A stretch of 64,000 bases of DNA. Source: a virus. Lineage: Duplodnaviria > Heunggongvirae > Uroviricota > Caudoviricetes. How positions within the stretch are numbered: the first letter of the stretch is position 1; each line of letters starts with the position of its first letter. The notes beneath the pieces are model-generated. The model searched no databases. It was given only the letters and a program-made list of their open reading frames with translations, and was not told the DNA's origin. The stretch lies in the IMG/VR virus record IMGVR_UViG_3300045988_157791; one strand, 5' to 3'. Both the position numbers and the translations under genes were made by a program. Shown piece by piece: positions 1 to 64,000 of this stretch.

Positions 1-458
1 CGGATTGAGAACGGTAAAGTTTTAATTCGTCTGGTAGCCTCAATGAGACGCTTGCGCATTAAGCCTTCACCATCCGACAGCAAAGTGTCCCCATTCAGCA
101 TATCGATCGCCTGCATTTGAGCATCAGCGACAGTTGCAAACGACTGTTCTGGTATCGACAGTTCAAAACTATTCAGCAGAACATACATTTGCCGCTCTTC
201 ATGCGTCAGACCCGATGCAACAGCCTTCACAATGACGTACCGCAGATCGCGTTCTTTCTCAGAGAGCTGGTTATATTCAGCCGACACGACAACCGGAATC
301 GACATTTGACCGCTGGTAATTTCTAGCGGCTCGCCATCAACGAGAATAGCCCCGGTGCTGTCCTTTACTGTGTAGGTAGCAGATTCGATATCCAGCACGT
401 TGAAGGCAAATGAAAGGGAAACAGCTTCACCGCTACGATACGAGTCGATCTGCGCCAT
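1..458 (-). CDS. hypothetical phage protein, 3' part outside window
   Basis: Minus-strand frame from ATG at 456-458 (MAQIDSYRSGEAV...) open to window edge; start overlaps stop of upstream gene (TAATG); absent from ORF track because truncated. Confidence 0.4.
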   Translation of the reverse strand, partial: MAQIDSYRSGEAVSLSFAFNVLDIESATYTVKDSTGAILVDGEPLEITSGQMSIPVVVSAEYNQLSEKERDLRYVIVKAVASGLTHEERQMYVLLNSFELSIPEQSFATVADAQMQAIDMLNGDTLLSDGEGLMRKRLIEATRRIKTLPFSI

Positions 459-892
459 TACTCACCGCCTTGTGCTTTCAGGATGCCTTCAATCATCTCG
501 ACAATTCCTTTCGCTTTGACACCAACCTGATTACCAATCACACGTAGACCGGCAATGCCTTCATTGTCTGCAATTGACTCCAACTCTTCTCGTGTGAAAG
601 TCTGGATCTGTTTGGCCGGTTCATCTGGTGTCCCACGTTTCATTGGCACAATGTCAGGTGCTGCTGGCTCGGTAATCAGGTCTGCGGTCAACTCGCCACG
701 ATCACTGTATGCGGCAGACGGAGAAACATTTTTGCCCTCGACTGTTGATGCTCGCATTGAGGCACAAATCCTTTGCTGATCGATAAAAGGCAACTCCGCT
801 ACGGACACCCCGTTCTCGAACTGAACGCCGCACAACATTCCCGAATAACCGGAAAATTGCGGTTCTAATAAAACAATTTTTGCTGGTTTCAT
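458..892 (-). CDS. hypothetical phage protein (head module)
   Basis: 144 aa ORF, co-oriented and coupled with flanking structural genes. Confidence 0.4.
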   Translation of the reverse strand: MKPAKIVLLEPQFSGYSGMLCGVQFENGVSVAELPFIDQQRICASMRASTVEGKNVSPSAAYSDRGELTADLITEPAAPDIVPMKRGTPDEPAKQIQTFTREELESIADNEGIAGLRVIGNQVGVKAKGIVEMIEGILKAQGGE

Positions 893-936
893 AACGCATT
901 CTCTCTACATGGGCGGCTTTCGCCGCCCAATATTGA

Positions 937-1857
937 TTATTCCTGTGCAGCAGTGACTTCTACGGTCGCTGTCGCTTTGTGGCTACCATCTTGGGTAGTA
1001 ACCTCGATTGTGGCAGTACCAGCCGCAACGCCAGTTACAACACCGGTTTCGCTATCCACCGTTGCAAACTCGGTATTTTTGGATTCCCAAGTAACGGTTT
1101 TATTTGTTGCTCCTGCCGGCTCGACATTTGCGGTCAGCTGAACAGTTTTGTTTGCCTCAACGGTTGTGCTATTTGGGTCGATTTCGACGCCGGTAACAGC
1201 CACAACAGGCGCAGTTACTTCCACCGTTGCAGTTGCCTTTTTGCTGCCATCTTGGGAAACGATCTCAATCGTCGCAGTGCCAACTTCTACACCAGTAACG
1301 TTCCCGCTCTGGTCTACCGTTGCCTTATCTTCATTTTTGGAAGACCAGGTAACAGCCTTATTCGTCGCATTTGACGGCTGAACATTCGCTTTCAGACTGA
1401 CTGATTTCCCTTTCTCAACAGACGTTGATTCTGGCGTTACCGTTACGGATTGAACGGCTACCGGATTTACGGTGACTTCCACTGAAGCGGAAAGCTGGGT
1501 TTCCTGATCAGTTGCAGTAATTTTTACTTTGCCTGATGCTACGCCAGTTACTAATCCAGTGCCGTTAACGGTTGCAATTTGGTCATTGGCTGACTTCCAG
1601 GTGAATGAACTGGCACTCTTACCCATACTAATACCTGCACTAAGTTGAACAGTTTTCCCAACCAAAACTGACGGTGAAGCCGGGGTTATGTTTACGGATT
1701 GGGAGAGGGGAACCGCCTGCAAACAAGCAGATAGCTGACTTTGTTGCCGCTCGGTTAAAGGTTCATCGGAGATAGAATTGGTAAATCCGGCACGGCACAT
1801 ATGCCCCGTAAAATCCGAAAATGCCTCTTCTGTAATCTTCATCTTTTGTTCTGGCAT
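937..1857 (-). CDS. Ig-like (Big_2-type) tandem-domain protein, probable capsid decoration/accessory protein
   Basis: Three tandem ~70 aa repeats with pattern L.A.V.P..ATNK.VTW.S.N...ATVD..G.VTGV..GTATI; sits directly downstream of capsid gene. Confidence 0.6.
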   Translation of the reverse strand: MPEQKMKITEEAFSDFTGHMCRAGFTNSISDEPLTERQQSQLSACLQAVPLSQSVNITPASPSVLVGKTVQLSAGISMGKSASSFTWKSANDQIATVNGTGLVTGVASGKVKITATDQETQLSASVEVTVNPVAVQSVTVTPESTSVEKGKSVSLKANVQPSNATNKAVTWSSKNEDKATVDQSGNVTGVEVGTATIEIVSQDGSKKATATVEVTAPVVAVTGVEIDPNSTTVEANKTVQLTANVEPAGATNKTVTWESKNTEFATVDSETGVVTGVAAGTATIEVTTQDGSHKATATVEVTAAQE

Positions 1858-1870
1858 TTCTCGCTCCTAC

Positions 1871-1900
1871 AAAAAGGGTGGGCGTATAGCCCACCCTTTA
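1871..1900 (-). terminator. intrinsic terminator-like hairpin between capsid and Ig-like gene
   Basis: GGGTGGGCGTATAGCCCACCC stem-loop flanked by A-run/T-run; on minus strand followed by TTTTTG. Confidence 0.45.
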
Positions 1901-1930
1901 ACATAGATAACTACCTATCTACCACACTGA

Positions 1931-2806
1931 TTAAATTTTTACATTGGTCAGTGCAGCGATAGCCTTATCGTGCTTATTCGCCAGAGAGCAGTACCACTTC
2001 ACACGGGTACGTACTGCGTCTTTGTTCTGTACAGTACCAATGTTTTCAACAACGATACCTGCGTTGTCGCCGCCATACAGACCAGTAACGCCGTTCTCTT
2101 CTGACAGATGCAGGCAGTAGATGCTTGCTTTGCCAGAATCGGTCGGGATGAAGTCGTTGATGATGAACGGAACGCCGTTATGACACAGCATCGGACGACC
2201 GAAGTTCTCCATCATGATTTCAGACGGACCTACGTTTACTGTACGCAGCAGCGCACGGTAAGCACGCAGGTGCTCTGAACGCATCATGATGCAGTCAGCA
2301 CCAAGATCTTTCACCGCATCGACCAGTTCGTCGAACATAGAGAAAGTCATAGATGCACCGGCGATATCGATCTTCTGATCTGCGTGCATCAGGCGTGGAA
2401 TGCCGTCAAACGCCTTGTTGTTGGAGCTGGAGTCACCCAAAATCAGGTTGCGACGGAACGCACGAGCCAGACCTTTAACTTTCTGACGAACCTGAATAGC
2501 CAACTGGTTGTTGGTGTCGGCCATAGTGGTCGCCAGGAATTTATCAACGTCTACGTCACCAGCCAGAATACGCAGTTTCGCAACGCATTCTTCGAAGGTT
2601 GCTGCACCTTCAGGGATGGTGTCGTTAACGTCGATGAAGGTAGCTTCACTCAGCGTTTTTTCACGGTTGTACAGATATGCCTTTGAATTAATTTTCATAA
2701 AAGGCAGGATGGCAAACAGGTCATCGCGATCGATGATAGTTTCGATCACACCCTGTTCAAGTTCGTTGTTAGACAGCTTTTCAGCTTCTTCACGCAGTAA
2801 TGGCAT
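1931..2806 (-). CDS. putative major capsid protein
   Basis: 291 aa; position between scaffold-like and decoration-like genes downstream of portal; identity by gene order and general resemblance only. Confidence 0.5.
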   Translation of the reverse strand: MPLLREEAEKLSNNELEQGVIETIIDRDDLFAILPFMKINSKAYLYNREKTLSEATFIDVNDTIPEGAATFEECVAKLRILAGDVDVDKFLATTMADTNNQLAIQVRQKVKGLARAFRRNLILGDSSSNNKAFDGIPRLMHADQKIDIAGASMTFSMFDELVDAVKDLGADCIMMRSEHLRAYRALLRTVNVGPSEIMMENFGRPMLCHNGVPFIINDFIPTDSGKASIYCLHLSEENGVTGLYGGDNAGIVVENIGTVQNKDAVRTRVKWYCSLANKHDKAIAALTNVKI

Positions 2807-2831
2807 CTATCAATTCCCTTTGATTTAGATG

Positions 2832-3719
2832 TTACTTAAGTCCAATTTTCCCCAGACCGGAGGCCAACTTATCCATAGTCGACTTATTCTTCGGTTGGGA
2901 TATTGTGTAGGTCGATTTGGAATGTGAGCCTACACCCTGCTTGGCTTCGCTACGCATCAATGCGTCAGCTTCCGGATCTGCCCGCACAATGCGTTCAATC
3001 GCGGATTCAAACGGCAACGGCTTACCTTCACCGTCAACCAGAACAGCTCGTTCTTTGTGACCTGCCGGTTTGTCATAACCCACTACGCTACCGTCTTCAC
3101 CCACTTCAAAATGAGAACCGTAGATCACGCGGGCTTTTGCCGGGGTCATCAGAACTTTGTCACGTAGGAAGAGAGAGTTACTGAAGGAAGCGCCCACGGT
3201 CATCTCGACTAATTGAGATTTCAGTGATGCGTTTTCACTTTCCAGTGCTGCATAACGTTCGTCACGCTGTGCCAGCTCTGCCTGGTGTGCTTCGATCATC
3301 TGTTTTTTAACAGCATCGAACTCACCACGACGCTCCAGTTCAGCTTGCTCCGCCTCACGACGTGCGTTTTCTGCGGCCTGTTCAGCTTCTAAAAGCTGGC
3401 GAGCACGAGCCGGATCGATATCACCGTACTGAGCAAGCTGATCGGCCAATGTGCGCTCTTTCTCTTTGCGCTTCATGTTCTCCTTCAGCAGTTCAGCACC
3501 AGCTTTCTTGGTTTTACGAAGTTCGGCCAGTAACTCTTCCTGAGTCATGCCAGCGTATTCGTCATCGCCCTTCGGCTGCTCTTTTTGTTCACCCTGTTTG
3601 TCAGGATCTTGTGTACTCTGCTCATTATCAGCAGCTACACCGCCAGCGCCTCCACGCTCATGCGCTTCAGCGACATCCATCAGACCACGACGGGCCAAAA
3701 GCATTTGCCACAGATTCAT
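2832..3719 (-). CDS. putative scaffolding protein
   Basis: 295 aa, highly charged, long predicted coiled-coil (EAEQAAENARREAEQAELERR...), between portal and capsid. Confidence 0.5.
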   Translation of the reverse strand: MNLWQMLLARRGLMDVAEAHERGGAGGVAADNEQSTQDPDKQGEQKEQPKGDDEYAGMTQEELLAELRKTKKAGAELLKENMKRKEKERTLADQLAQYGDIDPARARQLLEAEQAAENARREAEQAELERRGEFDAVKKQMIEAHQAELAQRDERYAALESENASLKSQLVEMTVGASFSNSLFLRDKVLMTPAKARVIYGSHFEVGEDGSVVGYDKPAGHKERAVLVDGEGKPLPFESAIERIVRADPEADALMRSEAKQGVGSHSKSTYTISQPKNKSTMDKLASGLGKIGLK

Positions 3720-3740
3720 AAAAATTCCTTTTGTTACTTA

Positions 3741-5315
3741 TCACTCGTTCTCTTGAGTAGATGAGTCCCCATTCCCTCGGGGTTGATCTTGCCCGCTTTC
3801 TTGGGCTGCACCACGATCATAAGTAAGTACTGACTTATTTTCAAGGGTATTTAGATCATTTTTTGGAGGAAAATTCAAGAGATCTTTATCAAATTCCTTT
3901 TTCATCGCCTCAGTAATGTTCGGGAAAATCTTCTCAATAAGCATTTCCATCTGGTGACGACGTACAGAGTCCGGTGCCTGAAGTAATGACAGTTTCTCGG
4001 CAACAGAAAATTCATCAGTAAGGCCACGAATATCGAAACTTTCTGGATATGCAATTAAAGAGTGGTCTTCGTCCAGATCTACCCCCATCCATTTCGCAAC
4101 CAGTAGCATGATTTGGCGTTCAGCCCTTTCCAGACGCTCTGCTTTTGTGACAAGCAAGCTATTTACACGCTGGAAGTCATACATTTTTGCGGCACCAGAT
4201 GAATTATCGATTCCCTGTGCGTTGTCCTGCTTCGTTCGCTCACCAGCTACACCAACTGAATGGTAGATTTCGTTAATCACCGTCTTAATCGTAGTGATGA
4301 TCATCTGAGCTTGTTTCGGGTCTGGTGACAGATAAAACGGCTGGTTTCCACCTTCAGAATCGTAGGTGAAGACTCGCTTTGTGCCCATTTCAAGCACTTT
4401 AGTGTGGTTTTCATCACCAGGTAAAAGCGACTGTACCGGTATAGCCAACTGGCTAAATGTCTGATCCTGAATAATGGCATCAAGGTTTGACAGATAGTTT
4501 GCAACCGCACGATCAAGATAAGCGATATCATCGATCAACGATGGGCTGAAATACGGTGATTCACTTTCTCCAATACAATCAACAGGAAACACAGGAACTA
4601 CGCCGAGATTATGCTCACCGCTATCCTCTAAAATAACTTTTGCCTGACGGCGACCTGCTCCACCAGCGCCCTTCTTCACTTCCTCACGGAACAGATACCA
4701 CTCGTTTTGTGTCCACAGACGATAACGTTGGTATTCCTGACCTGTAGAAGTAAAAGGATCTGCGTCATCACGAGCGACTTCCACAATTAACGCCCACAAC
4801 ATATTCCCGTCGTCGTCCCATGCCACATCCAGCATTTGCTGAGGTGAAATCCAGTAGGCGTAGGCGCGAGCATCTTTCTTTTTCTCGTCAGCTACTGACT
4901 CAACATCACCACTCATCGTGCTATCGACAACAACCCATATGCGACCGTAAATAGACGACTGCAAATCAATAGCGGCCATAAATGAGTCAATAGAGGCATT
5001 CTGGCGAGTCGCACGTTTCCAGAAATTGCGGATCTGCTCTGGTGCCTCTTCGATATTTCTATGAATGTCTTCTTTAAAGAGATATTTGTTGATGAGGTTT
5101 ACCACCTCACGAGTGTGGTTGAAGCGATAAGCACGTTCAACTCGCTCCTTAAACTCCTGATCTCCCTCTTTAAAGTAACGAAAGATATTGTCTGTAAACC
5201 AACCACGCCCGCCAGCGTAAGTGCTGGCGAGGAAGTCCCAATGTTCTTTTTTCTTTTCGTATTCCGGGTGGCGTCGCGCCACCAGATCCTTAATTTGTTT
5301 GTCGTTCAATTCCAT
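3741..5315 (-). CDS. putative portal protein
   Basis: 524 aa ORF immediately downstream of large terminase; size and position typical of portal. Confidence 0.5.
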   Translation of the reverse strand: MELNDKQIKDLVARRHPEYEKKKEHWDFLASTYAGGRGWFTDNIFRYFKEGDQEFKERVERAYRFNHTREVVNLINKYLFKEDIHRNIEEAPEQIRNFWKRATRQNASIDSFMAAIDLQSSIYGRIWVVVDSTMSGDVESVADEKKKDARAYAYWISPQQMLDVAWDDDGNMLWALIVEVARDDADPFTSTGQEYQRYRLWTQNEWYLFREEVKKGAGGAGRRQAKVILEDSGEHNLGVVPVFPVDCIGESESPYFSPSLIDDIAYLDRAVANYLSNLDAIIQDQTFSQLAIPVQSLLPGDENHTKVLEMGTKRVFTYDSEGGNQPFYLSPDPKQAQMIITTIKTVINEIYHSVGVAGERTKQDNAQGIDNSSGAAKMYDFQRVNSLLVTKAERLERAERQIMLLVAKWMGVDLDEDHSLIAYPESFDIRGLTDEFSVAEKLSLLQAPDSVRRHQMEMLIEKIFPNITEAMKKEFDKDLLNFPPKNDLNTLENKSVLTYDRGAAQESGQDQPRGNGDSSTQENE

Positions 5316-5341
5316 TTGAATAACCTTAGATAATTACTTAC

Positions 5342-6598
5342 CTATCGAGAACCACCAAGAATAACACGGTTTTTGACTGGATACCTACGATGTACTGGAT
5401 AGCCCAATGCGTCTGCACTATGCTCAATGCCACCTGTCTTATCCATATCTCGTGTTCCAGGCTTGTAGATGACTTTTTCCAGTGAATCAATCAAATGCTT
5501 GCACTTCGGATCGATATACAGCCGGATATCTCCAGATGCGGACATCAGCATTCGGTTAACAGCATTAACACGATCCGCAATTGGCGGGTGCTTTTTCGAA
5601 TAATCGACACGTAAGAATCCCTTCTCTTTGAATATGTCTACGTCAGACTCCCCACGAGCATGTTGGCGATAAGCACCTGCCGGATCTGGAAATACCGTTA
5701 CCTGTGATTTCCAGCGCCAGAAGCGTCTCTCAAGCTCATCACAAACTTCTGCCGTGTTAGAGGAAAAGAGCACCAATTCATCAATTGCCCATAGCTCACC
5801 ATTTGGCTGAGGTTGCAAAATTACTGAAGACATCGGGTCAATGTTGAAGTCCTGCCCTACCCATATAGGCAACCGAGGGTTGAACTGAAGCGGTTTTACA
5901 TGCACGTTACGATCGAACGGGTAGTAAACGCGCCCGGACATGTTCTCAAAGCTGGCCAGGTACTCCTGAGCGAACGATTTGGGGTCCATATCGTTCTTAG
6001 CAGCTTCAATTTCCGCCGTAGGTACAAACGGAGAATCGGCAGTTACAAACTGCCAGCTCTTCCACTGTCCCTTTCTTTGCAGCTCTACGTTCTGGCCTAT
6101 AGTCCACAGTTTGTGAAATTCCGAGAAGCCTTTTGGCGTACCAATGATCAGTGCACCGCCGCGTGTCGATGAAAGAGTAGGTCGTAACACCTTGTACCAG
6201 GTGTCAGCCTTCATATCCTGAAATTCATCAAGCACTACAAAATGCAACGCTACGCCGCGCAGAGTGTCAGGCTTATCAGCACCTTTGAGGGCGATCTCCG
6301 AACCGTTCTTCAACACGATTGTCATCGTGGTGTCGTTCTTTTTCCTAACCCACTTACGAGGCAGAACTTCCTGTAGATCGTCCCACAAAATCTGGCGAGC
6401 CATCTGGTAAGTAGGAGCGACATACCAGACCCTTTGCTTTTTTTCCTTTGCCGCCGCACGAATAATAGTGGAGATCGACAACCGGGATTTTCCCCAGCGT
6501 CGACCAGCACAAACAACTTTAAATCGATGCGGAGACTGGAAGACTTTCATCTGTCCAGAATGCAGTTGCACAAGACTGAGCGAGGACGGGATTGCCAT
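5342..6598 (-). CDS. terminase large subunit
   Basis: Walker A-like VVCAGRRWGKSRLS near N-terminus, followed by nuclease-like C-terminal half; stop/start coupled with small subunit. Confidence 0.7.
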   Translation of the reverse strand: MAIPSSLSLVQLHSGQMKVFQSPHRFKVVCAGRRWGKSRLSISTIIRAAAKEKKQRVWYVAPTYQMARQILWDDLQEVLPRKWVRKKNDTTMTIVLKNGSEIALKGADKPDTLRGVALHFVVLDEFQDMKADTWYKVLRPTLSSTRGGALIIGTPKGFSEFHKLWTIGQNVELQRKGQWKSWQFVTADSPFVPTAEIEAAKNDMDPKSFAQEYLASFENMSGRVYYPFDRNVHVKPLQFNPRLPIWVGQDFNIDPMSSVILQPQPNGELWAIDELVLFSSNTAEVCDELERRFWRWKSQVTVFPDPAGAYRQHARGESDVDIFKEKGFLRVDYSKKHPPIADRVNAVNRMLMSASGDIRLYIDPKCKHLIDSLEKVIYKPGTRDMDKTGGIEHSADALGYPVHRRYPVKNRVILGGSR

Positions 6599-7230
6599 TA
6601 TTCGTCCTCCCCTTCACTTCCAACATCTGTCGCATCAAATTCGCTTAGAGCTTCTTCTTCCAACGTCTCAAGCAATTCGTCATCGATGATTTCAGGCTCG
6701 TCGTCTTCCTGACGTAATTTCGCCACCTGGGAAGGCGTAAGCTCACCAAATACCAGGTTCGGAATTTCTTCCTCGTCATTTTCCGCATGATCCATGCCCA
6801 ATGCTTTGGACGAAACTTCAAAGCATTTTGCAAGGGTATTACTGGCTCTCTGTAAGCTCTTGAGAGAATCCTCAATCGCCCCTAAAGGCTTACCCTCACG
6901 TTTGGCCGTAGTGACTTCGACCATCACCATCTGCCCCAACGCATACGCCCAGCCGTCATAACGTGTACGACGTTCTTCTATCTTTTCCGCACGGGCTTTA
7001 GCGCGAAGCTCTGCGTCAGATTTAAGAGACTCACGAACCATCTTCCCAACAGAGTCCGCGCCTTTCTCTAATCCTCGCTTTTTGAAATGTCTGGAGAGTG
7101 TTTCACGACGAATGCCGTACTCTTCCTCCAGCTTTGAGAGTGTATATTCGCCTGACGTCCATTTGGCTTCAGCTTCGGCCCACTCCGCTGGTGTCAGGCG
7201 AGTTTTTACCTCGTCTTTTTCGACCGTCAT
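6598..7230 (-). CDS. putative terminase small subunit
   Basis: 210 aa, N-terminal HTH-like segment, acidic C-terminus, directly upstream of and overlapping large terminase. Confidence 0.45.
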   Translation of the reverse strand: MTVEKDEVKTRLTPAEWAEAEAKWTSGEYTLSKLEEEYGIRRETLSRHFKKRGLEKGADSVGKMVRESLKSDAELRAKARAEKIEERRTRYDGWAYALGQMVMVEVTTAKREGKPLGAIEDSLKSLQRASNTLAKCFEVSSKALGMDHAENDEEEIPNLVFGELTPSQVAKLRQEDDEPEIIDDELLETLEEEALSEFDATDVGSEGEDE

Positions 7231-7344
7231 AGATCCCTCTAAAACACACAGAGCGCGTCCATGCGCTCTAAAACAACTTGTTTACTGCATCTGCTAACCA
7301 ACTTGTTTTCTGGGGTGTTTAATTAGGTCTGGCATGTCTTACGA

Positions 7345-7405
7345 AGCCTGCTTCCGTATATATTTAATAAGTTACTTATTATTTATATATACAGATGCAG
7401 GTCTT
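7345..7405. repeat. long hairpin with AT-rich loop (copy 1 of 2)
   Basis: GCCTGCTTCCGTATAT...ATATATACAGATGCAGG inverted repeat; near-identical element at 37366-37425. Confidence 0.5.
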
Positions 7406-7425
7406 TAAATAAGCTCCCAGACCGA

Positions 7426-7692
7426 TTACATCACCAGTAACTTCGCTTTGGCTCGACCTAAAGTGGTTAACCCAAGAGTCCGGCGGTGATAGCGATTGTC
7501 ACTGCGTTGGCGCGTATGCCCTTTCTCCACCAGCCCCTTTTTTATCAGAGCGCGAATTGAGAACTGGATACTTTGCTTGGTTGTCTTGTACGGCAAAACT
7601 TCAAGCAATTCGTCCAGGTCAAGTAGATGACCTCGCTCATAACCGAGATTGAGCGTTTTGATGATGTCCTTTTGTTTATCGGTTAACGTCAT
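7426..7692 (-). CDS. small putative DNA-binding protein (winged-helix-like)
   Basis: 88 aa, basic; first gene of tightly coupled operon 7426-10617. Confidence 0.3.
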   Translation of the reverse strand: MTLTDKQKDIIKTLNLGYERGHLLDLDELLEVLPYKTTKQSIQFSIRALIKKGLVEKGHTRQRSDNRYHRRTLGLTTLGRAKAKLLVM

Positions 7693-7701
7693 GGCAAATC
7701 C

Positions 7702-8592
7702 TTATGCCGGTAAAGCAATTTCTAACGGTTTATCCAAAGGTTGTTTGTCGAATGCCAGCAGTGGCAGCGTGTCAGGCAGTCGACGGCCAAAGTCAGGGTT
7801 TCGGTACACACCATACAACGGAGACGTAAAGCTCAGGTTGTGAATGTCCTTGAGCAGCTTCACAATGCTGGCCTCGTCCACCAGACTGTCGGCAATGTCC
7901 TGAATCGTCGTGCCACGATTCCGCCCAGCTTTTGCCAGGGAACTGTTCTTGTGGTAGTCCGCCACCAGATCACGCAGTGCACGGCGACGACGAGACTCGC
8001 TCATAGCGAACAACTCTTTGACGATCGCCTCGTTATCACCCGGGTCGGAGCGGAAATGGCGCTGGAACACACGCAGTGCACTTTCATAGCTCTTCGGTCG
8101 CTCAGGGCGGATGAACTTAAACCCTGCTTTCATGGCGAAGGGATTGTATTTGCTCATCGATGACTGGATCTCAATGATTGGCCGGTCATGCATCCTGCTA
8201 ACCAGGTTAATCATTCGATAAGAGACGCCTACGCCACGATACTGAGTATCCACAACTGAGCGACTGATCACCGCAAAGTTGTTATTCACGTACCGACCCC
8301 AGTACTGGTTAGCCACGGTGGTATTAGTGGTTGGTTTCAACTTAGGAAACATGCGGTGGCGAGGTGCCAGCAGTAGTTTCGGATAAGCCATAACCACGAC
8401 GCCCACCAGACGGTCATCAAGTTCGCAGCGATAGTAAGTTGGCGCGAAAGGTTTGCCGTCTGTTTTGTAGTGAAGCGACTTAAGAGCGTGCCAGTCCTCT
8501 ACAGTTCCCTTTGTGACTGTCATTCGTTCCAGAAAGTCCAGATGACGCGGAAACTCTTCAGGGCGGTAGCGTTTAATGATGATGTCCGTCAT
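7702..8592 (-). CDS. hypothetical protein with GNAT-like motif
   Basis: 296 aa; AVISRSVVDTQYRGVGVSYRMINLV resembles GNAT motif A (R-x-x-G-x-G); weak. Confidence 0.3.
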   Translation of the reverse strand: MTDIIIKRYRPEEFPRHLDFLERMTVTKGTVEDWHALKSLHYKTDGKPFAPTYYRCELDDRLVGVVVMAYPKLLLAPRHRMFPKLKPTTNTTVANQYWGRYVNNNFAVISRSVVDTQYRGVGVSYRMINLVSRMHDRPIIEIQSSMSKYNPFAMKAGFKFIRPERPKSYESALRVFQRHFRSDPGDNEAIVKELFAMSESRRRRALRDLVADYHKNSSLAKAGRNRGTTIQDIADSLVDEASIVKLLKDIHNLSFTSPLYGVYRNPDFGRRLPDTLPLLAFDKQPLDKPLEIALPA

Positions 8593-9254
8593 GAATGGAC
8601 CTCATCATGACTACCATTGTGATATTCCACCTTCACGCGTTCTTTGTAGTGCTTGGTGATCTGCATATCCGGGCGCAGCGCGTTCTTCAGGTCTTCGTGA
8701 GTCGTCGCCACCATTACCGTCGCACCAACCTTTCGAGCGGCACGCTGGAGGTTAGATGCCACAACCTGAGCGGTTACACGGTCTAAAACAGCACCGAACT
8801 CGTCAGCAGCCCACACTTTAGCGCCTGACTCAATCAGTTTGGCAATCTTGAGACGATATTTCTGACCGTCTGACATTTCAGAAGGCTTGCGAACAAACAG
8901 ATATGCATCGTTCAGACCAGCCATAGATAACAATCCAAGCGCATCACTGGTCGTTTTGCCCAACTGATCGATGACGTTAACCTCATTATCGAAGGTAAAA
9001 TCATCGATGGAGGCTACAGACAGCCCTTCATCCTTCATCTGTCGTTGCAACTCGCGCAGCACAACGGATTTGCCGGAACCGGATTGGCCGGTGATGTACA
9101 CCACATCGCCCTGCTTCACTTCCAGCTCCAGATTGTCGTAAAGCGTCCACTCTTTTTCGTCCAGACCAAGCCCGAACGACTCAGCGATTTCCAACGTGCG
9201 CGTGGTTTTATTTACGCGTGTCTGAAACGATACGTTGATGATGTATTTGCTCAT
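8589..9254 (-). CDS. ABC-type ATPase
   Basis: Walker A GQSGSGKS, signature-like MSDGQKYRL, Walker B VWAADEF, H-loop ATTHED; 4-nt overlaps with neighbours. Confidence 0.65.
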   Translation of the reverse strand: MSKYIINVSFQTRVNKTTRTLEIAESFGLGLDEKEWTLYDNLELEVKQGDVVYITGQSGSGKSVVLRELQRQMKDEGLSVASIDDFTFDNEVNVIDQLGKTTSDALGLLSMAGLNDAYLFVRKPSEMSDGQKYRLKIAKLIESGAKVWAADEFGAVLDRVTAQVVASNLQRAARKVGATVMVATTHEDLKNALRPDMQITKHYKERVKVEYHNGSHDEVHS

Positions 9255-9952
9255 GCAGCCATCTCCCCGGAAGAGATCTTCTCCGCATATGCCACAAATG
9301 CGTCTACCCCGCTTTCTCCCGTCATTTCTTCCATGTGGGCAAGCAAATCACCAACAACAATGGCAGAGCCAGCAGGAAGCGTTTTAAAGCCCAATACGTC
9401 GACAACACGTACTTCTTCCGCTGCAACTTCACGACTGATCTCGGTGTGTTCATCCTTCTGTCGTTTAGTTTCTTCGCCAAGATCGATAACTAGCGAGTCG
9501 GTGTCCATTTCTTCTGTCATACTGCCAACGAGAACATTCAACTCACGCTCTTCAAAGCCGAAAACCTCGATATCGTCCAGAACAAGCGACTCAAGCTCTT
9601 TCTGTAGCTTAATTGCATCGTAATCAATGCTGGCAAGTCGGTTATCTTCAAGGCGCTTCGCACGAACCTCGTCATCACTGAGATCATCGCGAACAATAAC
9701 CGGTACGCGCTCAAGTCCAGCAAAAATTGCAGCCTCACGGCGGCCATGACCAGTAATAATTACGTCGTTCTTATCGACCGTAATTGGCTGGTCAAATCCG
9801 CGCTTTTTAATGGCTGCGGCCAGATCTCTGATCTGCTGTTCATCATGCTTTTTGGCATTCATCTCATAGGGAATAAGATCTGCCGGGTCGCGATATACGA
9901 TTTCAAACTTTTTGGTCATTACATACGCTCCTTGTAGTAGTCGACCAGCCAC
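9251..9952 (-). CDS. ParB N-terminal (ParB/Srx) domain protein
   Basis: ITGHGRREAA motif characteristic of ParB-N nuclease/NTPase-like domain. Confidence 0.55.
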   Translation of the reverse strand: MAGRLLQGAYVMTKKFEIVYRDPADLIPYEMNAKKHDEQQIRDLAAAIKKRGFDQPITVDKNDVIITGHGRREAAIFAGLERVPVIVRDDLSDDEVRAKRLEDNRLASIDYDAIKLQKELESLVLDDIEVFGFEERELNVLVGSMTEEMDTDSLVIDLGEETKRQKDEHTEISREVAAEEVRVVDVLGFKTLPAGSAIVVGDLLAHMEEMTGESGVDAFVAYAEKISSGEMAA

Positions 9953-10617
9953 ACCAGAGCCTCACCAGCGTTCTCCATTTCATTACCGGTGTTAATAGCC
10001 TGCTCTTTGATGATGTTTTTTATGGTTTCTGCAACACGATCTGACGCATCGAAAGTTACTTTGAAGCGCATGGTCTGATGTTCCGCACCCACACGTTCGG
10101 TTTTCTCTCGTTTGTCGGTATCGACAGGCTCATCACTACCACGAGACAACGCCTCCAGTGCTTCAAGGTCGATTGCCGCCTCTTTTGCTAAAACCATCGA
10201 GATTTCGTCGTCATACGGGGCGATTTCAGACAGTTGATAGTCAAGTTCTGACTGAATTTCTTCAATGAAGCGTTGCAATGCGATTTGGTCGTCTTCACCG
10301 TATCGCTCGTTGTCCACCAGTGACATCTGTTTAGCTACGACATCGCTAATTTTGCCCACAGAAAGCACCGGAACCGTTGAAATTCCTTGCTCAATAGCGG
10401 CACGCCAGCGATGTTCGCCGCCGAGGATTTCAAAAAATCCATCTTCAAGTTCACGAGCCAAAATTGGCTTAAAAAAGCCCAATTTTTCGATAGAACCTTT
10501 CAGTTTTTCAAAATTCTGCGCACCAACCGAATTGGTGTTCCAGGTATTCGGGCGAAGGTTGGCAACATCAACCTGCAAAATCGTGATTTTTACATCCATT
10601 TTATTGCTACAATCCAC
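9919..10617 (-). CDS. ParB N-terminal (ParB/Srx) domain protein, second paralogous domain
   Basis: ILGGEHRWRAA motif; overlaps start of previous gene. Confidence 0.55.
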   Translation of the reverse strand: MDCSNKMDVKITILQVDVANLRPNTWNTNSVGAQNFEKLKGSIEKLGFFKPILARELEDGFFEILGGEHRWRAAIEQGISTVPVLSVGKISDVVAKQMSLVDNERYGEDDQIALQRFIEEIQSELDYQLSEIAPYDDEISMVLAKEAAIDLEALEALSRGSDEPVDTDKREKTERVGAEHQTMRFKVTFDASDRVAETIKNIIKEQAINTGNEMENAGEALVWLVDYYKERM

Positions 10618-10681
10618 TAAGTAATCACTTACTTATTATAATAGCCAAATAACATACAAAAGGCACTAAGGAAAGAGGTTT

Positions 10682-12241
10682 ATGACTGTTCGGATTGTAT
10701 CTAACGCAGTAAATGCGCTTATTTCTGGCGCAGATGACAAGGTAAAGCAACTGGTGCAGCAAATGTTGAGCTACGAAGTCGAGACTGGCGACTGGAAGGG
10801 CACAAGCACGATGTTCAACTGGAGTAAAAACTCGTTCCCTGCTGGCTTTGCCAAGCCTGTAGCGGCGAACTTGAACAAGGCGGGCATCAAATGTGTTCAT
10901 ATCCGCAAAGACAAAGCCCCGGCGCTTGGAAAGCCAAATCCGGCGGTTAACCCATTCCCATACAATCCTGATTATGCGTATCAGGATCAGACTGTGGAAA
11001 CACTAGTTCGCGAGGGAATGATGATTGCGCAGATCGCTACTGGTGGCGGGAAATCTAATGTTGCCTGCAAAGCAGCTGCACGTATCGGTCGAATGACATT
11101 ATTTTTAACAACCCGCTCTGTTCTGATGTTTCAAATGGCCGAAAACTTCCAGAGATCCATCGACTACCGCGCCAAAAATGGCGAACCGTGGTTAAAAGAC
11201 CAAAAGGTTGGAGTCATTGGCTCGGGTGAGTTCCAGGTATCACGACATATCAACGTCGCTACAGTTCAAACTCTGGCAAGTTTCCTTGAAGAACCACCAC
11301 GCGATGCAACACCAGATAAGAAGAGCTACCACCTCAAACGTCGGGACTTGGTGAAACGCTTCCTTTCAAGTGTGTCTCTGCTTATTCTGGAAGAGGCGCA
11401 TGAGTCTTCAGGCTCTAATTTCTATGACATCGCCAGATTATGTGTGAACGCAGACTATCGTCTGGCGCTTACAGCCACGCCGTTCATGAAGGATTCTACA
11501 GAAGCCAACATGCGTCTGATGGCTGTGGCCGGGCGAATTGAAATTAAAGTCACAGAAAAGTACCTGATTGATCGAGGCATTCTGGCAAAACCGTACTTCC
11601 TTTATCATAAAGTTGCTTACAAGCCAGACGAGGTCAGAATCAAGGCGGAACTTGCCAACAAACACCTTAATTTTAGAGTAGGTATGAGCACTGCCTACCA
11701 AAAGGCTTATCAGTTGGGGATCGTGTATAATTTGGGACGTAACGAGGCCATTGTGCGCGAAGCATTGCTCTATAAGCAACATTCTCTCAATTGTATGACT
11801 CTGGTTCGTCTTAAACGCCACGGGCAAATCCTGATGGAGATGATGAAGGAGTCCGGCCTTAGAGTTGACTTCATTTATGGGGAATCGAACCAGGCGACAA
11901 GGCAAGCAAAGCTGAACAGTTTAGCGTCTGGCGAAATAGATGTTTTAATAGGCTCGACTATTCTGGATGTCGGTGTTGATGTGCCAAGCGTGGGCGCGGT
12001 CATTCTTGCTGGTGGTGGGAAAGCAGAAGTTGAAATGAGACAGCGTGTCGGTCGTGGCTTACGAGCAAAAAAAAATCAGGCAAACGTGTGTTTTATCACT
12101 GATTTCATTGACATTAGCAACAAATACCTGTTGTCTCACTCTTATGAGCGAAAACACATCATCGACACCACACCTGGCTTTGCAGAAGGTGTATTGCCTA
12201 TTGATGGCGCATTCGATTTTGGAGTTCTGAAACGAGATTAG
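10682..12241 (+). CDS. SF2 DEAD/DEAH-box helicase
   Basis: Walker A TGGGKS, motif II LILEEAHE, motif III TATP, motif VI QRVGRGLR; RBS AAGGAAAGAGG upstream. Confidence 0.7.
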   Translation: MTVRIVSNAVNALISGADDKVKQLVQQMLSYEVETGDWKGTSTMFNWSKNSFPAGFAKPVAANLNKAGIKCVHIRKDKAPALGKPNPAVNPFPYNPDYAYQDQTVETLVREGMMIAQIATGGGKSNVACKAAARIGRMTLFLTTRSVLMFQMAENFQRSIDYRAKNGEPWLKDQKVGVIGSGEFQVSRHINVATVQTLASFLEEPPRDATPDKKSYHLKRRDLVKRFLSSVSLLILEEAHESSGSNFYDIARLCVNADYRLALTATPFMKDSTEANMRLMAVAGRIEIKVTEKYLIDRGILAKPYFLYHKVAYKPDEVRIKAELANKHLNFRVGMSTAYQKAYQLGIVYNLGRNEAIVREALLYKQHSLNCMTLVRLKRHGQILMEMMKESGLRVDFIYGESNQATRQAKLNSLASGEIDVLIGSTILDVGVDVPSVGAVILAGGGKAEVEMRQRVGRGLRAKKNQANVCFITDFIDISNKYLLSHSYERKHIIDTTPGFAEGVLPIDGAFDFGVLKRD

Positions 12242-12243
12242 TT

Positions 12244-12522
12244 ATGAGCGAAAAGAAAACAACTTATTGCCAAGTGGCATTGTCTGATAAGGCCAATGAA
12301 AAACTTGGAAAATTTCAAATAAAACTCAAAGAGAAAAAAATCAAGATGTCTAAGGCTGAAGTTATCAATGCCATTCTGGAGACGATGACTATGGCTGAAT
12401 TTGACAAAGTCACATCTGCCGTTGGGGTTTCCGCTAAGACGCGTGAGAAAATCATGCGCATCTATGAGAACTCCAATATGACAAAAAAAGATCTAGAGGA
12501 AATACTGAGCAGGTTGCCGTAA
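12244..12522 (+). CDS. small hypothetical protein, possible ribbon-helix-helix regulator
   Basis: 92 aa, lysine-rich, starts 3 nt after helicase stop. Confidence 0.3.
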   Translation: MSEKKTTYCQVALSDKANEKLGKFQIKLKEKKIKMSKAEVINAILETMTMAEFDKVTSAVGVSAKTREKIMRIYENSNMTKKDLEEILSRLP

Positions 12523-12587
12523 CATTTCATATTTACCCCCTATCTACTAATTCTATGATGTGCTCACTTGTTAGAAAGGAGCACATC

Positions 12588-13154
12588 ATGAGTTGGTTAA
12601 AAGAATTATCATTTGTTGACACCACTGGCGCTAAGAAAAATCATTCTTTCTGGAAAGTCAGCGATCCTTCCGATTTTCTTGTTGGTGCTAATGCTGCTTT
12701 TGAATTGCTTAACTTTTATCAACGTTATCCTGAAATGAAACACAGTCCACTCCTGTACAGAATAACAAACGATATGAATAGGTCTGGTTTATTATCAAGT
12801 GAGTCAGCGAAAGGCTTTTTTAGCAAAATTACGCCACACATATCATTCGATTCAGCAAACGAAATTGATTATCTACCCACGAAACCTCAAGAACAATTAT
12901 CTGTACCACCTGAGAAAAAAGAAAGACGAATTGCCAGCATTGAAAATATATCGAAAGAGCTTCGCACAACAACGTTGAGGCTGCTGAACTTTCTTACGCT
13001 ACTTAATTGGATAGATGATCAAACATTGATTCCATCAACCGATGCGTTGGATAACAGAGTCCTTAGGCTGAACAAAAAATCGCAATTTGGTTTTGTGTTC
13101 ACCAAAAAAGGTGAAGATTTAATCAAAAGAAAATATAGATTATTGAATGATTAA
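12588..13154 (+). CDS. hypothetical protein
   Basis: ORF track 12555..13154; internal ATG at 12588 preceded by AAAGGAG 7 nt upstream chosen as start. Confidence 0.35.
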   Translation: MSWLKELSFVDTTGAKKNHSFWKVSDPSDFLVGANAAFELLNFYQRYPEMKHSPLLYRITNDMNRSGLLSSESAKGFFSKITPHISFDSANEIDYLPTKPQEQLSVPPEKKERRIASIENISKELRTTTLRLLNFLTLLNWIDDQTLIPSTDALDNRVLRLNKKSQFGFVFTKKGEDLIKRKYRLLND

Positions 13155-13539
13155 TAGTCTACATGCAGGTGTATGAGAGCACCTGCATGTGACACTCATC
13201 ACATTTTTGAATGTATATACCTTCGGCTGAAAAAAGATCTTGATAGGCTGAATGATATTTGTAGGCTTCGCCTCCGAAGAAATTCGGAGGATATATGCGA
13301 CAATTTATAAAAACGTGTGACCTAAGAAATATAGTAGATGATATTGCATGTGATGAAATTAGCAAAAAAGAGAAGAACAAAAACGCCAATTAACGCTATC
13401 TACCTATAAATCTGAAGAGTTCAATAGGATGCATATCTGAAACACGCCCTCGACGATACCAAAAAGATTTGTCGAGGGCGTCGGGCTTTCCCTATGTCTG
13501 AACGATTAAATTTTACAGCAATTAAATATTTTGTATATG

Positions 13540-14340
13540 TTATTCTTCTGGTGGTACGACAAAATCGTCGAGTTTATTCTTTTCGTCTCGAAGCAACCTG
13601 ATTTCTTCTTCTGTTATGCATTTGTCATAATCTGTTTGTTCAGAATGGCACAGCGCAACTGCGAATGGATAGCCGGTGTAAGACAGCCCTCTAACAGGTT
13701 CTAATTCACCGTTGTCTTTTTTCCTAAATTTGTAAAAGTCAGGAGTGTCATAATTGGTGACGCTAACAAGAGCATATTTATCATTTTCTCTTGCATACAC
13801 TTCACTAACACCTCTCGATTCGCCCAACTCTCTACTCACATATGTCGAATCACTTGCAGCATCAAACACAGCCTGACCTAATGGAGTTTTTTTTAAATCA
13901 TCTATTTTCTCTTTTTCCTTCCTGATTTTAGATTCGTTTTCCAGATAAAGTTTCACACCATTTTCTTTACATGCTAGATTTTGGCGTTCAAAACGTAATC
14001 GTTCTCTTGCCGAGTTGGTACTTTTATCCATTGTAACGAATACAATCGGGTTACGTTCACGAACATCAAAGATGTGTGCATTGAATGCGGTCGCACCTGT
14101 ATAGGCGTTCAAGACGTTTTTGCCATTCACCTCTCCACATACCATATATGAATAGCTATTTTCACCTAACTGAATAGCTCGCATATTCGTGAACCGACCA
14201 GCATCAGGATCTAGCAGTGTAGAGCGAATATCCTTTTCAACTAGATTTATGGCTCGCTCTTCATCAGAATCACAACCTGTTAATAGTAAAGCCGCTATTA
14301 ACAATGCTAATGAGTATTTTTTATTCACCCCATTCTTCAT
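13540..14340 (-). CDS. putative lipoprotein
   Basis: Signal peptide with lipobox LALLIAALLLTG-C; 266 aa. Confidence 0.5.
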   Translation of the reverse strand: MKNGVNKKYSLALLIAALLLTGCDSDEERAINLVEKDIRSTLLDPDAGRFTNMRAIQLGENSYSYMVCGEVNGKNVLNAYTGATAFNAHIFDVRERNPIVFVTMDKSTNSARERLRFERQNLACKENGVKLYLENESKIRKEKEKIDDLKKTPLGQAVFDAASDSTYVSRELGESRGVSEVYARENDKYALVSVTNYDTPDFYKFRKKDNGELEPVRGLSYTGYPFAVALCHSEQTDYDKCITEEEIRLLRDEKNKLDDFVVPPEE

Positions 14341-14442
14341 GAAACTTATTCCATAATCAATTTTTGGTGGAATGTACGGTTAGTCTGTCTACGCATCATA
14401 GAGATGTATATAATGACCAAAAAAGACTTAAAAAGGTAGACT

Positions 14443-14964
14443 ATGGTTAAAGACATCACCTACGGCATACCGGCTGAAGTCTGGCCGCGAGACTACGAAC
14501 ATGCTGAAAACATACTTATGTTCTGGCGGAAGAACAACATTCCTGTAAGAGTCACGCTTGAAGACGGTCAGGTGTTTTGCATGTACGTTCAGGGGACAAT
14601 GCCTTCCCGCAATAAGCTAGATTTATGCCCGCTTCCATATGATAAAGAAAATCGTATAAGACTCCCACTTGAGCGCATTAGCACAATTGAATCAGGTGTA
14701 ATCGATGGCATTGCTCGCGAGTTCAAAGGTAGGCTAACAATACATCCAGACTATGTTGACAATCAGCCATCACGCCGTGACTTTTTTGCGATATGTCGCA
14801 AGGCTTATCAAAACGACCAATCTATAAGGGTCTACATGGCAGACGGTCGTGAAATAGAAGGGGTGTCAAGAGGCGTTGATGCTTGTCAGGTCACTCTTAA
14901 GTTAGAAGACGGCAGAAAAATACTTGTTTTCTTCGATTGGGTTGAACGAATCCTTCCATTTTAA
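14443..14964 (+). CDS. hypothetical protein with internal duplicated small beta-rich motif
   Basis: 173 aa; IPVRVTLEDGQVF and VTLKLEDGRKILVF repeated segments (Rof/Sm-like pattern, weak); TATAAT at ~14409 upstream. Confidence 0.4.
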   Translation: MVKDITYGIPAEVWPRDYEHAENILMFWRKNNIPVRVTLEDGQVFCMYVQGTMPSRNKLDLCPLPYDKENRIRLPLERISTIESGVIDGIAREFKGRLTIHPDYVDNQPSRRDFFAICRKAYQNDQSIRVYMADGREIEGVSRGVDACQVTLKLEDGRKILVFFDWVERILPF

Positions 14965-14976
14965 ATCTATAAGGGT

Positions 14977-15008
14977 AATAACCGGCTAAGTCCGGTTATT
15001 ATTTTACA
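14977..15008 (+). terminator. intrinsic terminator
   Basis: AATAACCGGCTAAGTCCGGTTATT hairpin followed by ATTTT. Confidence 0.5.
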
Positions 15009-15155
15009 TGCCATTCATTTAAAACTCTTTCAATGCCACTCTGTATAAATATATAAGGTTAAAAGCCTGAATTGATTATTTATTTAGGGAACACCTTCGA
15101 CGATCTTGCTTTTATTTCTAGGACTTTCATCCCTGCAAAAATTTAAAAAAAACAC

Positions 15156-15183
15156 TTGCAATCTTTTTTCACGTATCGATAAT
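15156..15183 (+). promoter_or_regulatory. sigma70-like promoter (TTGCAA-16 bp-GATAAT)
   Basis: -35 TTGCAA at 15156-15161, -10 GATAAT at 15178-15183, ~75 nt upstream of ATG 15259. Confidence 0.4.
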
Positions 15184-15258
15184 TGAACTCGTCGAAAGCG
15201 AGCTGGCTAACGACAGCAAAAAATAAATTCATTTTAATTTTTCGTAAGGATGTCCATC

Positions 15259-15909
15259 ATGGCTAACATTATCATTTCTAAAAAATCCATCGTTGAAGCT
15301 GCTTCCATTGTATCCGATGAACTGCGCGAAAAAGCAGATCTGGCAACTCAAACATATAACGAACATTATAAAAATGGTACGCACACTAAAGCAGACAAAG
15401 CAAATATGCAAGCTGCGACCACTAAACTTGCTTACTTCATCAACAACGTTGTAAACGCTGTAGAAGAAGAAAAATTATGCTCTGTTTTCTACTATGCGAT
15501 CAAAGCAAGTAAACAAGCGCCAGAAGCATTTTTCCGTGATGCAATGGCTAACAGTTATTCTCTGGAAAAACTGGTTTATCTGGTCAAATCAATTAAATCT
15601 GGTAAATGCGTTTATTCCGTCGCTGATATGTCAGGATCTCGTGTATTCGCTTTAATCGATATGATTAACGACGAGATCGACACGTTCACCAATGGCGCTG
15701 TTTTCGATTTAATGAATGAAGCAAAAAAAGCGTGCGAAATTAAATTGGACGCTGGCTATACTCAAGCCAACCAGTTGATCAATCTTTGCGAACGTCTCGG
15801 ACTTGTTGAAAAAGTCAAAGGAGCTGGGAGCGCGAAAGCTGGTACTCAGCAATATCGCTTCATTAAAAATGATTTCTATAACTATCTGGCTGATGCTTTT
15901 AAAGCGTAA
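15259..15909 (+). CDS. hypothetical protein (self-contained moron-like unit)
   Basis: ORF track 15250..15909; ATG 15259 has AAGGA at proper spacing; flanked by promoter and terminator. Confidence 0.45.
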   Translation: MANIIISKKSIVEAASIVSDELREKADLATQTYNEHYKNGTHTKADKANMQAATTKLAYFINNVVNAVEEEKLCSVFYYAIKASKQAPEAFFRDAMANSYSLEKLVYLVKSIKSGKCVYSVADMSGSRVFALIDMINDEIDTFTNGAVFDLMNEAKKACEIKLDAGYTQANQLINLCERLGLVEKVKGAGSAKAGTQQYRFIKNDFYNYLADAFKA

Positions 15910-15921
15910 TTAATGGAATCT

Positions 15922-15944
15922 GGCGCCCACTATGGGCGCTTTTA
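15922..15944 (+). terminator. intrinsic terminator
   Basis: GGCGCCCACTATGGGCGC hairpin + TTTT. Confidence 0.55.
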
Positions 15945-15957
15945 AGGAGTTTTAATC

Positions 15958-16188
15958 ATGTATGTTCTTATCGCTGGCGTTAACGTGCGCAATGAATATT
16001 TTGTTAATCGCATCGCTGGGATCGCTGGCTACGCTGGGCGCTCAGTCGAGTTTATCGATGAAACAACGCGTAAAATTGACTTATTGAACGACCAGGAGCG
16101 AAAAAAAGCTGAGGTGAACGACGCTGATATATTTTTAATGTTAAAAGCGTTTGTAGAAATGGGATTTGAAATCAGTTTACATAAATAA
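15958..16188 (+). CDS. small hypothetical protein
   Basis: 76 aa; AAGGAG RBS; flanked by two copies of the same terminator hairpin. Confidence 0.4.
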   Translation: MYVLIAGVNVRNEYFVNRIAGIAGYAGRSVEFIDETTRKIDLLNDQERKKAEVNDADIFLMLKAFVEMGFEISLHK

Positions 16189-16193
16189 AATCG

Positions 16194-16217
16194 AGCGCCC
16201 ACTATGGGCGCTTTTTT
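16194..16217 (+). terminator. intrinsic terminator (same hairpin as 15922)
   Basis: GCGCCCACTATGGGCGC + TTTTTT. Confidence 0.55.
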
Positions 16218-16240
16218 CGTTTCCAATACTTCCACAATAA

Positions 16241-16264
16241 CGCGCCATTGATGGCGCGTTTTTT
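16241..16264 (+). terminator. intrinsic terminator
   Basis: CGCGCCATTGATGGCGCG + TTTTTT. Confidence 0.5.
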
Positions 16265-16683
16265 ATTGTCTTTGACTCACTCCAACAACATAAAAATAAG
16301 CGCCAAAATAACGCCATAAACGCGCTTTTATATCCTTGCCAGTACATACCCATTACTTAACACATTAACGCGCTTAAAATGCGTTATATTGCGCTATAAC
16401 GTATGGCTAATCATTGGCTTTTAGTCTTGCTATGTGATCCGCGTTTATTTGTCGGCGCGGATCGGCATTTTGTGTTGTTTTGTATCCGCTCGCATATGAT
16501 TGCCACGTTGGGCAACGTGTACGCGCTTACAGTGATTTACCCACGGATTCACATAATCACATAGCGAAAGCTATCTGGATGGCCCAGGGGCTGAAACCCC
16601 CACCAGCGATACCCCAGCGCCGCTACGCAATTTCTGGCGCGATTCCGGGTTTCTCCCGCTCAGTTTTCTACATAAAGGCGAAT

Positions 16684-16805
16684 GCAGCCGTTTCCCGAAA
16701 AAATCCTGGCCGTTTCCCGTCGGCTCATGAATGCGTTCCTCGCCGTTTCTGAAAATTTCCCTGCGGCAGCTGGTGGCTATAGAGAAAGGGCCGTTTCTGG
16801 CCCTC
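16684..16805. repeat. direct-repeat array A of (G)CCGTTTC(C/T) motifs
   Basis: Four copies: CAGCCGTTTCCCGAAA, GGCCGTTTCCCGTCGG, CGCCGTTTCTGAAAA, GGGCCGTTTCTGG within ~120 bp of non-coding DNA. Confidence 0.5.
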
Positions 16806-16812
16806 TTCTCAG

Positions 16813-17295
16813 TTACACGCCATCAAGGATGTGGATGCGGTTGCTTGCGTATACATTCAGCATAAAGTTAGCGCAAAACAGTTTCCATGTGTCAACGCCA
16901 GCGGTATACGTAATGTTTTTGCATTTAATTGCATTGTTGGCGATCCGCATCCCCTGCGATACTGCTTCATCGTCGGAAAATTTGAACGACGATTGAGTTT
17001 TAATCCAGACAGAAATCTGCGTAGCGAACTCAATCAGCTTGGACTGGCAGAATCGCCCGGAGCGCACCGGAAAGACGAACGTTCCGAATCCAGAATTTAC
17101 CACATATGCTTTCTCAAATACCCGCGAGTAACGACGATTGCCAATGATGTTGCGTACAATAATGCATTTTTCTTGTTCTGACAGTTCTACCGTCTCATTG
17201 TGACGCCAGGCACCAAGTACTCGTTTTTCAATGTCAGAGAACGTTACAGCGATATTGCCATGTGCGGGTGCGTTTACAGTAGCGATAAAATTCAT
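16813..17295 (-). CDS. hypothetical protein
   Basis: 160 aa; preceded by conserved promoter/5'UTR block (GATAAT ... GAAAACAATTTGTT ... AAGGAA). Confidence 0.4.
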   Translation of the reverse strand: MNFIATVNAPAHGNIAVTFSDIEKRVLGAWRHNETVELSEQEKCIIVRNIIGNRRYSRVFEKAYVVNSGFGTFVFPVRSGRFCQSKLIEFATQISVWIKTQSSFKFSDDEAVSQGMRIANNAIKCKNITYTAGVDTWKLFCANFMLNVYASNRIHILDGV

Positions 17296-17499
17296 GATTA
17301 ATTCCTTATCGTAAATAACAAATTGTTTTCTTGTTGGCGTTAATTATCGTTGTACGAATAAGGCGTCAAAGTGGAAAGTTGCGGTAGCCGGACGGGAACA
17401 GGTGGGTTTGTCGGTTGCCTGGAGGTAAGAGGTTGGTGTTTTTAGCCTGAGGGAAACAGGATGGTCATTTAAGGCCACCAGCATTGGTGGCCTTAGTCT

Positions 17500-17781
17500 T
17501 TAGTGGAGCAGACCGATGTCGATGGTATCCCCTGAATCACCCACACGGATCATCAGCATGGCGAAGGCGTTTAGTGGATAACTGGCGTGCCATTCAGGGA
17601 AGCGGTCATCTCGCATGAAGTCGGCAATGTCGTAAACGCAGCCCTCAAAGTGGAAGAATCGCGTGCTTACCTGCTCGTCATATTCCACATGATCCATTTC
17701 TTGCTGTTCTGTTTCCGGCAAGTCCAGCCATGATTCAAGGAATACATTTTGTGCTTTAGGGGTAATGGTGAAATCAGTCAT
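17500..17781 (-). CDS. hypothetical acidic protein
   Basis: ORF track 17500..17913; internal ATG at 17781 has GAGG at 8 nt; upstream conserved block. Confidence 0.4.
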   Translation of the reverse strand: MTDFTITPKAQNVFLESWLDLPETEQQEMDHVEYDEQVSTRFFHFEGCVYDIADFMRDDRFPEWHASYPLNAFAMLMIRVGDSGDTIDIGLLH

Positions 17782-17970
17782 GAGCATATCCTCACTGCGT
17801 AAACATGTTGTTTTCTTGTTGGTGTAATTATCGCAGTGTAGATAAGGCATAAAAGAAGTTAATACAGGCTGAATACACAAGAAAGGTTCTGGAAGTTGAT
17901 AACCAGGTTTCAAACTAACCTTCGGTTATTAAAAGTCATTTAAGGCCACCAATGCTGGTGGCCTTAATAA

Positions 17971-18114
17971 TTATCGCCCGATTACGCTAAGGATCTTTTC
18001 CTCAACTGATTTGTTGTTGCGACTAAACTGCCTTGCGTATCTGATGACAGAAGAGGCGTTTTGCTTTCTGACCATCTCGGCTCTTTCCTTCAGGCGTTTC
18101 TTGAAATCGCCCAT
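17971..18114 (-). CDS. small ORF (47 aa), translationally coupled to upstream gene
   Basis: ATG 2 nt after stop of 18117..18491 gene (TAAATATGG); MGDFKKRLKERAEMVRKQ...; below ORF-track size cut-off. Confidence 0.25.
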   Translation of the reverse strand: MGDFKKRLKERAEMVRKQNASSVIRYARQFSRNNKSVEEKILSVIGR

Positions 18115-18116
18115 AT

Positions 18117-18491
18117 TTACCACCAGGCACGGAACGTCAGTCTATTATTGTGAAAGTCGTGGTTCTTAATCAGATCTTCCACAAGCTCTTTCAACTCCCC
18201 CACATCATGCCAGTAACCTTCATCGTACTCCTGACTGCCGAAGAAAAAACCTTCCCGGGTAGGCAAGTACTCTTCGCAATTACTTTCGTTTATGTGCATC
18301 AAATGAGCCTTCAGAAAACAAATGTCATTCATCGTTAATTCTAAAAGCTCACAATTTTCGACTTCACCTACGTTGCGCTCCATCCACCCAACGAGCGCAT
18401 TGAACTTACGGAAGTAAGCAACCTGCTTTCTGGATGCCTCGTTATTCAGATCGTTTTTAGGCTGCGTCTCGATATAGATATCAAGTCCCAT
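18117..18491 (-). CDS. hypothetical protein
   Basis: ORF track 18117..18533; ATG 18491 preceded by AAGGAAACC. Confidence 0.4.
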   Translation of the reverse strand: MGLDIYIETQPKNDLNNEASRKQVAYFRKFNALVGWMERNVGEVENCELLELTMNDICFLKAHLMHINESNCEEYLPTREGFFFGSQEYDEGYWHDVGELKELVEDLIKNHDFHNNRLTFRAWW

Positions 18492-18608
18492 GATGGTTTC
18501 CTTATTAAGTTGCTTCAGTGAAATCATTTTCACAAATCAGATAAGGCAGAAAACAGATTGTTATCGGGCATAAGAAAATGGCGCGGTTTACGCGCCATTC
18601 AAAGAGGA

Positions 18609-19004
18609 TTAAGCGAATACGCTTTCAGGGATTAAGGTGTCAGCAGGAATGCCGGAGGTAATGCGCAGGCCGTACTGACCAATCCAGGTAGTGTTGGTAT
18701 TCAGGCTGGAGGCGAATACGGTGTTAACCATATTCATCATGGTTTCAAACACCTCTTCATCAACCTGGCGGAAGTAGTTCTCGATTTTCAGCAGCAGCGG
18801 GTCAGTTGCATCGAAAATAGACTGGTATTGAGTCGCGTACTCGCCGCCGGAGGCATCACCTTTACGCACGATCGTACTGGCCTGGACTTCGGCACCAGTT
18901 TCGGTGTTGTACGTAACAACGGTGATTTTTGCCACATTCTTACCTTCGGCGGTTTCAGAGGCATAGTAAACATCAACTGTCAGTTTTTCGCGTTTAACGG
19001 TCAT
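18609..19004 (-). CDS. hypothetical protein
   Basis: ORF track 18609..19070; ATG 19004 (MTVKREKL) preceded by GGAGAG and a TTGTAA-17-TAGAAT promoter whose spacer holds the GTAAGTACATACTTAC palindrome. Confidence 0.4.
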   Translation of the reverse strand: MTVKREKLTVDVYYASETAEGKNVAKITVVTYNTETGAEVQASTIVRKGDASGGEYATQYQSIFDATDPLLLKIENYFRQVDEEVFETMMNMVNTVFASSLNTNTTWIGQYGLRITSGIPADTLIPESVFA

Positions 19005-19130
19005 TTCACTCTCCGTAGTGTATTGGTTATTTTTATATTCTATGATCGTAAGTATGTACTTACAATACAAAAAAGCCCCGTAAGGATGGCGGGGCTGTCG
19101 TACGGTCGACTAATTACCACTTGCACATTA

Positions 19131-19442
19131 TCAGGCTATTGCCATCACTGATGCTCTCTGAATCTCTTGCTGGGCCACGCGGTTAACTTCCATCAAAGCC
19201 AGTTCGAGCTGATGTTCCGGCCACATTCTTTGAAATGCCACCCAGCCTTTTCCACGCTGGCGACGAACATTCATTACATAACGAGTAAAGGTGTTTTTAT
19301 CGAAAGACACCGCTGTTTCACGGAATAGACGAATAGAGGTTCCATTGGCAACGATATCCAGCAAAGTTAATTGAGCAACCAGTGCAGGCTTCTCTTTTCT
19401 CTTCTGGTCTTTGTCCAGACCAAGAACCAATGATTTTTTCAT
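19131..19442 (-). CDS. hypothetical protein
   Basis: ORF track 19131..19472 (TTG); ATG 19442 with GGAG at 7 nt. Confidence 0.4.
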   Translation of the reverse strand: MKKSLVLGLDKDQKRKEKPALVAQLTLLDIVANGTSIRLFRETAVSFDKNTFTRYVMNVRRQRGKGWVAFQRMWPEHQLELALMEVNRVAQQEIQRASVMAIA

Positions 19443-19595
19443 CACAACTCCGTAAACAACTTGTTTTCTCAATGGCGTAAATAATACCAGTAAGAAAACG
19501 GCTACAAAGCATATTGATCAGGTGCATGAGCGATATGCAGGTTCTTCCCTGCGGCTATAGAGAAATTAAGCCAGCAAAGCTGGCTTTGGTTGGGG

Positions 19596-19925
19596 TTACT
19601 CGAATACTTCAAGAAACTCCTGAACGTCCCAATGCTGGACGAGGTGAAGATAGACCTTAGAAATCACGTCATTTTCGCTATCGCATGTGAAGTAGTACTT
19701 CTGGCTGCGGTTGTATGTGTCCACACAAAATTCGCTCATATCCATAAAGTCAGCATCTTCACCCATGTCGCAAATCATCAAAGCAGGTGCGTCATCACGA
19801 GTCATCAGCTCAAGCACCCACCGCGAATTGATCAGAGTGGAAGACCAACCTTCTAACTCATAAAACTGATCAAACTCTTTTTGAGTTAATTTCTTGATTT
19901 GGTTGATGTCGATATTTGCAAACAT
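19596..19925 (-). CDS. hypothetical acidic protein
   Basis: ORF track 19596..19946; ATG 19925; downstream hairpin terminator at ~19568-19590. Confidence 0.4.
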   Translation of the reverse strand: MFANIDINQIKKLTQKEFDQFYELEGWSSTLINSRWVLELMTRDDAPALMICDMGEDADFMDMSEFCVDTYNRSQKYYFTCDSENDVISKVYLHLVQHWDVQEFLEVFE

Positions 19926-20287
19926 AAAGCAACCCTTAAACAACATGTTTTCTTATTGGTGTTATTATCGCAATAACGCATAGGCGAAAAAGGATTTTAT
20001 TCCGGTGAATGTGGTTTTGGCAGTGAGTTTTCAGGTTCAGTACCGAGTACACTTTTTACATTATTCTGATTTAGTAGCCGAAGGTGGCTGGTGGGCAGAA
20101 TAATCATCTCCCCGAAAACCTACTGAAATCGATTGTGACCCGTTGGCTGTCTGGCACAATTACGCTGTAGCTGGGCATTCAGAGGGAATCCAGCGGTAAG
20201 TAAGTTCGCCTGCACGTGAGCGCCTCTCTTCTTCCCGCACATTACAGGTGGGTAGCCGCAACTCTCCCTCTCGCTATACCGGTACGC

Positions 20288-20425
20288 CGCCGTTCCTGAA
20301 CCGGCATCGAGCCTTTTCCCGAAATCCACACAGGCAACTCGACCGTTTCCCTGAAAACCTCCAGCCGTTCCCCGAAGGCAACCCAGCCGTTTCTGTAGCG
20401 GGATGCAGCCTTTTCCCTGTATGGA
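20288..20425. repeat. direct-repeat array B of (A)GCCGTTTCC motifs
   Basis: Six copies at ~22-30 bp spacing: CGCCGTTCCTGAA, AGCCTTTTCCCGAAA, GACCGTTTCCCTGAAAA, CAGCCGTTCCCCGAAGG, CAGCCGTTTCTGTAGCG, CAGCCTTTTCCCTGTATGG. Confidence 0.5.
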
Positions 20426-20579
20426 CCGAAGGCTGACCGTAGGGGTGTTACGGGGGATAAAATCAGGAGTTGAATAAATACGAAAAAGGAGGCGACACCC
20501 CTCCTTCCCTCCCAACTTATACATACCTGTCTTGTTCGCTATACATGTTGTGTTTTCTTCGTGTTTTATCTGTTTCAAC

Positions 20580-21400
20580 CTCTCTATAGGCGTTAATGCT
20601 CACTCCTTCCAGAACGTTCTATACGGCGACTATTTCTGTTGGTGAATTGGGTGTGTTGTTTTCCCTGTCGGTGTATGTGGTTTCGTTCGTTTTGCGATGG
20701 TTCTTCTATGGGGTGTTCTCGTCGTTTTGGTGATTGTTCTTCTCCGTGTATGGAGTAATGGCAGGTGGGCGATTCCTTTCGTTATTGTGTTTGAGTTGTT
20801 TGTCTGGAGTGCGTGAAGGGCTTTTGTAGTTATTCGTGTATTGGGTAATGGCGTTTCCCGTGATTGTTATGTTTCGTGTCTTTTGGGATTGAGAGAAACC
20901 TTGCGGTTACAGGCTTCGTTGGGGTTTCAGTGATTCTGATGTTTCTTCGCTGTTTGGGTAATGGCGTGTCGTGGGTATCGCGCGTATGAATGTTTTCGGA
21001 TTGCCTGTGAAAGTTAGGTTGGTTGTCCGGTAGCCTGGGAAGAAGAGGTGGGTCTTTTCGGTAGCCTGCCATAAAGAGGTTGGTTGTTTTTGGTAATGGC
21101 ATATGTGTTATTTAGTTGTTTTGTTATACCTGAAAATAAGTTGTTTATATGGTTATGTAACGCAACGGGAGCGATTTTGAGCGTGTGTTTTTGTTGGTAG
21201 TGTGTTGGGTCGTCTGTGGTGAAAATTGGACGCTGTGGCGCTGTCTGCTGCGTAGAGTTACGGGTATAAGAAGTGATGTGTGAAAACGTCAATTTTTTAG
21301 ACCAAATCGGGTGAAAGCGTTGACGTTTCGTTGATCTGTTATTTAGTTGTTTTCTTATTTGTATAAACAACCATAACCTATTGATATTTAATGATGTGAT
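20580..21400. repeat. GT-skewed non-coding tract with degenerate ~100 bp tandem units
   Basis: Plus strand almost devoid of C-runs; recurring ...GTGTATTGGGTAATGGCG... at ~20751, 20841, 20953, 21090; GTTATTTAGTTGTTTT repeated at 21108 and 21337. Confidence 0.5.
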
Positions 21401-21489
21401 TGCTGGTATGGGAGGGGAGTAGTGGCGATCAACGGATTCTTATAGAAAAGAATCAAATTGTGACCGCCATTATCAATGAGTTGCAACCG

Positions 21490-22059
21490 TTAGTTGTTCA
21501 GATAAACATTTGGAACACGGACGTAGAAGTTCCTGTCGCCGGTAAGTTCCAGAGTAATGTTAATGTCATTACCATTGTCTAGTGTAGCCGTTGCTCTATA
21601 GAACTTATCCGTCACCTTGTCCTCTATTGTCACCTTCATACATTTTGGTGCAGTCGAACCGTTATTCTCTTTCAGAATAGTTGTCACGAGAGGGCAGGCT
21701 GCTTCTTCAAGAGCAACCTCGTCCTTGTGTGGGATGCCGATGAAGATAACCCAAGCCAGCGACGCAACGATTATGATAAATGGCACTCTGCTGCCTTTTG
21801 TAATAGTCGCGCGCTTCCAGAGATAGACAGGCAGGAGGAATACCCCCCATAGAATTGAAGGTGGTTCACAGCCAGACTCCGATAGAGCCATTCTGTCAGC
21901 TACTAACAAACCGATGGTAGTTACACCCCCAATTATAATAGCGTAATTGGTATACTCTTCCGGCGATACTCCAAAGAAGAAAGGCATGAACGCTAGAATC
22001 CACGCATAAATGTTATTCAGAGGTTTTGTTTGTTGGTTCTGGGTTTCCATCACATCCAT
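21490..22059 (-). CDS. putative membrane protein
   Basis: 189 aa with several hydrophobic helices in N-terminal half (AWILAFMPFFFGV, IIIGGVTTIGLLV, ILWGVFLLPVYLW, FIIIVASLAWVIFIG). Confidence 0.45.
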   Translation of the reverse strand: MDVMETQNQQTKPLNNIYAWILAFMPFFFGVSPEEYTNYAIIIGGVTTIGLLVADRMALSESGCEPPSILWGVFLLPVYLWKRATITKGSRVPFIIIVASLAWVIFIGIPHKDEVALEEAACPLVTTILKENNGSTAPKCMKVTIEDKVTDKFYRATATLDNGNDINITLELTGDRNFYVRVPNVYLNN

Positions 22060-22211
22060 TCCATCACATAAAAATCGCGTTTATATATTATCAATTTTCT
22101 CACTTGTATAACCTAAATACGCATCCGTTTATCAATCCACCTTCCACAAACATCAGCTTTAGCTATGAAAAATAACAATCTCAAAGTGAAAACCATTATC
22201 ATAGGAAACGA

Positions 22212-22397
22212 TTAGATGAGATGGTCTAATTCATCATCTATCATTGCTTTAACACTTGAGTCATTAACCCCGTATTGATTTATGAACCGTTTCAGCTCCG
22301 GTGAAAACTGAAGGTAGATATCGTGAGCGTTTTTCACTGTAGGTTCAACGCCACGCATTTCAAGCGCCTTTAGTAGATATGAGTCTTCTTTAAGCAT
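22212..22397 (-). CDS. small hypothetical protein
   Basis: 61 aa ORF downstream of 22434..22742. Confidence 0.3.
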   Translation of the reverse strand: MLKEDSYLLKALEMRGVEPTVKNAHDIYLQFSPELKRFINQYGVNDSSVKAMIDDELDHLI

Positions 22398-22433
22398 AAA
22401 TTCTCCGTTGTCTAGTATGAAGCGATTGCCGGA

Positions 22434-22742
22434 TTACCATTGCCAGCACTCTAGCCCTTCAACGACCGGTGCACCACAATCAAAATGTACAGAGTCAAAG
22501 CCTACATCAAGTACTTTCTGAATGTTCGCAATCGCGCCCTCGGATATACCATATCGACGCAACTCATCTTTCCAGTCATCGTCCTGTAACCCGGCGTGGA
22601 CAATGCAACCGTACTCAATTTGTGAAACCCAATCCAGCTCATTGCTTGCGATCATGAATCGGCGAGCATCTTCCTCTGATGTATGAGATGAGCTGATCAA
22701 TGCCACCTGGTAGGCTTGGGTAATGTTCAACATTTCAACCAC
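22434..22742 (-). CDS. hypothetical protein
   Basis: 102 aa; preceded by conserved block (GATAAT ... GAAAACAACTTGTTTT). Confidence 0.35.
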   Translation of the reverse strand: MVEMLNITQAYQVALISSSHTSEEDARRFMIASNELDWVSQIEYGCIVHAGLQDDDWKDELRRYGISEGAIANIQKVLDVGFDSVHFDCGAPVVEGLECWQW

Positions 22743-22839
22743 TCCAAAACAAGTTGTTTTCTTATGTGGTTTATTATCTCCATCAACAAAAGGCAGAAAA
22801 CAAATTGTTTTAGGTACTGTGTAAATCAGAAGGGATTGT

Positions 22840-22876
22840 GTCTATATGAAAATGCCCGGCGTGTTGCCGGGCATTG
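22840..22876 (-). terminator. intrinsic terminator downstream of metG
   Basis: GCCCGGCAACACGCCGGGC hairpin followed by ATTTTCAT on minus strand. Confidence 0.6.
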
Positions 22877-22894
22877 CGAAGAGAGGTTGTTTAA

Positions 22895-24928
22895 TTACTT
22901 AACCTGGTGGCCAGGTTTAGCACCAGCATCCGGGCTTAACAGGAAGATATCTTTCCCGCCGGGGCCAGCAGCCATCACCATGCCTTCAGAGATACCGAAG
23001 CGCATTTTACGTGGTGCCAGGTTAGCCACCATAATGGTGTGACGACCAATCAGTGCCTGCGGATCCGGGTAGGCAGAACGAATACCGGAGAAGACATTGC
23101 GTTTTTCACCGCCGAGATCCAGTGTCAGGCGCAGCAGTTTGTCAGAACCTTCAACAAACTCTGCGTTTTCGATCAGCGCTACGCGCAGGTCAACTTTGGC
23201 GAAGTCGTCAAAGGTGATGGTTTCCTGAATCGGATCATCTGCCAGTGGGCCAGTAACTGGCGCGGCAGCTGCTTTCACTTCTTCTTTAGACGCTTCCACC
23301 AGTGCTTCAACCTGCTTCATATCGATGCGGTTATACAGTGCCTTGAACGGATTTACTTTATGGCCCAGCAGCGGTTGCTGGATACCATCCCAGGTCAGTT
23401 CTGTATTCAGGAATGCTTCTGCACGTTCAGTCAGTTTCGGCAGTACCGGCTTCAGGTACGTCATCAGCACGCGGAACAGGTTAATGCCCATAGAGCAAAT
23501 CGCCTGCAGATCGGCATCGCGTCCTTCCTGCTTCGCCACCACCCACGGAGCCTGTTCATCGACATAGCGGTTAGCCAGGTCAGCCAGTGCCATGATTTCA
23601 CGGATAGCTTTACCAAATTCGCGGCTTTCCCACGCTTCACCAATCACTTCAGCGGCATCAGTGAAGGTTTTGTACAACTGCGGGTCAGCCAGCTCGCTTG
23701 CCAGCACACCGTCAAAACGCTTATTGATAAAGCCAGCGTTACGGGACGCCAGGTTAACCACTTTGTTCACGATATCGGCATTCACACGCTGAACGAAATC
23801 CTCCAGGTTGAGATCGATATCATCAATGCGCGAAGAGAGTTTCGCAGTGTAGTAGTAACGCAGGCTGTCAGCGTCAAAATGATTCAGCCAGGTGCTGGCT
23901 TTAATAAAGGTGCCGCGAGACTTGGACATCTTCGCGCCGTTCACCGTCACATAGCCATGAACAAACAGGTTGGTCGGCTTGCGGAAGTTGCTGCCTTCCA
24001 GCATGGCAGGCCAGAACAGGCTGTGGAAGTAAACGATATCTTTACCGATGAAGTGGTACAGCTCGGCGGTGGAGTCTTTCTTCCAGTATTCATCGAAGCT
24101 TACGCTGTCGCCGCGCTTGTCGCACAGATTCTTGAAAGAACCCATGTAGCCAATCGGTGCGTCCAGCCAGACGTAGAAATATTTGCCCGGCGCGTTCGGA
24201 ATTTCAAAACCGAAGTAAGGGGCGTCGCGGGAGATATCCCACTGTTGCAGGCCAGATTCAAACCACTCCTGCATTTTATTTGCCACCTGCTCCTGCAACG
24301 CACCGCTGCGGGTCCATGCCTGCAACATTTCGCTGAAAGAGGGCAGATCAAAGAAGAAGTGTTCAGAATCACGCATTACCGGCGTAGCACCAGAAACCAC
24401 CGATTTCGGTTCAATCAGTTCAGTCGGGCTGTAGGTCGCGCCGCAGACTTCACAGTTATCGCCGTATTGATCTGGCGCTTTACATTTCGGGCAGGTGCCT
24501 TTCACAAAACGGTCCGGCAGGAACATGCCTTTTTCCGGATCGTACAGCTGAGAGATGGTGCGGTTTTTAATAAAACCGTTTTCTTTCAGGCGAGAGTAGA
24601 TAAGTTCTGACAACTGGCGGTTCTCTTCGCTGTGCGTCGAGTGATAGTTGTCATAGCTGATGTTAAAGCCTGCGAAATCAGTCTGATGTTCCTGACTCAT
24701 TTCGCCAATCATCTGCTCCGGTGTGATACCAAGCTGCTGAGCTTTAAGCATGATCGGCGTGCCGTGGGCATCGTCGGCGCAGATGAAGTTGACCTCGTGG
24801 CCGCGCATTCGCTGGTAACGGACCCAGACATCAGCCTGGATGTGCTCCAGCATATGGCCGAGGTGGATTGAGCCGTTAGCGTACGGCAGCGCGCACGTCA
24901 CCAGAATTTTCTTCGCGACTTGGGTCAT
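22895..24928 (-). CDS. metG: methionine--tRNA ligase
   Basis: 677 aa from [26 protein letters not shown] (HIGH motif) ... KMSKS ... C-terminal tRNA-binding domain; near-identical to Escherichia MetG as recalled; ORF-track N-terminal 43 aa extension rejected. Confidence 0.95.
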
Positions 24929-25085
24929 AGTAGGCATTACTTCTTTGTAGTGAAAAGGGGCTTGATAGTAACAAAATGGCCTTATGTCTGCCATGTGATA
25001 ACAGCATTTCTCATAAATGATTAAATGTCGTAGCTGGAGTACACTACAAGGCGACAATTGCGCAAATTAAAATAAAGGAGACGGG

Positions 25086-26186
25086 ATGAGCGAGTCCAAA
25101 TCGCCGGATGCCCTGAGAGCAATGGTAGCCGGTACGCTGGCTAATTTTCAGCACCCAACCCTGAAACACAACCTGACTACGCTTAAAGCGTTACACCATG
25201 TTGCGTTGATGGATGACACACTGCATGTCGAACTAATCATGCCTTTCGTGTGGAATAAGCCTTTTGAAGACCTGAAAGAGCAATGTAGTGGTGATCTGCT
25301 CCGTATCACTGGCGCAAAGGCTATTGACTGGAAGCTGTCGTACAACATTGCCACGCTTAAGCGCGTCAAAAACCAACCAGGCATTAATGGCGTTAAGAAC
25401 ATTATCGCCGTCAGCTCAGGCAAGGGCGGCGTAGGTAAATCCTCCACGGCGGTAAATCTGGCACTGGCGTTGGCTGCTGAAGGTGCGAAAGTTGGTATTT
25501 TGGATGCCGATATCTATGGTCCATCAATTCCAACCATGCTGGGCGCGGAAAACCAACGTCCAACCTCACCGGACGGTACTCACATGGCACCTATCATGTC
25601 TCATGGCCTGGCAACCAACTCTATTGGTTATCTGGTCACCGACGACAATGCAATGGTGTGGCGTGGACCGATGGCCAGCAAGGCGCTGATGCAGATGTTG
25701 CAGGAAACTCTATGGCCTGATCTGGACTATCTCGTTCTCGATATGCCGCCGGGCACTGGTGATATTCAGTTGACGCTGGCGCAGAACATTCCTGTAACTG
25801 GTGCGGTTGTGGTAACTACGCCGCAAGACATCGCGCTGATCGATGCGAAGAAAGGCATTGTGATGTTCGAAAAAGTCGAAGTGCCGGTACTGGGTATCGT
25901 CGAAAACATGAGTGTGCATATTTGCAGTAACTGCGGTCATCACGAGCCAATTTTTGGCACCGGTGGCGCACAGAAACTGGCCGAGAAATACAACACGCAG
26001 TTGTTAGGCCAAATGCCACTTCATATCTCTCTTCGTGAAGATCTGGATAACGGAACACCAACCGTTATTAGTCGTCCAGATAGCGAATTTACGGCTATTT
26101 ATCGTGACCTCGCAGATCGCGTTGCTGCCCAAATGTATTGGCAAGGTGAAGTAATACCTGGCGAAATCGCATTCCGCGCAGTGTGA
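25086..26186 (+). CDS. apbC: Mrp/ApbC Fe-S cluster carrier ATPase
   Basis: P-loop SGKGGVGKS, CxxC (CSNCGH); divergent from metG as in the enterobacterial chromosome. Confidence 0.9.
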   Translation: MSESKSPDALRAMVAGTLANFQHPTLKHNLTTLKALHHVALMDDTLHVELIMPFVWNKPFEDLKEQCSGDLLRITGAKAIDWKLSYNIATLKRVKNQPGINGVKNIIAVSSGKGGVGKSSTAVNLALALAAEGAKVGILDADIYGPSIPTMLGAENQRPTSPDGTHMAPIMSHGLATNSIGYLVTDDNAMVWRGPMASKALMQMLQETLWPDLDYLVLDMPPGTGDIQLTLAQNIPVTGAVVVTTPQDIALIDAKKGIVMFEKVEVPVLGIVENMSVHICSNCGHHEPIFGTGGAQKLAEKYNTQLLGQMPLHISLREDLDNGTPTVISRPDSEFTAIYRDLADRVAAQMYWQGEVIPGEIAFRAV

Positions 26187-26214
26187 TAAAAAGGCGGTGC
26201 AATGCACCGCCTAA
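26186..26214 (-). terminator. hairpin terminator between apbC and UmuD'-like gene
   Basis: GGCGGTGCAATGCACCGCC; on minus strand followed by TTTTTATC. Confidence 0.5.
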
Positions 26215-26223
26215 TCAGTTCTC

Positions 26224-26613
26224 CTACATCACGGGACAATCATCAAACTCGCCACTTCTTGCGTCGTTGATAATGTGAGTGATCACACCAAACACGGCAT
26301 TGCTGCCCGTGCATCCATCGTCATCCTTTGGCAATGCTTCCTTCTTACCGGTTCTTAAATCCTCCAGATGCTGACGTGGGTACTTCCGGTATCTTTTTAC
26401 GCGATATTCCCCATCCAGAGCGCATACAAGCAGAGAACCATCAACTGGGGTAAGTGAGGAATCAACCACCAGCAATGCACCCTGTAATATTCCCTCACGA
26501 TGATGACTATCAGCTGCCCGCATGAAGTAGGTCGCTGAAGGATGTCTGATTAGTTGCTGATCAAGAGAAATACGGCTCTCTGCATAATCCGCCGCAGGAG
26601 AAGGGAAGCCCAT
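26224..26613 (-). CDS. UmuD'-like protein (natively lacks the UmuD N-terminal arm; HumD-type)
   Basis: Starts M-GFPSPAADY, i.e. at the position of the UmuD Cys24-Gly25 cleavage site; in-frame TAA 9 nt upstream prevents extension; S24 peptidase-fold C-terminal domain. Confidence 0.6.
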   Translation of the reverse strand: MGFPSPAADYAESRISLDQQLIRHPSATYFMRAADSHHREGILQGALLVVDSSLTPVDGSLLVCALDGEYRVKRYRKYPRQHLEDLRTGKKEALPKDDDGCTGSNAVFGVITHIINDARSGEFDDCPVM

Positions 26614-26712
26614 AGCGTTTTACCTCAATGATACTGTTTATTCATACAGTATACATTGAAAAGGCATAGTTTGTGAAAGCGGGGTTTGCAGGCGCGCCAC
26701 GCTGGGGGCTAA

Positions 26713-27063
26713 TCACATTGGTGGCGTGAACTTGCCATTCATATATTGCAAAATGCTTGACTCAATTTTTTCATTAAAATCAGAATGATGCTCCTCAAGG
26801 ACAAAGCGCGCCTTATTGTTGCGCACAATAACCTCCGCCAACGGACTAACCAGAGATGTGGAGTTAGAGATTTTCTCGGCGCGCTCTACATCGCTTTTAA
26901 ACGTTACGATGAAGTGCTGGTGGCCTGGTGACCGGCGACACAACATGCGTCGCACTTCCACGGTATCTTCACGGCCTTGAGTATGTACAGGAAAGCTATC
27001 GACCACCGCTGTATTGGTGCGGATTGTCTGCATAGAACGCGTGTTGTCGTGATAGTTAAGCAT
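26713..27063 (-). CDS. hypothetical protein
   Basis: ORF track 26713..27105; start uncertain (ATG 27063 has best RBS). Confidence 0.3.
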   Translation of the reverse strand: MLNYHDNTRSMQTIRTNTAVVDSFPVHTQGREDTVEVRRMLCRRSPGHQHFIVTFKSDVERAEKISNSTSLVSPLAEVIVRNNKARFVLEEHHSDFNEKIESSILQYMNGKFTPPM

Positions 27064-27088
27064 GTTTAATGTCTTCCCCATCTTGCCG

Positions 27089-27340
27089 TTATTTTCTTGG
27101 TGCATCCTCGTTCTGATACACCGGATGGCTTCCTTTTGGCAACTGGAGGCTTAACTGCCGGTAGTGCCGTAACCGTTCCATGAAATAGGTGCGCAGGTTC
27201 TCTGGTTGCTCGCGGGCTACCTGTTCAGCTATGACAGGTATGTTCAATCGCTCTTTGTACGCCACACCGCTGGCAGCCAGATCAACGTTAACCTTATCCC
27301 GTTCTTCCTGACTTTTAGCTGCAATATTCCAGTCGCTCAT
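27089..27340 (-). CDS. DNA polymerase III theta subunit homologue (HolE/Hot-like)
   Basis: [43 protein letters not shown] closely parallels HolE ([43 protein letters not shown], from memory). Confidence 0.65.
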
Positions 27341-27342
27341 AT

Positions 27343-27615
27343 TTAAGGCTCACATTTCCAGATGGTATTCTGAACACCCGAACCGGGCGCAAGATTAGGG
27401 TTAGCGTTCGCGCTATGCTGATATACTGCTTTAGACTTCCCATATTGCTGACAGGCTTTATCTGCGGTTTTTTGCAGGCTATCCAGGCCATACCAACCAT
27501 CTGACTGTATGCTTACCTTTTCACCGTCGTTGTATTGCACCATTGCACACCCAGATATAGCCAGTATCGCGCCGACAATAACGCTTTTCCATAAAACTCT
27601 ATGCAACATATACAA
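27343..27615 (-). CDS. small putative lipoprotein
   Basis: Signal peptide + lipobox AILAISG-C. Confidence 0.4.
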
Positions 27616-27654
27616 AAATCCCCTCTGTGAATTGAGGGGATTTTAGCATGGTGA

Positions 27655-28413
27655 TCAGATATCGGCCTTATTCGGAATTTTATCAGCCACCAGCGGCAAT
27701 AAAGCCTTCGCCATTTCATGAACCAACATGGCATCAATGACGCCTAGCGTATGGACCGGCTTAATCTTTAATGCGGCCTCAAGATAGCCTCTTTCCAGAG
27801 TGGTTTTTACGCTTTTCTTGGGCGATTGTTGGGAACTATCCGGAAAATCCGGATGGTTGCCAGCCAGTCTACGCAAAACGGCCTTAACAGCCTCAATACG
27901 GTCATCATCAACTTTTTCTACAATATTGGAATTTAAATACTTCGAAGCCTTGCTATGCCAATCGCTGGTTTTAGGGTCTTGTCCATCCATCAAACGCCAA
28001 GCTTCAGCGATTAACTCATAGCCAGTAACAGTGGCTTCCTGCGCATCACCAATCAGTTGTGTGATCTCTCTTTCAAGCATGCTTAGAGCGTTAGGCATTG
28101 GTTTTTCTTCCGGTACTACTGGCACTGGAGGGGCGGCGTATACTTCAATTGTCCCATTATCAATAGGCCATTCTCCATCCTTGAGGTAGTCACTTGTGCC
28201 GTCAACTTGCTGTTCTGCAATGTGGAATGCACCTATTGGTTTTGCCTCAAGCGAGGCCAGTGCAATTCGTGCCAGTTTTAGATCTCGTGCAACCATCTCA
28301 ATAACAACTTTGCAGTCCGCACCTTCTTTACTAACACGTCCTTTCAAGTCTTCCAGATAACTAACGCTTTCGCGTGCATGGGAGATTAACTGTTCTTTGG
28401 TTAAGGTGGTCAT
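27655..28413 (-). CDS. hypothetical protein
   Basis: 252 aa ORF, coupled to downstream small gene. Confidence 0.4.
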   Translation of the reverse strand: MTTLTKEQLISHARESVSYLEDLKGRVSKEGADCKVVIEMVARDLKLARIALASLEAKPIGAFHIAEQQVDGTSDYLKDGEWPIDNGTIEVYAAPPVPVVPEEKPMPNALSMLEREITQLIGDAQEATVTGYELIAEAWRLMDGQDPKTSDWHSKASKYLNSNIVEKVDDDRIEAVKAVLRRLAGNHPDFPDSSQQSPKKSVKTTLERGYLEAALKIKPVHTLGVIDAMLVHEMAKALLPLVADKIPNKADI

Positions 28414-28598
28414 TAGGCAGCTCTCTCAACAACAAGCAATTCGTCGTAGTCATAATCCGTTTCGGAACCATCCGTACCGAACAGAGTCACTTTGTCACCT
28501 TCCATCCAGAAAGATTTAACCGCACATCGTTTGCCTTTAGATGTTATGACCACATCACCTTGGGTTACATCTTCAGCGCGAACTTCTACTGTTCTCAT
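28413..28598 (-). CDS. small hypothetical protein
   Basis: ORF track 28413..28634; probable start MRTVEVRAEDV. Confidence 0.3.
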   Translation of the reverse strand: MRTVEVRAEDVTQGDVVITSKGKRCAVKSFWMEGDKVTLFGTDGSETDYDYDELLVVERAA

Positions 28599-29139
28599 AA
28601 TGCTGACCCTCTTTGGTGAAAACGCCTGATGCAATACTGTTTATGATGCTGTCAGTACAGGGAGTAGAAAGCTGGGCATCTCCAGCTATTTTCATGACTT
28701 CGACATTCGCATATCGAATACCGAGGTGTATCAGACCTGCTATACCTGACTTAAGTCGAACATTTTCCATAAACAGATCCTTTTCCCGCTGTTTAACGGT
28801 CTCCAGCTCAACACGCAGTTTCTCAAGCGTTAGGGCCATCTCTACGTTCTCCTGCTCAAGACGTCGGATGTGTTGCTGTCTTTTATCCAGTTCGTCCAGC
28901 AGTGCAATCACATCGGGATCACTATCATCAACTACTGTTACGCGTGATTTTTCATAATGTTCATCTGCAAAAGTACGCCCTATCTTAAAATATCCGTCAT
29001 CACTCTCACCGGAACAGGCATAAACAACATGTGCTCCAGATATGCGCTGTATTGACATTTCCTCGCCACAAACAGAGCATTTAGGCGCTGGTTTTGGTGA
29101 ATAACGTTCACGTAACGTCAGGTAGTAAATCTCATTCAC
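28573..29139 (-). CDS. hypothetical Zn-ribbon/coiled-coil protein
   Basis: CSVCGEE...YACSGE cysteine pairs at N-terminus, central coiled coil. Confidence 0.35.
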   Translation of the reverse strand: MNEIYYLTLRERYSPKPAPKCSVCGEEMSIQRISGAHVVYACSGESDDGYFKIGRTFADEHYEKSRVTVVDDSDPDVIALLDELDKRQQHIRRLEQENVEMALTLEKLRVELETVKQREKDLFMENVRLKSGIAGLIHLGIRYANVEVMKIAGDAQLSTPCTDSIINSIASGVFTKEGQHYENSRSSR

Positions 29140-29591
29140 TGTTTATTTCCTGTACGAAGCTCAGCGGCAAAAGCTACTGCGTGATCATGATGTTCAAGTG
29201 TGTATGCGCACTCAGCAAACATCTCCACGCCCTGCGCACGTACTTCAGCCAGAAAAGCATCGGTGGCTGGAGTCTCCGTTAATTCGCTAACCCAATTATC
29301 TCCGTGTTCCTCGGCACACATCGCATCGAATGCTCGCTCAGATTCTTTCAGGGCTGCATTCTCCGCCGCTAATGCGTCTCTCTGCGCCCGCAACTTCTCA
29401 ATTTCAGCAGCCATGTAGTAACCAACCATAGCGAAGACGGCAAAAGAGTTGTCTGCCTCATCAGGCGACACTGAGGCCATTAGCAGGCCATCGTAAAAAT
29501 CGTGACTCCCATTGGTGATCGCCACCGCATAGGAGTCGTGGTTCTCGCGCTTGTGAATGAGAACTACGGGATTTTCGATTTTGTTACTCAT
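29136..29591 (-). CDS. hypothetical protein
   Basis: 151 aa; start context AGAGAAAAACACATG shared with many genes here. Confidence 0.35.
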   Translation of the reverse strand: MSNKIENPVVLIHKRENHDSYAVAITNGSHDFYDGLLMASVSPDEADNSFAVFAMVGYYMAAEIEKLRAQRDALAAENAALKESERAFDAMCAEEHGDNWVSELTETPATDAFLAEVRAQGVEMFAECAYTLEHHDHAVAFAAELRTGNKQ

Positions 29592-29729
29592 GTGTTTTTC
29601 TCTTCTTTGCTGTTACATAAGCACTACCAAGTGCTGGTTTATTTTCACAAATAAGAAAATGTAGAAAACAATTTATTTAAGGCCATAAGTCATGGCCTTT
29701 ATTTATTCATGCAGAAGGATTTGTAGCGC

Positions 29730-30110
29730 CTAATTGCCGTATAAAATGGGTTGAGGCGCTTGCCAGTAAGCTCCACCGTCCCATGTGAACCCCATGCGAA
29801 TAAGAGTGTTTATTGCGGCTTTGGTAGACTCTGATTCGACGCTGACTTTTCGAAACTCTTGAACCTCTTTCGCCAACTTGTATGTAATTGTGCAGGGGAC
29901 GATTGCAGCCCAGCCTTTCTCATGACTGTTAATGACCATCTGGATGTGACCATCCAGAATAGGTTGATCAGGCATGTTATTGAAAACGTCTGCCTGTTTT
30001 TGAATGTGAAGAAAAAGCCTTGCCAGCTCCATTTGCTCACTACGAGACAAGGGATTATCAAGAGGGCTTTTTGCAAAAGCGGCTATACGCTGTGCGTCAA
30101 TGCCAAACAT
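29730..30110 (-). CDS. hypothetical protein
   Basis: 126 aa ORF. Confidence 0.35.
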   Translation of the reverse strand: MFGIDAQRIAAFAKSPLDNPLSRSEQMELARLFLHIQKQADVFNNMPDQPILDGHIQMVINSHEKGWAAIVPCTITYKLAKEVQEFRKVSVESESTKAAINTLIRMGFTWDGGAYWQAPQPILYGN

Positions 30111-30814
30111 CAGCGCACCTCACCATCTTTATGGCTGGAGTTAACTTCCGTCATTAAATGTCTGACGTAATCGACAAGAGAGCCGCCTGGTGGAATCTGG
30201 CATTCCTCAACTAACTGGAAGTAGATATCCGCTGCATTACGTGTATTGCTACCCGCGCATATTCTTTCTTCCCGAAGTGCATGAAGCTCGTTGATCAAAC
30301 GGTCACACTCTCCGTTACGCTGATCCACAACAGCCTCAAGTTCTGCGACGCGTTCACCTGGCGTCTTACCTTCTTTGCGTTGGATGGTAACGACGAAATC
30401 GCCAATTGCAGGGACGTTGTAATCCAGCTCAAGGTAGTTTTTGGCACCGCTGCGGACGAACTCACCCGCGAACATGGTGGCGAACATCGCAGAGGCCACT
30501 TCGCCGTTGAAAAGTGACTCCAGATCTAACGGAGTCCCGGCATCAAGAGCCTCTTTTGCTGTATCCATTGCATCCATGAACCGATCAAACTCATTGGCGC
30601 GCTTTTCCAAGTTTTTCCATTGCTCGCTCCAACGTTTGGCAACGAAGTCTATGAATGTTTTCGCGGATTCATCAAAATCCCCCTCAAACTTAACGATGCC
30701 TTTATCAATAATGATCTGGCCTACCGCATCCTCTGCATAACCTTTCAATGTAAACTTGAAAGGAAAATCAGAATGGCCTGTGACGTTAAAATGCTCTAAC
30801 TGGAGGTTGTTCAT
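30110..30814 (-). CDS. hypothetical protein
   Basis: 234 aa; conserved start context. Confidence 0.4.
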   Translation of the reverse strand: MNNLQLEHFNVTGHSDFPFKFTLKGYAEDAVGQIIIDKGIVKFEGDFDESAKTFIDFVAKRWSEQWKNLEKRANEFDRFMDAMDTAKEALDAGTPLDLESLFNGEVASAMFATMFAGEFVRSGAKNYLELDYNVPAIGDFVVTIQRKEGKTPGERVAELEAVVDQRNGECDRLINELHALREERICAGSNTRNAADIYFQLVEECQIPPGGSLVDYVRHLMTEVNSSHKDGEVR

Positions 30815-30875
30815 GTGTTTTTCTCTTATCGTTTAGTAACTACATTCTTACACAAATTAGGTAAGTATTTACCTA

Positions 30876-32561
30876 TCATTTAACGCGTTTGAAAACGTAT
30901 ACGCTGACTGTGATCCCTGTGTCTTCAAACTCGTTGGTAAACGACTTCCCTCTGGCATAAACGTAATTATCCATCGTCATCCAGTCCAGTATTGGCGCAG
31001 TGCCCGGCAATACTGCTACAAGACGCCCGCCGACTTTCAGATGCCCCAGCGCAGCCAGCGTGTGCTCTCTATGACGACCAAGCGAGTACGGCGGGTTCAT
31101 AACGATTTTGTCGAACTGATAACCTACGTTGTCCTCAGACCACTTTATGAAGTCGCAGCAAATCGTGTTCGTATACCCTTTTCCGCGCAGGATATCAGCG
31201 AAGAGAGGTGCGATTTCTATGCAGGTAACATCTTCCAGATCGGCGTTGATATAGGCCAGAAGATCCCCACGTCCGGCTTGAGGCTCCAGCAGCTTCTCAC
31301 CAGACTTCAATTCAGTGGCTCTGGCAACGTACTCAGCAATCAAGCGTGGGGTAGGGTAGAACTGGTGTGATTTTGTATCCGGTATTAATCCGGTAGCCAC
31401 AATCGTATTTAGCGTATGGCCGATCTCATACGGGAACTGCCAGTGCTTTTTCTCCTGCACGCCGCCAATGAAGCTCAGTGTGCGCTCAAGCTCTTCCACC
31501 TGCGACTTCTGGAGAGCTGAATCAGAGAAGTACCATACGCCTTTGTCTTTGCTTAATCGCCCGTCACGAAGCGCAGTGCGAACCGGCACGGAGATCGTCT
31601 TCTGGATTAACCCGAACTGCTTTGGTGCCCGTGTTTTTGGCGCGGTGCGACATGGCGCGGGGATTGCAGCAGGCATACTGTAAGCCAGCACCTCATTCAA
31701 CTTCCAGGCCACGTCAGGATGTATTTCAAAGTGAACGTTGCCGTTCTTGAACATCTTCACGCGCATTAGATTTCCATCGACGTTCATCCAGTCACCGGTC
31801 TGGCAGTCGTTTGCCCGATACGCAGCTGATAGCACCTCAGCAGTGCGGTTGATGGTAATAAATTCTTTGTGCGCGAAGAAATGAAGCAAGACACGCAGAT
31901 CGTCGATATAGTCCTCTTTGCGATAGTTCACACTAACGCTGTCCCGCCAGAAATCAGAAATGCAGTCAGCGATTATCAGACGTTCGCTGAAACCGTTTGT
32001 CTTATTTGTCTTGTGCGCAGGACTCAGCGCCTTAAACAAGCCATACACGCGCTCAGAGAGATATTTGTGCCTGTCATTCAGCAAATTAAGCATCGTGGGT
32101 ATGACCGTTTCTGCTTTGAACTCCGGTACACCAACGAACTCTTTAACCTTCATCTGGTAGCCGGTTCTGTCAGTTTTGATGACTTCCTGTTTGCCCTCTA
32201 TAAACTGCTCGCGCCACTCATCTCGACGGGAAGCTGGCATGATCAGCAAAACGTTAGTCATGTCCGTGACCTTCCTCCAGTACTCGGCCCAAATATTCTG
32301 TTTCACCCATTCCAGATCGACTTTATCCAACCAACCTCGATTTAAACGCGAGCGATCTTCATCTGGTCGATGGTTTAGTCTCAGCAGGCGATTAATCATG
32401 TTGTGGCGTTCGTCGCCATAAACGAAGTCGTGTACCTGATACATGAAGGCGATCTCTTTCTCGCACTCGGCCACAATTTCGTGGATGACGTTCATTTCCT
32501 GCCGATAGTCGATAGCAGTGTTTGAGTTGGCATCGTCGATGATGGAAAGGGCTGTATTCAT
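30876..32561 (-). CDS. DNA methyltransferase (NPPY motif) with ~400 aa N-terminal domain of unknown function
   Basis: C-terminal region has AdoMet motif I-like EPQAGRGDL and motif IV VMNPPYS; N-terminal two-thirds unassigned. Confidence 0.55.
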   Translation of the reverse strand: MNTALSIIDDANSNTAIDYRQEMNVIHEIVAECEKEIAFMYQVHDFVYGDERHNMINRLLRLNHRPDEDRSRLNRGWLDKVDLEWVKQNIWAEYWRKVTDMTNVLLIMPASRRDEWREQFIEGKQEVIKTDRTGYQMKVKEFVGVPEFKAETVIPTMLNLLNDRHKYLSERVYGLFKALSPAHKTNKTNGFSERLIIADCISDFWRDSVSVNYRKEDYIDDLRVLLHFFAHKEFITINRTAEVLSAAYRANDCQTGDWMNVDGNLMRVKMFKNGNVHFEIHPDVAWKLNEVLAYSMPAAIPAPCRTAPKTRAPKQFGLIQKTISVPVRTALRDGRLSKDKGVWYFSDSALQKSQVEELERTLSFIGGVQEKKHWQFPYEIGHTLNTIVATGLIPDTKSHQFYPTPRLIAEYVARATELKSGEKLLEPQAGRGDLLAYINADLEDVTCIEIAPLFADILRGKGYTNTICCDFIKWSEDNVGYQFDKIVMNPPYSLGRHREHTLAALGHLKVGGRLVAVLPGTAPILDWMTMDNYVYARGKSFTNEFEDTGITVSVYVFKRVK

Positions 32562-32664
32562 AATTGCACCATTAAGAAGTGATTTGTTTAATGGTGCAAT
32601 TATTTCAAAAATGAAAAGGTACTAAATAGAAATAAACAGGCAATCCTTCAAATAAAGGCATTGG

Positions 32665-33336
32665 CTAATCATACTTGGAGGTATTTATCACCAGAATTTT
32701 GTTTGTATAAATCTTCTTAATATCCCATGTGACATTACCGGAATACCATTGACCGTTATATACTTGGTTTCCAGTTGCACCTGTCATTGTTACATAGACA
32801 GGTCTGTCGTAATCGGTTCGTCTATAGTTATATACCCCAACCATAGCAGGCATTACCGCACATGGATACCCCATATCTATTGTAAATTGAGGGTCAGAAA
32901 TAGTGATAAGTTTCGCATCAAGGGGCATCATCTCACCGTGATACACCATTGCGCCTGCGCTGTTATACATGGCAATGCCATAGCCAGAATGTGGTAACAC
33001 CATATCAGAAAAAGCATAAACTGTTATTGTTCCGGGGCTACCATTTACCTGATGCAATCTGAGAGCATTGTATCCGTTACTATGCTCATGAATAAACATC
33101 ATGTTCGCCTTATTACTGCTTTTTATGAAGAAAAAGCATGATTTGTTTGATGGGATTGATGTTTGAAAAACAGAACCTTTAGATGTAGACATTGTCCCTT
33201 TATTAATCAGATTTTGCGGAGTAAATTCTGGACTCATCCACAAACTTCCATCTGATTGAGTAATTGACATCCCGAACATAATTATCCCCAGTATGTGTAT
33301 ATGTAAGAACCAAGCCCCGTATATAAATTTGACCAA
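32665..33336 (-). CDS. hypothetical protein in AT-rich insert
   Basis: ORF starts with TTG in track; overlaps upstream ORF in a different frame; markedly AT-rich DNA. Confidence 0.3.
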   Translation of the reverse strand: MVKFIYGAWFLHIHILGIIMFGMSITQSDGSLWMSPEFTPQNLINKGTMSTSKGSVFQTSIPSNKSCFFFIKSSNKANMMFIHEHSNGYNALRLHQVNGSPGTITVYAFSDMVLPHSGYGIAMYNSAGAMVYHGEMMPLDAKLITISDPQFTIDMGYPCAVMPAMVGVYNYRRTDYDRPVYVTMTGATGNQVYNGQWYSGNVTWDIKKIYTNKILVINTSKYD

Positions 33337-33563
33337 CTAACCGTATTTCCATTAATAGTAACTGTTGGAACAGGTAAATTAATGTAGTTGTCGTTGTTAA
33401 GAGGCATCAATGACCACACGGCATGTAGCGATTTACCCGGTGGCGGATTGGAGTACGTCTTAGAGCCTGATGACGCAGTAAATCGATCAAGAAAAAAAAT
33501 AGGAGTAAGGAAGCCAGTAACGTTAATTCCTTTATTGTTGTAAATCCCTGTACCGTATGCCAT
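33282..33563 (-). CDS. hypothetical protein in AT-rich insert (possibly N-terminal part of a frameshifted gene)
   Basis: 93 aa, N/T/G-rich; overlaps 32665..33336 by ~55 nt. Confidence 0.25.
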   Translation of the reverse strand: MAYGTGIYNNKGINVTGFLTPIFFLDRFTASSGSKTYSNPPPGKSLHAVWSLMPLNNDNYINLPVPTVTINGNTVSWSNLYTGLGSYIYTYWG

Positions 33564-33618
33564 TTTTCATCCTTGTTTTTTATCAACACAATATGGCCGA
33601 TCATGCGGCCATATCAGA

Positions 33619-34188
33619 TCAATTAGAGCTTTGAAAGGCTTTGTGTGGCTGTGTTGCGAGGTTATGTCGATGGCTTAACTCACGCATCATGTCTTCAAGC
33701 CGACTCTTTGTGTCGTCGAGTTGGTCGGCCATTGCTCCCAAAAGCTGACGAACGGCCATCGGATCATCGCTGTTTAGTGATGGCATTTTATAACCCGCCT
33801 GAGAAGACATAAGATTGAACGCAGACATCAACATCGTTAGAGAGGATTTAAGCCCAGCAATTTCACGATCTTTGCTGGCAATAATCGCCTCACTCTTGTT
33901 AGTGTCATCAGTTCGTTGAGTCTCGCTCACCATATCCAAAGTCGCCTGCAACTTATCAGCGCGCTCTTTTTCAGCAAGATAATGAACACCGAAATGATGT
34001 GCTAAAGCTACAACCTGAGTTGGCTCTTCAAAGGTGGACTCAAAATTAAGTGCTGTAACCACTCTCTCAAATATGGAAACGTCTTCTATTCCTCGAAGAA
34101 TGGCTAACATTTTGACCAGTTCATTAGCATCCATTTCTTCGAATAAGGCGTTTTGTTCATCAGCTATCGCTTTGCATTTCTTGCACAT
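33619..34188 (-). CDS. hypothetical protein
   Basis: 189 aa; upstream conserved block. Confidence 0.35.
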   Translation of the reverse strand: MCKKCKAIADEQNALFEEMDANELVKMLAILRGIEDVSIFERVVTALNFESTFEEPTQVVALAHHFGVHYLAEKERADKLQATLDMVSETQRTDDTNKSEAIIASKDREIAGLKSSLTMLMSAFNLMSSQAGYKMPSLNSDDPMAVRQLLGAMADQLDDTKSRLEDMMRELSHRHNLATQPHKAFQSSN

Positions 34189-34327
34189 GTGTTTTTCCTA
34201 ATGCTTAAACAAGTTGTTTTCTTATTGGCTTTATTGTGATGTGGCATAAAAGGGGAGCAAGCTAAACGTAAAGGTGCAAACTCTCTATTTCGGTCAACGA
34301 AACACAAGGGCCATTTGGCCCTTGTCA

Positions 34328-34486
34328 TTAACACGTTGCTTTACGGACTAGCGGATAAGCGAAGTAGATCGCCAGACCAATGAGGACGCCATCAGAAATG
34401 ACAGACATCATCTTTCCCGTAAAATCCACCAACACCGCCATCACCAGAAGAGCAATGACGGTCACAAGCCGGAATCTCTCAAGCAT
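34328..34486 (-). CDS. small hydrophobic peptide (52 aa)
   Basis: ATG overlaps stop of TerB-like gene (TAATG); MLERFRLVTVIALLVMAVLVDF...; followed by hairpin terminator ACAAGGGCCATTTGGCCCTTGT; below ORF-track cut-off. Confidence 0.3.
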   Translation of the reverse strand: MLERFRLVTVIALLVMAVLVDFTGKMMSVISDGVLIGLAIYFAYPLVRKATC

Positions 34487-34911
34487 TAGAGATAAGCATC
34501 CAGTGACAACTGAAGCGCCTGTGCGATCTTTTTCAGGGCCAGCTCTTCTTGTTCGCCAATACCGTCTTGGTCGGCAATATCAAGGCACAGACACAGTACA
34601 TCTACTGCATCATTAGTCCCGGCCACATCAGCCAGCTCACGTAAAGCCTGGGCATTAGCGCGGCGCGGTGAGGCTTCGTATTGAGCACGGATATTGGCGC
34701 TCATTTGGGCAATCTCACCAGCAAACGGAGAAAACGCAGGCAGAGCTGCAATTGTTTTCTCAAGAATGGAAATTTCCTTTGCGTCGCATGTGCCATCGGC
34801 ATAGGAGATCATGTACGCGCCCCACACGGTGGCTTCAACCGCATCTCGGTTCTCCATTTTTTTGACCTCGATAACAGCTTTACGAGTTTTCTTTTTGAAT
34901 AAACCTAACAT
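34486..34911 (-). CDS. TerB-like domain protein (tentative)
   Basis: 141 aa all-alpha protein with TerB-like pattern (AYMISYADGTCDAKEISILE ... LCLCLDIADQDGIGEQEELALKKIAQAL). Confidence 0.35.
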   Translation of the reverse strand: MLGLFKKKTRKAVIEVKKMENRDAVEATVWGAYMISYADGTCDAKEISILEKTIAALPAFSPFAGEIAQMSANIRAQYEASPRRANAQALRELADVAGTNDAVDVLCLCLDIADQDGIGEQEELALKKIAQALQLSLDAYL

Positions 34912-35004
34912 GTGCTTTCCTTTTGTTATTTGTTAAAACAAGTTGTTTTCTAGTTACATGAATTGCTTACGAAAAGACGGTCAATGCATATGCACTAACA
35001 ACCG

Positions 35005-35202
35005 TCAGAAATAACCAAGTACCGAACCGACTGGAAAAACAAAAATCCCAACAACACGAGCCAAGGTCATACCAGCCTGAAACTGGAGATCACCAGAGCA
35101 AACGAGTTTTACAATGTTCGATACCCAACCGGCGGCCATGAGAGCTATGAAAGCCAGAATCGCCAGCCAAGTTTTTCCAAAGTGATTTGAAAACCAGTTC
35201 AT
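35005..35202 (-). CDS. small membrane protein
   Basis: 65 aa, two hydrophobic helices. Confidence 0.35.
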   Translation of the reverse strand: MNWFSNHFGKTWLAILAFIALMAAGWVSNIVKLVCSGDLQFQAGMTLARVVGIFVFPVGSVLGYF

Positions 35203-35450
35203 ACAACCGCCTTAGTCACAGCATGATCCTGAGTAACTGGATGAACTTGAGGTATCGCATCCACCGTCATCCCATCCAGAGTGACAGGACGCTCTACTGG
35301 AGTGGTGGTAATTGTCGTCGACGGAGGTGTGGTGATGGATGAACCCGGCATCAAAAGGCTCTGGCCGGCTGGAACGGCTATCGTCGCCAGTGAAACTATA
35401 ATGAGAACGTAGGCCATTGGTTTCAGCCTCTTTCTTTGAAAATTTTCCAT
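35199..35450 (-). CDS. small membrane-anchored/secreted protein
   Basis: 83 aa, N-terminal hydrophobic segment then T/P-rich region. Confidence 0.3.
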   Translation of the reverse strand: MENFQRKRLKPMAYVLIIVSLATIAVPAGQSLLMPGSSITTPPSTTITTTPVERPVTLDGMTVDAIPQVHPVTQDHAVTKAVV

Positions 35451-35706
35451 TCGAACTGTCCTTGTTGTTTTTCTCCTTCACTAAAGGCCGTGTACTTTTC
35501 GCTTCGCGTGAAGAACCAGAGGTAACAATCGCCCCCACGTTCGCAACAACTGACGCTTGCTTATCTAAACGTTCATTCAGCAACCGAACGGCAGTCTCTA
35601 GTTCATCAAGACGTGACAGAACACGACCGCTAAATAATTCGGCCAAAATTTGACGTAGTGAACGAGGACGTTTAGTTGCAGAAGTGAAATAGGTTTGACG
35701 TGCCAT
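35212..35706 (-). CDS. hypothetical protein (C-terminal extent uncertain)
   Basis: N-terminal ~85 aa look protein-like; C-terminal S/D/H-rich part overlaps 35199..35450 in another frame and may be spurious. Confidence 0.3.
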   Translation of the reverse strand: MARQTYFTSATKRPRSLRQILAELFSGRVLSRLDELETAVRLLNERLDKQASVVANVGAIVTSGSSREAKSTRPLVKEKNNKDSSNGKFSKKEAETNGLRSHYSFTGDDSRSSRPEPFDAGFIHHHTSVDDNYHHSSRASCHSGWDDGGCDTSSSSSYSGSCCD

Positions 35707-35851
35707 GTGGACTCCATCCAGTGTCAGAAAGAGTTGCGGCTGGCGATTGCCAGCCGCCTTTCTCGTTCCATCCTGGAACTGTGTCTTACCGACACATTGT
35801 CATCCTGACGCCGATAAGATACATGATTTAAAATGATAGGTAAACACTTAC

Positions 35852-36445
35852 TTACTGTTTGTTGTAAACAAAACCAATATCTTTCTTGTGAGGCATATCT
35901 GCTGCGGAAAAAGCTGCGATCTTCGCGAGTCGATCACATATTTCATTTTCACGATGCCCGGCGTGACCTTTAACCCACTTCCAGCGAACATTATGTCGAC
36001 TTGCAGCCTCATCCAGACGCTTCCACAGATCAACATTCTTTACCGGTTTTTTGTCAGAAGTCACCCATCCATTGCGTTTCCACCATTTCATCCACTGTGT
36101 CATGCCGTTTTTCAGATACTGGCTATCAGAGTGCAAAATAACGTTGCATGGATATTTCAAACGCTCCAGCCCGATAAGTGCCCCCATCATCTCCATGCGG
36201 TTATTGGTGGTGCTATGAAAACCATCTGAGAACTCGCGTTCCTCACCACGATACTGGAGAACTATACCGTAACCGCCCGGGCCACCCGGATTTTTAAGGC
36301 AAGAGCCATCACTGAAGATTTTCACGGTTTTAAGCTGGGGATTGAACTCTACGACAGGCGTTGTGGAATTGGTGCGGGGAGAATTTTTGTTTTTGGCTTT
36401 TTTGCGAGTTTTTTCTTGCGATCGGGCTGGTGTCTTCGTCGTCAT
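35852..36445 (-). CDS. rnhA: ribonuclease HI
   Basis: FSDGSCL.NPG..GYG, TNNRME, SDSQY, VKGHAGH..NE.CD motifs match RNase HI; ORF-track GTG start at 36499 replaced by ATG 36445 with AGGAG RBS. Confidence 0.8.
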
Positions 36446-36519
36446 ATAAACTCCTGAATCAAGCGCCGCGCCGATTTTTTTCCTCGCGCGTGCGCACACG
36501 CGTGCGTGTTAATAATTAT

Positions 36520-37030
36520 TAAAATAAACAAATTACTTCCCAGAACAGGTTTTTATAAACCTGAACTGAACGAACGAAGTGAGTGAAGTTCACCTCGAAC
36601 GAAGTGAGAGGTTGTCTTTTCAGGTAATACTCTCCCAGGGAGGTGAGTATAAAAATCCCTCACCAACCTGGTCGTTTCATAACCTGAAAAGTTATGGCCT
36701 AAGTCTACTGCCAGCTTAGACTTGGGAAGTTATGGATGACAGCACCCCAGAACCGAGATCTTCCCACACTTTATGAAGGGGAGTACTGGATTCAACCTCT
36801 CGAAACACCCCAGACTCGACAATCATAAAGTGACCCTTGTCTCCGCTCACTTTGGTTCCCCCTTCCCCGACACCTAAACGGCACCGGTTCTACGCTGGTA
36901 GTGAGCTTTTTTAAACCTGACGCCAGTGACGCTTACCCCCACCCATCAGGTCGAGTCTCCAGTCTACGACTGGAAACTATCAGATCTTAGCACTTACAAT
37001 TCACTTTATGAATAGTTTGTACTTATCTAT
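36520..37030. other. ~500 bp non-coding region with multiple stem-loops and short direct repeats (candidate ncRNA or cis element)
   Basis: No ORF >60 aa; direct repeat CGAACGAAGTGAG x2, hairpin GGTGAGTATAAAAATCCCTCACC, ACCCCAGA.CGA x2, terminal GCTCAC...GTGAGC + TTTTTT. Confidence 0.35.
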
Positions 37031-37260
37031 CATTTCGATTGATTATTTTCTCGACCATGTAGTTGAACATTCAAGGCAAACACCTCGTTAATCAACTCAC
37101 CTAAAAGCTGTTCAACAAGTTCGCGATGCTCCCCAAGATGCAAGCACTTAATTGCCCATTCGTACAAGTTGAAAGCCTGCTCGCGATCTTTCATCATTTC
37201 ACGGGCCTGGGCCAGAAAATCGCTCTCTACGAGCGCAACGACATTAGTCGGGTATGACAT
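37030..37260 (-). CDS. small hypothetical protein
   Basis: ORF track 37030..37284; ATG 37260 preceded by AAGGAAA. Confidence 0.35.
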   Translation of the reverse strand: MSYPTNVVALVESDFLAQAREMMKDREQAFNLYEWAIKCLHLGEHRELVEQLLGELINEVFALNVQLHGRENNQSK

Positions 37261-37365
37261 GTTAGTTTCCTTAAAGTGATTCATAAAATCGATTTTAAAG
37301 CGTCTGGGAAGGGGTTCTAGTGGATTCTGTAGTGATGTTCAGGTCTGGAGTCTCTGATACAAAAC

Positions 37366-37425
37366 AGCCTGCTTCCGTATATTAATAATTAATATGTAGT
37401 TATTTATATATACAGAAGCAGGCTA
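37366..37425 (-). terminator. long hairpin with AT-rich loop (copy 2), probable terminator of methylase gene
   Basis: GCCTGCTTCCGTATAT...ATATATACAGAAGCAGGC; on minus strand followed by GTTTTGTAT. Confidence 0.45.
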
Positions 37426-37445
37426 ATTACAGACGCCAGAACAAA

Positions 37446-38039
37446 CTAAGCAGCCTTCTTTGATGGTCTTTTTTTCCTGATCACATTCGCAGGATCATAC
37501 CCTCCCAGACTTTTCATGACGTCCAAAGGGATCTTGCTTATAGAGTGCCCAGCGTCCTGACAGAATCCTCGAAAAACAACGAGCATACTGCCACCTGGGT
37601 TGATGTTTACTTCTACCTGACCCAGATTGACGTCAGGCTCGACAAACGCTACGCGGCCACCAGACAGAATAATCGTCTCATTCGCACACTCTGTTGCACG
37701 CTCATACCACTTTGTATCTAGGGATTGAGGAATTAGCATCACTGTTGTAACTCCGCGAGCCTGCTCACGTATAGCCGCATCAATCCAGGGGGAGATTTTG
37801 GAGTAGGGTGGATTGAGGAAGGCAATTGTACCTGGCTGTCCCCATTCAGATTTCAAAGCATCACGCTCAACGCCTATGAAATTAGGCAGCTTTGCATTGT
37901 CCTTGTTGCAGGCAACGTCAACATCAAATGTCACTCCAAGATAACGTTGAATGGCAGAAAACAGCCAGTCAGGTGTTCTCCAGAGGTCACGAAGAGAGTT
38001 GTCGCGCTTTCGCTGTTTGATTTTTTCGGCTGCAATCAT
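37446..38039 (-). CDS. phage-type N6-adenine DNA methyltransferase (Dam-like)
   Basis: 197 aa with WRTPDWLF and FLNPPYS motifs. Confidence 0.7.
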   Translation of the reverse strand: MIAAEKIKQRKRDNSLRDLWRTPDWLFSAIQRYLGVTFDVDVACNKDNAKLPNFIGVERDALKSEWGQPGTIAFLNPPYSKISPWIDAAIREQARGVTTVMLIPQSLDTKWYERATECANETIILSGGRVAFVEPDVNLGQVEVNINPGGSMLVVFRGFCQDAGHSISKIPLDVMKSLGGYDPANVIRKKRPSKKAA

Positions 38040-38109
38040 CTTCTTTCTCGATAGGTAAGTAAATACCTATTTTTGCATTTGATTTTATGTCTGGCAATCA
38101 AATAAAACG

Positions 38110-38150
38110 CGCCAGAAATGCAAACGAGAAGCTCTCTGGCGCGTTTTTGT
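38110..38150. terminator. bidirectional intrinsic terminator
   Basis: AAAACGCGCCAGA...CTCTGGCGCGTTTTT. Confidence 0.5.
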
Positions 38151-38222
38151 GGTGCTGGGTATGTGATTGGCTTACCCAGCACTATAAAGCTCTCTATGGG
38201 CTTTATTTTCAGTAGGGGAACG

Positions 38223-39032
38223 TCATCCAATAGTGTACTCCGCGACAAACTTCTTAACGATCGGTGATTCTTCGTTCAATGTTAGATTTCCACCGCCTCT
38301 AACGGCAATTCCTGTCGCTGGAAATACAGCCATCATTTGCCCAGCCTGAGTTGACGCAGTGTTAAGCGGATACGGTTTTTCTGGATTGCTCATTAAAGCA
38401 ATCTTAATACTATTACTTGTAGCCTTCTTTTCTGTGAGAAGGTGTCTCATGGAAATTACCGTGTAAACACTAATATCTGGACCTCCGCTAAACCAATTAA
38501 GAAGGTTTAATATCTTATCCTTTGCTTTGACAGGCGCGTTATCGTAAGCGTCTAAGAAAATATCTTTTTCTAAGCCCGCTTTATTGAAAAACGAATCATC
38601 TTTATCACTTAAAGTAAAACGAGGACCTCTTGCAGTACGAGCTTTTTTATTTGTATTGCTATCATTTGACTGTTGAACTTTTAATTCATCATTAACCTCA
38701 ACACACTCTTCAACCTCAATAAATCCCAATTGTTCTGGCTCGTTTTCGGCAGCTTCAACACTTTCAGCGTTAATTACGTTTATAGGCTCATGCGCTAACT
38801 CCAACTCATTTAAAGCAGAGCTGAAATCACCTGCTTTTTCTTCATTGAACAGTTCTTCGGCAACATCATCAGAACTCATGGCTACGCCAGCATCTAGGCC
38901 GAGCAGCAGATCGTCAATATCATCAGTATTTTCAACCTGTGCAGCTTTTTTTACTGGTTCATCAAGTGATTGCAACATGGCTGTCAGCTCGTCCAGATCA
39001 TCATTTGTCATTACATTTTCAACCGAACTCAT
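38223..39032 (-). CDS. hypothetical acidic protein
   Basis: 269 aa, strongly acidic N-terminal half. Confidence 0.35.
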   Translation of the reverse strand: MSSVENVMTNDDLDELTAMLQSLDEPVKKAAQVENTDDIDDLLLGLDAGVAMSSDDVAEELFNEEKAGDFSSALNELELAHEPINVINAESVEAAENEPEQLGFIEVEECVEVNDELKVQQSNDSNTNKKARTARGPRFTLSDKDDSFFNKAGLEKDIFLDAYDNAPVKAKDKILNLLNWFSGGPDISVYTVISMRHLLTEKKATSNSIKIALMSNPEKPYPLNTASTQAGQMMAVFPATGIAVRGGGNLTLNEESPIVKKFVAEYTIG

Positions 39033-39190
39033 GTAAGTCTCCTTCTGTTTGGTTACATTTGCGTTTCGATGGCTACATTTTGACTAAACCTATCAGGCGG
39101 AAAAGTATTAAATACAGGCAGGAAATGATTGAAAGGCGACTGTTCTTTAAAAGAAAGCCTACTTTAAACTTTTTAAAGTAGGCTTTTGTT

Positions 39191-39748
39191 TTACACAATT
39201 TCAGAGGGTAATTTAAAAAATCCGTACTTATTACGTGCCTTAAAGAAGCATTGCATCATTAAGTTTGTGTCATATAAGGCACTATGTGCTTTGGCATGAT
39301 CGTATATAAAGCCAAGAGAGAAGGCCAACTCTTCAAGGCGGGGACGTTTACCGTCTTCTGTGGCCCACAATCCCGATAACATAGTATCTATAACAGGAAC
39401 TTCTGGCAGTCTTACTCCATACCCTGAAAACTCGTGTCGAATAAATGGTATATCAAATGCTTCGCCGTTATGAGCAACCCACACACTACATGCCCCCATA
39501 TAAGCGCCAATTTCGCTGGCATGATTTGACAACAAAGGTTCAGCTGCGAGCTGTTCCAATGAAATGCCATGAACGGCTTGAGCTTTCGGATCTATGTTTC
39601 TGCGAGGGTTAAAACGCATCTCCAGACTATCAATATGTCTCTGTGTCTCCAGTTCATAGCGGGTAATTGCGATTTCAATAATTTTATGACCAGCAAGGAA
39701 ATCCAGTCCCGTAGACTCGATATCGATGCCTGCAACAATCGTTGTCAT
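39191..39748 (-). CDS. DnaQ-like (DEDDh) 3'-5' exonuclease
   Basis: Exo I GIDIESTG, Exo II HNGEAFDIPF, Exo III H...ALYD. Confidence 0.6.
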   Translation of the reverse strand: MTTIVAGIDIESTGLDFLAGHKIIEIAITRYELETQRHIDSLEMRFNPRRNIDPKAQAVHGISLEQLAAEPLLSNHASEIGAYMGACSVWVAHNGEAFDIPFIRHEFSGYGVRLPEVPVIDTMLSGLWATEDGKRPRLEELAFSLGFIYDHAKAHSALYDTNLMMQCFFKARNKYGFFKLPSEIV

Positions 39749-39757
39749 CAGAACTCC

Positions 39758-40177
39758 TTACAACTTCTTAGCGCCCTTAAGTAGTGCGCTACGTACAAAT
39801 TGAGCCGCTTTTTTCAAAGTTTCTTCACTGGTTTCACAGACAATCGGATCTTTCCACTTACCTGACACAGTGTTGAGAATATTGATTTGGTTGCTATCCA
39901 GACAAACAGAGATATAAAGCACCGAGCCACCAGCCAGCATCAAATGCATAGGAAACAGAGGCTTTTTACTGCCTTCACTGAACTGAGACATGGCGATGTT
40001 AATGGCTTCACCCACTTGTGTACCAACAAGCCCCTGCGCAGTTTCGAATATGGCACGAATAGCCAGACGAGCCTCTCGATCGCTCATAAGCGACCGGGAA
40101 TGTTCGTCCGCTACACGAATCAAAGCCTCTGTTGTTTTCCGATCCAGTTCATCTTCAAGCAACATTTCACTAAACAT
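39758..40177 (-). CDS. hypothetical protein
   Basis: 139 aa ORF. Confidence 0.35.
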   Translation of the reverse strand: MFSEMLLEDELDRKTTEALIRVADEHSRSLMSDREARLAIRAIFETAQGLVGTQVGEAINIAMSQFSEGSKKPLFPMHLMLAGGSVLYISVCLDSNQINILNTVSGKWKDPIVCETSEETLKKAAQFVRSALLKGAKKL

Positions 40178-40238
40178 TTTTTATCCTTAACCCATTTTGA
40201 GAGTTTTATTGTCGCAATGTCGAAGAGGCGAACAATTT

Positions 40239-40883
40239 CTAATGAACGGTCACTCGGCCACAGAACCGGTTTTCTATCTTTTCTACAGCGTTATCTAGCA
40301 TTCTCATCACTGATCTGGCTCTTGCTTCAACCGTGCGATATCGGTTGGAAACGACGAAGGTTTGCAGATCTCCCCTTTGCGGATGCAGGTGAATTTTTGT
40401 CAGTTCCCCGCACATCAACGCATCAATACGAGCGACATACAGACGGTCTAATGATGCTCGTTGTGATCGCAAGTAATCTCGCTCTGAGAGAGCGACTCCC
40501 GGGCGTAAGCCAGCAATGGCGTTAAAGTTTGAAATAGCAGTTTTGTGGCAAAACTTTTCGATATCGAGGGCTAACTCAATACACCGATCTTCATTTGTAT
40601 GGCCGACCAAATCCAACGTGTAGGCCATAACATCAGCAGGTGTGCGATCGATAACAAAGCCTTCAACACCACGCGTAAGTAGCTCTATATGCTTTGCTAT
40701 TTCCATTTGAATCTGAAGCCGCTCATATAGAGGCATAGAATCACCTACTCGAACACCGAGGCGGCTCATCAAACTTCCGACACCAGCATCCACGTAAGGG
40801 ATTCCGTAATGTTTGTCGATATATTTAGCCAGGGTTGTTTTCCCACTGCCCTGAGCACCAGTGATCCCAATCCGGTAATCCAT
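40239..40883 (-). CDS. P-loop NTPase, putative nucleoside/nucleotide kinase
   Basis: Walker A GITGAQGSGKTTLAK at N-terminus; context among nucleotide-metabolism genes. Confidence 0.45.
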   Translation of the reverse strand: MDYRIGITGAQGSGKTTLAKYIDKHYGIPYVDAGVGSLMSRLGVRVGDSMPLYERLQIQMEIAKHIELLTRGVEGFVIDRTPADVMAYTLDLVGHTNEDRCIELALDIEKFCHKTAISNFNAIAGLRPGVALSERDYLRSQRASLDRLYVARIDALMCGELTKIHLHPQRGDLQTFVVSNRYRTVEARARSVMRMLDNAVEKIENRFCGRVTVH

Positions 40884-41359
40884 TACGACCTTCTGTATAC
40901 GATCTGCGAAAAGCCAGGCTCTTCCTCGCTGGCTCGTTGGGTATAAGCTGTTTCAACAGGCACAAAGCCTAAATTACGCATCATGCTTGCCGGGAAGAAT
41001 GCATCGGCGTTTGGCACATCAACGCCGATGTGGGAGAGCCAAATCTCTTCAACATGCGGCATGAATAGCGAGTAAATTTGTTCCCCGCCAATCACCCACA
41101 CAGGCTCTGGTAATCGCAACACATCATCCACACCAGCAGGGTAGAATCCATTTGGTACAAAGCCATGAGAGCGCGTCAAAACGAGGTTATGACGCTCTGG
41201 AAGAGGGCGTTTGAGACTTTCCATCGTTTTACGCCCCATAACGACAGTGGCGTTTTTGGTGAGTCTCTTAAATAGCTTCAGATCGGTAGAACAACGCCAG
41301 GGGAGTTCATTCGCTATGCCGATCTCATAGTTACGGCCAACAGCAGCGATCATCTTCAT
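40883..41359 (-). CDS. folA: dihydrofolate reductase
   Basis: 158 aa; MIAAVGRNYEIG..ELPW, VVMGRKT.ESL..PLP.R, VWVIGGEQIY match DHFR pattern. Confidence 0.75.
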   Translation of the reverse strand: MKMIAAVGRNYEIGIANELPWRCSTDLKLFKRLTKNATVVMGRKTMESLKRPLPERHNLVLTRSHGFVPNGFYPAGVDDVLRLPEPVWVIGGEQIYSLFMPHVEEIWLSHIGVDVPNADAFFPASMMRNLGFVPVETAYTQRASEEEPGFSQIVYRRS

Positions 41360-41817
41360 TTGCTCACCTCATAGATGACCGGTCGATGGTGAGAGTCGGC
41401 TAAAGCGGCACGGAGTCGAGGATCGTGCACCAGCGCAGCGATAAGCAGATCGCCTTTATGCTCCGCTAATGTGCGCTTAATATGCTTCTCATAACTGGTG
41501 CCATTCGGTACGAGATGAAGCCAGTCATAATCAACGCCAAAATCTTTCAGCCATCGTTTAGTTGGCGCTTCAAGAGTTTCAGAGCGGCTACTGATAAGCA
41601 CCACTTCAGCCCCTGAGCGAGCAAAACCACGCAACATACGGCTGGTGGGGAAAATGAGTTCATCACCGGCAATGAGCTGGCCTGCATCCGCGTCAGATAC
41701 TGATTTACGATGGCTGGCATTTGCCAGCACACCTTCAATTTCGCATAAGACATACATACCTCTTGCCATATCACACCGCCACTGGAACCTTGATCCACGA
41801 TAGAGGGTCATAGCCAA
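41356..41817 (-). CDS. HAD-like fold protein with atypical motif I (tentative)
   Basis: VVLISSRSE, K, GDLLIAALVHD resemble HAD motifs II-IV but motif I reads CEIEG instead of DxDG. Confidence 0.3.
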   Translation of the reverse strand: MAMTLYRGSRFQWRCDMARGMYVLCEIEGVLANASHRKSVSDADAGQLIAGDELIFPTSRMLRGFARSGAEVVLISSRSETLEAPTKRWLKDFGVDYDWLHLVPNGTSYEKHIKRTLAEHKGDLLIAALVHDPRLRAALADSHHRPVIYEVSK

Positions 41818-42901
41818 GAATTAAAACCTCGTCCCATTTGAAATCATCCAACTCTGACCATTCATGAGGGAAAATAACGACCGGATCTGAATGCTCTGGA
41901 GCCTGTCGTTTCATTAGCTCACACACACCTTCCATGTGGTTGTTGTACAAATGCACGTCAAAGCCAAAATGCACAAATGCACCGGCCATGTGACCCGTAA
42001 TCTTCGCGAGAAAATGAGTGAGAATGCCATAGCCAGCAATATTGAATGGCATACCAACAAAAGTGTCTACGCTACGCTGTACGAGGCAGGAGTTGAGGAT
42101 GCGTTTGGGGATTCCAAGTTCATCCAGTTCAGCTTCAGTAACACTGCCGTCCATCTCCAGATCGTATAGCATCTTGGTGTAGATAGACTCGTAACCGAGG
42201 CGACTGTGTTGAAGACCAATGTCAGTTGCCATCGTTAAACGGGTTTCAAAATCCAGCTCACGACTCCACAAAGAGAAGACAAAGTGGCAAGGTGGCAGTT
42301 TCATATCCTCAAGCTCGCCTACGTTCCATGCGTTAAGCATGATGCGACGATCGGTAGGGTTCGTGCGCAGTGTATCGACAATACGCTGTAGCTGATCGAT
42401 TTCACGGGACAGCACTACGCGATCTTCACTGATACCCAGGTATCCCTCGACTTTGTACCCGCGTTCACGGAAAGTAGCGATCTTGCTCAGATATTCACTA
42501 TGGCTCACGATGCGGGTATCTTCCCATCGACGCCACTGCTTACCGTAAACCGGCCCCAAATCGCCATTCTCATCGGCCCATGCATCCCAAATCTTAACGC
42601 CGTTATCCTTGAGAAATTGGATGTTGCCCGTGCCTTTCAGATACCACTCAAGTTCGACAAGCAGTGGCTTAAGATTTACCGCCTTTCCAGAAATAAGCGG
42701 CACAGTCCCACCAGTAAGCATGTAGTAAGAGGGAACGTAGCAGGTGCTTAAAGTACCAGTGCCTGTGCGATCATCAGCCTGCACGCCGCTTTTAAGCACC
42801 GTCTCAATAACTTTTGCATACGATGCGTTTGTTACCTGACCGTTCGTATGCTCACGATTCAAAAGGAGTGACACAAAAACCTCACAAAGATAAGTAACCA
42901 C
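41771..42901 (-). CDS. thyA: thymidylate synthase (ThyA family) with internal insertion
   Basis: LPPCH (catalytic Cys), RS.D, PFNIAGY (Asn suggests dUMP specificity), DVHLYNNH; 376 aa. Confidence 0.7.
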   Translation of the reverse strand: MVTYLCEVFVSLLLNREHTNGQVTNASYAKVIETVLKSGVQADDRTGTGTLSTCYVPSYYMLTGGTVPLISGKAVNLKPLLVELEWYLKGTGNIQFLKDNGVKIWDAWADENGDLGPVYGKQWRRWEDTRIVSHSEYLSKIATFRERGYKVEGYLGISEDRVVLSREIDQLQRIVDTLRTNPTDRRIMLNAWNVGELEDMKLPPCHFVFSLWSRELDFETRLTMATDIGLQHSRLGYESIYTKMLYDLEMDGSVTEAELDELGIPKRILNSCLVQRSVDTFVGMPFNIAGYGILTHFLAKITGHMAGAFVHFGFDVHLYNNHMEGVCELMKRQAPEHSDPVVIFPHEWSELDDFKWDEVLILGYDPLSWIKVPVAV

Positions 42902-43045
42902 TTATTCATTGCGTGAGTTTACATTTATTGAGAGAACAAGACCAGATAGATAAAAAAATGGTGGCCATAGGCCACCAAAAACGAATAGTTGTTTCAGAAA
43001 TTTAACGCGCCAACGCAATATACACAGATAGATAACTACCTACAA

Positions 43046-43915
43046 TTATTTTTTGATCATTCCGTACATTGCTGAGGCTTTAGCTTGCTCAACAAAGGAG
43101 GATAAATCGACATCACTATAGGTTGGAGACTTCAGAATCTTTCCATCGGAAATTCGAAAACCGATCATCTTATCGGTGCCATCAGCATGGCGGAATCCCA
43201 GATCTGAAGAGTCGTATTTGCAGTTGGCCACAGCCTGGCGACGTTCCTCAACATCAGCAGGCCATAATTTTGTCATGTTAGACCGATGAATTTCGCCAAC
43301 CAGCTCGACTACATTGATACCGAGGAAATCAGCCAGTCGATAGGTCATCATGCACGCCACATAGATTTTGTTCATGACACGGCGCAGTTCCTGAATCAGC
43401 TCAGAATCCTTAACAGTCTTGTTCTCAAGTTTATCTGCCAGCTCTTCGAGCATACATGACGCCTCACGAGCTTCCTGAAATGGCATTGCCATATCATCGA
43501 AAACAGTGTTACCGGGCACAAAAATTGTCTGCATAAAGCGATCAATGCTCTGTTCCTGCGTGTAATAGGTCATGCCGGTAGAAATACCACCTTTGATGGC
43601 GACCATCGTACCAACACCAACGTATAAAAAGTCGGCCATTGCATCCAGCAGTTGCTCAATATCCCCATTCATTGCGGCTGGAATACCTTCCACTACAGCT
43701 TCTTCATGAATCAGGCTTGCACGGAGACGAAGCAGCTCTGGTGTCGGCATAACGCGTCTCGGATGCTGGAAGAGTTCATGAAACTGATCGACCATCTTGT
43801 AAATACTTTCAGTAGCTACACCATGACCTTCATGCAACTCATATGGTTCTGGCTTAAATCCAATGAGTCGATCGGTGGCAAGTTTCAGGTGGTCAGTCAG
43901 TTTGGTAAAGTTCAT
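43046..43915 (-). CDS. putative MazG-like nucleotide pyrophosphohydrolase (tentative)
   Basis: IHEEAVVEG...LLDAMADFLYV resembles MazG EExxE...D motif. Confidence 0.35.
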   Translation of the reverse strand: MNFTKLTDHLKLATDRLIGFKPEPYELHEGHGVATESIYKMVDQFHELFQHPRRVMPTPELLRLRASLIHEEAVVEGIPAAMNGDIEQLLDAMADFLYVGVGTMVAIKGGISTGMTYYTQEQSIDRFMQTIFVPGNTVFDDMAMPFQEAREASCMLEELADKLENKTVKDSELIQELRRVMNKIYVACMMTYRLADFLGINVVELVGEIHRSNMTKLWPADVEERRQAVANCKYDSSDLGFRHADGTDKMIGFRISDGKILKSPTYSDVDLSSFVEQAKASAMYGMIKK

Positions 43916-43992
43916 GCTAGTTTTGTTCCTTCTTAATTCTTGTGATCCATTGTGGCCCAGCGTTGCCAGGCCACATAATGCTTTGTATCGGT

Positions 43993-45135
43993 TTACAGGT
44001 CAGCAAACTGGCTTAGAGAAGCCTTATCCACGGTAGAATCGATCTGACCTACCAGATATGTGCTTTGCTCTGCCTCTTGTGGTGCAATTTGCAGTGTGTC
44101 GGTTAACAACCACTTGTTCATCCAGACCAGCGGATCGGTGGTAACCTCTGGAAATAAAGCCTTCAGGCCAAGACGATTCATAGCCAGATTGGTGCGGTAT
44201 TTTACATAGGTTTTGAGAATATCCGCGTTTAAACCAATCATCGAACCGTCTTTGAAGAGATAGTCTGCCCAGTTCATTTCTTGTTCGGCGACTGATTTCA
44301 TGGTGTCGTAAATGACGTTTTCTTCATCAGCAGCAATCTCTTTCCACAATAAACCTTCGCGACCGGTACGCATGAAGCGGATCATGCGTTCAGTTCCTTC
44401 GCAATGCAGAGCTTCATCACGGGCAATAAAGCGCATAATTTTGGTGTTACCCTCAAGCAACTTCCGTTCGCCAAAGGCAAACGTACATGCAAAACTTACA
44501 TAGAAACGGATCGCCTCAAGCGCATTAATGGACACCAACGTGCGGAAAAGCTGACGGTGCAAAGGGTATGGCTCCCAGCCATATTCATTTACGTACAGAC
44601 GTTCAAACTCCTTCTCACCTAACGACTGGCGCTCGCAGGTCATCCCATAAAGCCTGTCATATTCAGCAGAGATACTGATCGCTCGGTTGATGATTTCTTC
44701 ATCCGTAACAATACCGTCAAAAACAATGCTCGGATCGTCCACCATGCCACGAATAATGTGGGTGTAGCTGCGGCTATGGATAGTCTCAGAGAAAGACCAT
44801 GTTTCAACCCACGTTTCCAGTTCAGGAATAGAGATAAGCGGCAGCAGCGTTGCATTTGGGCTACGTCCCTGAACTGAATCGAGTAACGTTTGATAACGGA
44901 GATTGCTCAGAAAAATGTGACGTTCGTGGTCCCGCAGCTTCGTGTTGAAGTCGATACGATCGCTCGAAATATCAACTTCTTCCGGCCGCCAGAAGAAAGA
45001 CAATTGACGTTCAATCAACTTTTCAAAATCACGGTATTTTTGCTGATCGTAACGTGCCACGTTGACAGATTGTCCGAGGAACATAGGCTCTTTGGTTGCA
45101 TCATTAGCACCCAAACGGAACGTTGAATATGACAT
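43993..45135 (-). CDS. nrdB: ribonucleotide reductase class Ia beta subunit
   Basis: 380 aa; long near-identical stretches to enterobacterial NrdB as recalled ([58 protein letters not shown]). Confidence 0.9.
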
Positions 45136-45241
45136 GTGTTTTTCCTTTTTCTTTTTTGGTGCGTTTAAACAAGTTGTTATCTTATGTGTTTAAACAAGGC
45201 TTACAAATCAAAGAGAAGGTGGGGATATCCCCCACCATATG

Positions 45242-47557
45242 TCAGATTTTGCAGGCTCCGTCGCACTCATCTTCTGGCTCGACGGCTACAGCTTGCGTCA
45301 GTGGATTCTGCGGTTCGTCGTCATCACGCTTTCCTGCCCCATCTCTGGTGTTGTGGTAGTAAAGCGTTTTAACTCCCATCTTGTAGGCGAGAAGCAAATC
45401 TGACAGTAGCGTCATCATTGGGACTTTATCGCCTTCAAAGCGAGAAGGGTCATAGTTGGTATTGGCTGAAATAGCCTGGTCAAAGAACTTCTGGATGATC
45501 GCCACCTTTGTCAGATAGCCGCGGTTGTCCGGCATATCCCACAGGTATTCATACTGTTCCTTCAGTTTTTCAAACTCAGGCACGACCATCTTAACGATGC
45601 CGTCCTTAGAAGATTTCACCGACACCGGTCCACGAGGCGGTTCGATGCCGTTGGTGGAATTAGTGATCTGGCTGGAAGTCTCGCATGGCATTTGTGCCGT
45701 CAGTGTGGAGTTGCGAAGTCCGTATTTTGCAATACGTTCACGCAGTTCTTCCCACGGCATCTTTAACTCAAAGTTGGTTTCGCCACTTTCGTCTAATGAA
45801 GAACGGTAATGGTCGATCGGCAACTGACCAATTGCGTACTTGGTCTGCTCAAACCAGTCACACTCACCTTTTGCTTCAGCAAGTCGGCAGCTGGCATCAA
45901 GAAGGTAATACTGGATAGCTTCGAACGTTTCATGCACCAGTTTATTGCCAGCGGTATCAGAATAACGAACGCCATTCTTTGCCAGGTAATAAGCAAAGTT
46001 GGTTACACCAATTCCCAAGCTACGACGAGCTTTGGCAGGCACTTCGGCTGCCTCCATCGGATAGTCTTGATAATCCAGTAACGAATCCAGTGCAGCAACG
46101 GCATAGAACGCCACCTCTTTAAGAGACTCCAGTGAACGGATGGCTCCGAGGTTAAAAGCGGATAAAGTGCATAGCGCGATCTCACCGTTCGGGTCGTCGG
46201 TAAATGCCAGTGGACGAGTGGGTAGAGTGATCTCCATGCACAGGTTTGACTGGCGAACAGGTGCAAGAGCAGGAATGAAAGCGCCATGCTCGTTAATATG
46301 ATCGACGTTCGCAATATAAATTCGGCCCGTGGACGCTCGTTCCTGCATCAGAGATGAGAACAGCTCAATGGCAGGTACTGACTTCTTGCGAATTGAATCA
46401 TCGGCTTCGTATTTATGGTACAGCTTTTCAAACAGCTCCTGGTCTGTGAAGAAGGCTTCGTACATATCAGGCACATCATGCGGGCTGAACAGAGTGATGT
46501 TCTCGCTTCTGACGAGTCGACGGTACATTAGACGGTTACTCATGACGCCGTAATCAAGATGGCGAACGCGGTTTTCATCAATACCACGGTTATTTTTCAC
46601 CACCAGCAGACTTTCAACTTCAAGATGCCAGATCGGGTAAAACGCTGTTGCTGCGCCACCACGAACACCACCTTGCGAACAAGATTTAACAGCCGTCTGG
46701 AAATGCTTCAGGAATGGAATAACTCCAGTATGGGTGGCTTCACCATTGCGGATCTCGCTGCCCAGCGCACGGATACGGCCAAAACCAATACCAATTCCAG
46801 CACGACGTGAAACGTAGTCGATAATTGCGGCTGAAGCTGCACTAATCCCTTTCAGACTATCGCCAGACTCAATCAGCACACAACTGGAGAACTGACGGGT
46901 TGGAGTACGGACGCCGGCCATGATTGGTGTGGGCAGAGACAGTTTGAACGTACTTGTAACGTCATAGAAACCTTTGACCATCTCCATACGTGTTTTGCCA
47001 GCGCAGTCGTCTTCCCAATTCTGGAACAGACACATGCCTACCAGCATATAGATATGTTGCGGCCCCTCATGAATCTCACCAGTAACACGGTTTTGAACGA
47101 GGTATTTGCTTTGCAACTGCACCGTAGCTGCATAGCCAAAAAGATCGTCACGTTTCGGCTTAATGTAATTGCCGAGTTCTTCGATCTCTTCAAACGAATA
47201 ATGTGTCAGCAAATCCTTGTCATAAACGCCCTTGTTAACGTTCTTGACAATGTGTTGGTAGAAGTTCGGATAGTCGTAACGACCGAAGGCATCTTTGCGG
47301 ATTTTAAAAATGTTCAGGCGGGCAGCCACCTGTGAGTAATTTGGTGCTTCTGGTGAGATCAAATCAGCGGCAGATTTAACCAAAGCCTCATGCAACTGGC
47401 TGGTGGTAATCCCATCAAAAATGCTGGCCGCAGCTCCCATTGCTACAGCGGATGCGCTTACACCACGAATGCCTTCTACGCCATACATTACGACGCGGTT
47501 GTATTTTTCTTCGGATAACGGCTCTGTTTGGCCGTTACGTTTTACGATGCTTATCAT
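45242..47557 (-). CDS. nrdA: ribonucleotide reductase class Ia alpha subunit
   Basis: 771 aa; SLPTPIM.GVRTPTRQFSSCVLIE, SCSQGGVRGGAAT, RQSNLC.EI, C-terminal ...CKI match NrdA. Confidence 0.9.
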   Translation of the reverse strand: MISIVKRNGQTEPLSEEKYNRVVMYGVEGIRGVSASAVAMGAAASIFDGITTSQLHEALVKSAADLISPEAPNYSQVAARLNIFKIRKDAFGRYDYPNFYQHIVKNVNKGVYDKDLLTHYSFEEIEELGNYIKPKRDDLFGYAATVQLQSKYLVQNRVTGEIHEGPQHIYMLVGMCLFQNWEDDCAGKTRMEMVKGFYDVTSTFKLSLPTPIMAGVRTPTRQFSSCVLIESGDSLKGISAASAAIIDYVSRRAGIGIGFGRIRALGSEIRNGEATHTGVIPFLKHFQTAVKSCSQGGVRGGAATAFYPIWHLEVESLLVVKNNRGIDENRVRHLDYGVMSNRLMYRRLVRSENITLFSPHDVPDMYEAFFTDQELFEKLYHKYEADDSIRKKSVPAIELFSSLMQERASTGRIYIANVDHINEHGAFIPALAPVRQSNLCMEITLPTRPLAFTDDPNGEIALCTLSAFNLGAIRSLESLKEVAFYAVAALDSLLDYQDYPMEAAEVPAKARRSLGIGVTNFAYYLAKNGVRYSDTAGNKLVHETFEAIQYYLLDASCRLAEAKGECDWFEQTKYAIGQLPIDHYRSSLDESGETNFELKMPWEELRERIAKYGLRNSTLTAQMPCETSSQITNSTNGIEPPRGPVSVKSSKDGIVKMVVPEFEKLKEQYEYLWDMPDNRGYLTKVAIIQKFFDQAISANTNYDPSRFEGDKVPMMTLLSDLLLAYKMGVKTLYYHNTRDGAGKRDDDEPQNPLTQAVAVEPEDECDGACKI

Positions 47558-47630
47558 GTATCACCAAATAAAGAGGGCCACTAAATATAGTGGCCCATGT
47601 TAATAGATAAGCACTTACCTATCAATGAAA

Positions 47631-48200
47631 TCAAATGAGAGACTTAAGAACATCGCGCACCTGGCGGAACTGATCTGTTTGCATACCGGTATGGATGGCA
47701 GCCACCGCATCAGCCAAATGTTCGTTTTTGTTCACGAGAACATCCTGTCCAGATTGCTTACGACGCAGCCACGGTGCTTTAGGGTGTTTTTTCGTAGCCC
47801 ACTGGATAATCTCTTCTTTCGATGTAGTAAGTTTATTGCCGACAAAATGCTTGATTTCGTTTGGAGTAACCTGGATCAATGGCTTATCCACACACGCAAG
47901 TACACCGATACAAATACCGTAAGACGTCTGCGAACGAGAGTTTTGGCTCCCAACCGGTAGCTCACAAAAAACCATATTTGCCTTATCAATGATTGGCTTC
48001 GCAACACGCCATATTTCACTGGCGCGGCGCAGATCGTCACTGTTCACACGAACGGTCTTTTTGTTACTCCCCGCTTTAGTCTCAACAAGAGTAAGGCCGT
48101 GAATCTCAAGTTCGTCCGTCTCAAGGTCTAAAGTGCCCACAGCAAGCCCAAAGTTGCTCATTGAGGGATCAACACCAACTACGCTGATTTTTTTACTCAT
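47631..48200 (-). CDS. RuvC-like Holliday junction resolvase
   Basis: 189 aa; N-terminal ISVVGVDPSMSNFGLAV with catalytic Asp in RuvC-like position. Confidence 0.5.
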   Translation of the reverse strand: MSKKISVVGVDPSMSNFGLAVGTLDLETDELEIHGLTLVETKAGSNKKTVRVNSDDLRRASEIWRVAKPIIDKANMVFCELPVGSQNSRSQTSYGICIGVLACVDKPLIQVTPNEIKHFVGNKLTTSKEEIIQWATKKHPKAPWLRRKQSGQDVLVNKNEHLADAVAAIHTGMQTDQFRQVRDVLKSLI

Positions 48201-48209
48201 ATAGTCTCC

Positions 48210-48953
48210 TTACCATGTTCCCCATATAGGGTTTTCCAATAATCTCGCCTCCAACGAATTGGCTACTATTGCCGTTTGCAACGTTGGTTGGGGATAGTTT
48301 GCAAAGTCTGAATACTCATTTTCCTGCGTGACACGTTTATCTGCGGCATGTTTAACACCACTTGCTATGAAATGACGCATGATGCCCAATAGCCTCCGAC
48401 TGTCTGCACTATCGTTTGCTAAAACATGAGGGAGCTGAAGTTCGATTTCTACCATTTCTCCATACTTACCAACAAACTGTAGTTTGTCCGCACTGTACTT
48501 TTTATCCCTCCTTTGGATAAGGAAACCAGTAAAAGCATCACCTGGCGATGCCAAACTATCCACCCGCTTATTGGCAAGTCGAATAAGGTTCGTGAAAGCC
48601 ATACAGTGATGCGCACCCATTCCCCCAAAGAACCCTTCGCTATTAATGTTAAGATCTTCAGTTTCATGGGATGCAATAAACCCAGGCCCGACGTTGGGAA
48701 GATATCCCCCCTCAACAAAAGGATTAATCAGGATCGGCGCAATACATCCAGGTGGTAGTGATTTCAAACTTTGCATCAATGGCGTCTCGGATATTAGACC
48801 AAGCAACGCGGCGAATTGTACTCCGTCAATATTGTTGCTGCCCCACAGAATACGTGGAGCCGCACCATTGGAAGTATGCCCATTGATCAGTTTTATCGAC
48901 TGCATCACTGCAAATACCTGCAAAAACTGCGAGCGGCTTAATTTAAACGACAT
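48210..48953 (-). CDS. hypothetical protein
   Basis: 247 aa, overlaps SbcC-like stop region. Confidence 0.35.
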   Translation of the reverse strand: MSFKLSRSQFLQVFAVMQSIKLINGHTSNGAAPRILWGSNNIDGVQFAALLGLISETPLMQSLKSLPPGCIAPILINPFVEGGYLPNVGPGFIASHETEDLNINSEGFFGGMGAHHCMAFTNLIRLANKRVDSLASPGDAFTGFLIQRRDKKYSADKLQFVGKYGEMVEIELQLPHVLANDSADSRRLLGIMRHFIASGVKHAADKRVTQENEYSDFANYPQPTLQTAIVANSLEARLLENPIWGTW

Positions 48954-50859
48954 AGCTGCGCCCCTCTTTAACTTCCAGCGTAATAGTTTCCCGGAACCAT
49001 GACTTCATCTCTTTATGGGAGATAATCAGCACAGTACCTCGCTCGCGAGCTTTGGACTCCAGAATACCCATGAGGCGTTCAAGACCGGCTGTATCGAGTG
49101 CATCGTCAATTTCGTCGCCGATAAACAAATCGATGTTTTTACTCGCCCGGTTACTAACCAGATCCTGCAATGCCAAAGAACACGCAATGCGAACCTTCCG
49201 CTTCTCACCACCAGAGAGGGTCTGGAACGACTTACTTGAACCTTTCTTCTGCACACTAATGTTGAATTTGTCGCGATACTCACCTTTTTTAGTGACATCC
49301 ATCGTCGACCACTCAGCAGTAATATTCCCGTCAGACAACGTATTGAGATACTCGGCAGTGCGTGTATTCAGGAAAGGCGTAACAGACGTCAAAATATGAG
49401 AACGCACCCCGGCAGGAGAGTAGACCTGACGAGCTTTTTCCAATAGCAACGTTTGTTCCTGAATAGCCTTCAACTCATCTTTTAAGGACTTGAAGGTAGA
49501 CTTACTGGATACCAGGTTATCTTCGTGTCTGGCGATAAGAGCAATAAACGGATTAATCTCTTTTGATATACGATCGACCTCAGTACGAGCACGAGTCACA
49601 AGAGACTCAATAGCAACAACCTCCTTCTCACGATGACGCAAAGATGAGAGTTGTTTCGTAAGCTCTTCAATCCGGGCAATGATAGCCGTTACATCAGGTG
49701 TCGTTTTAACAAGGGCAGACTCAATGCTTAACGCTTTCTCAAGATTCGTTTTGTGTTTAGCCATTGCCTCTGCAAGTGTCTTCGCCTGACCAATTTCATG
49801 ACGTGCTTGTTCAATGAAACTCTCCTTCACCGTTGATAGATCTTCTTCGCAGTAGGCTTTGCCACAAGTAGGGCATGGTGATCCCACTTTAGTACCAACC
49901 TCTTCTGCTTTGGTCTTAAAATTACGCGCGCGGTTCATTGCATCAGCCTGACTATTTTCTGTAGCTTTGATGCTTGCCCGAATATCAGTTATCGCACCAC
50001 GAACTTTGAGCAACTTGGCGTCATGTTCTTCTTTTGAGGCTAACTTTTTGCGCTCACTTTCGATTGCCTTCTCGGTATCACGTATCTGTTCGGGAAGAGT
50101 GCGGATCTCAAGTTCAACTTCCGTTAACTCAACTTCGGCACTGGCCAGCCCAGCCAGGGCATCGTCATAACGTTTAGAACGCTCTTGCTCCCATGATTCA
50201 GAGGAGGCTTTCGCTGACTCAATTTCTGACTGTGTTGCCTCAATGGTCGAGATTGTCGACTCCAATTTGGTTTTAACCACATCCATACGTGCGGCAGCTG
50301 CATTAGCTCGCTCACGAGCAATAGCGTAGGCGCGTGTCAGTCTGTCAACGCCAGCGGCTTCTTCTACGATGGTTTTGAGGTTTTTGTCGGACATTCCAGG
50401 TAAATCTGGCATAGCTTCTTGGCTCGCATAGATGGAAGCCATGAAAACCTCTTTAGATGCACCGATCAGACGCTCGACGAACTCCTGCGTCAGCGCATCT
50501 TTGCCTTTCGTCATATCGCCATCTTCACCACGAACGATAAGACGATTTTTGAACTCTTTGTGTTTACGGTGACGAATGATTGCGTATCTCTTGCCTTCAT
50601 CCTCGATGGTTACTGCAACACGACAGTTCTTTTCATGGTCGGTAGACAACACATCGTCACCCTTCACACCATGAGCTGTTTCGCCATAAAGACACCACAT
50701 CAGGCTATTCATTAGAGTTGACTTTCCAGAGCCATTACTTGATGCGGAACTATCATCACTATTAACACCCTGAATAAGCACTAAACCACGCTGATCTAAC
50801 TCGACCTCCGCGCTGGCGATAGCCATAAAATTCTCAACCTGGAGCTTTAAAAACTTCAT
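48943..50859 (-). CDS. sbcC: SbcC/Rad50-like ATPase
   Basis: Walker A SNGSGKST, long coiled coil with CPTCGK zinc hook, C-terminal LSGGEKRK and DEIDDALD. Confidence 0.75.
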   Translation of the reverse strand: MKFLKLQVENFMAIASAEVELDQRGLVLIQGVNSDDSSASSNGSGKSTLMNSLMWCLYGETAHGVKGDDVLSTDHEKNCRVAVTIEDEGKRYAIIRHRKHKEFKNRLIVRGEDGDMTKGKDALTQEFVERLIGASKEVFMASIYASQEAMPDLPGMSDKNLKTIVEEAAGVDRLTRAYAIARERANAAAARMDVVKTKLESTISTIEATQSEIESAKASSESWEQERSKRYDDALAGLASAEVELTEVELEIRTLPEQIRDTEKAIESERKKLASKEEHDAKLLKVRGAITDIRASIKATENSQADAMNRARNFKTKAEEVGTKVGSPCPTCGKAYCEEDLSTVKESFIEQARHEIGQAKTLAEAMAKHKTNLEKALSIESALVKTTPDVTAIIARIEELTKQLSSLRHREKEVVAIESLVTRARTEVDRISKEINPFIALIARHEDNLVSSKSTFKSLKDELKAIQEQTLLLEKARQVYSPAGVRSHILTSVTPFLNTRTAEYLNTLSDGNITAEWSTMDVTKKGEYRDKFNISVQKKGSSKSFQTLSGGEKRKVRIACSLALQDLVSNRASKNIDLFIGDEIDDALDTAGLERLMGILESKARERGTVLIISHKEMKSWFRETITLEVKEGRSYVV

Positions 50860-51134
50860 ATAACACCTCTGATACCGTGTGTTAGCTTTTGGCCTTCTTT
50901 CAATCTGAACTCCGTATGCGCCGGGAAGGATCTGCGCCTCAATACGCCTTTTCTTGTTAACCTTCCAAGATAAAACGCTACGGGATTTCCTTGTGGCGGG
51001 TAGGGCTTGTGAAACATCACCGTCTGGCCTCGTTCAAGTCTTTTCATCGTGATGGCAAAGTCTCGAAAGCTCCCATAACGACTTTGCTTCACACAGCCTC
51101 CGAACTCTCCGCTTCGGTGAGGATTTCCTGACAC
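50856..51134 (-). CDS. hypothetical small basic ORF between sbcD and sbcC
   Basis: 92 aa, Arg/Gly-rich, fills an unusual 230 bp gap; possibly non-coding. Confidence 0.2.
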   Translation of the reverse strand: MSGNPHRSGEFGGCVKQSRYGSFRDFAITMKRLERGQTVMFHKPYPPQGNPVAFYLGRLTRKGVLRRRSFPAHTEFRLKEGQKLTHGIRGVI

Positions 51135-52174
51135 AAAATATCCAATTTGCTCAGATCAAATCCGCCGTCAGTATCGTGGACAATCTTGCAATAAGCAGAT
51201 ACCGACTCTCCCAGGCTATCGATTTTGCTGGTTTCAGTTGTGCTGGCTGTACCTTCCATCATTGATGACTTACGGATGAAGTTGCACACGACACCTTTTG
51301 CACCCATTGTTTTGAGGATGTTCTGGTACTTAATGCCTTCTTCATCGTTCTCAATTACGGCGCGGAAACGCACGTAGTTGCCGCGAATTTGGTCATCAGC
51401 AACATCATCTTCCAGGTTAATGAATTTAGGCGCACTGGTTTCGTAGTGACTGAAACTGCCGTCCGGGTTTACGATCATGTAGCCAGCCAGAGATCCAACA
51501 TCTCCCCAATTTTGATGAGTCAGTGCACCGACACTGATAACTCCAGGAATGACCTCTTTGTGGTTGTGGTAATGCCCACTAAGCACGAGACGAAAGCCGA
51601 TATCCTTTAACTCCTGCGCATCGATACCGACGTCAGGCATTGTTGGAATGGCTTTGTTAATGGATGTATGGATAACAACGTCATGATTATCACCTTCTAC
51701 GCTCTTACGTAATGCTTTCAGATCGCTGATAAGCTCCGCATGATTGTTACGCCAGCTAATCAGGTGGACAGTCACATCACCAATTTTTATTGAGTGTGGG
51801 CGCTTGCCACATACGATTACCACGCCGATAGAACTCAGCGATGCTGCTGCGTTGGCGCTATATACTGAATCGTTGGTTTCAAGATCGTGATTACCGGCCA
51901 GCATTACTACTGTCAGATCAAGCTCGTTGATAATCCACTTGTACGTTTCAGTTACGTAATGCAAAACAGAAGGGGACACAGTTCCTCGGACGTGAAATGT
52001 ATCACCGGCAACCAACATGTACTTACAACCGGCCTTCTTCATGGCGATGGCTGCTTCTTTCGTTGCTTCCAACTGTATTTCAAGTCTGGAGTTAAGCCCC
52101 TCAGCGTTCGTCGTGGAGAACGCATCCCATTTGTGGTAGTGGCAGTCAGAAATGACGCCGTATGGCAAAGTCAT
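51089..52174 (-). CDS. sbcD: SbcD/Mre11-like nuclease
   Basis: Calcineurin-like phosphoesterase motifs GDTFH, GNHD, GHYHNH. Confidence 0.75.
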   Translation of the reverse strand: MTLPYGVISDCHYHKWDAFSTTNAEGLNSRLEIQLEATKEAAIAMKKAGCKYMLVAGDTFHVRGTVSPSVLHYVTETYKWIINELDLTVVMLAGNHDLETNDSVYSANAAASLSSIGVVIVCGKRPHSIKIGDVTVHLISWRNNHAELISDLKALRKSVEGDNHDVVIHTSINKAIPTMPDVGIDAQELKDIGFRLVLSGHYHNHKEVIPGVISVGALTHQNWGDVGSLAGYMIVNPDGSFSHYETSAPKFINLEDDVADDQIRGNYVRFRAVIENDEEGIKYQNILKTMGAKGVVCNFIRKSSMMEGTASTTETSKIDSLGESVSAYCKIVHDTDGGFDLSKLDILCQEILTEAESSEAV

Positions 52175-52428
52175 GTGTTTTTCCTTTGTGGTTATTTTGA
52201 TACAAATTCTAAGAGCAATGAGGAGGTAAACAACTATGCATAACGGTATGTTAGGAATGAAACGAGCGCCTTAATATACAAAATTTATAAGTAAGTATAT
52301 ACCTATTTATCGTGGCGCAACTTTGCTTGTCTGTATGACTAAAAATAAGACAGGATCACTGTAGAACGCTATGAGAGCTATTTTGAGGGGGCGTAGATTC
52401 TATCTACGCCAATATACGATCTGGAGGG

Positions 52429-53073
52429 TTACAGCGCGTCAGTGGGCTTTTTACGCGCTGCATTTATGCTTATGACGCCAGCTTTAGGACGTGGATCGAC
52501 AAGGTTCAGTTCTTCTTCGCTATGGTATTCAAGGTCGAACTCACGTTTTACATGTCTGATGTAGATTGCAGTGAGCAGGCTATCTTTGGTCAGGAAGTGT
52601 CCGTAGGATTTGCGGATCACTTCTTCAACCTTCTCGATTTTCTCACCACCCATGCAGAGGTGATTAAACCGGCTGTGTTTCCGCAACATCTCGTCAACTG
52701 GGCCTGAGTAAACCTTGTCTACTTTCCCAAAACGAATGATTTTTCCTGTATCTGCGGATACAAGGCAAATCAGTTTGTCTGGTGATAAACGATCTCGCCA
52801 CGTTACTCCTGAACGGAGTGTGTTGAAGTAGGGCGCATCCAATCCGATGATCGGTTTACGAAATGCGAGCAATGGAACGTACCTGATACAACTATTCAAA
52901 TGAAAGTTCACACCAGCCTTATCAAGTTTAATTCTGGTTTCGTAGATCGGGCACTTCGCCGCTATACCGCAGATATCACAAAGTAACTTCTGCTTATTCA
53001 GGTTGGAATTTGATTCGATAGTGTAGGAGCCGTCCTCAAGACGACGAACCCAGCGCGTGCGTTTTAGATCCAT
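52429..53073 (-). CDS. hypothetical protein adjacent to replication origin
   Basis: 214 aa ORF. Confidence 0.35.
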   Translation of the reverse strand: MDLKRTRWVRRLEDGSYTIESNSNLNKQKLLCDICGIAAKCPIYETRIKLDKAGVNFHLNSCIRYVPLLAFRKPIIGLDAPYFNTLRSGVTWRDRLSPDKLICLVSADTGKIIRFGKVDKVYSGPVDEMLRKHSRFNHLCMGGEKIEKVEEVIRKSYGHFLTKDSLLTAIYIRHVKREFDLEYHSEEELNLVDPRPKAGVISINAARKKPTDAL

Positions 53074-53160
53074 AATCGTTTTTTCAGTAGTTATTGGCCG
53101 ATGCTACGATAACTCATTAGGCATACCTTAATCTGCATTTGCCTGTTTTACTTATCCCAG

Positions 53161-53810
53161 TTATCCACTGGATAGATCCAAATAAGAGATCCCAAGTAAG
53201 ATCAAATAGAAGATCCAAAGAGATCCCCGATCGCCTCTAGCCGTTGCGGTTACTGGTCTGAAAGGGTGTTGCCATCCACTATGGAGAGCAAAGAAACCTC
53301 TGTAGAGAGCTGAATAACCGCTATGAAGAGTAAAACAACCACTCTGGAGAGCTGTATATATCCACTGTAGAGAGTAGAGCACATTGTCTTTTATGGATAA
53401 CTTAATGACTTAATTCTTCATTAACATACTGATATACATAGATATATTTTAAACTCTACTCTTAGTCATGATTCTTATGTCCTTAAATATCCACAGAAGA
53501 GTAGAGTTACCTGTTCTTGAAATCCTCTGATTTTTATCCACAGGCCCGATCCAGTAATTCAGATCACAAAGAGAACCAAAGAGACCCATAAAGACCCAAT
53601 AAGATCCCCGCCCACCTCAAACCGTTGTGCCATCTGCCTTCAGACATGATCGATATCCACTATAGAGAGCGAATAATCCACTATAGGGAGCAAAGCAACC
53701 ACTATAGAGAGGAGAAAAACCACTATAGACGGTAGGATAACCGCTGTGATGAGTGCTACTATCCACTGTAATCAGCAAAGGCCACCAAAGCCGTCGAATA
53801 ACAAGAGACA
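53161..53810 (+). promoter_or_regulatory. plasmid-type replication origin: two GATC clusters, DnaA-box-like sites, two sets of 21-bp-phased iterons
   Basis: Six GATC in 53176-53232 and more at 53548-53651; TTATCCACA at 53534; iterons (A/T)NCCACT(A/G)T(A/G)GAGAG at 53275,53296,53317,53338,53360 and 53655,53676,53698,53719,53740,53761. Confidence 0.7.
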
Positions 53811-53816
53811 TTTGGA

Positions 53817-54872
53817 ATGAGCGAAAACGGCAATAAAAACATAGCGATCGTTGAAGCATTTTCAGAAACAGATAAAAAGACAGGCGAAGTTGTTACGTTG
53901 GTTCCTAACACTAATAACACTGTTCAGCCTGTTGCTTTGATGCGTCTGGGCCTCTTCGTTCCGACGCTGAAATCGACATCCAGAGGAAGAAAGGGGCAAA
54001 TGGTCTCTATGGATGCCTCTGCTGAACTCAAACAGCTGTCTCTGGCAAAAGCCGAAGGGTACGAAGACATAAGGATCTCTGGCCTTCGGCTTGATATGGA
54101 TAACGACTTTAAAACGTGGGTGGGAATAATCCACGCGTTTGCCAAACACAAGGTCGTTGGCGATACTGTCACGTTGCCGTTCGTTGAGTTTGTAAGGCTG
54201 TGTGGCATTCCGACCGCCAGGTCATCAGCGAAGTTACGCAAACGCCTGGACAGTTCGCTAAGCCGTATTGCCACAAATACCATCTCGTTCCGTAGCAAAG
54301 GCTCTGATGAGTTTTACGTAACGCATCTTGTGCAAACGGCAAAATATAGTGTCAAGCACGATACGGTCGAACTGAAAGCAGATCCCAAGATTTTCGAACT
54401 CTACCAGTTCGACAAAAAGGTTCTTCTGCAACTCCGGGCTATAAACGAACTCTCAAGAAAAGAATCCGCTCAGGCGCTTTATACTTTTATTGAAAGTTTG
54501 CCGCCTGATCCGGCACCAATATCACTAGCCCGTTTACGCGCCAGACTTAATCTGACAAGTCGCACTATTACTCAGAATGCGACGGTAAGAAAGGCTATGG
54601 AACAGCTGCGAGAGATAGGATATCTCGATTACACGGAAGTTAAGCGCGGAAACTCGGTCTACTTCGTCATCCACTATAGGCGGCCAAAGTTACGCCAGGC
54701 ACAAATATCAACAAAAATCGATAATGATGAGACGGAATATAGCCTCCCAGATGAGAATCAAGATGACATTATCGACGTTGTGCCTGACGAAAAAGAAGGC
54801 AAAATGGTCATGTTGAGTAAAGAAGAACTGGCGCTTCTCGAAGAGTTGCGCAAGGCAAAGACTCGCAAATAG
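53817..54872 (+). CDS. repA: iteron-binding replication initiator RepA (P1/RepFIB family)
   Basis: [54 protein letters not shown] closely parallel P1-type RepA as recalled; flanked by iterons. Confidence 0.7.
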
Positions 54873-54873
54873 C

Positions 54874-55360
54874 CCAACCACTGTAGTTAGTAGTAAGGCT
54901 CACTATCCACTGTAGTGAGCCTTACTTATATCTGTAATTCGCTATCCACTATAGTGAGTATCGTTATCTGTTGATAACCACTGTAGGCAGTAGAATGCAA
55001 ATACTGAATTAAATGTTAGTGATCACTAACACTGATGAAACAAGGGCTGCGAGGTTAGTGGTCACTGGGTATCTTGGAAAATTTACTGTCTATAGTGGTT
55101 GTTGTCGCCCTCATCTTTGAGCGTATCCACTGTGGCGAGTGGATATCCACTGAAAACAGCAAAGGCTTACTCACCATAGTGGATACCCGCTGGACATCTC
55201 ACTCCAATACTCACCATAGTGGTTGTTTGATGCGAATGAAAGGCTGTCTACTCGCTACAGTGGTTAGCAGATATGTAGGAAGGTTTTGTTACTGACTACA
55301 GTGGATAATGAGCTGGATACGAATGCGGTGAGTAGTCTGCTCACCGCAGTGGTTGGTGCT
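54874..55360. repeat. downstream iteron array (incA-like), both orientations
   Basis: About 12 copies of CCACTGTAG / CCACTATAG or inverse CTATAGTGG / CTACAGTGG. Confidence 0.65.
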
Positions 55361-55361
55361 A

Positions 55362-55574
55362 TTAGTGTATTTTCTTCAACAGACCCCAAAGTGTTCCGGC
55401 TTTTGTAGTCAGTTTTCCTGTTTCTGGATCGTACATACGCCATTCACGCCGCTGGTGGACGATATACCCATCTTCACGTTCCAGACGCTCAAGAATGCCA
55501 GGCTGCTTGAAACCCTTAGCACGCCAGTAGCCGCTTGTTTTCTCGATTTCCAGACCTGCCAGTGTTAATGCCAT
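55362..55574 (-). CDS. small hypothetical protein
   Basis: 70 aa; start overlaps stop of upstream gene. Confidence 0.3.
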   Translation of the reverse strand: MALTLAGLEIEKTSGYWRAKGFKQPGILERLEREDGYIVHQRREWRMYDPETGKLTTKAGTLWGLLKKIH

Positions 55575-55909
55575 TATCCAACCTCCTTGCAGTCATCGAA
55601 AAGGTAGCTTTGCTGAGAAGCGTGAACGCCATAGAAGCCCTTGTATTTGTTGTATACGAAGTGGTCTTCTCCGACGCCGGTTAATTTGCCATTACGATTT
55701 GTGAGATATGGGGATGACAACACTCGATCGTCACGCACAACATAGAACTGGTCGCCGCTGTCTACGACCATCGCTCCATATGGTGCTTTTATGACGTCGG
55801 TAAGAGCGCCATTCTTAACGTCGGCTACAGACATTTCACACTGATAAACAGTGGTGTCGGCCACAACGATCGAAGAAAGGAACAACAGCGCGAATAGGAT
55901 GGCCTTCAT
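55574..55909 (-). CDS. small secreted protein
   Basis: N-terminal signal peptide MKAILFALLFLSSIVVA; 111 aa. Confidence 0.4.
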   Translation of the reverse strand: MKAILFALLFLSSIVVADTTVYQCEMSVADVKNGALTDVIKAPYGAMVVDSGDQFYVVRDDRVLSSPYLTNRNGKLTGVGEDHFVYNKYKGFYGVHASQQSYLFDDCKEVG

Positions 55910-56085
55910 GCTGCCACCTCTTTGATTACATCAAATGCTGAATTAAATACGAGCACGATAGCCAAAGCGTTTATGACTACGTCGTGCACCGGGGAAAAGA
56001 CTTTACGAATGACACCAGTGAAAATGCAGTCGATGACAAAAGCTATTGAAACGATGAGTAACAAGTATTCAATAAAAATCTTCAT
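55906..56085 (-). CDS. small membrane peptide (59 aa)
   Basis: MKIFIEYLLLIVSIAFVIDCIFTGV...; stop overlaps next start (ATGA); below ORF-track cut-off. Confidence 0.3.
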   Translation of the reverse strand: MKIFIEYLLLIVSIAFVIDCIFTGVIRKVFSPVHDVVINALAIVLVFNSAFDVIKEVAA

Positions 56086-56124
56086 GATAGGTAGATACTA
56101 ACTTATATAAATTTTACTGTAAAC

Positions 56125-56400
56125 TCACTCAAAAGTGCTGATGCTTAAAATACGCTCAAGATGTTCGGCATCTTCATCACTGATTTGTTGAGTCTCTTCT
56201 ACGTACCAACAGTTGCCGTTATGCCAACAAACACCATCATCATCAACCATCACTGAATCAGCGTCATGACCTGTATATTCAACGAGAATACGCTGGATCA
56301 GCGCGTCAGTTTCTTCGTCGTTAAGGCCATCGGCTTTGACCATAAAAAGCGGAAACACGTCATAGACAGTGCTGGTAACGATTCGAACTAAAACTCTCAT
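56125..56400 (-). CDS. hypothetical acidic protein
   Basis: 91 aa; start context GGAAAAACACATG. Confidence 0.35.
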   Translation of the reverse strand: MRVLVRIVTSTVYDVFPLFMVKADGLNDEETDALIQRILVEYTGHDADSVMVDDDGVCWHNGNCWYVEETQQISDEDAEHLERILSISTFE

Positions 56401-56455
56401 GTGTTTTTCCTTTTGTGGTTAGTGTTTACTTATTTTGTTAGTTATGAATAGGCGA

Positions 56456-56881
56456 TCAATCTTCTTGTTTAGGGAAAAACTGTTCAATAACTCTGTCAAC
56501 GGCTGTGTCTATATGGAGTAGATGCCACACAACCATATCTTTGCTTCCCATGCCTTGTGTGAATATCACGTCATACTTACGCCATGCGCAGTGGAACCAA
56601 TATGCTGAGTCATCAATTGGTAAATCCTCTCCCGCCTCTTTGAAGTATTTCAGCAGCATTGCCTGCTCTGCCGTTGGCGTTGGACCTATTTCCTGAGCGT
56701 ACATACGGATGAATCGCTGCCAGTCTGTCTCGTCGGGGGTTGGATCTGGTGGGGTCATTTCTGCGATAGCGTTTCGTAGCTGATGCGCCCAATCAGGTTC
56801 AGGAAAGCCTTTTGCTACTTCATCATCAATAACATCCAGAGCCACGTTTGCGGCATCGTAGAGTTTCTTAATAGCTGTCAT
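56456..56881 (-). CDS. hypothetical protein
   Basis: 141 aa; upstream conserved block. Confidence 0.35.
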   Translation of the reverse strand: MTAIKKLYDAANVALDVIDDEVAKGFPEPDWAHQLRNAIAEMTPPDPTPDETDWQRFIRMYAQEIGPTPTAEQAMLLKYFKEAGEDLPIDDSAYWFHCAWRKYDVIFTQGMGSKDMVVWHLLHIDTAVDRVIEQFFPKQED

Positions 56882-56972
56882 GTTTTCTTATCCTTTTAAA
56901 CAAATTGTTTTCTTAATAAGATAATTGCGATAAAAAAGGCGTCCAACTGGACGCCTGAACTTTTTAGGGGAG

Positions 56973-57803
56973 TTATTTCACTGTAATGAAAGGAGTGTTA
57001 GCCCCTTGAGTCATGTACTGCGGTAACTGGCCATTCCATTTATTGATGGCTTCCAGTTCCATAACGTTCGGGTTTTGACGCAGAGCTTCACCGCGCAGAC
57101 GAATGGCGTCTGCTTCTGCTTGCGCACGAGCACGGATAGCATCAGCTTCACCATTAGCCTGTTCACGTAGCATATTCGCCTCAGCTTTACGTTGTTCAAC
57201 TTCCTGCTGACGTTGCAGAGTACGCTGGTTAGCCGTTACTTTGGCGTTAATAGATTCAATGACAGTTTTTGGGTAATCAGGCTTTCCAACCCATGACAGG
57301 CTCAGTACCTCAATACCAACCGGAGACATCTCTTTCTGAATATCTTTCAGTGCGTTGTCCAGCAATTGTGCCTTACCACCGTCGATAAATGAGTCAGTGG
57401 TCATACGGCTGGCCAAACGGTTTAGAGAGTCGGCAATTTTCTGACGCAGATCTGATTCGGTGATATCGTCTACGCCTTTGCGATAGGTCTGGAACACCGT
57501 CGTTACCTTGTCACGATTAACCAGATACGCAACGCCAATTTTGTGACCAATAGCAGTACCGTCACTCATCTGGAATGTGAACGGCTCGTCGTAGGTCTTC
57601 ATTTGTTTGAAGGTCGGGAATACGTAAAGTTCGGTGTTAAGACCTGTCCATTGGCGACCAACGCCAACCACTTCACCAATCCCTTTGTCTTCACCTAATT
57701 TGTTTACTTTGATGCCAACGTATCCAGGCTCCACGCGATCACAGCCAGTAAGACCCATTGTGCAAATAGCCGCCAGAGCAACTGCAAGTAAACCTTTCTT
57801 CAT
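56973..57803 (-). CDS. SPFH/band-7 domain lipoprotein
   Basis: Lipobox MGLTG-C, SPFH-like core, C-terminal coiled coil (QRQQEVEQRKAEANMLREQANGEADAIRARAQAEADAIR). Confidence 0.55.
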   Translation of the reverse strand: MKKGLLAVALAAICTMGLTGCDRVEPGYVGIKVNKLGEDKGIGEVVGVGRQWTGLNTELYVFPTFKQMKTYDEPFTFQMSDGTAIGHKIGVAYLVNRDKVTTVFQTYRKGVDDITESDLRQKIADSLNRLASRMTTDSFIDGGKAQLLDNALKDIQKEMSPVGIEVLSLSWVGKPDYPKTVIESINAKVTANQRTLQRQQEVEQRKAEANMLREQANGEADAIRARAQAEADAIRLRGEALRQNPNVMELEAINKWNGQLPQYMTQGANTPFITVK

Positions 57804-57806
57804 TAC

Positions 57807-58007
57807 TTATTTCCCCTTTGCTTTGATTAATGAGTTGATAAACTTACGACCAGCAATAAGACCGATTACAGGAGCACCAAAACCAACGATAACTCCAAAC
57901 ATGACGGCTAAATCACTCTTGGTAGAAATCAGCGACGGAACCAGTAAACCGTAGATGAGAGCCACTGAAAGGCCTGTGGCTACTGCCAATAGATAGATTT
58001 TGATCAT
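57807..58007 (-). CDS. small two-helix membrane protein upstream of SPFH gene
   Basis: 66 aa, two hydrophobic helices. Confidence 0.4.
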   Translation of the reverse strand: MIKIYLLAVATGLSVALIYGLLVPSLISTKSDLAVMFGVIVGFGAPVIGLIAGRKFINSLIKAKGK

Positions 58008-58099
58008 GTGTTTTCCTATGTGGTTGTTATGCGAAAATAATAAGTAAGTACTTATATATTTTCAAGAGATAAACAAGGCGTCCTGTGGACGCCTTGTGT

Positions 58100-59173
58100 T
58101 TACTCTTCTACTGACTCGGTGGGGTTGTCTTTTGCTCTTCGGTCGTCGATTGCCTGCAAAGCCGCAATGATTTCAGCCAGTGGCTTCTCCCGATACATCT
58201 CAACGATCTGCGATTTGGTGTATTTCTTGTCACCAATTTCAACTCGCCCGCTGGCGTTCTTTGGCAGGTATCCTTCTTCCAGCATGTACTCGACGAGCGA
58301 TTCGATAACGTCGAGGCCACGAGTAGGATCGAAGTAGAATTTCCAGGTGCATTTGCCATACGGTGGTGCAACTTTGTTTTTGATGCATTCTGCGCCTACG
58401 TCCTGGCCGATCTTCTCTTTACCATCCTTCATCACCGATGCACCAAGACGGATACGTACAGAAGCGTAGAACTTCGGTGAATCTCCACCTGGCGACGTAG
58501 TAGGGTCGCCAAACATTACACCGATTTTTGTGCGAACCTGATTCAAGAAGATGATGCAGGCGTTGTATTTGCGTGCCCACAAAGCCAGAGTAGGGAAGTT
58601 CGCACTCGTCGCACGAGCCAGTGCCGTATTGTCGTTCATGTTTAGCTGATCTTTGTCTTTGGCAGTGCCTTCAGCCATCTTTTCGAACTTCTCGGCTTTG
58701 GAGTTCGGAACCATAGACGCAAGAGAGTCAGCCACGATACAGATAGGTGCTGATTCGGGGATAAGCTCTTCATCACGAACCAATTTAAGTATTGTGCCGA
58801 TCAACTCTACAGAGTCTTCGAAGGTATCTGGCTGCTTGTATACCCACTGACCGTCATCCTCATCTGCGTTCAGGCCATTGGCTACAGCCAGGCCAACGTC
58901 AAAACTGTTTTCATGATCGAGGAATACCGCCAGACCATCTTGTTTTTGAGCGGAGATCATCGCTGCTGTTGCAAGGAACGTTTTCCCTGCACTTGGAGGA
59001 CCGAATACTTCGACGATACGACCACATGGGAAGCCGCCATCGTAACGACCAGAAATAGCTTTGTTTAACGGTGGAAAGCCTGTATCAATCCAATGAGTTA
59101 CTTTCTGAATTTCGTCGTTGCTACCGATTTTCTTTTTCAGAGCAAGTGCCAGTGCGGATTTTCCTTTTGCCAT
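58100..59173 (-). CDS. RecA-family recombinase
   Basis: Walker A GPPSAGKT; IFLNQVRTKIGVMFGDPTTSPGGDSPKFYASVRIRL parallels RecA [36 protein letters not shown]. Confidence 0.7.
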   Translation of the reverse strand: MAKGKSALALALKKKIGSNDEIQKVTHWIDTGFPPLNKAISGRYDGGFPCGRIVEVFGPPSAGKTFLATAAMISAQKQDGLAVFLDHENSFDVGLAVANGLNADEDDGQWVYKQPDTFEDSVELIGTILKLVRDEELIPESAPICIVADSLASMVPNSKAEKFEKMAEGTAKDKDQLNMNDNTALARATSANFPTLALWARKYNACIIFLNQVRTKIGVMFGDPTTSPGGDSPKFYASVRIRLGASVMKDGKEKIGQDVGAECIKNKVAPPYGKCTWKFYFDPTRGLDVIESLVEYMLEEGYLPKNASGRVEIGDKKYTKSQIVEMYREKPLAEIIAALQAIDDRRAKDNPTESVEE

Positions 59174-59175
59174 GA

Positions 59176-59448
59176 TCAGGCTCCTTTTGTTTCGTTGATT
59201 CGTTTTAAAGCGGCGGATTCATCGAATACAATCGCATCGTGGTTAAGGAGTCTGGATACACGAGCGAGGATTTTTACGACCTGCTCGCTGACTAATCCAA
59301 ACTCGCGATCTGTCGCTTTCATTCCGGCAGCGCCTAGAATTGACGGCAGTGCGATGACAGCGTACTCACCGTGATAAAAGACAATCTCTTTTGCCAGTTG
59401 GGCAGGGGTGGTTGTAGCGCCATTGATAATCGATTTAAGCATTAGCAA
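59176..59448 (-). CDS. small hypothetical protein
   Basis: 90 aa ORF between flap-endonuclease and RecA-like genes. Confidence 0.3.
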   Translation of the reverse strand: MLMLKSIINGATTTPAQLAKEIVFYHGEYAVIALPSILGAAGMKATDREFGLVSEQVVKILARVSRLLNHDAIVFDESAALKRINETKGA

Positions 59449-60437
59449 TACCTTTCGAATGGAAGAACAAACACTTCAAGGTCTTCAAGGAACGAACGGA
59501 AATTCAGCTCGTAGCACAGTTGCTCGAATGCTTTCACGTCACGATTGCCTTTGATTGTTTCGATTTCGGTAGGCGGAAACTTCGTCTCAATCAGGTTCAT
59601 TAGCGTGATGTTTCTCTTGAACGCTTCGAGCATTCGACAGCCTGTTTTCTCGTTGAAGGCATTCTTCGCTAGTTTGTTGAAGGCGGTCTTATGACGCCCT
59701 TTATTAACCACGATTGAGCCGTCGTTGATGCCGCGTACCATCGTTGCGACACTTCCCCATTCATGCAGCAGCTCTTTCGCACCGCCAGCACCAATGCCAC
59801 CAACACCGCTAATGTTGTCCGAGTTATCGCCTTGTAATGCTTTTGCTTCCAAAAATGCGCGAGGCGTGGCGAATCCTGTCAGCTCCGCAAATTGCTCAAA
59901 ATTAACCTGCTTGTTTTTGGCGTCTTCACGCAGGCTTACCCAGCTTACGTTTTCACGAACTAACTGAAGCCAGTCGCTATCGCCTGTTAACAGATAGATG
60001 TGTTCAACGGTTGGCTGCGGTGCCATGCGGGATACCAGCAGCCCGGCCAGATCATCCGCTTCTGCATCTTTTGCAATGAGTTGGGTAACTCCAAGCGCGG
60101 TCATCATTTTGAGGATGTATGGCTTCTGGATAGCAAAGCCTTCCTTCATCTTTTTCATATCAGGATCGTCGTCGCGATTTGCTTTGTAGTCCGGGTAAAA
60201 GTCGCGACGCTTGTCACTAAATCCATCCCAAAGAATCATAGGTCGGGCATGGAGGATGGAGGCATAACGACGGACGTTCTTAACAAAGCCGAAAGCAGCC
60301 TGTACTTCCATTTCGCCGTTGTGCAATTTGTCAGATTGTTGGTGGTAATAACCCAGGCTATTGCCATCTACGAAGAGATAATTCACCGGTACATTCCTTC
60401 CAAAAAGTAAGGCGTCCGTAGACGCCTTACTGGTCAC
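59442..60437 (-). CDS. 5'-3' exonuclease / flap endonuclease
   Basis: N-terminal LFVDGNSLGYY, central TGDSDWLQL, GDNSDNISGVGGIGAGGAKELL typical of Pol I-type 5' nuclease. Confidence 0.7.
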   Translation of the reverse strand: MTSKASTDALLFGRNVPVNYLFVDGNSLGYYHQQSDKLHNGEMEVQAAFGFVKNVRRYASILHARPMILWDGFSDKRRDFYPDYKANRDDDPDMKKMKEGFAIQKPYILKMMTALGVTQLIAKDAEADDLAGLLVSRMAPQPTVEHIYLLTGDSDWLQLVRENVSWVSLREDAKNKQVNFEQFAELTGFATPRAFLEAKALQGDNSDNISGVGGIGAGGAKELLHEWGSVATMVRGINDGSIVVNKGRHKTAFNKLAKNAFNEKTGCRMLEAFKRNITLMNLIETKFPPTEIETIKGNRDVKAFEQLCYELNFRSFLEDLEVFVLPFERYC

Positions 60438-60446
60438 GTAATGGGA

Positions 60447-61475
60447 TTACAGAGAGTCCAGCTCTCTCAGTAGGTCATCCAGACCTTCGTCTTCCGTCGC
60501 AGATGCGGCTGCTACAGATGTCGCTGCGACTGCTTCAGACTCTTTGACTGATACGGCAACGGCAGCGGAACTTGCTTCTGGTTTAAATTCAGTTTCAACG
60601 GCACGGAGGATTTCTTCATCAACCAGACTGGTTGGTTCAGAAGCTGGGGTGTGAGCGGTTGCTACAGCAGTCGCACCCTCCGTATGACCAGTGACAGAGC
60701 CAAATCCAGGTAGTGCCGCAGCCGATGTTTTCGCGGTTGAGGAAATTGCTGGTGCAGATGCTGCGGCAGTTGGTGCAGCGATGCCAATCAGACGACCCAT
60801 AGTGCGAACTGTCGACAGAAGACGAGTTTCATCAGCCTGATTTGCGTATGCGATCAGATCATGCTGGGTGTTCCAGAATTTATCTTCGATATCGCCTTTG
60901 TAGACTTTACGCTTAGGCGAGACGTCATATTTGGTATCGCGACCAGAGCCAGTACGTTTAATCAGGAATGCGTAGCCTTCCTCTTTGCTCAGTGGATTGC
61001 CGATATCATCAGCGATGTCTTCGGTGATTGCTTTGCAGATATCATCGAATACAGTAGACGGCAGCTCGATTAACTGGCATTTCTCAGCATCTGCGAAATC
61101 CTCACGAGCAGAAAGAATGCCGTTGACCAGGTAGCGAGGAGTGGCACGCATTTGACCGATGCGTTCTTCCATTGCTTTGTTACCCTTGTGACGAGCGCGA
61201 CCTTCCATAACCATTTCGCATAGCTGACAAGCGCGACCGTGAGTATGTTGCTCACAAATATAAGCGTTGGTTGCTTCTTTACCTTCCTCGTTCTGATACT
61301 TAACGTAGTGCATACCGAAAGTCTGGAAGAACTTACCGTTTGGGTCGTCTTTATTCGGGAAGATGCGGATATAGTTGACGCCGTCTTTTAAGCGAGTCAG
61401 ATCAACGTTGTTGCCACGTTTGGCGGCAATGTCTTCACGAGTTTTGTTAAGCAAATCAAGTAATGTCTTAGACAT
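60447..61475 (-). CDS. putative ssDNA-binding protein (gp32-like)
   Basis: Possible Zn site CEQHTHGRACQLC, Ala/Ser/Thr-rich linker, acidic tail DEGLDDLLRELDSL. Confidence 0.45.
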   Translation of the reverse strand: MSKTLLDLLNKTREDIAAKRGNNVDLTRLKDGVNYIRIFPNKDDPNGKFFQTFGMHYVKYQNEEGKEATNAYICEQHTHGRACQLCEMVMEGRARHKGNKAMEERIGQMRATPRYLVNGILSAREDFADAEKCQLIELPSTVFDDICKAITEDIADDIGNPLSKEEGYAFLIKRTGSGRDTKYDVSPKRKVYKGDIEDKFWNTQHDLIAYANQADETRLLSTVRTMGRLIGIAAPTAAASAPAISSTAKTSAAALPGFGSVTGHTEGATAVATAHTPASEPTSLVDEEILRAVETEFKPEASSAAVAVSVKESEAVAATSVAAASATEDEGLDDLLRELDSL

Positions 61476-61592
61476 GTGTTTCTCCTTGTTGTGATTTGGC
61501 CGATGGCGCTATGCGCGTTGGGCTTTCGTTCATTCGTGGCTCTTTCGAGCTGTTAAATGATAGATCAGTACTTACTTATTATCTATCAAAAA

Positions 61593-62024
61593 TCAACGGG
61601 GAGTAATAAAGCGTTCAGAGCCTAATCGCTCTAATTCAACGATGGCCATCTTTGACGCCTGAACGATCATGTCTCGGCGATGCGAAAAGGCGGCGACAGC
61701 ATGTTTGTATATGTCTGCGATGTGCCGTGCTTCATCCAACTTCTGCCGTTTAGACAGATACTGTGGGTTTGTTTTAACCTTAGCGTCCAGTACAGACTCG
61801 TTGAACTTAATGCCGTTCATACTCAAGTTCTTACGCTCTGTGTCGTATAGCTTTGCTTCAACAGCTTCAAGGTTAAGTTTTGCCTCTGCGACATCTCGAT
61901 CTGCCTGCGCTAGTTTTGACCCATACTCCATTAAAAGCCGTGGCTGTTTACGCCATACTTCCTCAAGGTTGTCGCGGTCGAACTCCAGATCGGCCATGAT
62001 TTTAGAAAAAATATCAGTGTTCAC
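61593..62024 (-). CDS. hypothetical protein
   Basis: 143 aa coiled-coil-like protein. Confidence 0.35.
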   Translation of the reverse strand: MNTDIFSKIMADLEFDRDNLEEVWRKQPRLLMEYGSKLAQADRDVAEAKLNLEAVEAKLYDTERKNLSMNGIKFNESVLDAKVKTNPQYLSKRQKLDEARHIADIYKHAVAAFSHRRDMIVQASKMAIVELERLGSERFITPR

Positions 62025-62232
62025 TCTAATAGGTTCCTACTTATAAAATCTGTATCAATTATATCAAACAGAGAACGGGTTTATGGCGTCATGTCAACTT
62101 TGTTCAGGGGAAAATATTGAGATCACCGAAGATAATTAGTTGTCTTATTTTGGTAAGCTGTGCTGACCATCTTTAGGTCACATACATGAGATGGATGGGG
62201 GTGTGGCATGAACGGATGAAATTCAGTCGCCG

Positions 62233-62261
62233 TTGACAGATGTCAACACTGTGAATAGAAT
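62233..62261 (+). promoter_or_regulatory. sigma70 promoter TTGACA-17 bp-TAGAAT with overlapping palindrome
   Basis: TTGACA 62233-62238, TAGAAT 62256-62261; TTGACAGATGTCAA dyad overlaps -35; GGAGG RBS before ATG 62279. Confidence 0.55.
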
Positions 62262-62278
62262 ACTATTATCGGAGGCGA

Positions 62279-62503
62279 ATGAAGCAACATCCGAATAAGC
62301 ATATTCAAGCAGCCATTGACTATGCATTAAGTAAAGGCTGGATCTGGGTAGCAGCTGGTGGTGCTGCACATTGTTTTTGCAGACTGCGATGCGGTAATCC
62401 AGAAGGTGAACACAAAACTCACCAAATGAGCGTATGGTCGACTCCGGGTAATCCCGAAAACCATGCCAAACAGATCAAACGAATGGTTGATCGTTGTAAA
62501 TGA
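62279..62503 (+). CDS. HicA-like toxin (tentative)
   Basis: 74 aa; LSKGWIWVAAGGAAHCF and trailing basic segment resemble HicA family pattern (..GW....GSHH.F.H). Confidence 0.4.
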   Translation: MKQHPNKHIQAAIDYALSKGWIWVAAGGAAHCFCRLRCGNPEGEHKTHQMSVWSTPGNPENHAKQIKRMVDRCK

Positions 62504-62527
62504 TTTCAAGGCGGCATTAGCCGCCTT

Positions 62528-63127
62528 TTGCAGAAACTGTCCAACTATCTTCAAAGGAAAACTATGGCGCTTTATAACTTCACTCTGACGCTCTCAGGCG
62601 TATCGTATGAGACGGAAGGACTGGAAGACGCGCTGTACCAAAACGGCTGTGACGATGCGCTAATTTGCGCATATGGAAACTCCGTCTATGTAGAATTTGA
62701 CCGCGAAGCACAATCACTTGATGCAGCTATCGCATCTGCGGTCGACAATATTGAATCAGCCGGTATCGGTGCAATTGTTGAATCCGTCGACTCGGCTCTT
62801 GTGGGCTTAAGCGATATCGCGGAACTGACAGACCTGTCTCGCCAGGCAGTGGCGTTGCTCAAAGACGGTAAGCGCGGAAGCGGCGACTTCCCTTGCCCTG
62901 TACAACGCATAAAAGGCCAGTCTCCTCTCTGGGATTGGGCTGATGTGGCTGAATGGCTCATGAATAACGGACGACTTAAAGAGGGCGATCAAATTGTCCA
63001 AAATGCCCGAACTTTGAGTAAATGGAATCTGGCGCTTCGAAACAGCGTCTCGAAAGATTTCAACGAAATAGAGCAAATTGCGGAGAAACTGATTAAACGC
63101 CGCAAAGATATTGCGAAATGCGCATAA
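62528..63127 (+). CDS. HicB-like antitoxin with C-terminal HTH (tentative; start may be 62564)
   Basis: HTH-like LSDIAELTDLSRQAVALLKDGKR; immediately downstream of HicA-like gene. Confidence 0.4.
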   Translation: MQKLSNYLQRKTMALYNFTLTLSGVSYETEGLEDALYQNGCDDALICAYGNSVYVEFDREAQSLDAAIASAVDNIESAGIGAIVESVDSALVGLSDIAELTDLSRQAVALLKDGKRGSGDFPCPVQRIKGQSPLWDWADVAEWLMNNGRLKEGDQIVQNARTLSKWNLALRNSVSKDFNEIEQIAEKLIKRRKDIAKCA

Positions 63128-63456
63128 TGATGCCCGCCAATTGGCGGGCATCTGTTCTCTGTAAAGGTGTCTGGCATCGTCTGGTTCGTTAACGTTTACT
63201 AAACCAATGGTGACAAAAATTAGTTATCTTTGAAAAATAAAGGTTGCATGAAAAGAAGGGGTATGCGTTAATAGCATCGTTGGTTTGCAAGACAGACCTT
63301 ATGTAAGCAGTTTTAGTAAAGCAGTCTCAGTTCAGTGTTATCTTCTGATTTCCCTTCTTCGTGAGTCTCCTCCTTAAGTGCCTAAGTAAGTCCCAATCTA
63401 TACAGATCAAATTCTCGCCGCACTATGTGGCTCACAAAATTAAGAAGGTAATATCT

Positions 63457-63672
63457 ATGTCTAATAAAATGACTGGTTTAGTAAAATGGTTTAACTCTGA
63501 TAAAGGCTTTGGCTTTATTTCTCCTGCTGATGGCAGTAAAGATGTTTTTGTACATTTTTCGGCAATTCAGAGTAATAATTTCCGCACTTTGGAAGAAGGC
63601 CAGCAGGTCGAATTCTCTATCGAGAATGGGGCTAAAGGCCCAGCAGCAGCAAATGTCGTTGCTCTAAGCTGA
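63457..63672 (+). CDS. CspA-family cold-shock protein
   Basis: [38 protein letters not shown] (RNP1/RNP2); ORF-track start 63361 rejected in favour of ATG 63457 with AAGAAGG RBS. Confidence 0.85.
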
Positions 63673-63947
63673 TTCAACGCTGATGATCCTCATTTCTACA
63701 ATAACGAAGACGGTGTAAGCCTGAGTGGATAGATTTGCAGGATTGTACAAGTTGAATAAATTAGCATGGTAAGGCCATGCTAATTAAATCGACACAACGG
63801 CCAGTTTATTCCATAAAAGTGAATTGCCCATTGTGGCGAAATGCGGGGTTGCCGCATGAATAGTCAAAGGCAGAAGCTAACTGCCGGCATGGCAAAACAA
63901 AGTGCGTAAGAGGAGTGACTTCCTCAACAAGCGCCATAATTCTTTAT

Positions 63948-63976
63948 AAACCCGCCAACAGGCGGGTTTTCTTTAT
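63948..63976 (+). terminator. intrinsic terminator
   Basis: AAACCCGCCAACAGGCGGGTTT + TCTTTATT. Confidence 0.5.
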
Positions 63977-64000
63977 TACTTATTTATTGTCTCCGCGATA

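Follow-up and report, generated by a model that had tools for sequence, protein, structure and literature searches.

A palindrome of 20 to 26 bp recurs at the gene junctions of an SSU5-type phage-plasmid, and the most likely reading of its sequence and placement is as a putative docking site for one phage regulator that switches the whole lytic program. The window, the 64,000-nucleotide stretch of DNA analyzed here, is ~97 to 99% identical to the E. coli phage Cyrano/pLF82, to which Salmonella SSU5 and Klebsiella pJN2-26 are ~79% identical in nucleotide sequence. No description of the palindrome was found in the searchable literature.

A palindrome recurs at the junctions of lytic genes

The consensus half-sites ATAGGTAAGT and ACTTACCTAT form a near-perfect dyad; the true element is a 26-bp palindrome, whose left flank favors (A)(W)(R) and whose right flank favors (Y)(A)(T). 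In the window, the 11-mer ATAGGTAAGTA was matched 10 times with at most one mismatch, against 0.59 expected from dinucleotide shuffles (shuffle maximum, 3), and the 20-bp palindrome ATAGGTAAGTACTTACCTAT was matched 12 times with up to five mismatches (0.1 expected) and 10 times with up to four (0 expected). Three related genomes served to train a weight matrix, which detected 18 sites at a cutoff of ≥12 bits, 13 of which scored ≥22 bits (Table 1). All lie in lytic-direction modules and 17/18 are intergenic, the sole exception being the copy 88 bp short of the portal gene end. The initial annotation had placed at least 15 copies at gene junctions between 1903 and 61587 and none in the metG-apbC block. 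The matrix scan bears out this description, with its first site at 1903-1922, its last at 61560-61579, and none from 19068 to 30856 (metG, apbC/minD, a umuD-like gene, and ea22-like accessory genes). The scan likewise found no site among the + strand genes at 10682-16185, and sites are absent from the - direction genes and accessory genes that are likely expressed in the lysogen. Individual examples were also recovered: the reported overlap with a stop codon at 5321-5341 corresponds to the site over the TerL stop, the copy around a stop at 30857-30878 to the site adjoining the stop of ORF 30876..32561, and the promoter example at ~19031-19056 to the site over TTGTAA and the spacer on the - strand. 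The genome-wide scan by which the intergenic preference was to be judged gave a clear excess in Cyrano, where 22/23 sites (≥20 bits) are intergenic and intergenic DNA makes up 13% of the genome (binomial p ~8e-19). Shuffled Cyrano intergenic DNA yielded ~0 sites with the matrix, which was trained on these same sites.

Table 1. Palindrome copies and candidate binding proteins in the window. Numbers after genome names are positions of the corresponding copies; L039 and L056 are IMG contigs.
Position	Strand	Feature	Score or method	Counterparts	Remarks
1903..1922	.	MCP / Ig-like protein junction, ATAGATAACTACCTATCTAC	16.5 bits	Cyrano 5443, SSU5 5471, pJN2-26 44026, ZW85p2 24626	Capsid-gene terminator hairpin (1896-1880) comes next along - strand transcription
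3819..3838	.	Within portal gene 3' end	30.0 bits	Identical sequence in SSU5 and pJN2-26	Exactly occupies spacer and -10 of near-consensus - strand promoter TTGAAA-17-TATGAT (3844..3816, 10/12)
5326..5345	.	TerL / portal 26-bp gap, over TerL stop codon	22.8 bits	Every lineage examined: SSU5 2031, pJN2-26 40580, L039 13980, ZW85p2 28302	TerL ORF 5342..6598, stop included
7367..7386	.	Winged-helix gene / terS, weak copy	17.3 bits	Stronger terS-upstream copies: L056 1394, ZW85p2 30314 and 30784	
7426..7692	-	Winged-helix protein, 88 aa, minimal MarR/PadR-like, candidate binder	AlphaFold2, Foldseek	Homologues at same position in SSU5, pJN2-26, ZW85p2, L056	Last gene of ParB-like operon, directly upstream of terS
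9251..9952	-	Second ParB/Srx-like protein, weaker candidate	PF02195, E 1.5e-8	ZW85p2, 43% identity	Same operon
9919..10617	-	ParB-like protein, ParB_N domain, candidate binder	PF02195, E 3e-13	All four lineages	First gene of operon; also matches TIGR00180 and Noc-like
10617..10636	.	Divergent ParB-like / UvsW promoter region	24.0 bits	SSU5 99798, pJN2-26 34779, ZW85p2 35634	
19048..19067	.	Variant copy GTAAGTATGTACTTACAATA	18.8 bits	SSU5 93165, pJN2-26 28031	Overlaps -35 and spacer of - strand sigma-70-like TTGTAA-17-TAGAAT (19065..19037)
30857..30876	.	DUF4942 methylase / Ead junction	30.5 bits	Cyrano 84620, SSU5 84178, pJN2-26 20935	Adjoins upstream stop codon
35836..35855	.	RNase H / hyp83 junction	32.3 bits	SSU5 79904, pJN2-26 16842	
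37011..37030	.	hyp80 / hyp81 junction	22.5 bits	SSU5 78709, pJN2-26 15673	Adjoins upstream stop codon
37388..37407	.	Dam / hyp80 junction, degenerate AT-rich copy	25.7 bits by matrix	SSU5 78319, pJN2-26 15285	Among the less certain sites; 7 mismatches to consensus
38051..38070	.	11 bp before Dam methylase start codon	27.6 bits	SSU5 77651, pJN2-26 14621 (perfect consensus)	2 mismatches
42890..42909	.	15 bp before ThyX start codon	18.5 bits	Cyrano 72595/72599, SSU5 72511, pJN2-26 9789	
43028..43047	.	MazG / ThyX gap, weak second copy	14.9 bits	Cyrano 72458, SSU5 72357	Adjoins MazG stop codon
47603..47622	.	RuvC / NrdA junction	29.1 bits	SSU5 67775, pJN2-26 5035	2 mismatches; ZW85p2 copy 74156 just 3' of its RuvC-like gene
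52287..52306	.	ASCH / SbcD junction	28.0 bits	SSU5 63080, pJN2-26 343	
56087..56106	.	1 nt before annotated ATG of hyp60 (59-aa membrane protein)	29.8 bits	SSU5 58074, pJN2-26 104805	As RNA, no fold (0 kcal/mol)
58040..58059	.	RecA-like / membrane protein junction	32.0 bits	TTGAAA + palindrome recurs at Cyrano 57446, SSU5 55695	On - strand, TTGAAA directly before and TATTAT at end (ctcTTGAAA-ATATATAAGTACTTACTTAT-tat), giving a predicted full sigma-70-type promoter with palindrome as spacer
61560..61579	.	UvsY / gp32-like SSB junction	30.9 bits	SSU5 52175, pJN2-26 99981, ZW85p2 84809	

The element is maintained in divergent relatives

The palindrome occupies matching gene junctions in Cyrano, SSU5, and pJN2-26, and for SSU5 and pJN2-26, identity is 0.81 to 0.86 inside the motif versus 0.70 to 0.78 in the flanks. 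A variant palindrome occurs in a relative sharing roughly 40 to 50% amino acid identity. The Acinetobacter plasmid ZW85p2 carries 27 copies of a related palindrome, ATTAGTAAG-YR-CTTACTAAT, at orthologous junctions, a coevolved version of the window element. The element at these junctions is, on the same evidence, kept by selection. Deviations of the two half-sites from consensus are statistically independent.

Copies overlap promoter-like sequences

A -10-like hexamer (TATYAT) lies at the 3' edge of the palindrome, 3 to 4 bp after the core AAGT/ACTT, and was found at that fixed offset in 37/73 sites. In two full promoters (TTGAAA-17-TATSAT), both the spacer and the -10 are taken up by the dyad, and the copy at 19048 lies over the -35 of a third, in a different register from the other two. 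In most copies, neither a -35 nor an extended -10 is recognizable, and the closest sigma-70 match averages ~8/12; at the ParB-like operon of Cyrano, the orthologous copy stands just 3' of a TATAAT. The sites of ZW85p2 often have, instead of the 3' half-site, a perfect TATAAT directed at the downstream gene, at register 17/18 in 8 sites, and the 5' half is better kept at 17 sites and the 3' half at 4 (p = 0.003). The same trend is seen in three enterobacterial genomes. Among the intergenic sites of ZW85p2, a TATAAT on the mirrored side is present only at the ParB/UvsW site, where it points toward UvsW. The enterobacterial genomes show the -10-like hexamer in mirror image on the opposite side as well, with no directional excess, and there it may be just a part of the palindrome. 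Taken together, the hexamer at the 3' edge, the better-kept 5' half, and the mostly missing -35 point to a regulator site over a core promoter. The median gap from a copy to the next start codon is 42 to 53 bp, and copies precede the portal, major tail, fiber, holin, SSB, NrdA, and ThyX genes; at hyp60 and hyp35, only 1 to 2 nt separate the copy from the ATG, which leaves no room for a transcript start.

Possible repression or activation of the lytic genes

We tentatively regard the sites as operators of a global repressor, dimeric and phage encoded, that lie over lytic core promoters, and give this reading somewhat less than an even chance. Such a protein would bind each copy, with the 20-bp dyad extending from about -29 to -10 and TATYAT at its 3' edge, and in the plasmid-prophage state, one repressor would silence about 25 to 30 dispersed lytic transcription units. 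Copies in tiny gaps between cotranscribed genes would double as a read-through roadblock. We infer binding and repression from the operator-typical positions of the dyad, which fills the spacer and -10, or the -35, of promoters, from the copies at hyp60 and hyp35, and from the confinement of the sites to lytic genes. In addition, the lytic SSU5 lacks the CI/integrase module and nevertheless retains its sites at full quality, for which there is a D29-like precedent.

The most economical candidate for the binder is CYRAN_45, a CI-like helix-turn-helix (HTH) protein encoded outside the window, whose own divergent promoter region contains the palindrome core. In Cyrano and pJN2-26, a gap of 29 bp separates the core GGTAAGTRCTTACC from the CI-like gene; in ZW85p2, this gene is preceded by a homologous half-site and a TATAAT. 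Conservation of the CI-like HTH extends from E. coli to Acinetobacter, and its predicted recognition helix contains invariant residues. Both the adjacent core and this conservation favor a repressor. Against it, the CI-like protein has diverged to 58% identity between Cyrano and pJN2-26 while the motif consensus is unchanged, and with the -35 mostly missing, the free-standing promoters would be weak and hardly need a repressor. The half-site polarity in ZW85p2 fits an activator plus a -10 at least equally well, and copies stand at spots expected of late promoters (portal, major tail, fiber, holin, and SSB).

The close rival, which we consider possible but rather doubtful, treats the sites as phage promoters that depend on an activator and resemble the late promoters of P1, with the palindrome in place of the -35 and the -10 serving host sigma-70; one factor, for example the winged-helix protein, would then turn on the ~25 to 30 middle/late units. 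The P1 late promoters (NC_005856 annotation) consist of AAGTNACTT + 4 bp + TAnnnT, which resembles the offset of core and TATYAT here, but the half-site spacing is 1 bp off that of P1 and the dyad measures 20 to 26 bp versus 9 bp. The absent -35, the oriented TATAAT and better-kept 5' half, the typical gap to the start codon, and the genes that follow the copies all agree with activation, as does lytic growth of SSU5 without the CI module. By contrast, the mirrored enterobacterial hexamer, the variable register with one copy covering a -35, the copies adjoining start codons, and the copy at the CI-like gene promoter fit it poorly. The winged-helix gene occupies the usual position of a late activator in all four lineages. 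Its product (AlphaFold2 pLDDT, 81.5; pattern H-H-H-beta hairpin-H) had 2pg4, MepR, and MarR as its best Foldseek PDB matches, with weak matches to Sta1/Lrs14. MarR-like proteins are mostly repressors, however, and a homologue of Lpa was not found by tblastn or phmmer, with PF25716 matched by 0 of ~20 scanned proteins. The MarR-like winged helix and the ParB-like proteins represent alternative candidate binders within the window.

Other readings of the palindrome

An unlikely reading is that the copies are loading or binding sites of the ParB-like proteins (9251-10617) and act in genome-wide silencing or in DNA organization and segregation rather than by promoter occlusion, in the manner of RK2 KorB operators, Noc sites, or dispersed parS sites. 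Proteins of the ParB family (KorB, Noc, and ParB) bind palindromes of 13 to 16 bp at many dispersed sites, two ParB_N-domain proteins are present in every motif-bearing lineage, and all four complete genomes examined have a motif copy in the promoter region of the operon. On the other hand, the palindrome exceeds known ParB-family sites in length, the operon runs in the lytic direction beside terS and is unlinked to a ParA gene, and no HTH domain could be demonstrated in either protein, the matches being to ParB_N only. Strict intergenic placement and promoter-like edges would be better explained by transcription control.

The initial annotation had offered two readings, operators of a dimeric regulator or RNA stem-loops acting in processing or termination. 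The first is supported, indirectly, by the dyad, the independent half-sites, the core-promoter overlap, and the junctions kept in divergent relatives; the second fared badly. An RNA stem-loop in lytic transcripts (processing, stabilizing, terminating, or translational) or an extruded DNA cruciform is very improbable, even though the consensus can pair with itself, many copies follow a stop codon by 6 to 20 bp, and some are directly 5' of a ribosome-binding site. Complementarity within a site did not exceed that between half-sites of different sites (p = 0.42 to 0.83), and A-C mismatches at paired positions numbered 16, against 17.4 expected under independence, with no G-U bias. Five of eight tested copies folded better than shuffled sequence (z, -2.3 to -3.75; -6.0 to -7.8 kcal/mol), but the predicted hairpins (0 to -7.8 kcal/mol) are weak overall, and the expected one is missing from two copies with high scores. 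No U-tracts were found at the sites, and GC hairpins or T-runs beside them were not enriched over random positions. The independence of the half-sites and the strong copies that do not fold fit a dimeric DNA-binding protein and disfavor RNA hairpins or terminators.

The least probable reading denies the element any regulatory role and takes it for a palindromic repeat of the REP or MITE type, selfish or neutral, or for a recombination or mosaic-boundary sequence. The element is dispersed, intergenic, and palindromic, but its copies remain at orthologous junctions across genomes at only 25 to 60% protein identity, and the consensus coevolves between lineages; the copies showed neither target duplications nor flanking repeats, and a RAYT-like (REP-associated) transposase was absent from the annotations and from the scanned proteins. 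The GTAAGTAAGTACTTACTTAC core also occurs in unrelated phage contigs, which would speak for such a repeat, but there it forms the tips of long hairpins and was rejected as a different element.

Comparison with known systems

The proposed repressor system, with one protein acting at many operators, would be akin to the C1 regulon of P1 or to the operator/stoperator system of L5, except that the site described here is symmetric. Phage D29 reportedly retains its stoperators. It is described in PMC5712189 as derived by deletion from a temperate phage and lacking a repressor, and SSU5, in which the CI module is gone and the sites are kept, would parallel it.

Identity of the window and its accessory features

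By megablast against phage records, the window was identified as an SSU5-type phage-plasmid. It is 97 to 99% identical to Escherichia phage Cyrano (pLF82; OV696614), in reverse orientation, and ~79% identical to Salmonella phage SSU5 and Klebsiella phage-plasmids. The minus strand of the window is the main lytic transcription direction. In addition to the head genes, the window contains a ParB-like operon, a plus-strand/accessory gene block, and nucleotide-metabolism, recombination, and replication modules (see table). Four complete genomes were assembled for comparison: Cyrano, SSU5, and Klebsiella pJN2-26 (together, the enterobacterial genomes) and the Acinetobacter baumannii plasmid ZW85p2.

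Coordinates of features in the window and in the genomes compared
Feature	Location	Strand	Description
Head genes	1-7230	-	Lytic direction
Winged-helix protein	7426-7692	-	88 aa; candidate binder; immediately upstream of terS
Five-gene operon	7426-10617	-	ParB-like, ParB/Srx-like, ABC ATPase, ABC-ATPase/acetyltransferase fusion, winged helix, in this order; directly upstream of terS; conserved from E. coli to Acinetobacter phage-plasmids
Two ParB_N proteins	9251-10617	-	Candidate binders
FljA-like gene	14443-14964	+	Full-length "repressor of phase-1 flagellin" (PF03614, E 5e-81)
GC-rich hairpin	17469-17496	+	28 nt, TTAAGGCCACCAGCATTGGTGGCCTTA
Small ORF	17500-17913		Flanked by the two hairpins
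GC-rich hairpin	17940-17967	-	28 nt, near-identical to the first, inverted
Accessory block	22895-26613		Full methionyl-tRNA synthetase, MinD/ApbC-like ATPase, UmuD-like peptidase
RecA/UvsX-like gene	58100-59173	-	357 aa
CI-like HTH protein (CYRAN_45)	Outside the window		Candidate binder; hits HTH_19 and PHROG 8
CI-like/cro-like intergenic region	Cyrano (L002) 42575-42825		Second inverted repeat, TTACAACC…GGTTGTAA, bracketing a motif copy; two 21-bp direct repeats
Sigma-like gene	ZW85p2 92323-92988 (L088 42323-42988)		Annotated sigma-70-family sigma factor; weak Pfam hit (Sigma70_r2, E 0.003)

The RecA/UvsX-like protein is annotated as 779 aa in Cyrano and 732 aa in ZW85p2; the Cyrano gene carries a ~1.27-kb insertion, probably an intein or homing element, that the window does not have. 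The two GC-rich hairpins could act as terminators in a pair, or they could mark where a small cassette was inserted.

A palindrome recurs at the junctions of lytic genes

The element is a 20-bp dyad, ATAGGTAAGT/ACTTACCTAT, whose symmetry reaches ~26 bp when the flanks are included. An 11-mer, allowing at most one mismatch, occurs 10 times in the window versus 0.59 expected, and the full dyad at ≤5 mismatches is present in 12 copies versus 0.1 in dinucleotide shuffles. A weight matrix built from three genomes, which was trained on the same sites that it counts, whereas the mismatch counts are independent of training, yielded 18 sites in the window, spanning 1903 to 61579, of which 17 are intergenic. 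Across the whole Cyrano genome, 22 of 23 sites are intergenic versus 13% intergenic DNA (p ~1e-18), and shuffled Cyrano intergenic DNA yielded 0 sites with the same matrix, again one trained on the counted sites. In total, each genome carries 23 to 30 sites, over 90% of them intergenic, in promoters and short gaps of lytic genes. T6 and A15 are invariant across 73 sites, with R at position 4 and Y at position 17, the orthologous sites among the 73 belonging to related genomes and therefore not being independent samples.

These counts bear out the initial annotation, which had described a recurrent, ~20-bp, dyad-symmetric intergenic element and called for an intergenic excess over composition in a genome-wide scan. 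Its examples of copies overlapping stop codons and a promoter spacer are also correct, and the reported absence of the motif from the metG-apbC block was reproduced with the weight matrix, which found no sites among the plus-strand genes either. This accessory block is missing from SSU5, pJN2-26, and ZW85p2, and that absence, together with the lack of motif copies, suggests that it may be a recently acquired insert.

The palindrome is conserved across lineages

At ≤5 mismatches, 23 copies were found in SSU5 and 22 in pJN2-26, with an identical consensus. BLAST alignments across the sites placed a copy at the matching junction in SSU5 and pJN2-26 for most Cyrano sites, and nucleotide identity was 0.81 to 0.86 within the motif versus 0.70 to 0.78 in adjacent noncoding DNA. 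An exact-pattern scan of IMG/VR recovered the motif mainly in SSU5-like contigs. The non-SSU5 matches come from unrelated phages, where they form the tips of long inverted repeats, and represent a different element: in contigs L014, L016, L028, L048, L051, L059, L074, L082, and L085, GTAAGTAAGTACTTACTTAC tips a ~66-bp inverted repeat (…GGAGTTGTAACCTCTTTAC…), which we take to share its core with the motif through chance or convergence.

More distant relatives carry variants of the palindrome. An IMG/VR relative at ~40 to 50% protein identity uses TTAAGTAAGTACTTACTTAA, with sites following the major tail gene and, once more, between TerL and portal. ZW85p2, which is syntenic at 25 to 60% protein identity, has 27 copies of a related dyad, ATTAGTAAG-YR-CTTACTAAT, of which 24 are intergenic, at junctions that include TerL-portal and ParB-UvsW and the positions directly after the capsid gene and directly after the RuvC-like gene. 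The core common to the palindromes of both lineages is GTAAG-NN-CTTAC. Given the related dyads at orthologous junctions and this shared core, the element is, as far as sequence comparison can tell, old and functional, and it co-evolves with some product of these plasmids. The element does not behave like a REP/MITE-like mobile palindrome, as the copies are fixed at orthologous junctions in four lineages; the genome annotation lists no transposase of this type. The different but related palindromes of the two lineages (GGTAAGTACTTACC and TAGTAAGYRCTTACTA) provide natural material for a specificity swap, with ATTAGTAAGYRCTTACTAAT versus ATAGGTAAGTACTTACCTAT as the pair to contrast for the ZW85p2 homologue.

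The half-sites are constrained independently

If the palindrome acted as a nucleic acid structure, as in the earlier proposal of RNA stem-loops for processing or termination, compensatory changes between the arms would be expected. The arms of one copy match each other no better than arms taken across copies (p = 0.42 to 0.83 in three genomes), and G-C, A-T, G-T, and A-C combinations at the variable pairs 4/17 and 5/16 are as frequent as the product of the marginals predicts (A-C, 16 observed versus 17.4 expected). Hairpins predicted by RNAfold are weak (0 to -7.8 kcal/mol), and the expected hairpin is missing in two strong copies. An RNA or cruciform hairpin was therefore rejected on all three grounds: complementarity within versus between sites, pair-type counts, and folding. 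Strong or terminator-like hairpins within 66 nt of the motif are not enriched relative to random positions, although a few copies, such as those at RuvC-NrdA and after the capsid gene, strikingly precede a terminator hairpin. With no covariation, weak free energies, and no enrichment of nearby hairpins, the element was likewise not assigned to the intrinsic terminators, and the stem-loop proposal is not supported. Two independently constrained half-sites centered ~10 bp apart are instead the signature predicted for a dimeric DNA-binding protein.

Relation to promoters

Read in the transcription direction, positions 18 to 23 are TATYAT, and a -10-like hexamer is present at this place (offset 17) in 37/73 sites. 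TTGAAA directly precedes two copies (portal-internal and RecA-memb56), generating full TTGAAA-17-TATSAT promoters in which the dyad is the spacer; a -35 is missing at most other copies. The 5′ half-site of ZW85p2 is far better conserved than the 3′ half (17 sites versus 4; p = 0.003), and the 3′ half has often been turned into a perfect TATAAT facing the downstream gene (8 sites). The enterobacterial genomes follow the same trend (13:6, 13:8, and 12:7), amounting to a mild polarity. Relative to annotated gene starts, the motif usually lies 8 to 20 bp past the previous stop and a median of 42 to 53 bp ahead of the next start. Not every copy can act as a promoter, because the -10-like flank is mirrored on the opposite side in the enterobacterial genomes, one copy is placed in another register, across a -35, and a few copies end 1 to 12 bp from the next annotated start codon. 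With their symmetric flanks, the enterobacterial sites show no significant bias of -10-like hexamers toward one direction.

Candidate binding proteins and modes of regulation

Under the premise that the binder would be a potentially DNA-binding protein conserved in every motif-bearing lineage, three candidates emerged: the CI-like HTH protein, the two ParB_N proteins, and the 88-aa winged-helix protein. We tentatively favor the reading in which the motif copies would be the sites of a global repressor, serving as operators or roadblocks. Repression is favored by the place of the dyad, since -29 to -10 is where operators classically lie, by a register that differs from copy to copy, and by copies that directly adjoin a start codon. 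The same reading is favored by the palindrome core lying between the divergent CI-like HTH and cro-like genes of Cyrano and pJN2-26, by a homologous half-site plus TATAAT before the ZW85p2 CI-like gene, and by the conservation of the CI-like protein from E. coli to Acinetobacter. SSU5, which is lytic, is without the CI/integrase module and has kept its motif sites. Stoperators are reportedly retained in D29, which also has no repressor, and in light of this parallel the retention of sites in SSU5 is not decisive. D29 is a repressor-less deletion derivative of a temperate parent (PMC5712189). The second inverted repeat and the direct repeats in the Cyrano CI-like/cro-like region may be additional operators of the immunity switch.

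Activation rather than repression is a serious but doubtful alternative, in which the copies would be promoters of the P1 late type. The core AAGT/ACTT followed by TATYAT is strikingly like the P1 arrangement of AAGTNACTT, 4 bp, and TAnnnT, and the missing -35 at most copies, the polarity of half-site conservation, and the placement of copies before highly expressed genes point the same way. The geometry, however, is 1 to 2 bp off that of P1 late promoters, and no homologue of the activator Lpa was detectable: searches with P1 Lpa against Cyrano, SSU5, and pJN2-26 (tblastn and phmmer) reached E 0.024 at best, with a non-core protein; PF25716 (Lpa) had no hit among ~20 proteins scanned; and Lpa and the winged-helix protein did not match when compared directly by BLASTP.

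A version of activation that relies on the winged-helix protein is unlikely. The palindrome would then mark an ancient regulon common to the ~110-kb phage-plasmids of the SSU5/pHCM2 type and of Acinetobacter, made up of promoters without a -35 that a minimal MarR-like winged helix, encoded just upstream of terS, would turn on. AlphaFold2 modeled this protein (pLDDT 81.5) as a minimal winged helix of the MarR/PadR type, whose terminal helices appear suited to dimerization. A homologue occupies the equivalent position in ZW85p2 and in an IMG contig; homologue searches returned only near-identical, unnamed sequences from SSU5-like contigs, and PDB sequence searches gave no matches. Were this reading true, the winged helix would be a nonhomologous functional analogue of P1 Lpa, the host sigma-70 polymerase would be redirected to ~25 to 30 middle and late promoters, and the palindrome sequence would co-evolve with the recognition helix.

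It is improbable that the copies are ParB/KorB-like sites: the two ParB_N genes have a motif copy in their own promoter region, but their operon is transcribed in the lytic direction and the motif is longer than a 13- to 16-bp palindrome. This operon is unlinked to the ParA partition gene.

Two further proteins were rejected as readers of the motif. The FljA-like protein was ranked low because its gene, although conserved in SSU5 and pJN2-26, is missing from ZW85p2, which carries an analogous motif. FljA is reported to act on fliC mRNA, and the gene might let the plasmid alter host flagellin expression. A phage sigma factor was dismissed, as the weak sigma-70-region-2 protein of ZW85p2 has no homologue in Cyrano, SSU5, pJN2-26, or the window and the geometry of a dyad is not that expected of paired -35 and -10 elements. 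The sigma-like gene of ZW85p2 sits between a cobS-like gene and a region matching the Cyrano polymerase.

Significance for SSU5-like phage-plasmids

In the papers searched, exact-sequence and topic queries returned no description of the motif, nor is it mentioned in the LF82/Cyrano paper or in phage-plasmid surveys. The same papers gave no account of how SSU5/pHCM2-like elements are kept silent in the plasmid state or how they enter lytic growth; pHCM2 is also named in a 2026 preprint, which deals with an unrelated 49-kb family. In clinical E. coli, Salmonella, and Klebsiella, phage-plasmids of the SSU5/pHCM2 kind are common, and related ~110-kb elements in A. baumannii carry resistance genes, as exemplified by sul2 and tet(B) on ZW85p2. 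One conserved palindrome at ~25 to 30 control points would show how transcription units are laid out, narrow the candidate regulators to three, and offer a means to induce, cure, or silence such phage-plasmids.

Comparison with known systems

The P1 late promoters, which depend on Lpa (gp10) and SspA, share host range and phage-plasmid lifestyle with the motif-bearing elements. They lack a -35, as do most copies of the element, and their inverted repeat is placed just upstream of a -10 (in the P1 record, the repeat and TAnnnT quoted above for the activated-promoter reading), an arrangement that the -10-like hexamer at the edge of the element may parallel. Both occur in many copies before morphogenesis and lysis operons. 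The P1 dyad, however, is 9 bp and centered near -22, versus 20 to 26 bp in the element, whose half-sites abut without a central base and whose center is ~7 bp, not 9 bp, away from the -10. Unlike P1 late promoters, some of the ~25 to 30 copies precede replication and nucleotide-metabolism genes. The element was not assigned to this class, as it does not have the 9-bp AAGTNACTT repeat and no Lpa homologue was found in the genomes and ~20 proteins searched.

The C1 regulon of P1 is similar in that a phage-plasmid uses one repressor at many dispersed operators overlapping lytic promoters. C1 operators, with the consensus ATTGCTCTAATAAATTT, are asymmetric 17-mers at variable promoter positions, whereas the element is symmetric; the P1 annotation lists Oref, Omat, Ossb, Oc4, OrepL, Odmt, Oban, O26, Oppp, OpmgR, OpmgT, and Olpa. 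In the KorB (RK2)/Noc/ParB systems, global silencing is exerted by a ParB-family protein from palindromes scattered over at least a dozen intergenic sites, and the genome of the element also encodes ParB-family proteins. KorB sites are 13 bp and often far from promoters; the element is longer, its ParB-like operon lies in the lytic direction, and neither an HTH domain nor CTP-clamp features could be made out in the ParB-like proteins.

The operators and stoperators of mycobacteriophage L5 and cluster A comprise >20 copies of a short motif in promoters and short gaps of lytic genes (PMC9283540), a dispersal that the element shares. The L5 sites are 13 bp, asymmetric, strictly oriented, and bound by a monomer of the repressor gp71 with two DNA-binding domains, whereas a symmetric dyad of 20 to 26 bp with only mild polarity sets the element apart from this class, implying that its binder would be a dimer. 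The 22-bp repeat of T1/Stevie siphoviruses, which recalls the element in its 16 to 20 mostly intergenic copies of one motif and has an unexplained role (PMC4319613), is asymmetric, unidirectional, and unrelated in sequence. By their defining features, the element belongs neither to the P1 nor to the L5 classes nor with the T1/Stevie repeat, being symmetric unlike the L5 and C1 sites and differing from P1 late promoters in its dyad and in having no detectable Lpa. In its mode of action it may resemble the regulatory repeats scattered through P1 (late promoters and C1 operators) or L5 (operators and stoperators).

Follow-up and report, generated by a model that had tools for sequence, protein, structure and literature searches.

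A shared promoter block with a putative built-in operator at scattered genes of an SSU5-like phage-plasmid

About 12 promoters in the window, i.e., the whole 64,000-nucleotide stretch of DNA analysed here, carry the same short block, which we read with roughly even confidence as a sigma-70 promoter lacking a -35 combined with a DNA operator, through which a protein encoded by the phage-plasmid would control a dispersed regulon. The window belongs to an SSU5-like phage-plasmid with ca. 96% identity to the E. coli phage Cyrano/pLF82, and SSU5 itself is ca. 75–81% identical to it at the nucleotide level; site-bearing promoters number ca. 16 in a whole Cyrano-type genome and ca. 23 in SSU5. Phage-plasmids of this type are common among Enterobacteriaceae, and resistance genes can ride on them (PMC9600943). 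In the literature searched we found no paper describing their regulatory circuitry. Operator-type control is in itself ordinary; for SSU5-type phage-plasmids it is not previously described. Given an operator, the set of promoters in which it occurs and candidate binders, lysis-lysogeny and early-late control in the SSU5 family become directly testable.

With at most one mismatch, AAAACAANTTGTTT has 22 strand-matches in the window, whereas 100 dinucleotide shuffles gave 0.36 on average and never more than 3; the AAAACAA-N-TTGTTT matches on both strands amount to ca. 14 sites. An nhmmer profile of the block recovered nine full minus-strand copies of ca. 60 bp (E 2e-8 to 3e-12), which are the forward blocks and the dual-site promoter of Table 1, plus a partial copy preceding terS. 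The shared palindrome block of the original prediction is thus real, as are all nine of its example coordinates. The gene set stood in part: at least 13 genes had been proposed and 12 were counted, ten with a forward site and two with a reverse copy only (18117–18533 and 29136–29591), beyond which there is a degenerate non-coding locus near 21140. Likewise the palindrome is present, but it is not symmetric. The 17-bp near-palindrome is intrinsically asymmetric (AGAAAACAA-n-TTGTTTA), with a dyad suited to a dimer (the 6+6 palindrome AAACAA-n-TTGTTT) and an extra AGA on one side only, and the conserved unit, AGAAAACAAnTTGTTTA, is found in two orientations, forward and reverse. A second palindrome family, more abundant, marks most other promoters of the window genome.

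Table 1. Coordinates of the promoter blocks, sites and candidate trans factors in the window
Feature	Position	Strand	Details
Double site, leader of the terminase small-subunit gene terS (6598–7230)	7268..7311	-	Forward 7302, reverse 7277, 25 bp apart; kept in SSU5 and L135
Terminator-like hairpin AGAGCGC-atggac-GCGCTCT + T-run	7241..7269	-	Conserved in SSU5; separates the double site from the terS ribosome-binding site
Candidate trans factor 1: 88-aa winged-helix (MarR/PadR-like) protein, CYRAN_123 homologue	7426..7692	-	
Candidate trans factor 2: 173-aa FljA-family protein (PF03614), predicted tandem Sm/Hfq-like fold	14443..14964	+	
Forward promoter-operator block before gene 16813–17295	17313..17372	-	-10 GATAAT; operator AGAAAACAATTTGTTAT, centre 17322
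Forward block before gene 17500–17850	17798..17857	-	TGCGATAAT; operator AGAAAACAACATGTTTA, centre 17807
Reverse copy GATAACAATCTGTTTTCT before gene 18117–18491	18548..18564	-	25 nt upstream of TGTGAAAAT; followed by a degenerate forward site only
Forward block before gene 19131–19442	19451..19510	-	TGGTATTAT; operator AGAAAACAAGTTGTTTA, centre 19460
Forward block before gene 19596–19946	19935..19994	-	TGCGATAAT; operator AGAAAACATGTTGTTTA, centre 19944
Degenerate reverse-type copy ATAAACAACTTATTTTCA, conserved non-coding stretch	21131..21147	-	Better copies at the orthologous places in SSU5 and L135
Dual-site promoter before gene 22434–22733 (DUF5983)	22744..22813	-	In order: reverse copy 22804 (~-38), GATAAT, forward copy 22753 (~+13); centres 51 bp apart
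Reverse copy TTAAATAAATTGTTTTCT before gene 29136–29591	29663..29679	-	25 nt upstream of TGTGAAAAT; abuts a terminator hairpin
Forward block before gene 33619–34188	34204..34263	-	Operator centre 34213
Forward block before TciA/TerB-like gene 34486–34911	34933..34992	-	Operator centre 34942
Forward block before ribonucleotide reductase beta gene nrdB (43993–45135)	45164..45223	-	Weak -10 GTTTAA; operator AGATAACAACTTGTTTA, centre 45173
Forward block before gene 56456–56881 (DUF7238)	56895..56954	-	Directly after a terminator hairpin; operator centre 56904

The position of the site is fixed relative to the core promoter, as is looked for in a repressor operator, with forward copies after the -10 and reverse copies before it. 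Most forward blocks contain a hexamer near TATAAT that keeps the A2 and T6 of that consensus (GATAAT, TATTAT, GAAAAT, CACAAT and similar), those of terS and nrdB being very poor. Wherever a good hexamer is present among the ten forward copies, it ends 20–21 nt upstream of the site centre, which bears out the GATAAT-like -10 described ahead of the palindrome. In a set of 33 sites spanning five sequences, the distance from the end of the -10 to the site centre has a standard deviation of 2.4 across all sites; the distance from the site centre to the ATG varies between 11 and 73 nt (standard deviation 18). The -10 is often extended (TGnGATAAT), and a TG at -15/-14 was found in 12 of these 33 sites, against ca. 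1/16 by chance, mostly with the best hexamers and not universally. No good forward copy lacks a -10 block, and none lies at a ribosome-binding site without a promoter. The four reverse copies stand 25 nt ahead of the -10, with their centres near -38, and this spacing is identical at 18557, 22804, 29672 and in SSU5, and the 51-bp centre spacing of the dual promoters is seen in the window and at two places in SSU5. A sigma-70 consensus scan of positions 16000–23200, with a -35 hexamer 16–18 nt before the -10, called none of the six blocks there because they are without a -35, in agreement with the poor -35 conservation reported at the outset; a spacer motif, GCCTTAT at ca. -30, is conserved. From these sequence features we infer that the blocks act as promoters, in which case the centre of the forward site would lie near +13, i.e., the site would cover ca. 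+4 to +21.

One element initially taken as part of the block belongs elsewhere. The start context AGGA...AAAACACATG is seen too where the palindrome is absent, at the genes ending at 30814, 52174, 56400, 58007 and 61475, and at the gene ending at 29591, whose sole copy is the upstream reverse one. The AGGAAAAACACATG start context is therefore a general ribosome-binding habit of this genome, separate from the block.

Taken as a DNA operator, the site would be built into a promoter of host type (sigma-70) able to function with no -35, its -10 often being TGnGATAAT and the operator AGAAAACAA-n-TTGTTTA. A protein encoded by the phage-plasmid, probably as a dimer, would bind the 17-bp DNA site and, since the common site would cover ca. 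+4 to +21, we propose that either open-complex formation or promoter escape is blocked. Some promoters have a second, inverted copy at ca. -38, 51 bp (five helical turns) away, and the paired sites would bracket the -10 with their extended halves toward it, an arrangement in which bridging is possible; the -38 site could also activate instead of repress. One regulon would then unite a series of small genes of early type with the replicative helicase and with parA, cobT and nrdB, and would extend to the terminase-operon leader. The operator is most likely bound by a single phage-encoded repressor that switches the gene set together; both the repression and the identity of the binder we infer. 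In RNA-seq of the Cyrano lysogen, taken as per-gene values, most genes behind a site give values close to the limit of detection (S1 Table, PMC9928086), which is compatible with repression without being specific to it. Despite its forward site, parA shows good expression in the lysogen (log2 8–10; PMC9928086), and the number of operator mismatches did not correlate with lysogen expression (rho 0.16–0.19, p 0.5–0.6).

Co-regulated promoters that share an operator, one of the two options in the original prediction, remain the best reading in view of the coupling to the -10, the inverted upstream copies and the conservation across the SSU5 family. SSU5 carries the site with no change in sequence, as do contigs whose FljA-like protein is 53–58% identical. 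A scan of IMG/VR for the exact site (16 specified bases), uninformative about independent lineages, hit many contigs of ca. 100–112 kb and gave scattered single matches on contigs of other lengths. When the 96-bp dual-site promoter region (22735–22830), and not the bare 17-mer, was used as a query, 107 of 5426 complete E. coli genomes contained it, only on plasmids of ca. 108–117 kb, never on chromosomes and never annotated.

As candidate binder we rank the 88-aa winged-helix protein first. The end of its gene is separated by 115 bp from the double site that follows, before terS, its predicted structure is a winged helix (pLDDT 82; Foldseek matches to MarR/MepR/ZitR, E 2e-4 to 1e-3), and across the family it keeps 84–100% identity with an invariant putative recognition helix. 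In the lysogen its expression is ca. 16-fold above that of its upstream neighbour, and in LB overnight cultures it is weak (PMC9928086). The second candidate, the FljA-family protein, belongs to the core shared by all SSU5-like phage-plasmids and, having a predicted tandem Hfq-like fold, would act on RNA. Two ways of choosing a binder were abandoned. Outside SSU5-like elements neither the 88-aa protein nor the FljA-like clade is found, and co-occurrence is uninformative as the candidates and the motif are all confined to the same phage family and invariant together; operator-regulator co-variation singles out no candidate because distant relatives (FljA-like protein 53–58% identical) keep the same operator. 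The XRE repressor CYRAN_45, whose own promoter carries the other palindrome, was rejected since SSU5 lacks it and still keeps all sites. Pfam detected no DNA-binding domain in the genes just behind the sites, considered as autoregulators, and PDB sequence searches with three of the small proteins gave no match.

The first alternative, which we consider unlikely, places the operator in RNA: a FljA-family protein would bind AGAAAACAAnUUGUUUA in the 5'UTR and block ribosome loading and/or destabilise the mRNA. Salmonella FljA acts in this way on the fliC 5'UTR. The protein at 14443–14964 is a full-length PF03614 member (E 5e-81), and no SSU5-like record is without a gene of this family, not even the six from Klebsiella, a non-flagellated host; the gene also lies on ca. 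100–112-kb contigs from many genera. All forward sites are sense-oriented between the promoter and the Shine-Dalgarno, about half of them ending 0–3 nt from the latter, and a two-domain protein would suit an asymmetric site. The gene is also expressed in the lysogen (log2 7–8; PMC9928086). Against this, the distance of the site is fixed to the -10 and not to the ribosome-binding site, and the conserved reverse copies precede promoters and follow terminators, where they would fall outside the regulated mRNA. Nor does the site behave as a structured RNA. The hairpin is weak (-0.7 to -1.8 kcal/mol; 0 to -1.8 kcal/mol for the isolated hairpin), none of the seven pairs is altered on both sides, every departure from the palindrome breaks a pair, and all 500 of 500 shuffles reach the observed pairing. 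An Rfam scan at gathering thresholds returned no family for the block, its sole match being cspA at 63279–63697. The 5'UTR structure that had been offered as the other option is hence disfavoured by the weak hairpin, the lack of compensated changes and the lack of an Rfam match. Canonical FljA is moreover only ca. 40% identical. As for a link through the fliC leader, the Salmonella/Citrobacter 5'UTR is not among the nhmmer hits (-6 bits, ca. rank 100 in 16 kb) and shares with the site a core of 7–8 nt, CAAGTTG(T), which is not significant; as the leader fails the site model, we dropped the resemblance as evidence. The fuller version, in which the FljA-family protein (tandem Hfq-like, no helix-turn-helix) recognises AGAAAACAAnUUGUUUA in ca. 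20 leaders and silences the set post-transcriptionally, Salmonella FljA being a domesticated copy, seems to us less likely still. If it were true, one Sm-like protein would silence a whole gene set and Salmonella FljA would descend from a phage regulator; the predicted tandem Hfq-like folds of FljA-family proteins, and their place in the phage-plasmid core, are relevant to how flagellar phase variation arose.

Keeping the site in DNA and reversing its sign, it might be a positive element for an activator or a phage-modified RNA polymerase, needed because the promoters are without a -35, the silence in the lysogen reflecting absence of the activator. The missing usable -35, the conserved GCCTTAT at ca. 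-30, the very poor -10 hexamers of terS and nrdB and the -38 copies, at the position of a class II activator, would all fit. However, the commonest position (+4 to +21) is typical of repressors and not of activators, many blocks have a good extended -10 that should work unaided, and the annotations of Cyrano and SSU5 include neither a phage RNA polymerase nor a sigma factor, so that we give this reading a slim chance. Slimmer again is the chance that the binder is of host origin, a transcription factor or a nucleoid protein through which the phage-plasmid would couple these promoters to the physiology of its host. Elements of Escherichia, Salmonella, Enterobacter and Nissabacter-type hosts share an identical motif and no phage protein has been tied to it, but the dual-site promoter region (the region, not the bare 17-mer) occurs only on plasmids and never on E. 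coli chromosomes, and we know of no enterobacterial regulator with this consensus. Very improbable is that the blocks are copies of a mobile, PeSL-like promoter cassette spread by recombination and alike by descent: several do lie directly after a terminator and separate small variable genes, but the likeness is confined to the -30 motif, the -10 and the operator, with differing spacers, and orthologous sites keep those positions in genomes ca. 20–25% diverged.

The dispersed operator that we favour has parallels in several known systems. Like the C1 system of P1, it involves a plasmid prophage with unlinked promoters, each with a short operator copy, and one protein for scattered genes. Unlike it, the P1 operator is a 17-bp asymmetric ATTGCTCTAATAAATTT, with no matches in the window at up to three mismatches, the C1 protein is unrelated, and the window genome has two operator-like families where P1 has one. 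Short palindromic operators at many promoters of one replicon are also found in KorA/KorB of the IncP plasmid RK2, where the position classes of Kor operators include ca. -39, just upstream of the -35. In RK2, by contrast, OB is TTTAGCSGCTAAA and KorB is a ParB homologue acting at a distance, whereas the main position in the window genome follows the -10; the window encodes two ParB_N proteins, both silent in the lysogen (PMC9928086). With FljA-fliC the window shares an operator between promoter and Shine-Dalgarno and an encoded protein of the same Pfam family, but the fliC leader fails the site model, the geometry in the window follows the promoter, and the phage-plasmid proteins form their own clade, ca. 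40% identical to flagellar FljA. MarR/OhrR operators, AT-rich palindromes of ca. 15 bp (7-N-7) over the -10/+1 that are bound by winged-helix dimers, are similar as well, and a minimal winged-helix protein, the candidate binder, is encoded beside the double site of the window; this 88-aa protein differs in being without the long MarR dimerisation helices and any sign of a ligand. Finally, T4-type PeSL cassettes are likewise repeated terminator/promoter/inverted-repeat units between small early genes. Unlike them, the window block conserves a sequence-specific site at a fixed promoter position, and the site is also present at core genes (helicase, parA, nrdB and terS), in orthologous places of diverged genomes.

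The region 15000-24000 is ~96.7% identical, in reverse orientation, to Escherichia phage Cyrano (pLF82, OV696614.1), and 75–82% identical to Salmonella phage SSU5 and Klebsiella phage-plasmids. Read from the Cyrano annotation, the head genes and terminase are followed by two ParB-like genes, a UvsW-type helicase, a series of small genes of unknown function, a methionyl-tRNA synthetase and then nucleotide-metabolism and recombination genes; the minus strand carries nearly all lytic genes. The original prediction of a repeated minus-strand promoter and palindrome block was confirmed: AAAACAANTTGTTT, with up to one mismatch, has 22 strand-matches in the window vs. 0.36 expected, and an nhmmer profile found nine full copies (E 2e-8 to 3e-12) and also recovered the leader of terS, the terminase small-subunit gene. 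The remaining Cyrano genome holds three further copies, upstream of parA, a DnaB-type helicase gene and cobT. When the minus-strand contexts were aligned, the similarity spanned ca. 55–60 bp and comprised, in this order, a T-rich stretch followed by (G/A)CCTT(A/T)T around -30, a -10 hexamer (usually GATAAT, often with TGn in front), a conserved ..AC(A/G)CCAAyA and the site itself, AGAAAACAA-n-TTGTTTA. The start context AGGAAAAACACATG, once counted as part of the block, also occurs at several genes lacking it, and we take it for a general feature of translation initiation in this genome.

Features of the window and one Cyrano locus
Feature	Position	Strand	Remarks
Head genes and terminase	1-7230		Cyrano annotation
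Terminator-like hairpin	7241-7269	-	conserved; terminase-operon leader, directly after the double palindrome
ACRGAAGCAGGCT, three copies (0.15 expected)	7345-7357, 37366-37378, 37412-37424	-, -, +	within large AT-rich inverted repeats (CTGCTTCCGTATATA...), of which one precedes terS and another lies near 37.4 kb; could be packaging site, origin or another promoter type
88-aa protein	7426-7692	-	gene ends 115 bp before the terS double site
FljA-family protein	14443-14964	+	full-length Pfam PF03614, E 5e-81
Series of small genes of unknown function	16.8-22.7 kb		Cyrano annotation
Non-coding stretch	21100-21400	-	degenerate palindrome copies and GCTCCCGTTGCGTTA, the latter conserved in SSU5 and a distant relative; may be a small RNA or resemble an origin
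UmuD-like S24 peptidase gene	26224-26613		strongly expressed in the Cyrano lysogen
LexA box, perfect (TACTGT-N8-ACAGTA)	26632-26651		directly upstream of the UmuD-like gene
cspA thermoregulator (Rfam RF01766), full-length	63279-63697	+	185.7 bits, E 2e-49; cold-shock-protein gene plus its own 5'UTR thermosensor
Gene ends, start context AAGGAAAAACACATG	29591, 30814, 34188, 34911, 45135, 52174, 56400, 58007, 61475		common to many genes, irrespective of preceding promoter type
ATAGGTAAGT.ACTTACCTAT 20-mer starts	1903, 3819, 5326, 10617, 30857, 35836, 38051, 47603, 52287, 56087, 58040, 61560		+ strand coordinates
XRE-type putative repressor	42188-42574 (Cyrano, L002)		outside the window

All copies from the window, Cyrano, SSU5 and one distant relative were compared in one orientation and split cleanly into two classes. 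Those in forward orientation begin with AG and finish with TTGTTTA. Those in reverse begin with (T/A)(A/T)AACAA and finish with TTGTTTTCT, exactly the reverse complement of the forward unit. The site is thus intrinsically asymmetric, one of its halves being extended (AGAAAAC) and the other shorter. The forward copies follow the -10, with 20–21 nt from hexamer end to site centre wherever the hexamer is good, so that the centre falls near +13; the distance from centre to start codon varies widely (sd 18 vs. sd 2.4 for -10 to centre). The reverse class is found 25 nt before a -10 (TGTGAAAAT or GATAAT), centred near -38, as at 18557, 22804 and 29672 and also in SSU5. The extended half faces the -10 in both positions. 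Promoters with both copies have 51 bp between the centres, at 22804/22753 in the window and at two promoters of SSU5 (L125, 38325/38376 and 43668/43719). The terS leader has two copies 25 bp apart, then the hairpin and then the ribosome-binding site, an order kept in SSU5 and in the relative L135, and the late operon may be transcribed only after antitermination or once a roadblock is relieved. A sigma-70 consensus scan called no block as a promoter, since the -35 is poor; given this and the TG at -15/-14 in 12 of 33 sites, we infer that the blocks are -35-independent, extended -10 promoters.

Of the operator or 5'UTR structure originally proposed, the operator gained ground and the RNA structure lost it. 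Judging from sequence, recognition of the site as double-stranded DNA at the promoter is favoured, because as RNA the palindrome folds with only 0 to -1.8 kcal/mol, none of the pairs shows compensatory changes among 22 distinct forward sites (each departure breaks a pair), Rfam has no match at the site, its register is tied to the -10 rather than to the ribosome-binding site, conserved inverted copies lie upstream of promoters, just after terminators, and no good forward copy was seen at a ribosome-binding site without a promoter. Pairing in the 22 forward sites was not better than in column shuffles.

Three candidate binding proteins were weighed. Palindromes of the 7-N-7 AT-rich type over the -10/+1 region are typical of the winged-helix (MarR-type) fold, and such a fold is predicted for the 88-aa protein (AlphaFold, pLDDT 82), with Foldseek matches to MarR, MepR, ZitR and small archaeal DNA-binding proteins. 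The putative recognition helix does not vary, and with 84–100% identity the protein ranks with the best conserved of the SSU5-like family. We give a DNA operator bound by a repressor about an even chance. The FljA-family protein could instead act on the transcribed site in the 5'UTR, an attractive model since Salmonella FljA reportedly binds the fliC 5'UTR and blocks translation; however, the fliC leader of Salmonella and Citrobacter does not match the site model, and an RNA target hardly accounts for the reverse, upstream copies. We consider this model improbable. This protein is present in all SSU5-like records, six of them from Klebsiella, is spread over many genera on ~100–112 kb contigs, and is only ~40% identical to flagellar FljA proteins. 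Its gene is core to all these phage-plasmids, Klebsiella included, and two tandem Sm/Hfq-like domains with a conserved disordered N-terminal motif, DITYGxPAEVWPRDY, are predicted for it, which suggests a phage regulator as the possible origin of flagellar FljA. The XRE-type CYRAN_45, a putative repressor according to the LF82 authors, is an unlikely binder, being absent from SSU5, where all sites are kept, and having in its own promoter, outside the window, GGTAAGTGCTTACC, which is related to the second palindrome described below. This putative XRE-type repressor and its adjoining integrase are found in all E. coli and Klebsiella relatives and are missing from SSU5, which may thus be a repressor-less derivative. 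Co-occurrence separates none of the candidates, because all are confined to the SSU5-like family.

RNA-seq values from the LF82 lysogen cover all Cyrano genes (S1 Table, PMC9928086). Among genes behind the site, terS and CYRAN_58, 101, 108, 110 and 93 are near the floor, CYRAN_111 and 105 are moderately expressed and parA is clearly on (log2 8–10); mismatch count of the site did not predict expression (rho 0.16–0.19, p about 0.5–0.6). The FljA-family gene reaches log2 7–8, and that of the 88-aa protein is expressed far more than the genes upstream of it in the operon (B6, log2 5.6 vs. 2.9–3.2). These data fit repression, short of proof since almost all lytic genes are silent. SSU5 has ~23 sites, at orthologous plus additional promoters, and the consensus is unchanged in contigs whose FljA-like protein is 53–58% identical to that of the window. 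The 96-bp dual-site promoter was found in 107 of 5426 complete E. coli genomes, always on ~108–117 kb plasmids and without an annotated feature.

A second, different 20-bp palindrome, ATAGGTAAGT.ACTTACCTAT, is commoner still, with 19 matches in the window at up to six mismatches (vs. 2.5 in shuffles), ~45 in Cyrano and ~30 in SSU5. It lies 5–7 nt upstream of TGn-10 elements, spanning about -38 to -19, and precedes replication, recombination, methylase, structural and lysis genes; it may be the immunity operator or a site for a late activator. The two palindromes hardly ever occur at one promoter, and the genome therefore seems split between two promoter/operator types.

As a promoter-operator unit the block is real and conserved, and it defines a dispersed regulon in SSU5-type phage-plasmids; readings of the site other than a DNA operator or FljA-type action on RNA rank below both. 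Our literature searches found no description of its sequence, geometry or candidate proteins. In kind, the dispersed operators of P1 and RK2 are comparable.

Follow-up and report, generated by a model that had tools for sequence, protein, structure and literature searches.

Five tightly coupled genes on the minus strand at positions 7426-10617 of the window, that is, of the whole 64,000-nucleotide stretch of phage DNA analysed here, make up an operon that is conserved in SSU5-type phage-plasmids. We tentatively read this operon, which codes for two ParB-like proteins, a soluble ABC ATPase, a GNAT-fold protein and a winged-helix protein, as an ATP-dependent, ParB-assisted DNA acyltransferase that would modify replicated phage DNA ahead of its packaging, a reading that we hold with somewhat less than even confidence. 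The operon belongs to a predicted kind that has already been published; its split form with two ParB proteins is new.

A conserved operon next to the terminase genes

The window corresponds to an Escherichia coli SSU5-like phage-plasmid and shares 98-99% identity with phages Cyrano and PhiR41_1. Among 5,426 complete E. coli genomes, 259 carry an SSU5-type element, and PLSDB lists about 800 such plasmids from Klebsiella, Escherichia, Enterobacter, Yersinia and Salmonella.

The operon runs from parB1 through parB2, the ABC ATPase gene and the GNAT gene to the winged-helix gene, with a divergent SF2 helicase gene on one side and the TerS, TerL and portal genes on the other. The five genes are real, and in SSU5-like phages they form a syntenic core that adjoins the terminase genes and is kept across about 40% amino-acid divergence. 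The original prediction had described five overlapping or abutting minus-strand genes located upstream of the terminase and divergent from an SF2 helicase, and this layout was confirmed; all of the gene identities that it had assigned likewise proved right, its guess of a GNAT protein included. Its further statement that the module has no obvious assigned function stands insofar as no profile search of the five genes returned a well-characterised module, PHROGs giving only 'ParB-like', 'ABC transporter' or unknown and PADLOC and NCBIfam giving nothing specific, but a published functional prediction does exist (PMC7824862). RefSeq names two of the five genes 'hypothetical'.

Two acidic ParB paralogues

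ParB1 (9919-10599, minus strand, with an alternative GTG start at 10617), the product of the first gene of the operon, has a ParB/Srx N-terminal domain joined through an acidic linker to a small C-terminal one. It matches Pfam ParB_N (3.3e-13) and phrog_723 (2e-79), its boxes II and III read GGEHRWRAA and DNERY, and it aligns with Spo0J (1vz0) at these two boxes. ParB2 (9251-9919, minus strand) is a paralogue of ParB1 with a ParB/Srx domain of the methyltransferase-associated type (GHGRREAA, EDNR) and matches ParB_N (1.5e-8) and phrog_930 (1.2e-112). In distant relatives, both paralogues keep residues G61, R64, D96 and N97 without exception.

ParB structures and profiles match only the N-terminal domain of either protein; the remainder is acidic (pI 4-5), as are the whole proteins (pI 4.55 for ParB1 and 4.53 for ParB2). 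No helix-turn-helix or other DNA-binding domain could be recognised in ParB1 or ParB2. We considered the C-terminal beta-alpha-alpha segments as ribbon-helix-helix DNA binders, a possibility disfavoured by their pI of 4.2-5.3.

Both proteins resemble the ParB domains found in fusion with phage DNA methyltransferases, the next-best matches of ParB2 being phrog_498 (ParB-DNA methyltransferase, 5e-32) and PADLOC MTase_II (2.7e-17). After their own families, these ParB-domain methyltransferases (phrog_498; MTase_II PDLC03229) are the closest relatives of both ParBs, and they occupy a similar site upstream of the terminase. Unlike them, the operon contains no methyltransferase domain, and catalysis is predicted to be provided in trans by the GNAT protein.

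The ABC ATPase, GNAT and winged-helix genes

The third gene (8589-9254, minus strand) codes for a soluble ABC-type ATPase that consists of the nucleotide-binding domain only, as judged from its motifs, Pfam and PHROGs. In the translation the ABC motifs are intact, with Walker A GQSGSGKS, signature MSDGQ, Walker B VWAADE and the H-loop TTHED; the protein matches ABC_tran (PF00005, 5.8e-13) and phrog_293 (6e-59), and its relatives in the PDB are ABC nucleotide-binding domains. We rejected the 'ABC transporter' label carried in PHROGs and GenBank, as the ATPase lacks a permease partner and no membrane or permease family was matched by any of the five products in Pfam or PHROGs. A second 'ABC transporter' at window positions 40239-40883 was considered as a paralogue and proved to be an AAA_28 kinase-like P-loop protein.

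The GNAT-fold acyltransferase (7702-8592, minus strand; 296 aa) is basic, with a pI of 9.8, and was identified from its fold and its conserved CoA-binding motifs, which are intact (motif A, R119-x-x-G122; motif B, KAGF). A helical insertion of about 90 residues (residues ~169-255) separates alpha4 from beta6. The gene is translationally coupled within the operon, directly to the ABC ATPase gene. Databases label the GNAT gene of SSU5-like phages 'MK0520 protein, ABC-type ATPase fused to a predicted acetyltransferase domain', and the label 'ABC transporter ATP-binding subunit', attached to it through phrog_886, was taken over from relatives of the fused form.

Judged by sequence homology, the ABC and GNAT genes are the split form of a fused ABC ATPase-GNAT protein of the COG2401 type. 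The fused ABC-GNAT proteins of Jace, LE4, Axumite and pT24 have an N-terminal half homologous to the ABC ATPase, and single fused polypeptides are found in many other phages and in archaea; a family profile retrieved 891 relatives, many of which are ABC-GNAT fusions of 440-500 aa. The SSU5-type unit resembles the predicted COG2401-type module in that the ABC and GNAT domains make up one functional unit, reside in phages and have a ParB/Srx gene next to them. It differs from the fusions in being made of two translationally coupled genes, with small ORFs inserted at the junction in relatives, in the helical insertion of its GNAT domain, and in having two ParB paralogues instead of one together with a dedicated winged-helix gene. 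The COG2401-type ABC-GNAT kind is itself a computational prediction only.

The last gene, conserved in this position, codes for a basic winged-helix protein of 88 aa (7426-7692, minus strand; pI 10.2) that matches phrog_900 (1.9e-45) and, weakly, winged-helix domains of LexA, Lrs14 and Sta1. Orthologues follow the GNAT gene in an Ectothiorhodospira contig and in nickie, RHEph10 and JGB6. The protein is likely a DNA-binding specificity or regulatory subunit.

Genomic neighbourhoods of ABC-GNAT relatives

Distant contexts were collected by tblastn searches with the ABC protein and Jace gp86 as queries; a scan of viral contigs with the GNAT alignment recovered close SSU5-like relatives only (80-100% identity). 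The search for the gene order in other phages located ParB together with ABC-GNAT in unrelated phage lineages, a ParB/Srx gene being a recurrent neighbour in at least five of them. The ParB neighbour of the fused protein is supported by Pfam in Leptospira phage LE4, Rhodococcus phage Jace and Arthrobacter phage EastWest and by annotation in Pasteurella phage Pmp13; gene 1 of Gordonia phage Axumite is ParB-like by its deposited annotation only, with no Pfam match. In Streptococcus phage Javan511, a split ABC/GNAT match follows a 172-aa 'DNA modification methylase' that we assume to be of ParB nature.

In these unrelated phages the pair usually lies in the late operon, directly upstream of the terminase. 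In Pmp13 it sits past the Q and lysis genes and ahead of TerS, that is, in a lambdoid late operon. The ABC-GNAT gene of the Mu-like Burkholderia phage phiE255 follows the tail-fibre genes, which we take to be the position of mom in Mu as well. Other relatives adjoin polymerase, primase or helicase genes, and ABC-GNAT is fused to a complete family-B DNA polymerase on 12 contigs and also to TFIIB.

Some neighbours point to small-group chemistry. A formyltransferase gene adjoins ABC-GNAT in Axumite and phiE255, and in Jace the neighbours are an aspartate decarboxylase (PanD, 2e-33) and a family III CoA-transferase; the SSU5-type locus contains no acyl-donor genes. The module is absent from DLP3, a restriction-resistant Stenotrophomonas phage of a different type. 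An ASCH-domain annotation in Cyrano was followed as a possible N4-acyl-cytosine reader or eraser and was dropped, Pfam giving no match at window positions 52429-53073.

Predicted DNA acylation and comparison with known systems

The ABC ATPase-GNAT combination was reportedly first predicted by Iyer, Zhang, Burroughs and Aravind in NAR in 2013 (41:7635). In the passage of PMC7824862 that restates Iyer 2013, the pair is presented as an uncharacterised DNA acyl-modification system. Our literature searches found no experimental test of this prediction and no paper reporting a modified base in SSU5 or any relative, and those for COG2401/MK0520 and the annotation phrases returned nothing relevant.

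In the mechanism that we envisage, the GNAT protein would take an acyl or aminoacyl moiety from an acyl-CoA donor (or from an aminoacyl-tRNA, as for Mom) and attach it to an exocyclic amine of a base. A dimer of the ABC ATPase, driven by the binding and hydrolysis of ATP, would clamp onto the duplex or open it so that the base is presented. The acidic ParB paralogues, with their NTP-binding motifs kept, could serve as a hetero-oligomeric activator or loader giving the enzyme access to dsDNA, a role modelled on the ParB of a phage thymine dioxygenase and on the ParB-like DpdB of DpdA. The basic winged-helix protein would act in DNA targeting or autoregulation. The expected benefit would be that injected DNA is shielded from host restriction.

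The DNA-acylation reading is supported by the GNAT fold with its CoA motifs and the ABC domain with all of its catalytic motifs, by the chemistry that the formyltransferase, PanD and CoA-transferase neighbours would supply, by the basic character of the GNAT and winged-helix proteins, by the late, packaging-proximal or replication-adjacent positions of the pair, by the many ABC-GNAT fusions and their recurrent ParB neighbours, by the likeness of both ParBs to methyltransferase-fused domains, by the Mom, ParB and DpdB precedents described below and by the published prediction; the PolB and TFIIB fusions and the adjacency of polymerase, primase and helicase genes link the module to DNA. It is weakened by the acidity of both ParBs and their lack of a detectable DNA-binding domain, by the missing acyl-donor genes at the locus, and by the syntenic terminase-adjacent core, which fits a packaging role equally well.

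Mom is a late-expressed GNAT that acylates dA in dsDNA (PMC13219725); in Mu, it converts dA to N6-carbamoylmethyl-dA using Gly-tRNA. The operon GNAT shares with Mom a GNAT fold with a helical insertion, a phage origin and a late or packaging-proximal setting. No relationship is apparent at the sequence level, with 10% identity and no match to a Mom profile, and Mom, unlike the operon, acts alone without an ATPase or a ParB.

Precedents for the ParB paralogues come from a phage ParB whose activation of a DNA dioxygenase is specific to dsDNA (PMC13229309) and from DpdB, a ParB-like ATPase required for base insertion into DNA (PMC12839542). In both 5mYOX176/ParB176 and DpdA/DpdB, the ParB-like protein is an obligatory dsDNA helper of the modifying enzyme and, as in the operon, couples an NTP-binding domain to a C-terminal one and lacks any obvious DNA-binding domain. 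In contrast to these systems, the partner here is a GNAT with an ABC ATPase instead of a dioxygenase or transglycosylase, and there are two ParB paralogues; the NCBIfam DpdB model matched none of the operon proteins.

TmcA, a tRNA-Met cytidine N4-acetyltransferase that joins an ATPase/helicase module to a GNAT (PMC13219725), resembles the operon as an NTPase-coupled GNAT acylating an exocyclic nucleobase amine in a structured nucleic acid, an activity that is predicted in the case of the operon. Unlike the operon, TmcA has an ATPase of the helicase type, is a single polypeptide and acts on RNA; we detected no homology between the two.

More doubtfully, the SSU5-type phages and the unrelated phages carrying ParB and ABC-GNAT might all mark DNA bases with a chemically novel acyl or aminoacyl group, in an ATP-driven reaction with the ParB paralogues as obligatory activators. 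This would be a third class of post-replicative hypermodification beside Mom and the 5-hmdU-based pathways, with the formyltransferase or beta-alanine/CoA-transferase enzymes as lineage-specific elaboration. Hypotheses about the transferred group can be drawn from the formyltransferase (two contexts), PanD with CoA-transferase (one context) and the PolB fusions.

If DNA acylation is correct, common enterobacterial phage-plasmids that often carry resistance genes would shield their DNA by an undescribed base modification, with consequences for the host range, restriction evasion and sequencing readout of SSU5-type elements. It would also mean a new enzymology, in which a GNAT coupled to an ABC ATPase works on duplex DNA, and would add another example of ParB/Srx proteins that activate DNA-modifying enzymes instead of serving in partition. 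If the prediction is wrong, the module remains an unexplained near-universal core of the SSU5-like lineage.

Alternative explanations

Among the candidates named in the original prediction, namely DNA modification, anti-defence and a packaging-associated nuclease system, the comparative context favours DNA modification. An acyltransferase directed at protein or RNA (a tRNA, or a DNA-bound host protein such as RNA polymerase, a nucleoid protein or a defence protein), with ParB and ABC localising or gating it, is unlikely, given that the persistent pairing with methyltransferase-type ParB/Srx proteins and the PolB and TFIIB fusions tie the module to DNA; its late, pre-packaging placement is also more in keeping with a mark set on progeny DNA than with host takeover, usually an early event. 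We regard as distinctly unlikely a packaging accessory complex in which ParB-like nucleases or DNA-bridging factors and an ABC DNA-end or cos/pac motor aid the terminase and the GNAT acetylates a packaging protein. It would account for the position directly upstream of TerS/TerL, held in SSU5-like phages despite their divergence and recurring in the unrelated LE4, Axumite, Pmp13, Javan511 and SL25, and for the palindrome adjoining the operon end (7347-7401), inside which the SSU5 and Cyrano records are linearised. However, phage DNA methyltransferases also cluster directly upstream of terminase genes; ABC-GNAT elsewhere lies at a distance from the terminase, within replication modules, behind tail-fibre genes or as part of a PolB fusion; and the formyltransferase, PanD and CoA-transferase linkage suggests small-group chemistry and not DNA cutting. 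The palindrome is moreover not a unique cos site, since a second copy lies at 37368-37422, after the Dam gene.

The ParB/Srx proteins of conflict systems have been proposed to be nucleotide degraders or nucleases (PMC10853773), neither paralogue varies at its NTP-binding residues, and in Enterococcus phage 9184 the module adjoins polymerase and deoxynucleoside kinase genes. These points would suit a role in anti-defence or inter-element conflict, with ParB/Srx NTPases and the ABC ATPase depleting or altering nucleotide or signalling pools, or acylating dNTPs before replication. We find this improbable: the PADLOC defence models gave no full-length match to the operon and only partial ones, to generic P-loops (mad3, mad8, PtuA) and to the ParB domain of MTase_II, and the module is core and syntenic whereas anti-defence islands are usually variable. 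Plasmid partition by ParB centromere binders with an unusual ATPase is very improbable, although the element lives as a plasmid, carries two ParB_N proteins and has one of them named 'ParB/RepB/Spo0J family partition protein' in RefSeq. The ATPase is of the ABC and not the ParA/MinD type (its ParA/CbiA match in Pfam, 0.0014, is below threshold), both ParBs are acidic and lack a recognisable helix-turn-helix, a GNAT is translationally coupled inside the operon, and ParB with ABC-GNAT also occurs in integrative or non-plasmid phages (Jace, Pmp13 and Streptococcus pyogenes prophages). Since the 99%-identical Cyrano has a separate ParA (by annotation) and RepA elsewhere, outside the region matching the window, the operon is very probably not a partition system, and the earlier statement that it is not a standard one holds.

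Non-coding control region and palindrome

Scans of the operon for sigma-70 promoters and terminators gave matches no more frequent than in shuffled sequence. The palindrome at 7347-7401 lies 25 nt past the stop codon of the winged-helix gene, has 17-nt arms that are 88% complementary, folds as RNA with -29.4 kcal/mol (z = -7.2) and likely marks the 3' boundary of the operon. At the other end, a divergent control region of 64 bp (10618-10681) separates parB1 from the helicase gene. It contains the motif ATAATAAGTAA (10629-10639, minus strand) within the imperfect inverted repeat TAAGTAA-n4-TTACTTA; this motif has six sites against 1.05 expected, one of them upstream of TerS at 7372-7382.

Organization and conservation of the operon

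The ORF listing of the window confirmed five co-directional minus-strand genes at 7426-10617. They code for ParB1 (9919-10599; a GTG at 10617 is an alternative start) and ParB2 (9251-9919), both matching Pfam ParB_N, an ABC ATPase (8589-9254; ABC_tran), a 296-aa GNAT-fold protein (7702-8592; Pfam GNAT family match of E=0.037 only) and an 88-aa winged-helix (wHTH) protein (7426-7692; weak winged-helix matches only). The successive gene junctions are TAATG, ATGA, ATGA and a 9-nt gap. The genes for TerS, TerL and portal lie downstream (7230-3741), and a divergent SF2 helicase gene lies 64 bp upstream. All five products belong to populated PHROGs families (phrog_723, 930, 293, 886 and 900), none of which has a real function attached in PHROGs, and the GNAT and wHTH genes are named "hypothetical" in RefSeq. 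The order helicase <> ParB-ParB-ABC-GNAT-wHTH-TerS-TerL-portal is preserved at about 40% protein identity, as observed for Pseudomonas phage nickie, Rhizobium RHEph10, Xanthomonas JGB6 and an Ectothiorhodospira contig. The original prediction of a tightly coupled five-gene operon upstream of the terminase was correct; profile searches assigned the gene products to no well-characterised module, and the gene order, whose occurrence in other phages it had proposed to check, does recur there. None of the relatives has an annotation for a 91-aa ORF at 10625-10900 (minus strand), which overlaps the divergent control region as well as the start of the helicase gene and is probably spurious.

ABC and GNAT as a split unit

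A profile search of 1.84 billion cluster representatives retrieved 891 relatives of the GNAT family, many of them 440-500 aa long, with the GNAT beginning near residue 200 and ABC_tran ahead of it according to Pfam. Members of this ABC-GNAT family already carry such a label in JGI and GenBank. Since these relatives are fused ABC and GNAT proteins, the two genes of the window are a split version of a single unit. In relatives, one to three small ORFs are inserted at the split (DNA records L002 1235-1489 (SSU5_128), L003 8961-9999, L004 5646-5981 and L005 5393-5895), so ABC and GNAT need not be translationally coupled. These ORFs are unrelated (e.g. Phage_gp49_66, RyR domain, DUF2829), and the junction is an insertion hot-spot. 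Among other members, 12 contigs (the longest 73 kb) encode a metagenomic ABC-GNAT joined to a complete family-B DNA polymerase, TFIIB repeats are fused to ABC-GNAT in Nitrososphaerota archaea, and one member bears an intein with a LAGLIDADG domain within its ABC domain (metagenomic fusion and intein proteins P0204, P0279 (1260-1266 aa), P0176, P0154 and P0165).

Features of the ParB proteins

In all relatives, the GxxR and DN motifs that belong to the ParB nucleotide-binding pocket are retained in both ParB1 and ParB2. After their own families, their next-closest matches are ParB domains fused to phage DNA methyltransferases. Both are acidic and have no recognisable DNA-binding domain, which matches a phage ParB that activates a thymine dioxygenase on dsDNA (PMC13229309). 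A further parallel is DpdB, a ParB-like ATPase that belongs to the deazaguanine system (PMC12839542).

Genomic contexts and predicted function

In unrelated phages, ABC-GNAT is fused, or split in two cases, and a ParB-like gene adjoins it in most. Leptospira LE4 carries ParB-like gp14 and fused ABC-GNAT gp15 followed by TerL, and Arthrobacter EastWest carries ParB gp74 and fused gp75. Gordonia Axumite (L088 1-2452) encodes gp1, annotated as ParB-like despite giving no match in a Pfam search, fused gp2, formyltransferase gp3 and then the terminase, while Rhodococcus Jace (L090 4447-7212) encodes ParB gp85, fused gp86, aspartate decarboxylase gp87 and, beside it, the family III CoA-transferase gp88. 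Putative fused homologues matching Jace gp86 by tblastn lie in Pasteurella Pmp13 (Q, lysis genes, a gene annotated as ParB-like, the homologue, TerS) and in Mu-like Burkholderia phiE255 (tail fibre, gp29 homologue, formyltransferase gp30; L099 3956-5688). In S. pyogenes prophage Javan511, a 172-aa 'DNA modification methylase', assumed to be ParB-like, precedes a split ABC/GNAT match and TerL. The module lies after DNA polymerase in Enterococcus 9184 (ABC, GNAT) and, fused, between primase and helicase in Nonlabens P12024S. The formyltransferases, which follow ABC-GNAT independently in Axumite and phiE255, are PurN-sized. The neighbours in Jace, Axumite and phiE255 suggest lineage-specific acyl donors or tailoring, e.g. 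of beta-alanyl or N-formyl groups.

A packaging-accessory role, protein or RNA as the target, and anti-defence at the nucleotide level are each possible. We argue for a predicted nucleic-acid acyl-modification system, most likely acting on DNA and before packaging, because the ParB/ABC-GNAT pairing recurs regardless of lineage, ABC-GNAT occupies late or replication-proximal positions, its neighbours include enzymes making or tailoring small acyl groups, and it is fused to DNA polymerase. The Aravind group predicted the ABC-GNAT pair to be a DNA acyl-modification system, which they called "yet uncharacterized" (PMC7824862), and Mom, the late-expressed GNAT of phage Mu, is able to acylate adenine in dsDNA (PMC13219725). 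The literature searched contained no experimental work on the ParB/ABC-GNAT module. A transport role was rejected, as was plasmid partition: Escherichia phage Cyrano encodes separate ParA and RepA, so partition and replication are supplied elsewhere. The earlier view that this is not a standard partition system was thus sound, as was its interpretation as a whole. The operon is a split, two-ParB, wHTH-bearing member of a previously predicted kind of module; it is not new as sequence, but it is a good candidate, and a tractable one, for a new DNA modification.

Repeats and hairpins in putative control regions

Six sites, against 1.05 expected, carry the motif (T)ATAATAAGTAA(GTACT): four are exact (7372-7382, 10629-10639, 58037-58047 and 61572-61582) and two have one mismatch (3816-3826 and 56426-56436). 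Most sites are intergenic, upstream of minus-strand genes (ParB1, TerS, a gp32-like SSB gene), and every site lies inside an imperfect inverted repeat of ATAAGTA half-sites. A shared promoter or operator is one possible role for this motif, of which only close relatives have exact copies. A terminator-like GC hairpin with a T-run (7249-7270, minus strand), conserved in relatives, precedes the TerS start codon by 19 nt and adjoins the inverted pair AAAACAACTTGTTTA / TAACCAACTTGTTTT at 7270-7309; this region (7249-7309) may serve antitermination or terminase binding.

The operon end is marked by a strong palindrome at 7347-7401 (RNA fold -29.4 kcal/mol, z = -7.2). This element of ~55-95 nt, with arms CCTGCTTCCGTATATAT / ATATATACAGAAGCAGG and flanks AGGTCTGG, has a second copy at 37368-37422, each copy standing just 3' of a minus-strand gene (wHTH and Dam methyltransferase, respectively). 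In relatives its arms are conserved and its loop is variable. In GenBank, SSU5 and Cyrano are both linearised within the first copy, and an unrelated plasmid of 204 kb (LC807807.1) matches that copy over 47 bp.

Source element and accessory genes

Over the operon region, Escherichia phages Cyrano, PhiR41_1 and CMS-2020a share 98-99% identity with the window, compared with 85% for Salmonella phage SSU5 and 81% for Klebsiella phage-plasmids. The region is present in 792 PLSDB plasmids and in 259 of 5,426 complete E. coli genomes, plasmid-borne in every case. The gene named 'MinD' in Cyrano (25086-26186, plus strand) codes for a P-loop ATPase of the Mrp/NUBPL type (PF10609, 2e-102), not for a partition ParA. 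Likewise, the 'ABC transporter ATP-binding protein' CYRAN_75 (40239-40883, minus strand) is an AAA_28 nucleoside-kinase-like P-loop protein, not an ABC ATPase; it has no relationship to the ABC protein of the operon and belongs to a nucleotide-metabolism cluster (DHFR, ThyX, RNR). A Dam-family N6-adenine methyltransferase gene (37446-38039, minus strand; PF05869, 2.5e-38) is a conventional DNA modification gene carried by the same element. An FljA-like 'repressor of phase-1 flagellin' (14443-14964, plus strand; PF03614, 5e-81) sits within a low-GC accessory stretch at 12-16 kb. The window also encodes a full-length methionyl-tRNA synthetase (22895-25057, minus strand; tRNA-synt_1g 1.4e-165, with anticodon-binding and tRNA_bind domains), which may be of interest because Mom-type GNATs take aminoacyl-tRNA as donor.

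What the first reader, a model, noticed from the sequence alone, without database searches (positions are those of the whole stretch)
16200..16810. Non-coding region with CCGTTTCC direct-repeat array and AACGCG-rich tract (array A)
A ~600 bp ORF-poor stretch contains four (G)CCGTTTC(C/T)(C)GAA repeats at 16684-16805, preceded by an AT-rich tract with repeated TAACGCG/AACGCC words and two intrinsic terminators. The same repeat family recurs 3.5 kb away in array B. Possible roles are iterons of a second origin, regulator binding sites, or repeats within a structured RNA.
Basis: seen in the sequence. Interest (0 to 1): 0.5.

Follow-up and report, generated by a model that had tools for sequence, protein, structure and literature searches.

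The report
Conserved phased DNA-repeat arrays, phage-plasmid
A gene-free 620-bp stretch of an SSU5/pMT1/pHCM2-type phage-plasmid holds evenly spaced copies of GCCGTTTCC that are kept in every relative examined and look like docking sites for a DNA-binding protein, possibly a second, phage-mode replication origin, although neither the protein nor the function has been shown.

Summary
The window is an SSU5/pMT1/pHCM2/pLF82-type phage-plasmid. Region A is a 613-650-bp non-coding gap between two convergent genes, and no relative has it annotated. Three GCCGTTTCC copies, spaced 22 and 33-34 bp on one strand, occur in 85 of 93 related loci at a fixed distance from the neighbouring stop codon. They are as conserved as codon positions 1+2. 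The fourth copy lies in a terminator hairpin. A homologous array B (six copies, mostly 22 bp apart) lies 3.6 kb away, and a complete 108-kb relative has no other cluster. Terminators shield both arrays from transcription.

They are not RepA iterons, because the plasmid origin at 53-55 kb uses a different repeat. I found no support for a structured RNA or a coding gene. The same core at 22-bp multiples forms the origin iterons inside O-like initiator genes of lambdoid phages. This element encodes no detectable O-like protein, and only copy A2 matches the full O-type iteron.

Best reading: phased protein-binding (iteron-type) sites, most likely a RepA-independent phage-mode origin or its control locus. 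The binding protein is unidentified; the adjacent 219-aa winged-helix protein is a candidate. This function is inferred, not shown.

The parts
16193..16213 (+). Terminator T1 of the 76-aa gene. The hairpin AGCGCCCACTATGGGCGCT plus a T-run also scores as a terminator on the minus strand.
   Evidence: Nearly invariant in 79 distinct relatives and still present in the most divergent ones.
16239..16260 (.). Second hairpin/palindrome AACGCGCCATTGATGGCGCGTT plus a T-run. It is either a tandem terminator or a possible protein site.
   Evidence: T1 and T2 together are 83% identical in the most diverged class, against 46% at third codon positions.
16230..16430 (.). AT-rich tract (37-39% GC) with (A/T)AACGC(G/C) words. 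It also holds the invariant blocks AAAAATAAGCGCCA and GTACATACCCATTAC.
   Evidence: Overall sequence is poorly conserved (52%).
16435..16464 (.). Inverted repeat of 11 pairs (G-T allowed) with an 8-nt loop that holds the region's two GATC sites. Relatives have up to 6-7 GATC here.
   Evidence: GATC enrichment is not consistent across relatives.
16478..16660 (.). Allelic middle segment. The window's type is carried by 28 of 79 distinct relatives; other lineages have unrelated sequence.
16664..16682 (+). Conserved box TTTTCTACATAAAGGCGAA just upstream of copy A1. It has a counterpart, CACACAGGCAAC, before B3.
16687..16708 (+). Repeat A1, GCCGTTTCCCGAAAAAATCCTG.
   Evidence: It is the best-kept copy in the most divergent relatives.
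16709..16730 (+). Repeat A2, GCCGTTTCCCGTCGGC. It is the only copy with dyad arms (GCCG...CGGC) like the O-type iteron.
   Evidence: score 14.4 with the O-like matrix.
16742..16776 (+). Repeat A3, GCCGTTTCTGAAAA, plus the conserved block TTCCCTGCGGCAGCTGGTGG.
16788..16803 (-). Intrinsic terminator of the 160-aa gene (GGGCC-GTTTCT-GGCCC). It contains the out-of-phase fourth copy.
   Evidence: Relatives show a compensating stem change, GGGGC/GCCCC.
20289..20430 (+). Array B, six copies (20289, 20311, 20342, 20364, 20386, 20408) spaced 22, 31, 22, 22, 22.
   Evidence: Present in 81 of 94 sequences checked (93 loci plus the window).
20483..20509 (-). Minus-strand terminator that shields array B from transcription coming from the right.
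   Evidence: Conserved.
15250..15909 (+). 219-aa protein with a helical N-terminal part and a C-terminal winged helix. It is the candidate binder, but no link to the repeats has been shown.

Best explanation
Array A, together with its homologue array B, is a cis-acting DNA element made of helically phased, same-strand protein-binding repeats of the iteron type. The repeats sit in a non-coding zone that terminators shield from transcription. Most likely they mark a RepA-independent replication origin, or its control locus, used in the phage (lytic) mode of this SSU5/pMT1/pHCM2-type phage-plasmid. In that model, several copies of an element-encoded DNA-binding protein load side by side on one face of the helix, and opening or helicase loading happens nearby. 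The adjacent 219-aa winged-helix protein is the only candidate binder found.

Shown: the repeats, their phasing, their conservation, their non-coding and non-RNA character, and their difference from the RepA iterons.

Inferred: protein binding, the identity of the protein, and the replication role.
For: 1. Three copies spaced 22 and 33-34 bp occur in 85 of 93 loci, at a fixed distance from the stop codon of the 160-aa gene. Array B keeps 22-bp spacing across lineages.
2. In the most diverged class the array is 76% identical. Third codon positions of the neighbouring gene are 46% identical and positions 1+2 are 79%.
3. The repeats persist in relatives whose 219-aa homologue is only 52-53% identical.
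4. In a complete 108-kb relative the motif clusters only at A and B.
5. Terminators bracket both arrays.
6. Region A is conserved across plasmids typed to different replicons (IncFIB or rep_cluster_488) and with different partition genes, so it belongs to the conserved phage core.
7. RepA's own origin lies elsewhere and uses a different iteron, ATCCACTATAGAGAG.
8. In 23 loci of lambdoid-type phage contigs, including Klebsiella phage ST405-OXA48phi1.2, GCCGTTTCC at 22-bp multiples forms the origin iterons inside O-like initiator genes.
10. In Citrobacter both A1 and A2 changed to GCCTTTCCCC. That fits sites tracking a protein, not base pairing.
Against: No initiator was identified. tblastn and a profile of 21 O-like proteins find nothing in the window or in the whole Cyrano genome (best E = 0.46 and 1.9). 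The 219-aa family shows no homology to the O-like DNA-binding domain (hhalign probability 0.7%).

Only A2 matches the full O-type iteron. The flanks of the other copies score at random, and A2's own score (14.4) lies within the range reached in shuffled sequence (mean maximum 10.9, highest 18.9). The search pattern was built from the window's own repeats, so finding origins with this core shows analogy, not identity.

There is no DnaA box or IHF consensus in A (one DnaA-box-like 1-mismatch match lies near array B at 20517). GATC enrichment is inconsistent. The AT-rich tract lies about 260 bp from the repeats and is poorly conserved. GC skew gives no origin signal.

There are no experimental data on replication in this family in the papers I searched.
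Confidence: 0.4

Rival explanations
1. The repeats are regulatory or architectural binding sites, not an origin. An element-encoded protein, such as the 219-aa winged-helix protein, coats A and B. The two arrays bracket the 3.5-kb cluster of small repressor-controlled early genes, and binding would silence, insulate or loop that cluster.
For: A and B flank a run of five or six single-gene units, each with its own promoter/leader and the AAACAANTTGTTT palindrome. The arrays have the same orientation and are homologous modules. A winged-helix gene lies next door. Typical origin features are missing.
Against: Array A lies at the 3' end of convergent genes, with no promoter nearby. Y. pestis pMT1 has lost B but keeps A intact. 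No link between the protein and the site has been shown.
Confidence: 0.25
2. The repeats are the packaging recognition site (pac). The small terminase subunit would bind the phased repeats to start headful packaging.
For: Small terminases commonly recognise arrays of phased direct repeats (general knowledge). From memory, untested here, the lambda cosB R sites bound by gpNu1 share the core CGTTTCC. The zone is free of transcription.
Against: The array lies about 9.4 kb from terS (window 6598-7230), whereas pac sites usually lie in or beside terS. TerL is of the T4-like Terminase_6 type, not lambda gpA. A second array 3.6 kb away is not expected for a pac site. No virion-end data are available.
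Confidence: 0.1
3. The repeats act as RNA. They would be a structured non-coding RNA, or repeated protein-binding motifs in a transcript, for example a target of the neighbouring FljA-family post-transcriptional repressor.
For: A FljA-family protein (PF03614) is encoded 1.7 kb upstream, and FljA is reported to act post-transcriptionally, blocking translation of fliC mRNA (PMC2652032). Short hairpins can be drawn around A2 and A3, and one possible compensating change is seen: GGCCG/CGGCAG against GCCCG/CGGGAG.
Against: There is no Rfam family. Folding z-scores are -0.02, -0.26, -0.24 and -0.95. RNAalifold gives no consensus structure, and only 2-3 pairs show double changes. Terminators block read-through from both sides and no promoter is predicted inside. 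The Y. pestis sRNA catalogue lists no RNA here. Spacing in multiples of 11 bp has no meaning for RNA.
Confidence: 0.08
4. The repeats are orphan O-type iterons that act on other phages. The multicopy phage-plasmid would carry binding sites for the O-like initiators of co-resident or invading lambdoid phages, either to titrate them (exclusion) or to be co-replicated when they are induced.
For: The core GCCGTTTCC and the 22-bp phasing are the same as in origins of O-like initiators of Klebsiella and other lambdoid-type phages, one of them from a host genus shared with this family (Klebsiella). The element encodes no O-like protein. A2 is a near-complete O-type site.
Against: Nine of ten copies lack the right arm ATTCGGC of the O-type iteron, and their flanks score at random. 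The O-like origins were found with a pattern taken from this window, so the match was partly imposed. No co-occurrence data exist.
Confidence: 0.07

Closest known systems
Lambda-type replication origins lying inside O-like initiator genes (PHROG 9773/345/391), for example Klebsiella phage ST405-OXA48phi1.2 (MK416007)
   Same: Direct repeats with the core GCCGTTTCC, all on one strand, at 22-bp multiples, with 4-8 copies. An AT-rich region lies on the same side of the array relative to repeat polarity. Copy A2 reproduces the dyad GCCG...CGGC.
   Different: Here the arrays are intergenic, not inside a gene. No O-like protein is encoded. The right arm ATTCGGC is missing in most copies. There is no DnaA box and no GATCTGT repeats. 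The AT-rich tract is about 260 bp away rather than adjacent. There are two arrays.
Satellite phage P4 ori and crr (recalled from the literature, not tested here)
   Same: Two clusters of the same short direct repeat, a few kb apart on one replicon and in non-coding DNA. In P4 both are needed in cis for replication.
   Different: The P4 repeat is TGTTCACC and is bound by the alpha primase-helicase. No such fused protein is known here; helicase and primase are separate genes in Cyrano.
Iteron origins of Rep_3 plasmids, including this element's own RepA oriR
   Same: Phased repeats about 21-22 bp apart in arrays, with extra arrays used for copy control (P1 incA, F incC).
   Different: The RepA iterons here are ATCCACTATAGAGAG. 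They flank repA at 53-55 kb and come with DnaA boxes and a GATC cluster. Arrays A and B share none of these features.
Lambda cosB R sites bound by gpNu1 (from memory)
   Same: The core CGTTTCC in repeated sites bound by a winged-helix protein.
   Different: The terminase here is of the T4-like type. The site is 9.4 kb from terS. All copies are direct, whereas lambda has one inverted R site.

Membership tests
Lambda-type origin (iterons of an O-like initiator) | Array of at least 3-4 repeats with about 22-bp phasing and a shared core | tested here: met
   Array A is spaced 22 and 33-34 bp, array B 22, 31, 22, 22, 22. The O-like origins are spaced 22, 25, 44 and 45 bp with the core GCCGTTTCC.
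Lambda-type origin (iterons of an O-like initiator) | The element encodes the matching O-like initiator, and the iterons lie inside its gene | tested here: not met
   tblastn best E = 0.46, and that hit covers only the repeat-encoded peptide. The profile search gives a best E of 1.9 over six-frame ORFs of the window and the whole Cyrano genome. The arrays are intergenic.
Lambda-type origin (iterons of an O-like initiator) | Full dyad iteron GCCGTTTCCATTCGGC | tested here: not met
   Only A2 scores well (14.4). Flank-only scores put A2 at the 98th percentile (A4, the terminator copy, also 98th) and the other eight copies at the 12th-79th.
Lambda-type origin (iterons of an O-like initiator) | AT-rich unwinding region beside the iterons, with a DnaA box or GATC repeats | tested here: inconclusive
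   An AT-rich tract exists, but it lies about 260 bp away and is poorly conserved. There is no DnaA box within one mismatch. GATC counts are inconsistent.
RepA (Rep_3) iteron origin or copy-control array | Repeats match the iterons that flank repA | tested here: not met
   The RepA iterons are ATCCACTATAGAGAG at 21-bp spacing, at 53273-53740 and 54875-55354. RepA contains Rep3_N and Rep3_C domains.
P4-type ori/crr pair | Two clusters of one repeat, kb apart, both required in cis and bound by the replicative primase-helicase | not testable with these tools
   The two-cluster layout is met. Binding and cis requirement need experiments.
Described structured RNA family (Rfam) | Covariance-model match or a conserved, stable secondary structure | tested here: not met
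   only terminator-like hits far below threshold; z-scores of -0.95 or weaker.
Protein-coding gene | Conserved reading frame | tested here: not met
   Of 147 indel events in 16660-16812, 126 are not multiples of 3. The longest open frame changes strand and frame between relatives. PGAP annotates nothing here.
cos/pac terminase recognition site | Lies in or beside the small-terminase gene, and virion ends map there | tested here: not met
   terS is at window 6598-7230, 9.4 kb away, and TerL is Terminase_6-type. Virion ends were not testable.

The most novel reading that the evidence does not exclude
The phage-plasmid keeps two orphan arrays of lambdoid O-type origin iterons but no O gene. The arrays would capture the initiators of co-resident or invading lambdoid phages, either blocking a competitor's replication by titration or amplifying the phage-plasmid when the neighbour is induced. 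That would be an origin-mimic decoy conserved from Yersinia pMT1 to Salmonella pHCM2.
Probability: 0.07. Interest if true: 0.8.

Novelty: new variant of a known kind. Interest (0 to 1): 0.45.

Why it matters
SSU5-type phage-plasmids include Y. pestis pMT1, S. Typhi pHCM2, E. coli pLF82/Cyrano and many Klebsiella plasmids. All the records inspected here leave this region unannotated. Only the RepA plasmid origin is recognised, and how these elements replicate in the lytic mode is unknown.

A family-wide, strongly conserved pair of iteron-type arrays gives a concrete candidate for the phage-mode origin or its control. It also gives a defined target for ChIP, deletion and marker-frequency experiments. 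If the arrays instead bind initiators of other phages, they would be a new form of inter-phage interference. If they are merely regulatory sites, the finding is a useful annotation but ordinary.

Tried and rejected
- **Structured RNA.** Rfam at gathering and permissive thresholds, single-sequence folds on both strands and RNAalifold on 13-22 non-redundant relatives gave nothing beyond the terminators.
- **Published sRNAs.** The Y. pestis RNA-seq catalogue lists sR082 and sR083 on pMT1, but both map elsewhere.
- **RepA iterons or a copy-control array.** Rejected, because the repeat sequence is different.
- **Coding gene.** Rejected on frame-breaking indels.
- **O-like initiator in the element.** tblastn, a profile HMM and hhalign against the 219-aa family were all negative.
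- **GATC clustering, DnaA boxes, IHF sites and GC skew as origin marks.** All were uninformative or absent.
- **The array outside this family.** BLAST of the array against 50,697 phage records finds only SSU5-type phages.
- **Literature.** I found nothing on this region.
- **Lambda cosB similarity.** This rests on memory only, and the terminase type does not support it.

Full report
**What the window is.** Region 15900-17300 matches Escherichia phage Cyrano (pLF82), Salmonella phage SSU5 and about 700 plasmids from Escherichia, Klebsiella, Enterobacter, Citrobacter, Salmonella (pHCM2) and Yersinia pestis (pMT1). The window is therefore an SSU5-type phage-plasmid. Region A is the gap between a 76-aa gene (15958-16188, +) and a 160-aa gene (16813-17295, -), which converge on it. 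The gap measures 613-650 bp in every full-length locus with both genes (51 of 94; two cut or partial hits give 697-699). None of the annotated relatives I inspected has a feature there.

**Checking the observation.** The four GCCGTTTC(C/T) copies start at 16687, 16709, 16742 and 16790. Array B has six copies at 20289-20408. All lie on the + strand. The degenerate motif is found 12 times against 3.85 expected, and none of 100 shuffles reaches 12. The two + strand terminators and the AT-rich tract with AACGC(G/C) words are also real. A local alignment shows that A1-A2 and B3-B4, each with a short upstream box, are homologous modules. In the complete 108-kb Cyrano genome the motif clusters only at these two places.

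**Comparative evidence.** I collected 93 related loci from genomes and viral contigs plus annotated records.
- Three copies spaced 22 and 33-34 bp are present in 85 of 93 loci. They sit at about -125, -103 and -70 from the stop codon of the 160-aa gene.
- The fourth copy is different. It forms the 3' end of the 5' stem arm (GCC) and the loop (GTTTCT) of the minus-strand terminator of the 160-aa gene, it is out of phase, and in most relatives it reads GGGGCGTTTCC...GCCCC with a compensating stem change.
- Array B is present in 81 of 94 sequences checked (93 loci plus the window). Its spacing is 22, 31, 22, 22, 22 in 37 loci and 22, 22 in 19 loci. It is missing from Y. pestis pMT1, where an IS element has replaced the region.
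- In the most diverged class (n = 28), third codon positions of the 160-aa gene are 46% identical to the window and positions 1+2 are 79%. The array is 76% identical, the two left terminators 83% and the AT-rich tract only 52%.
- Even in relatives whose 219-aa protein is 52-53% identical, CCGTTTCCCGAAAAAA and further copies remain.
- Indels are mostly 1-2 nt, and no reading frame is kept.

So the repeats are non-coding and under purifying selection about as strong as at non-synonymous sites.

**DNA or RNA.** No Rfam family matches at gathering or permissive thresholds. Minimum-free-energy z-scores for both strands of the middle segment and of the array are -0.02, -0.26, -0.24 and -0.95. RNAalifold finds only the terminators and a few short hairpins with almost no double changes. 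Transcription from the left is stopped by two near-invariant terminators, and transcription from the right by the terminator of the 160-aa gene. No promoter is predicted inside the region. Array B sits in the same way, between a minus-strand terminator (20483-20509) and a promoter that fires away from it. A Y. pestis sRNA catalogue lists nothing here.

Four features point to protein-binding DNA sites rather than RNA: spacing in multiples of 11 bp, a single orientation, insulation from transcription, and the joint change of A1 and A2 to GCCTTTCCCC in Citrobacter.

**Not the plasmid origin.** RepA (Rep3_N and Rep3_C domains) is encoded at 53817-54872. It is flanked by ATCCACTATAGAGAG iterons at 21-bp spacing, four DnaA boxes and the densest GATC cluster in the window. 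Arrays A and B share none of these features. They are also conserved across relatives typed to different replicons and carrying different partition genes. I therefore assign them to the conserved phage core.

**Closest known system.** I scanned viral contigs for two CCGTTTCC copies 22 bp apart. The scan returned SSU5-type contigs and also 23 loci in which the match lies inside an array of 3-8 copies within a gene. PHROGs calls that gene 'replication initiation O-like'. Its C-terminal domain is homologous to the O proteins of Stx and other lambdoid phages. In Klebsiella phage ST405-OXA48phi1.2 the gene sits just after cII, separated from it by one small gene. These origins read: DnaA box, then three GATCTGT repeats, then iterons with the consensus GCCGTTTCCATTCGGC. 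So the core and the phasing of the window's repeats are those of a real iteron class.

The resemblance has limits:
- No O-like protein is detectable in the window or in the whole Cyrano genome.
- Only A2 matches the full dyad. The flanks of the other copies score at random against the O-like matrix, and A2's own score (14.4) is within the range reached in shuffled sequence.
- There are no DnaA boxes.
- The search pattern came from this window, so this is analogy rather than membership.

**Candidate binders.**
- A 173-aa FljA-family protein (PF03614) is also next door. It is kept in elements from Klebsiella and Y. pestis.

**Conclusion.** The most likely reading is a set of phased protein-binding repeats of the iteron type. 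I rate 'DNA sites bound by a protein' as probable, at roughly three in four. I rate the more specific claim, a RepA-independent phage-mode origin or its control locus, at about 0.4. The rivals are regulatory or architectural sites bracketing the early-gene cluster (0.25), a packaging site (0.1), an RNA element (0.08) and decoy sites for lambdoid O proteins (0.07). None of these can be settled without experiments; the decisive ones are listed separately. I found no description of the element for this family in the literature. I class it as a new variant of a known kind.

Noticed in passing
window 7271, 7296, 17316, 17801, 18551, 19454, 19938, 21134, 22747, 22798, 29666, 34207, 34936, 45167, 56898: The 13-bp palindrome AAACAANTTGTTT occurs at about 15 sites. 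Counting both strands there are 30 matches against 2.8 expected, and 0 of 100 shuffles reach that number. The sites lie at the 5' ends of many transcription units, including terS and each small gene between arrays A and B. It is probably a dispersed operator of the phage repressor, as with C1 in P1, and it forms part of a 55-nt repeated promoter/leader (D1).
   Followed up: partly
window 20520-21400: About 0.9 kb is strongly G+T-rich on the + strand (GC skew up to +0.58, AT skew down to -0.85) and contains internal repeats of about 30 nt. It falls in a 1.5-kb stretch that PGAP leaves without genes in relatives. Its nature is unknown.
   Followed up: no
window 14443-14964 (+): A 173-aa protein of the FljA family (PF03614, E = 5e-81), with a weak Hfq-like C-terminal hit. 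It is conserved beside region A in elements from Klebsiella and Y. pestis. Those hosts are, from general knowledge, non-flagellate, so its target may be phage-internal.
   Followed up: partly
window 53150-55360: The plasmid replicon. RepA (Rep_3) at 53817-54872 is flanked by ATCCACTATAGAGAG iterons at 21-bp spacing on both sides. The downstream set is partly inverted. There are also four DnaA boxes and the densest GATC cluster in the window.
   Followed up: yes
window 16478-16660: The middle of region A is allelic. Only 28 of 79 distinct relatives carry the window's version, which is 77-100% identical across distant hosts. Close E. coli relatives with 98% identical flanking genes carry unrelated sequence there. 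This suggests cassette-like replacement.
   Followed up: partly
window 63279-63697 (+): A full-length match to the cspA thermoregulator (RF01766, 185.7 bits). A cold-shock gene leader is therefore present at the end of the window, in a part that Cyrano does not share.
   Followed up: no
L128 880-1010, L114 4230-4420, L209 4850-5000, L217 2920-3064: Lambdoid phages carry origins inside O-like initiator genes. The layout is a DnaA box, then three GATCTGT repeats, then 4-8 GCCGTTTCCATTCGGC iterons. The iterons encode a repeated PNGNG..AES peptide linker.
   Followed up: yes
window 8589-10617 (-): An operon with two ParB_N-domain proteins and ABC-type ATPases lies between terS and the UvsW-like helicase gene. 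It is conserved across the family, and its function is unknown.
   Followed up: no
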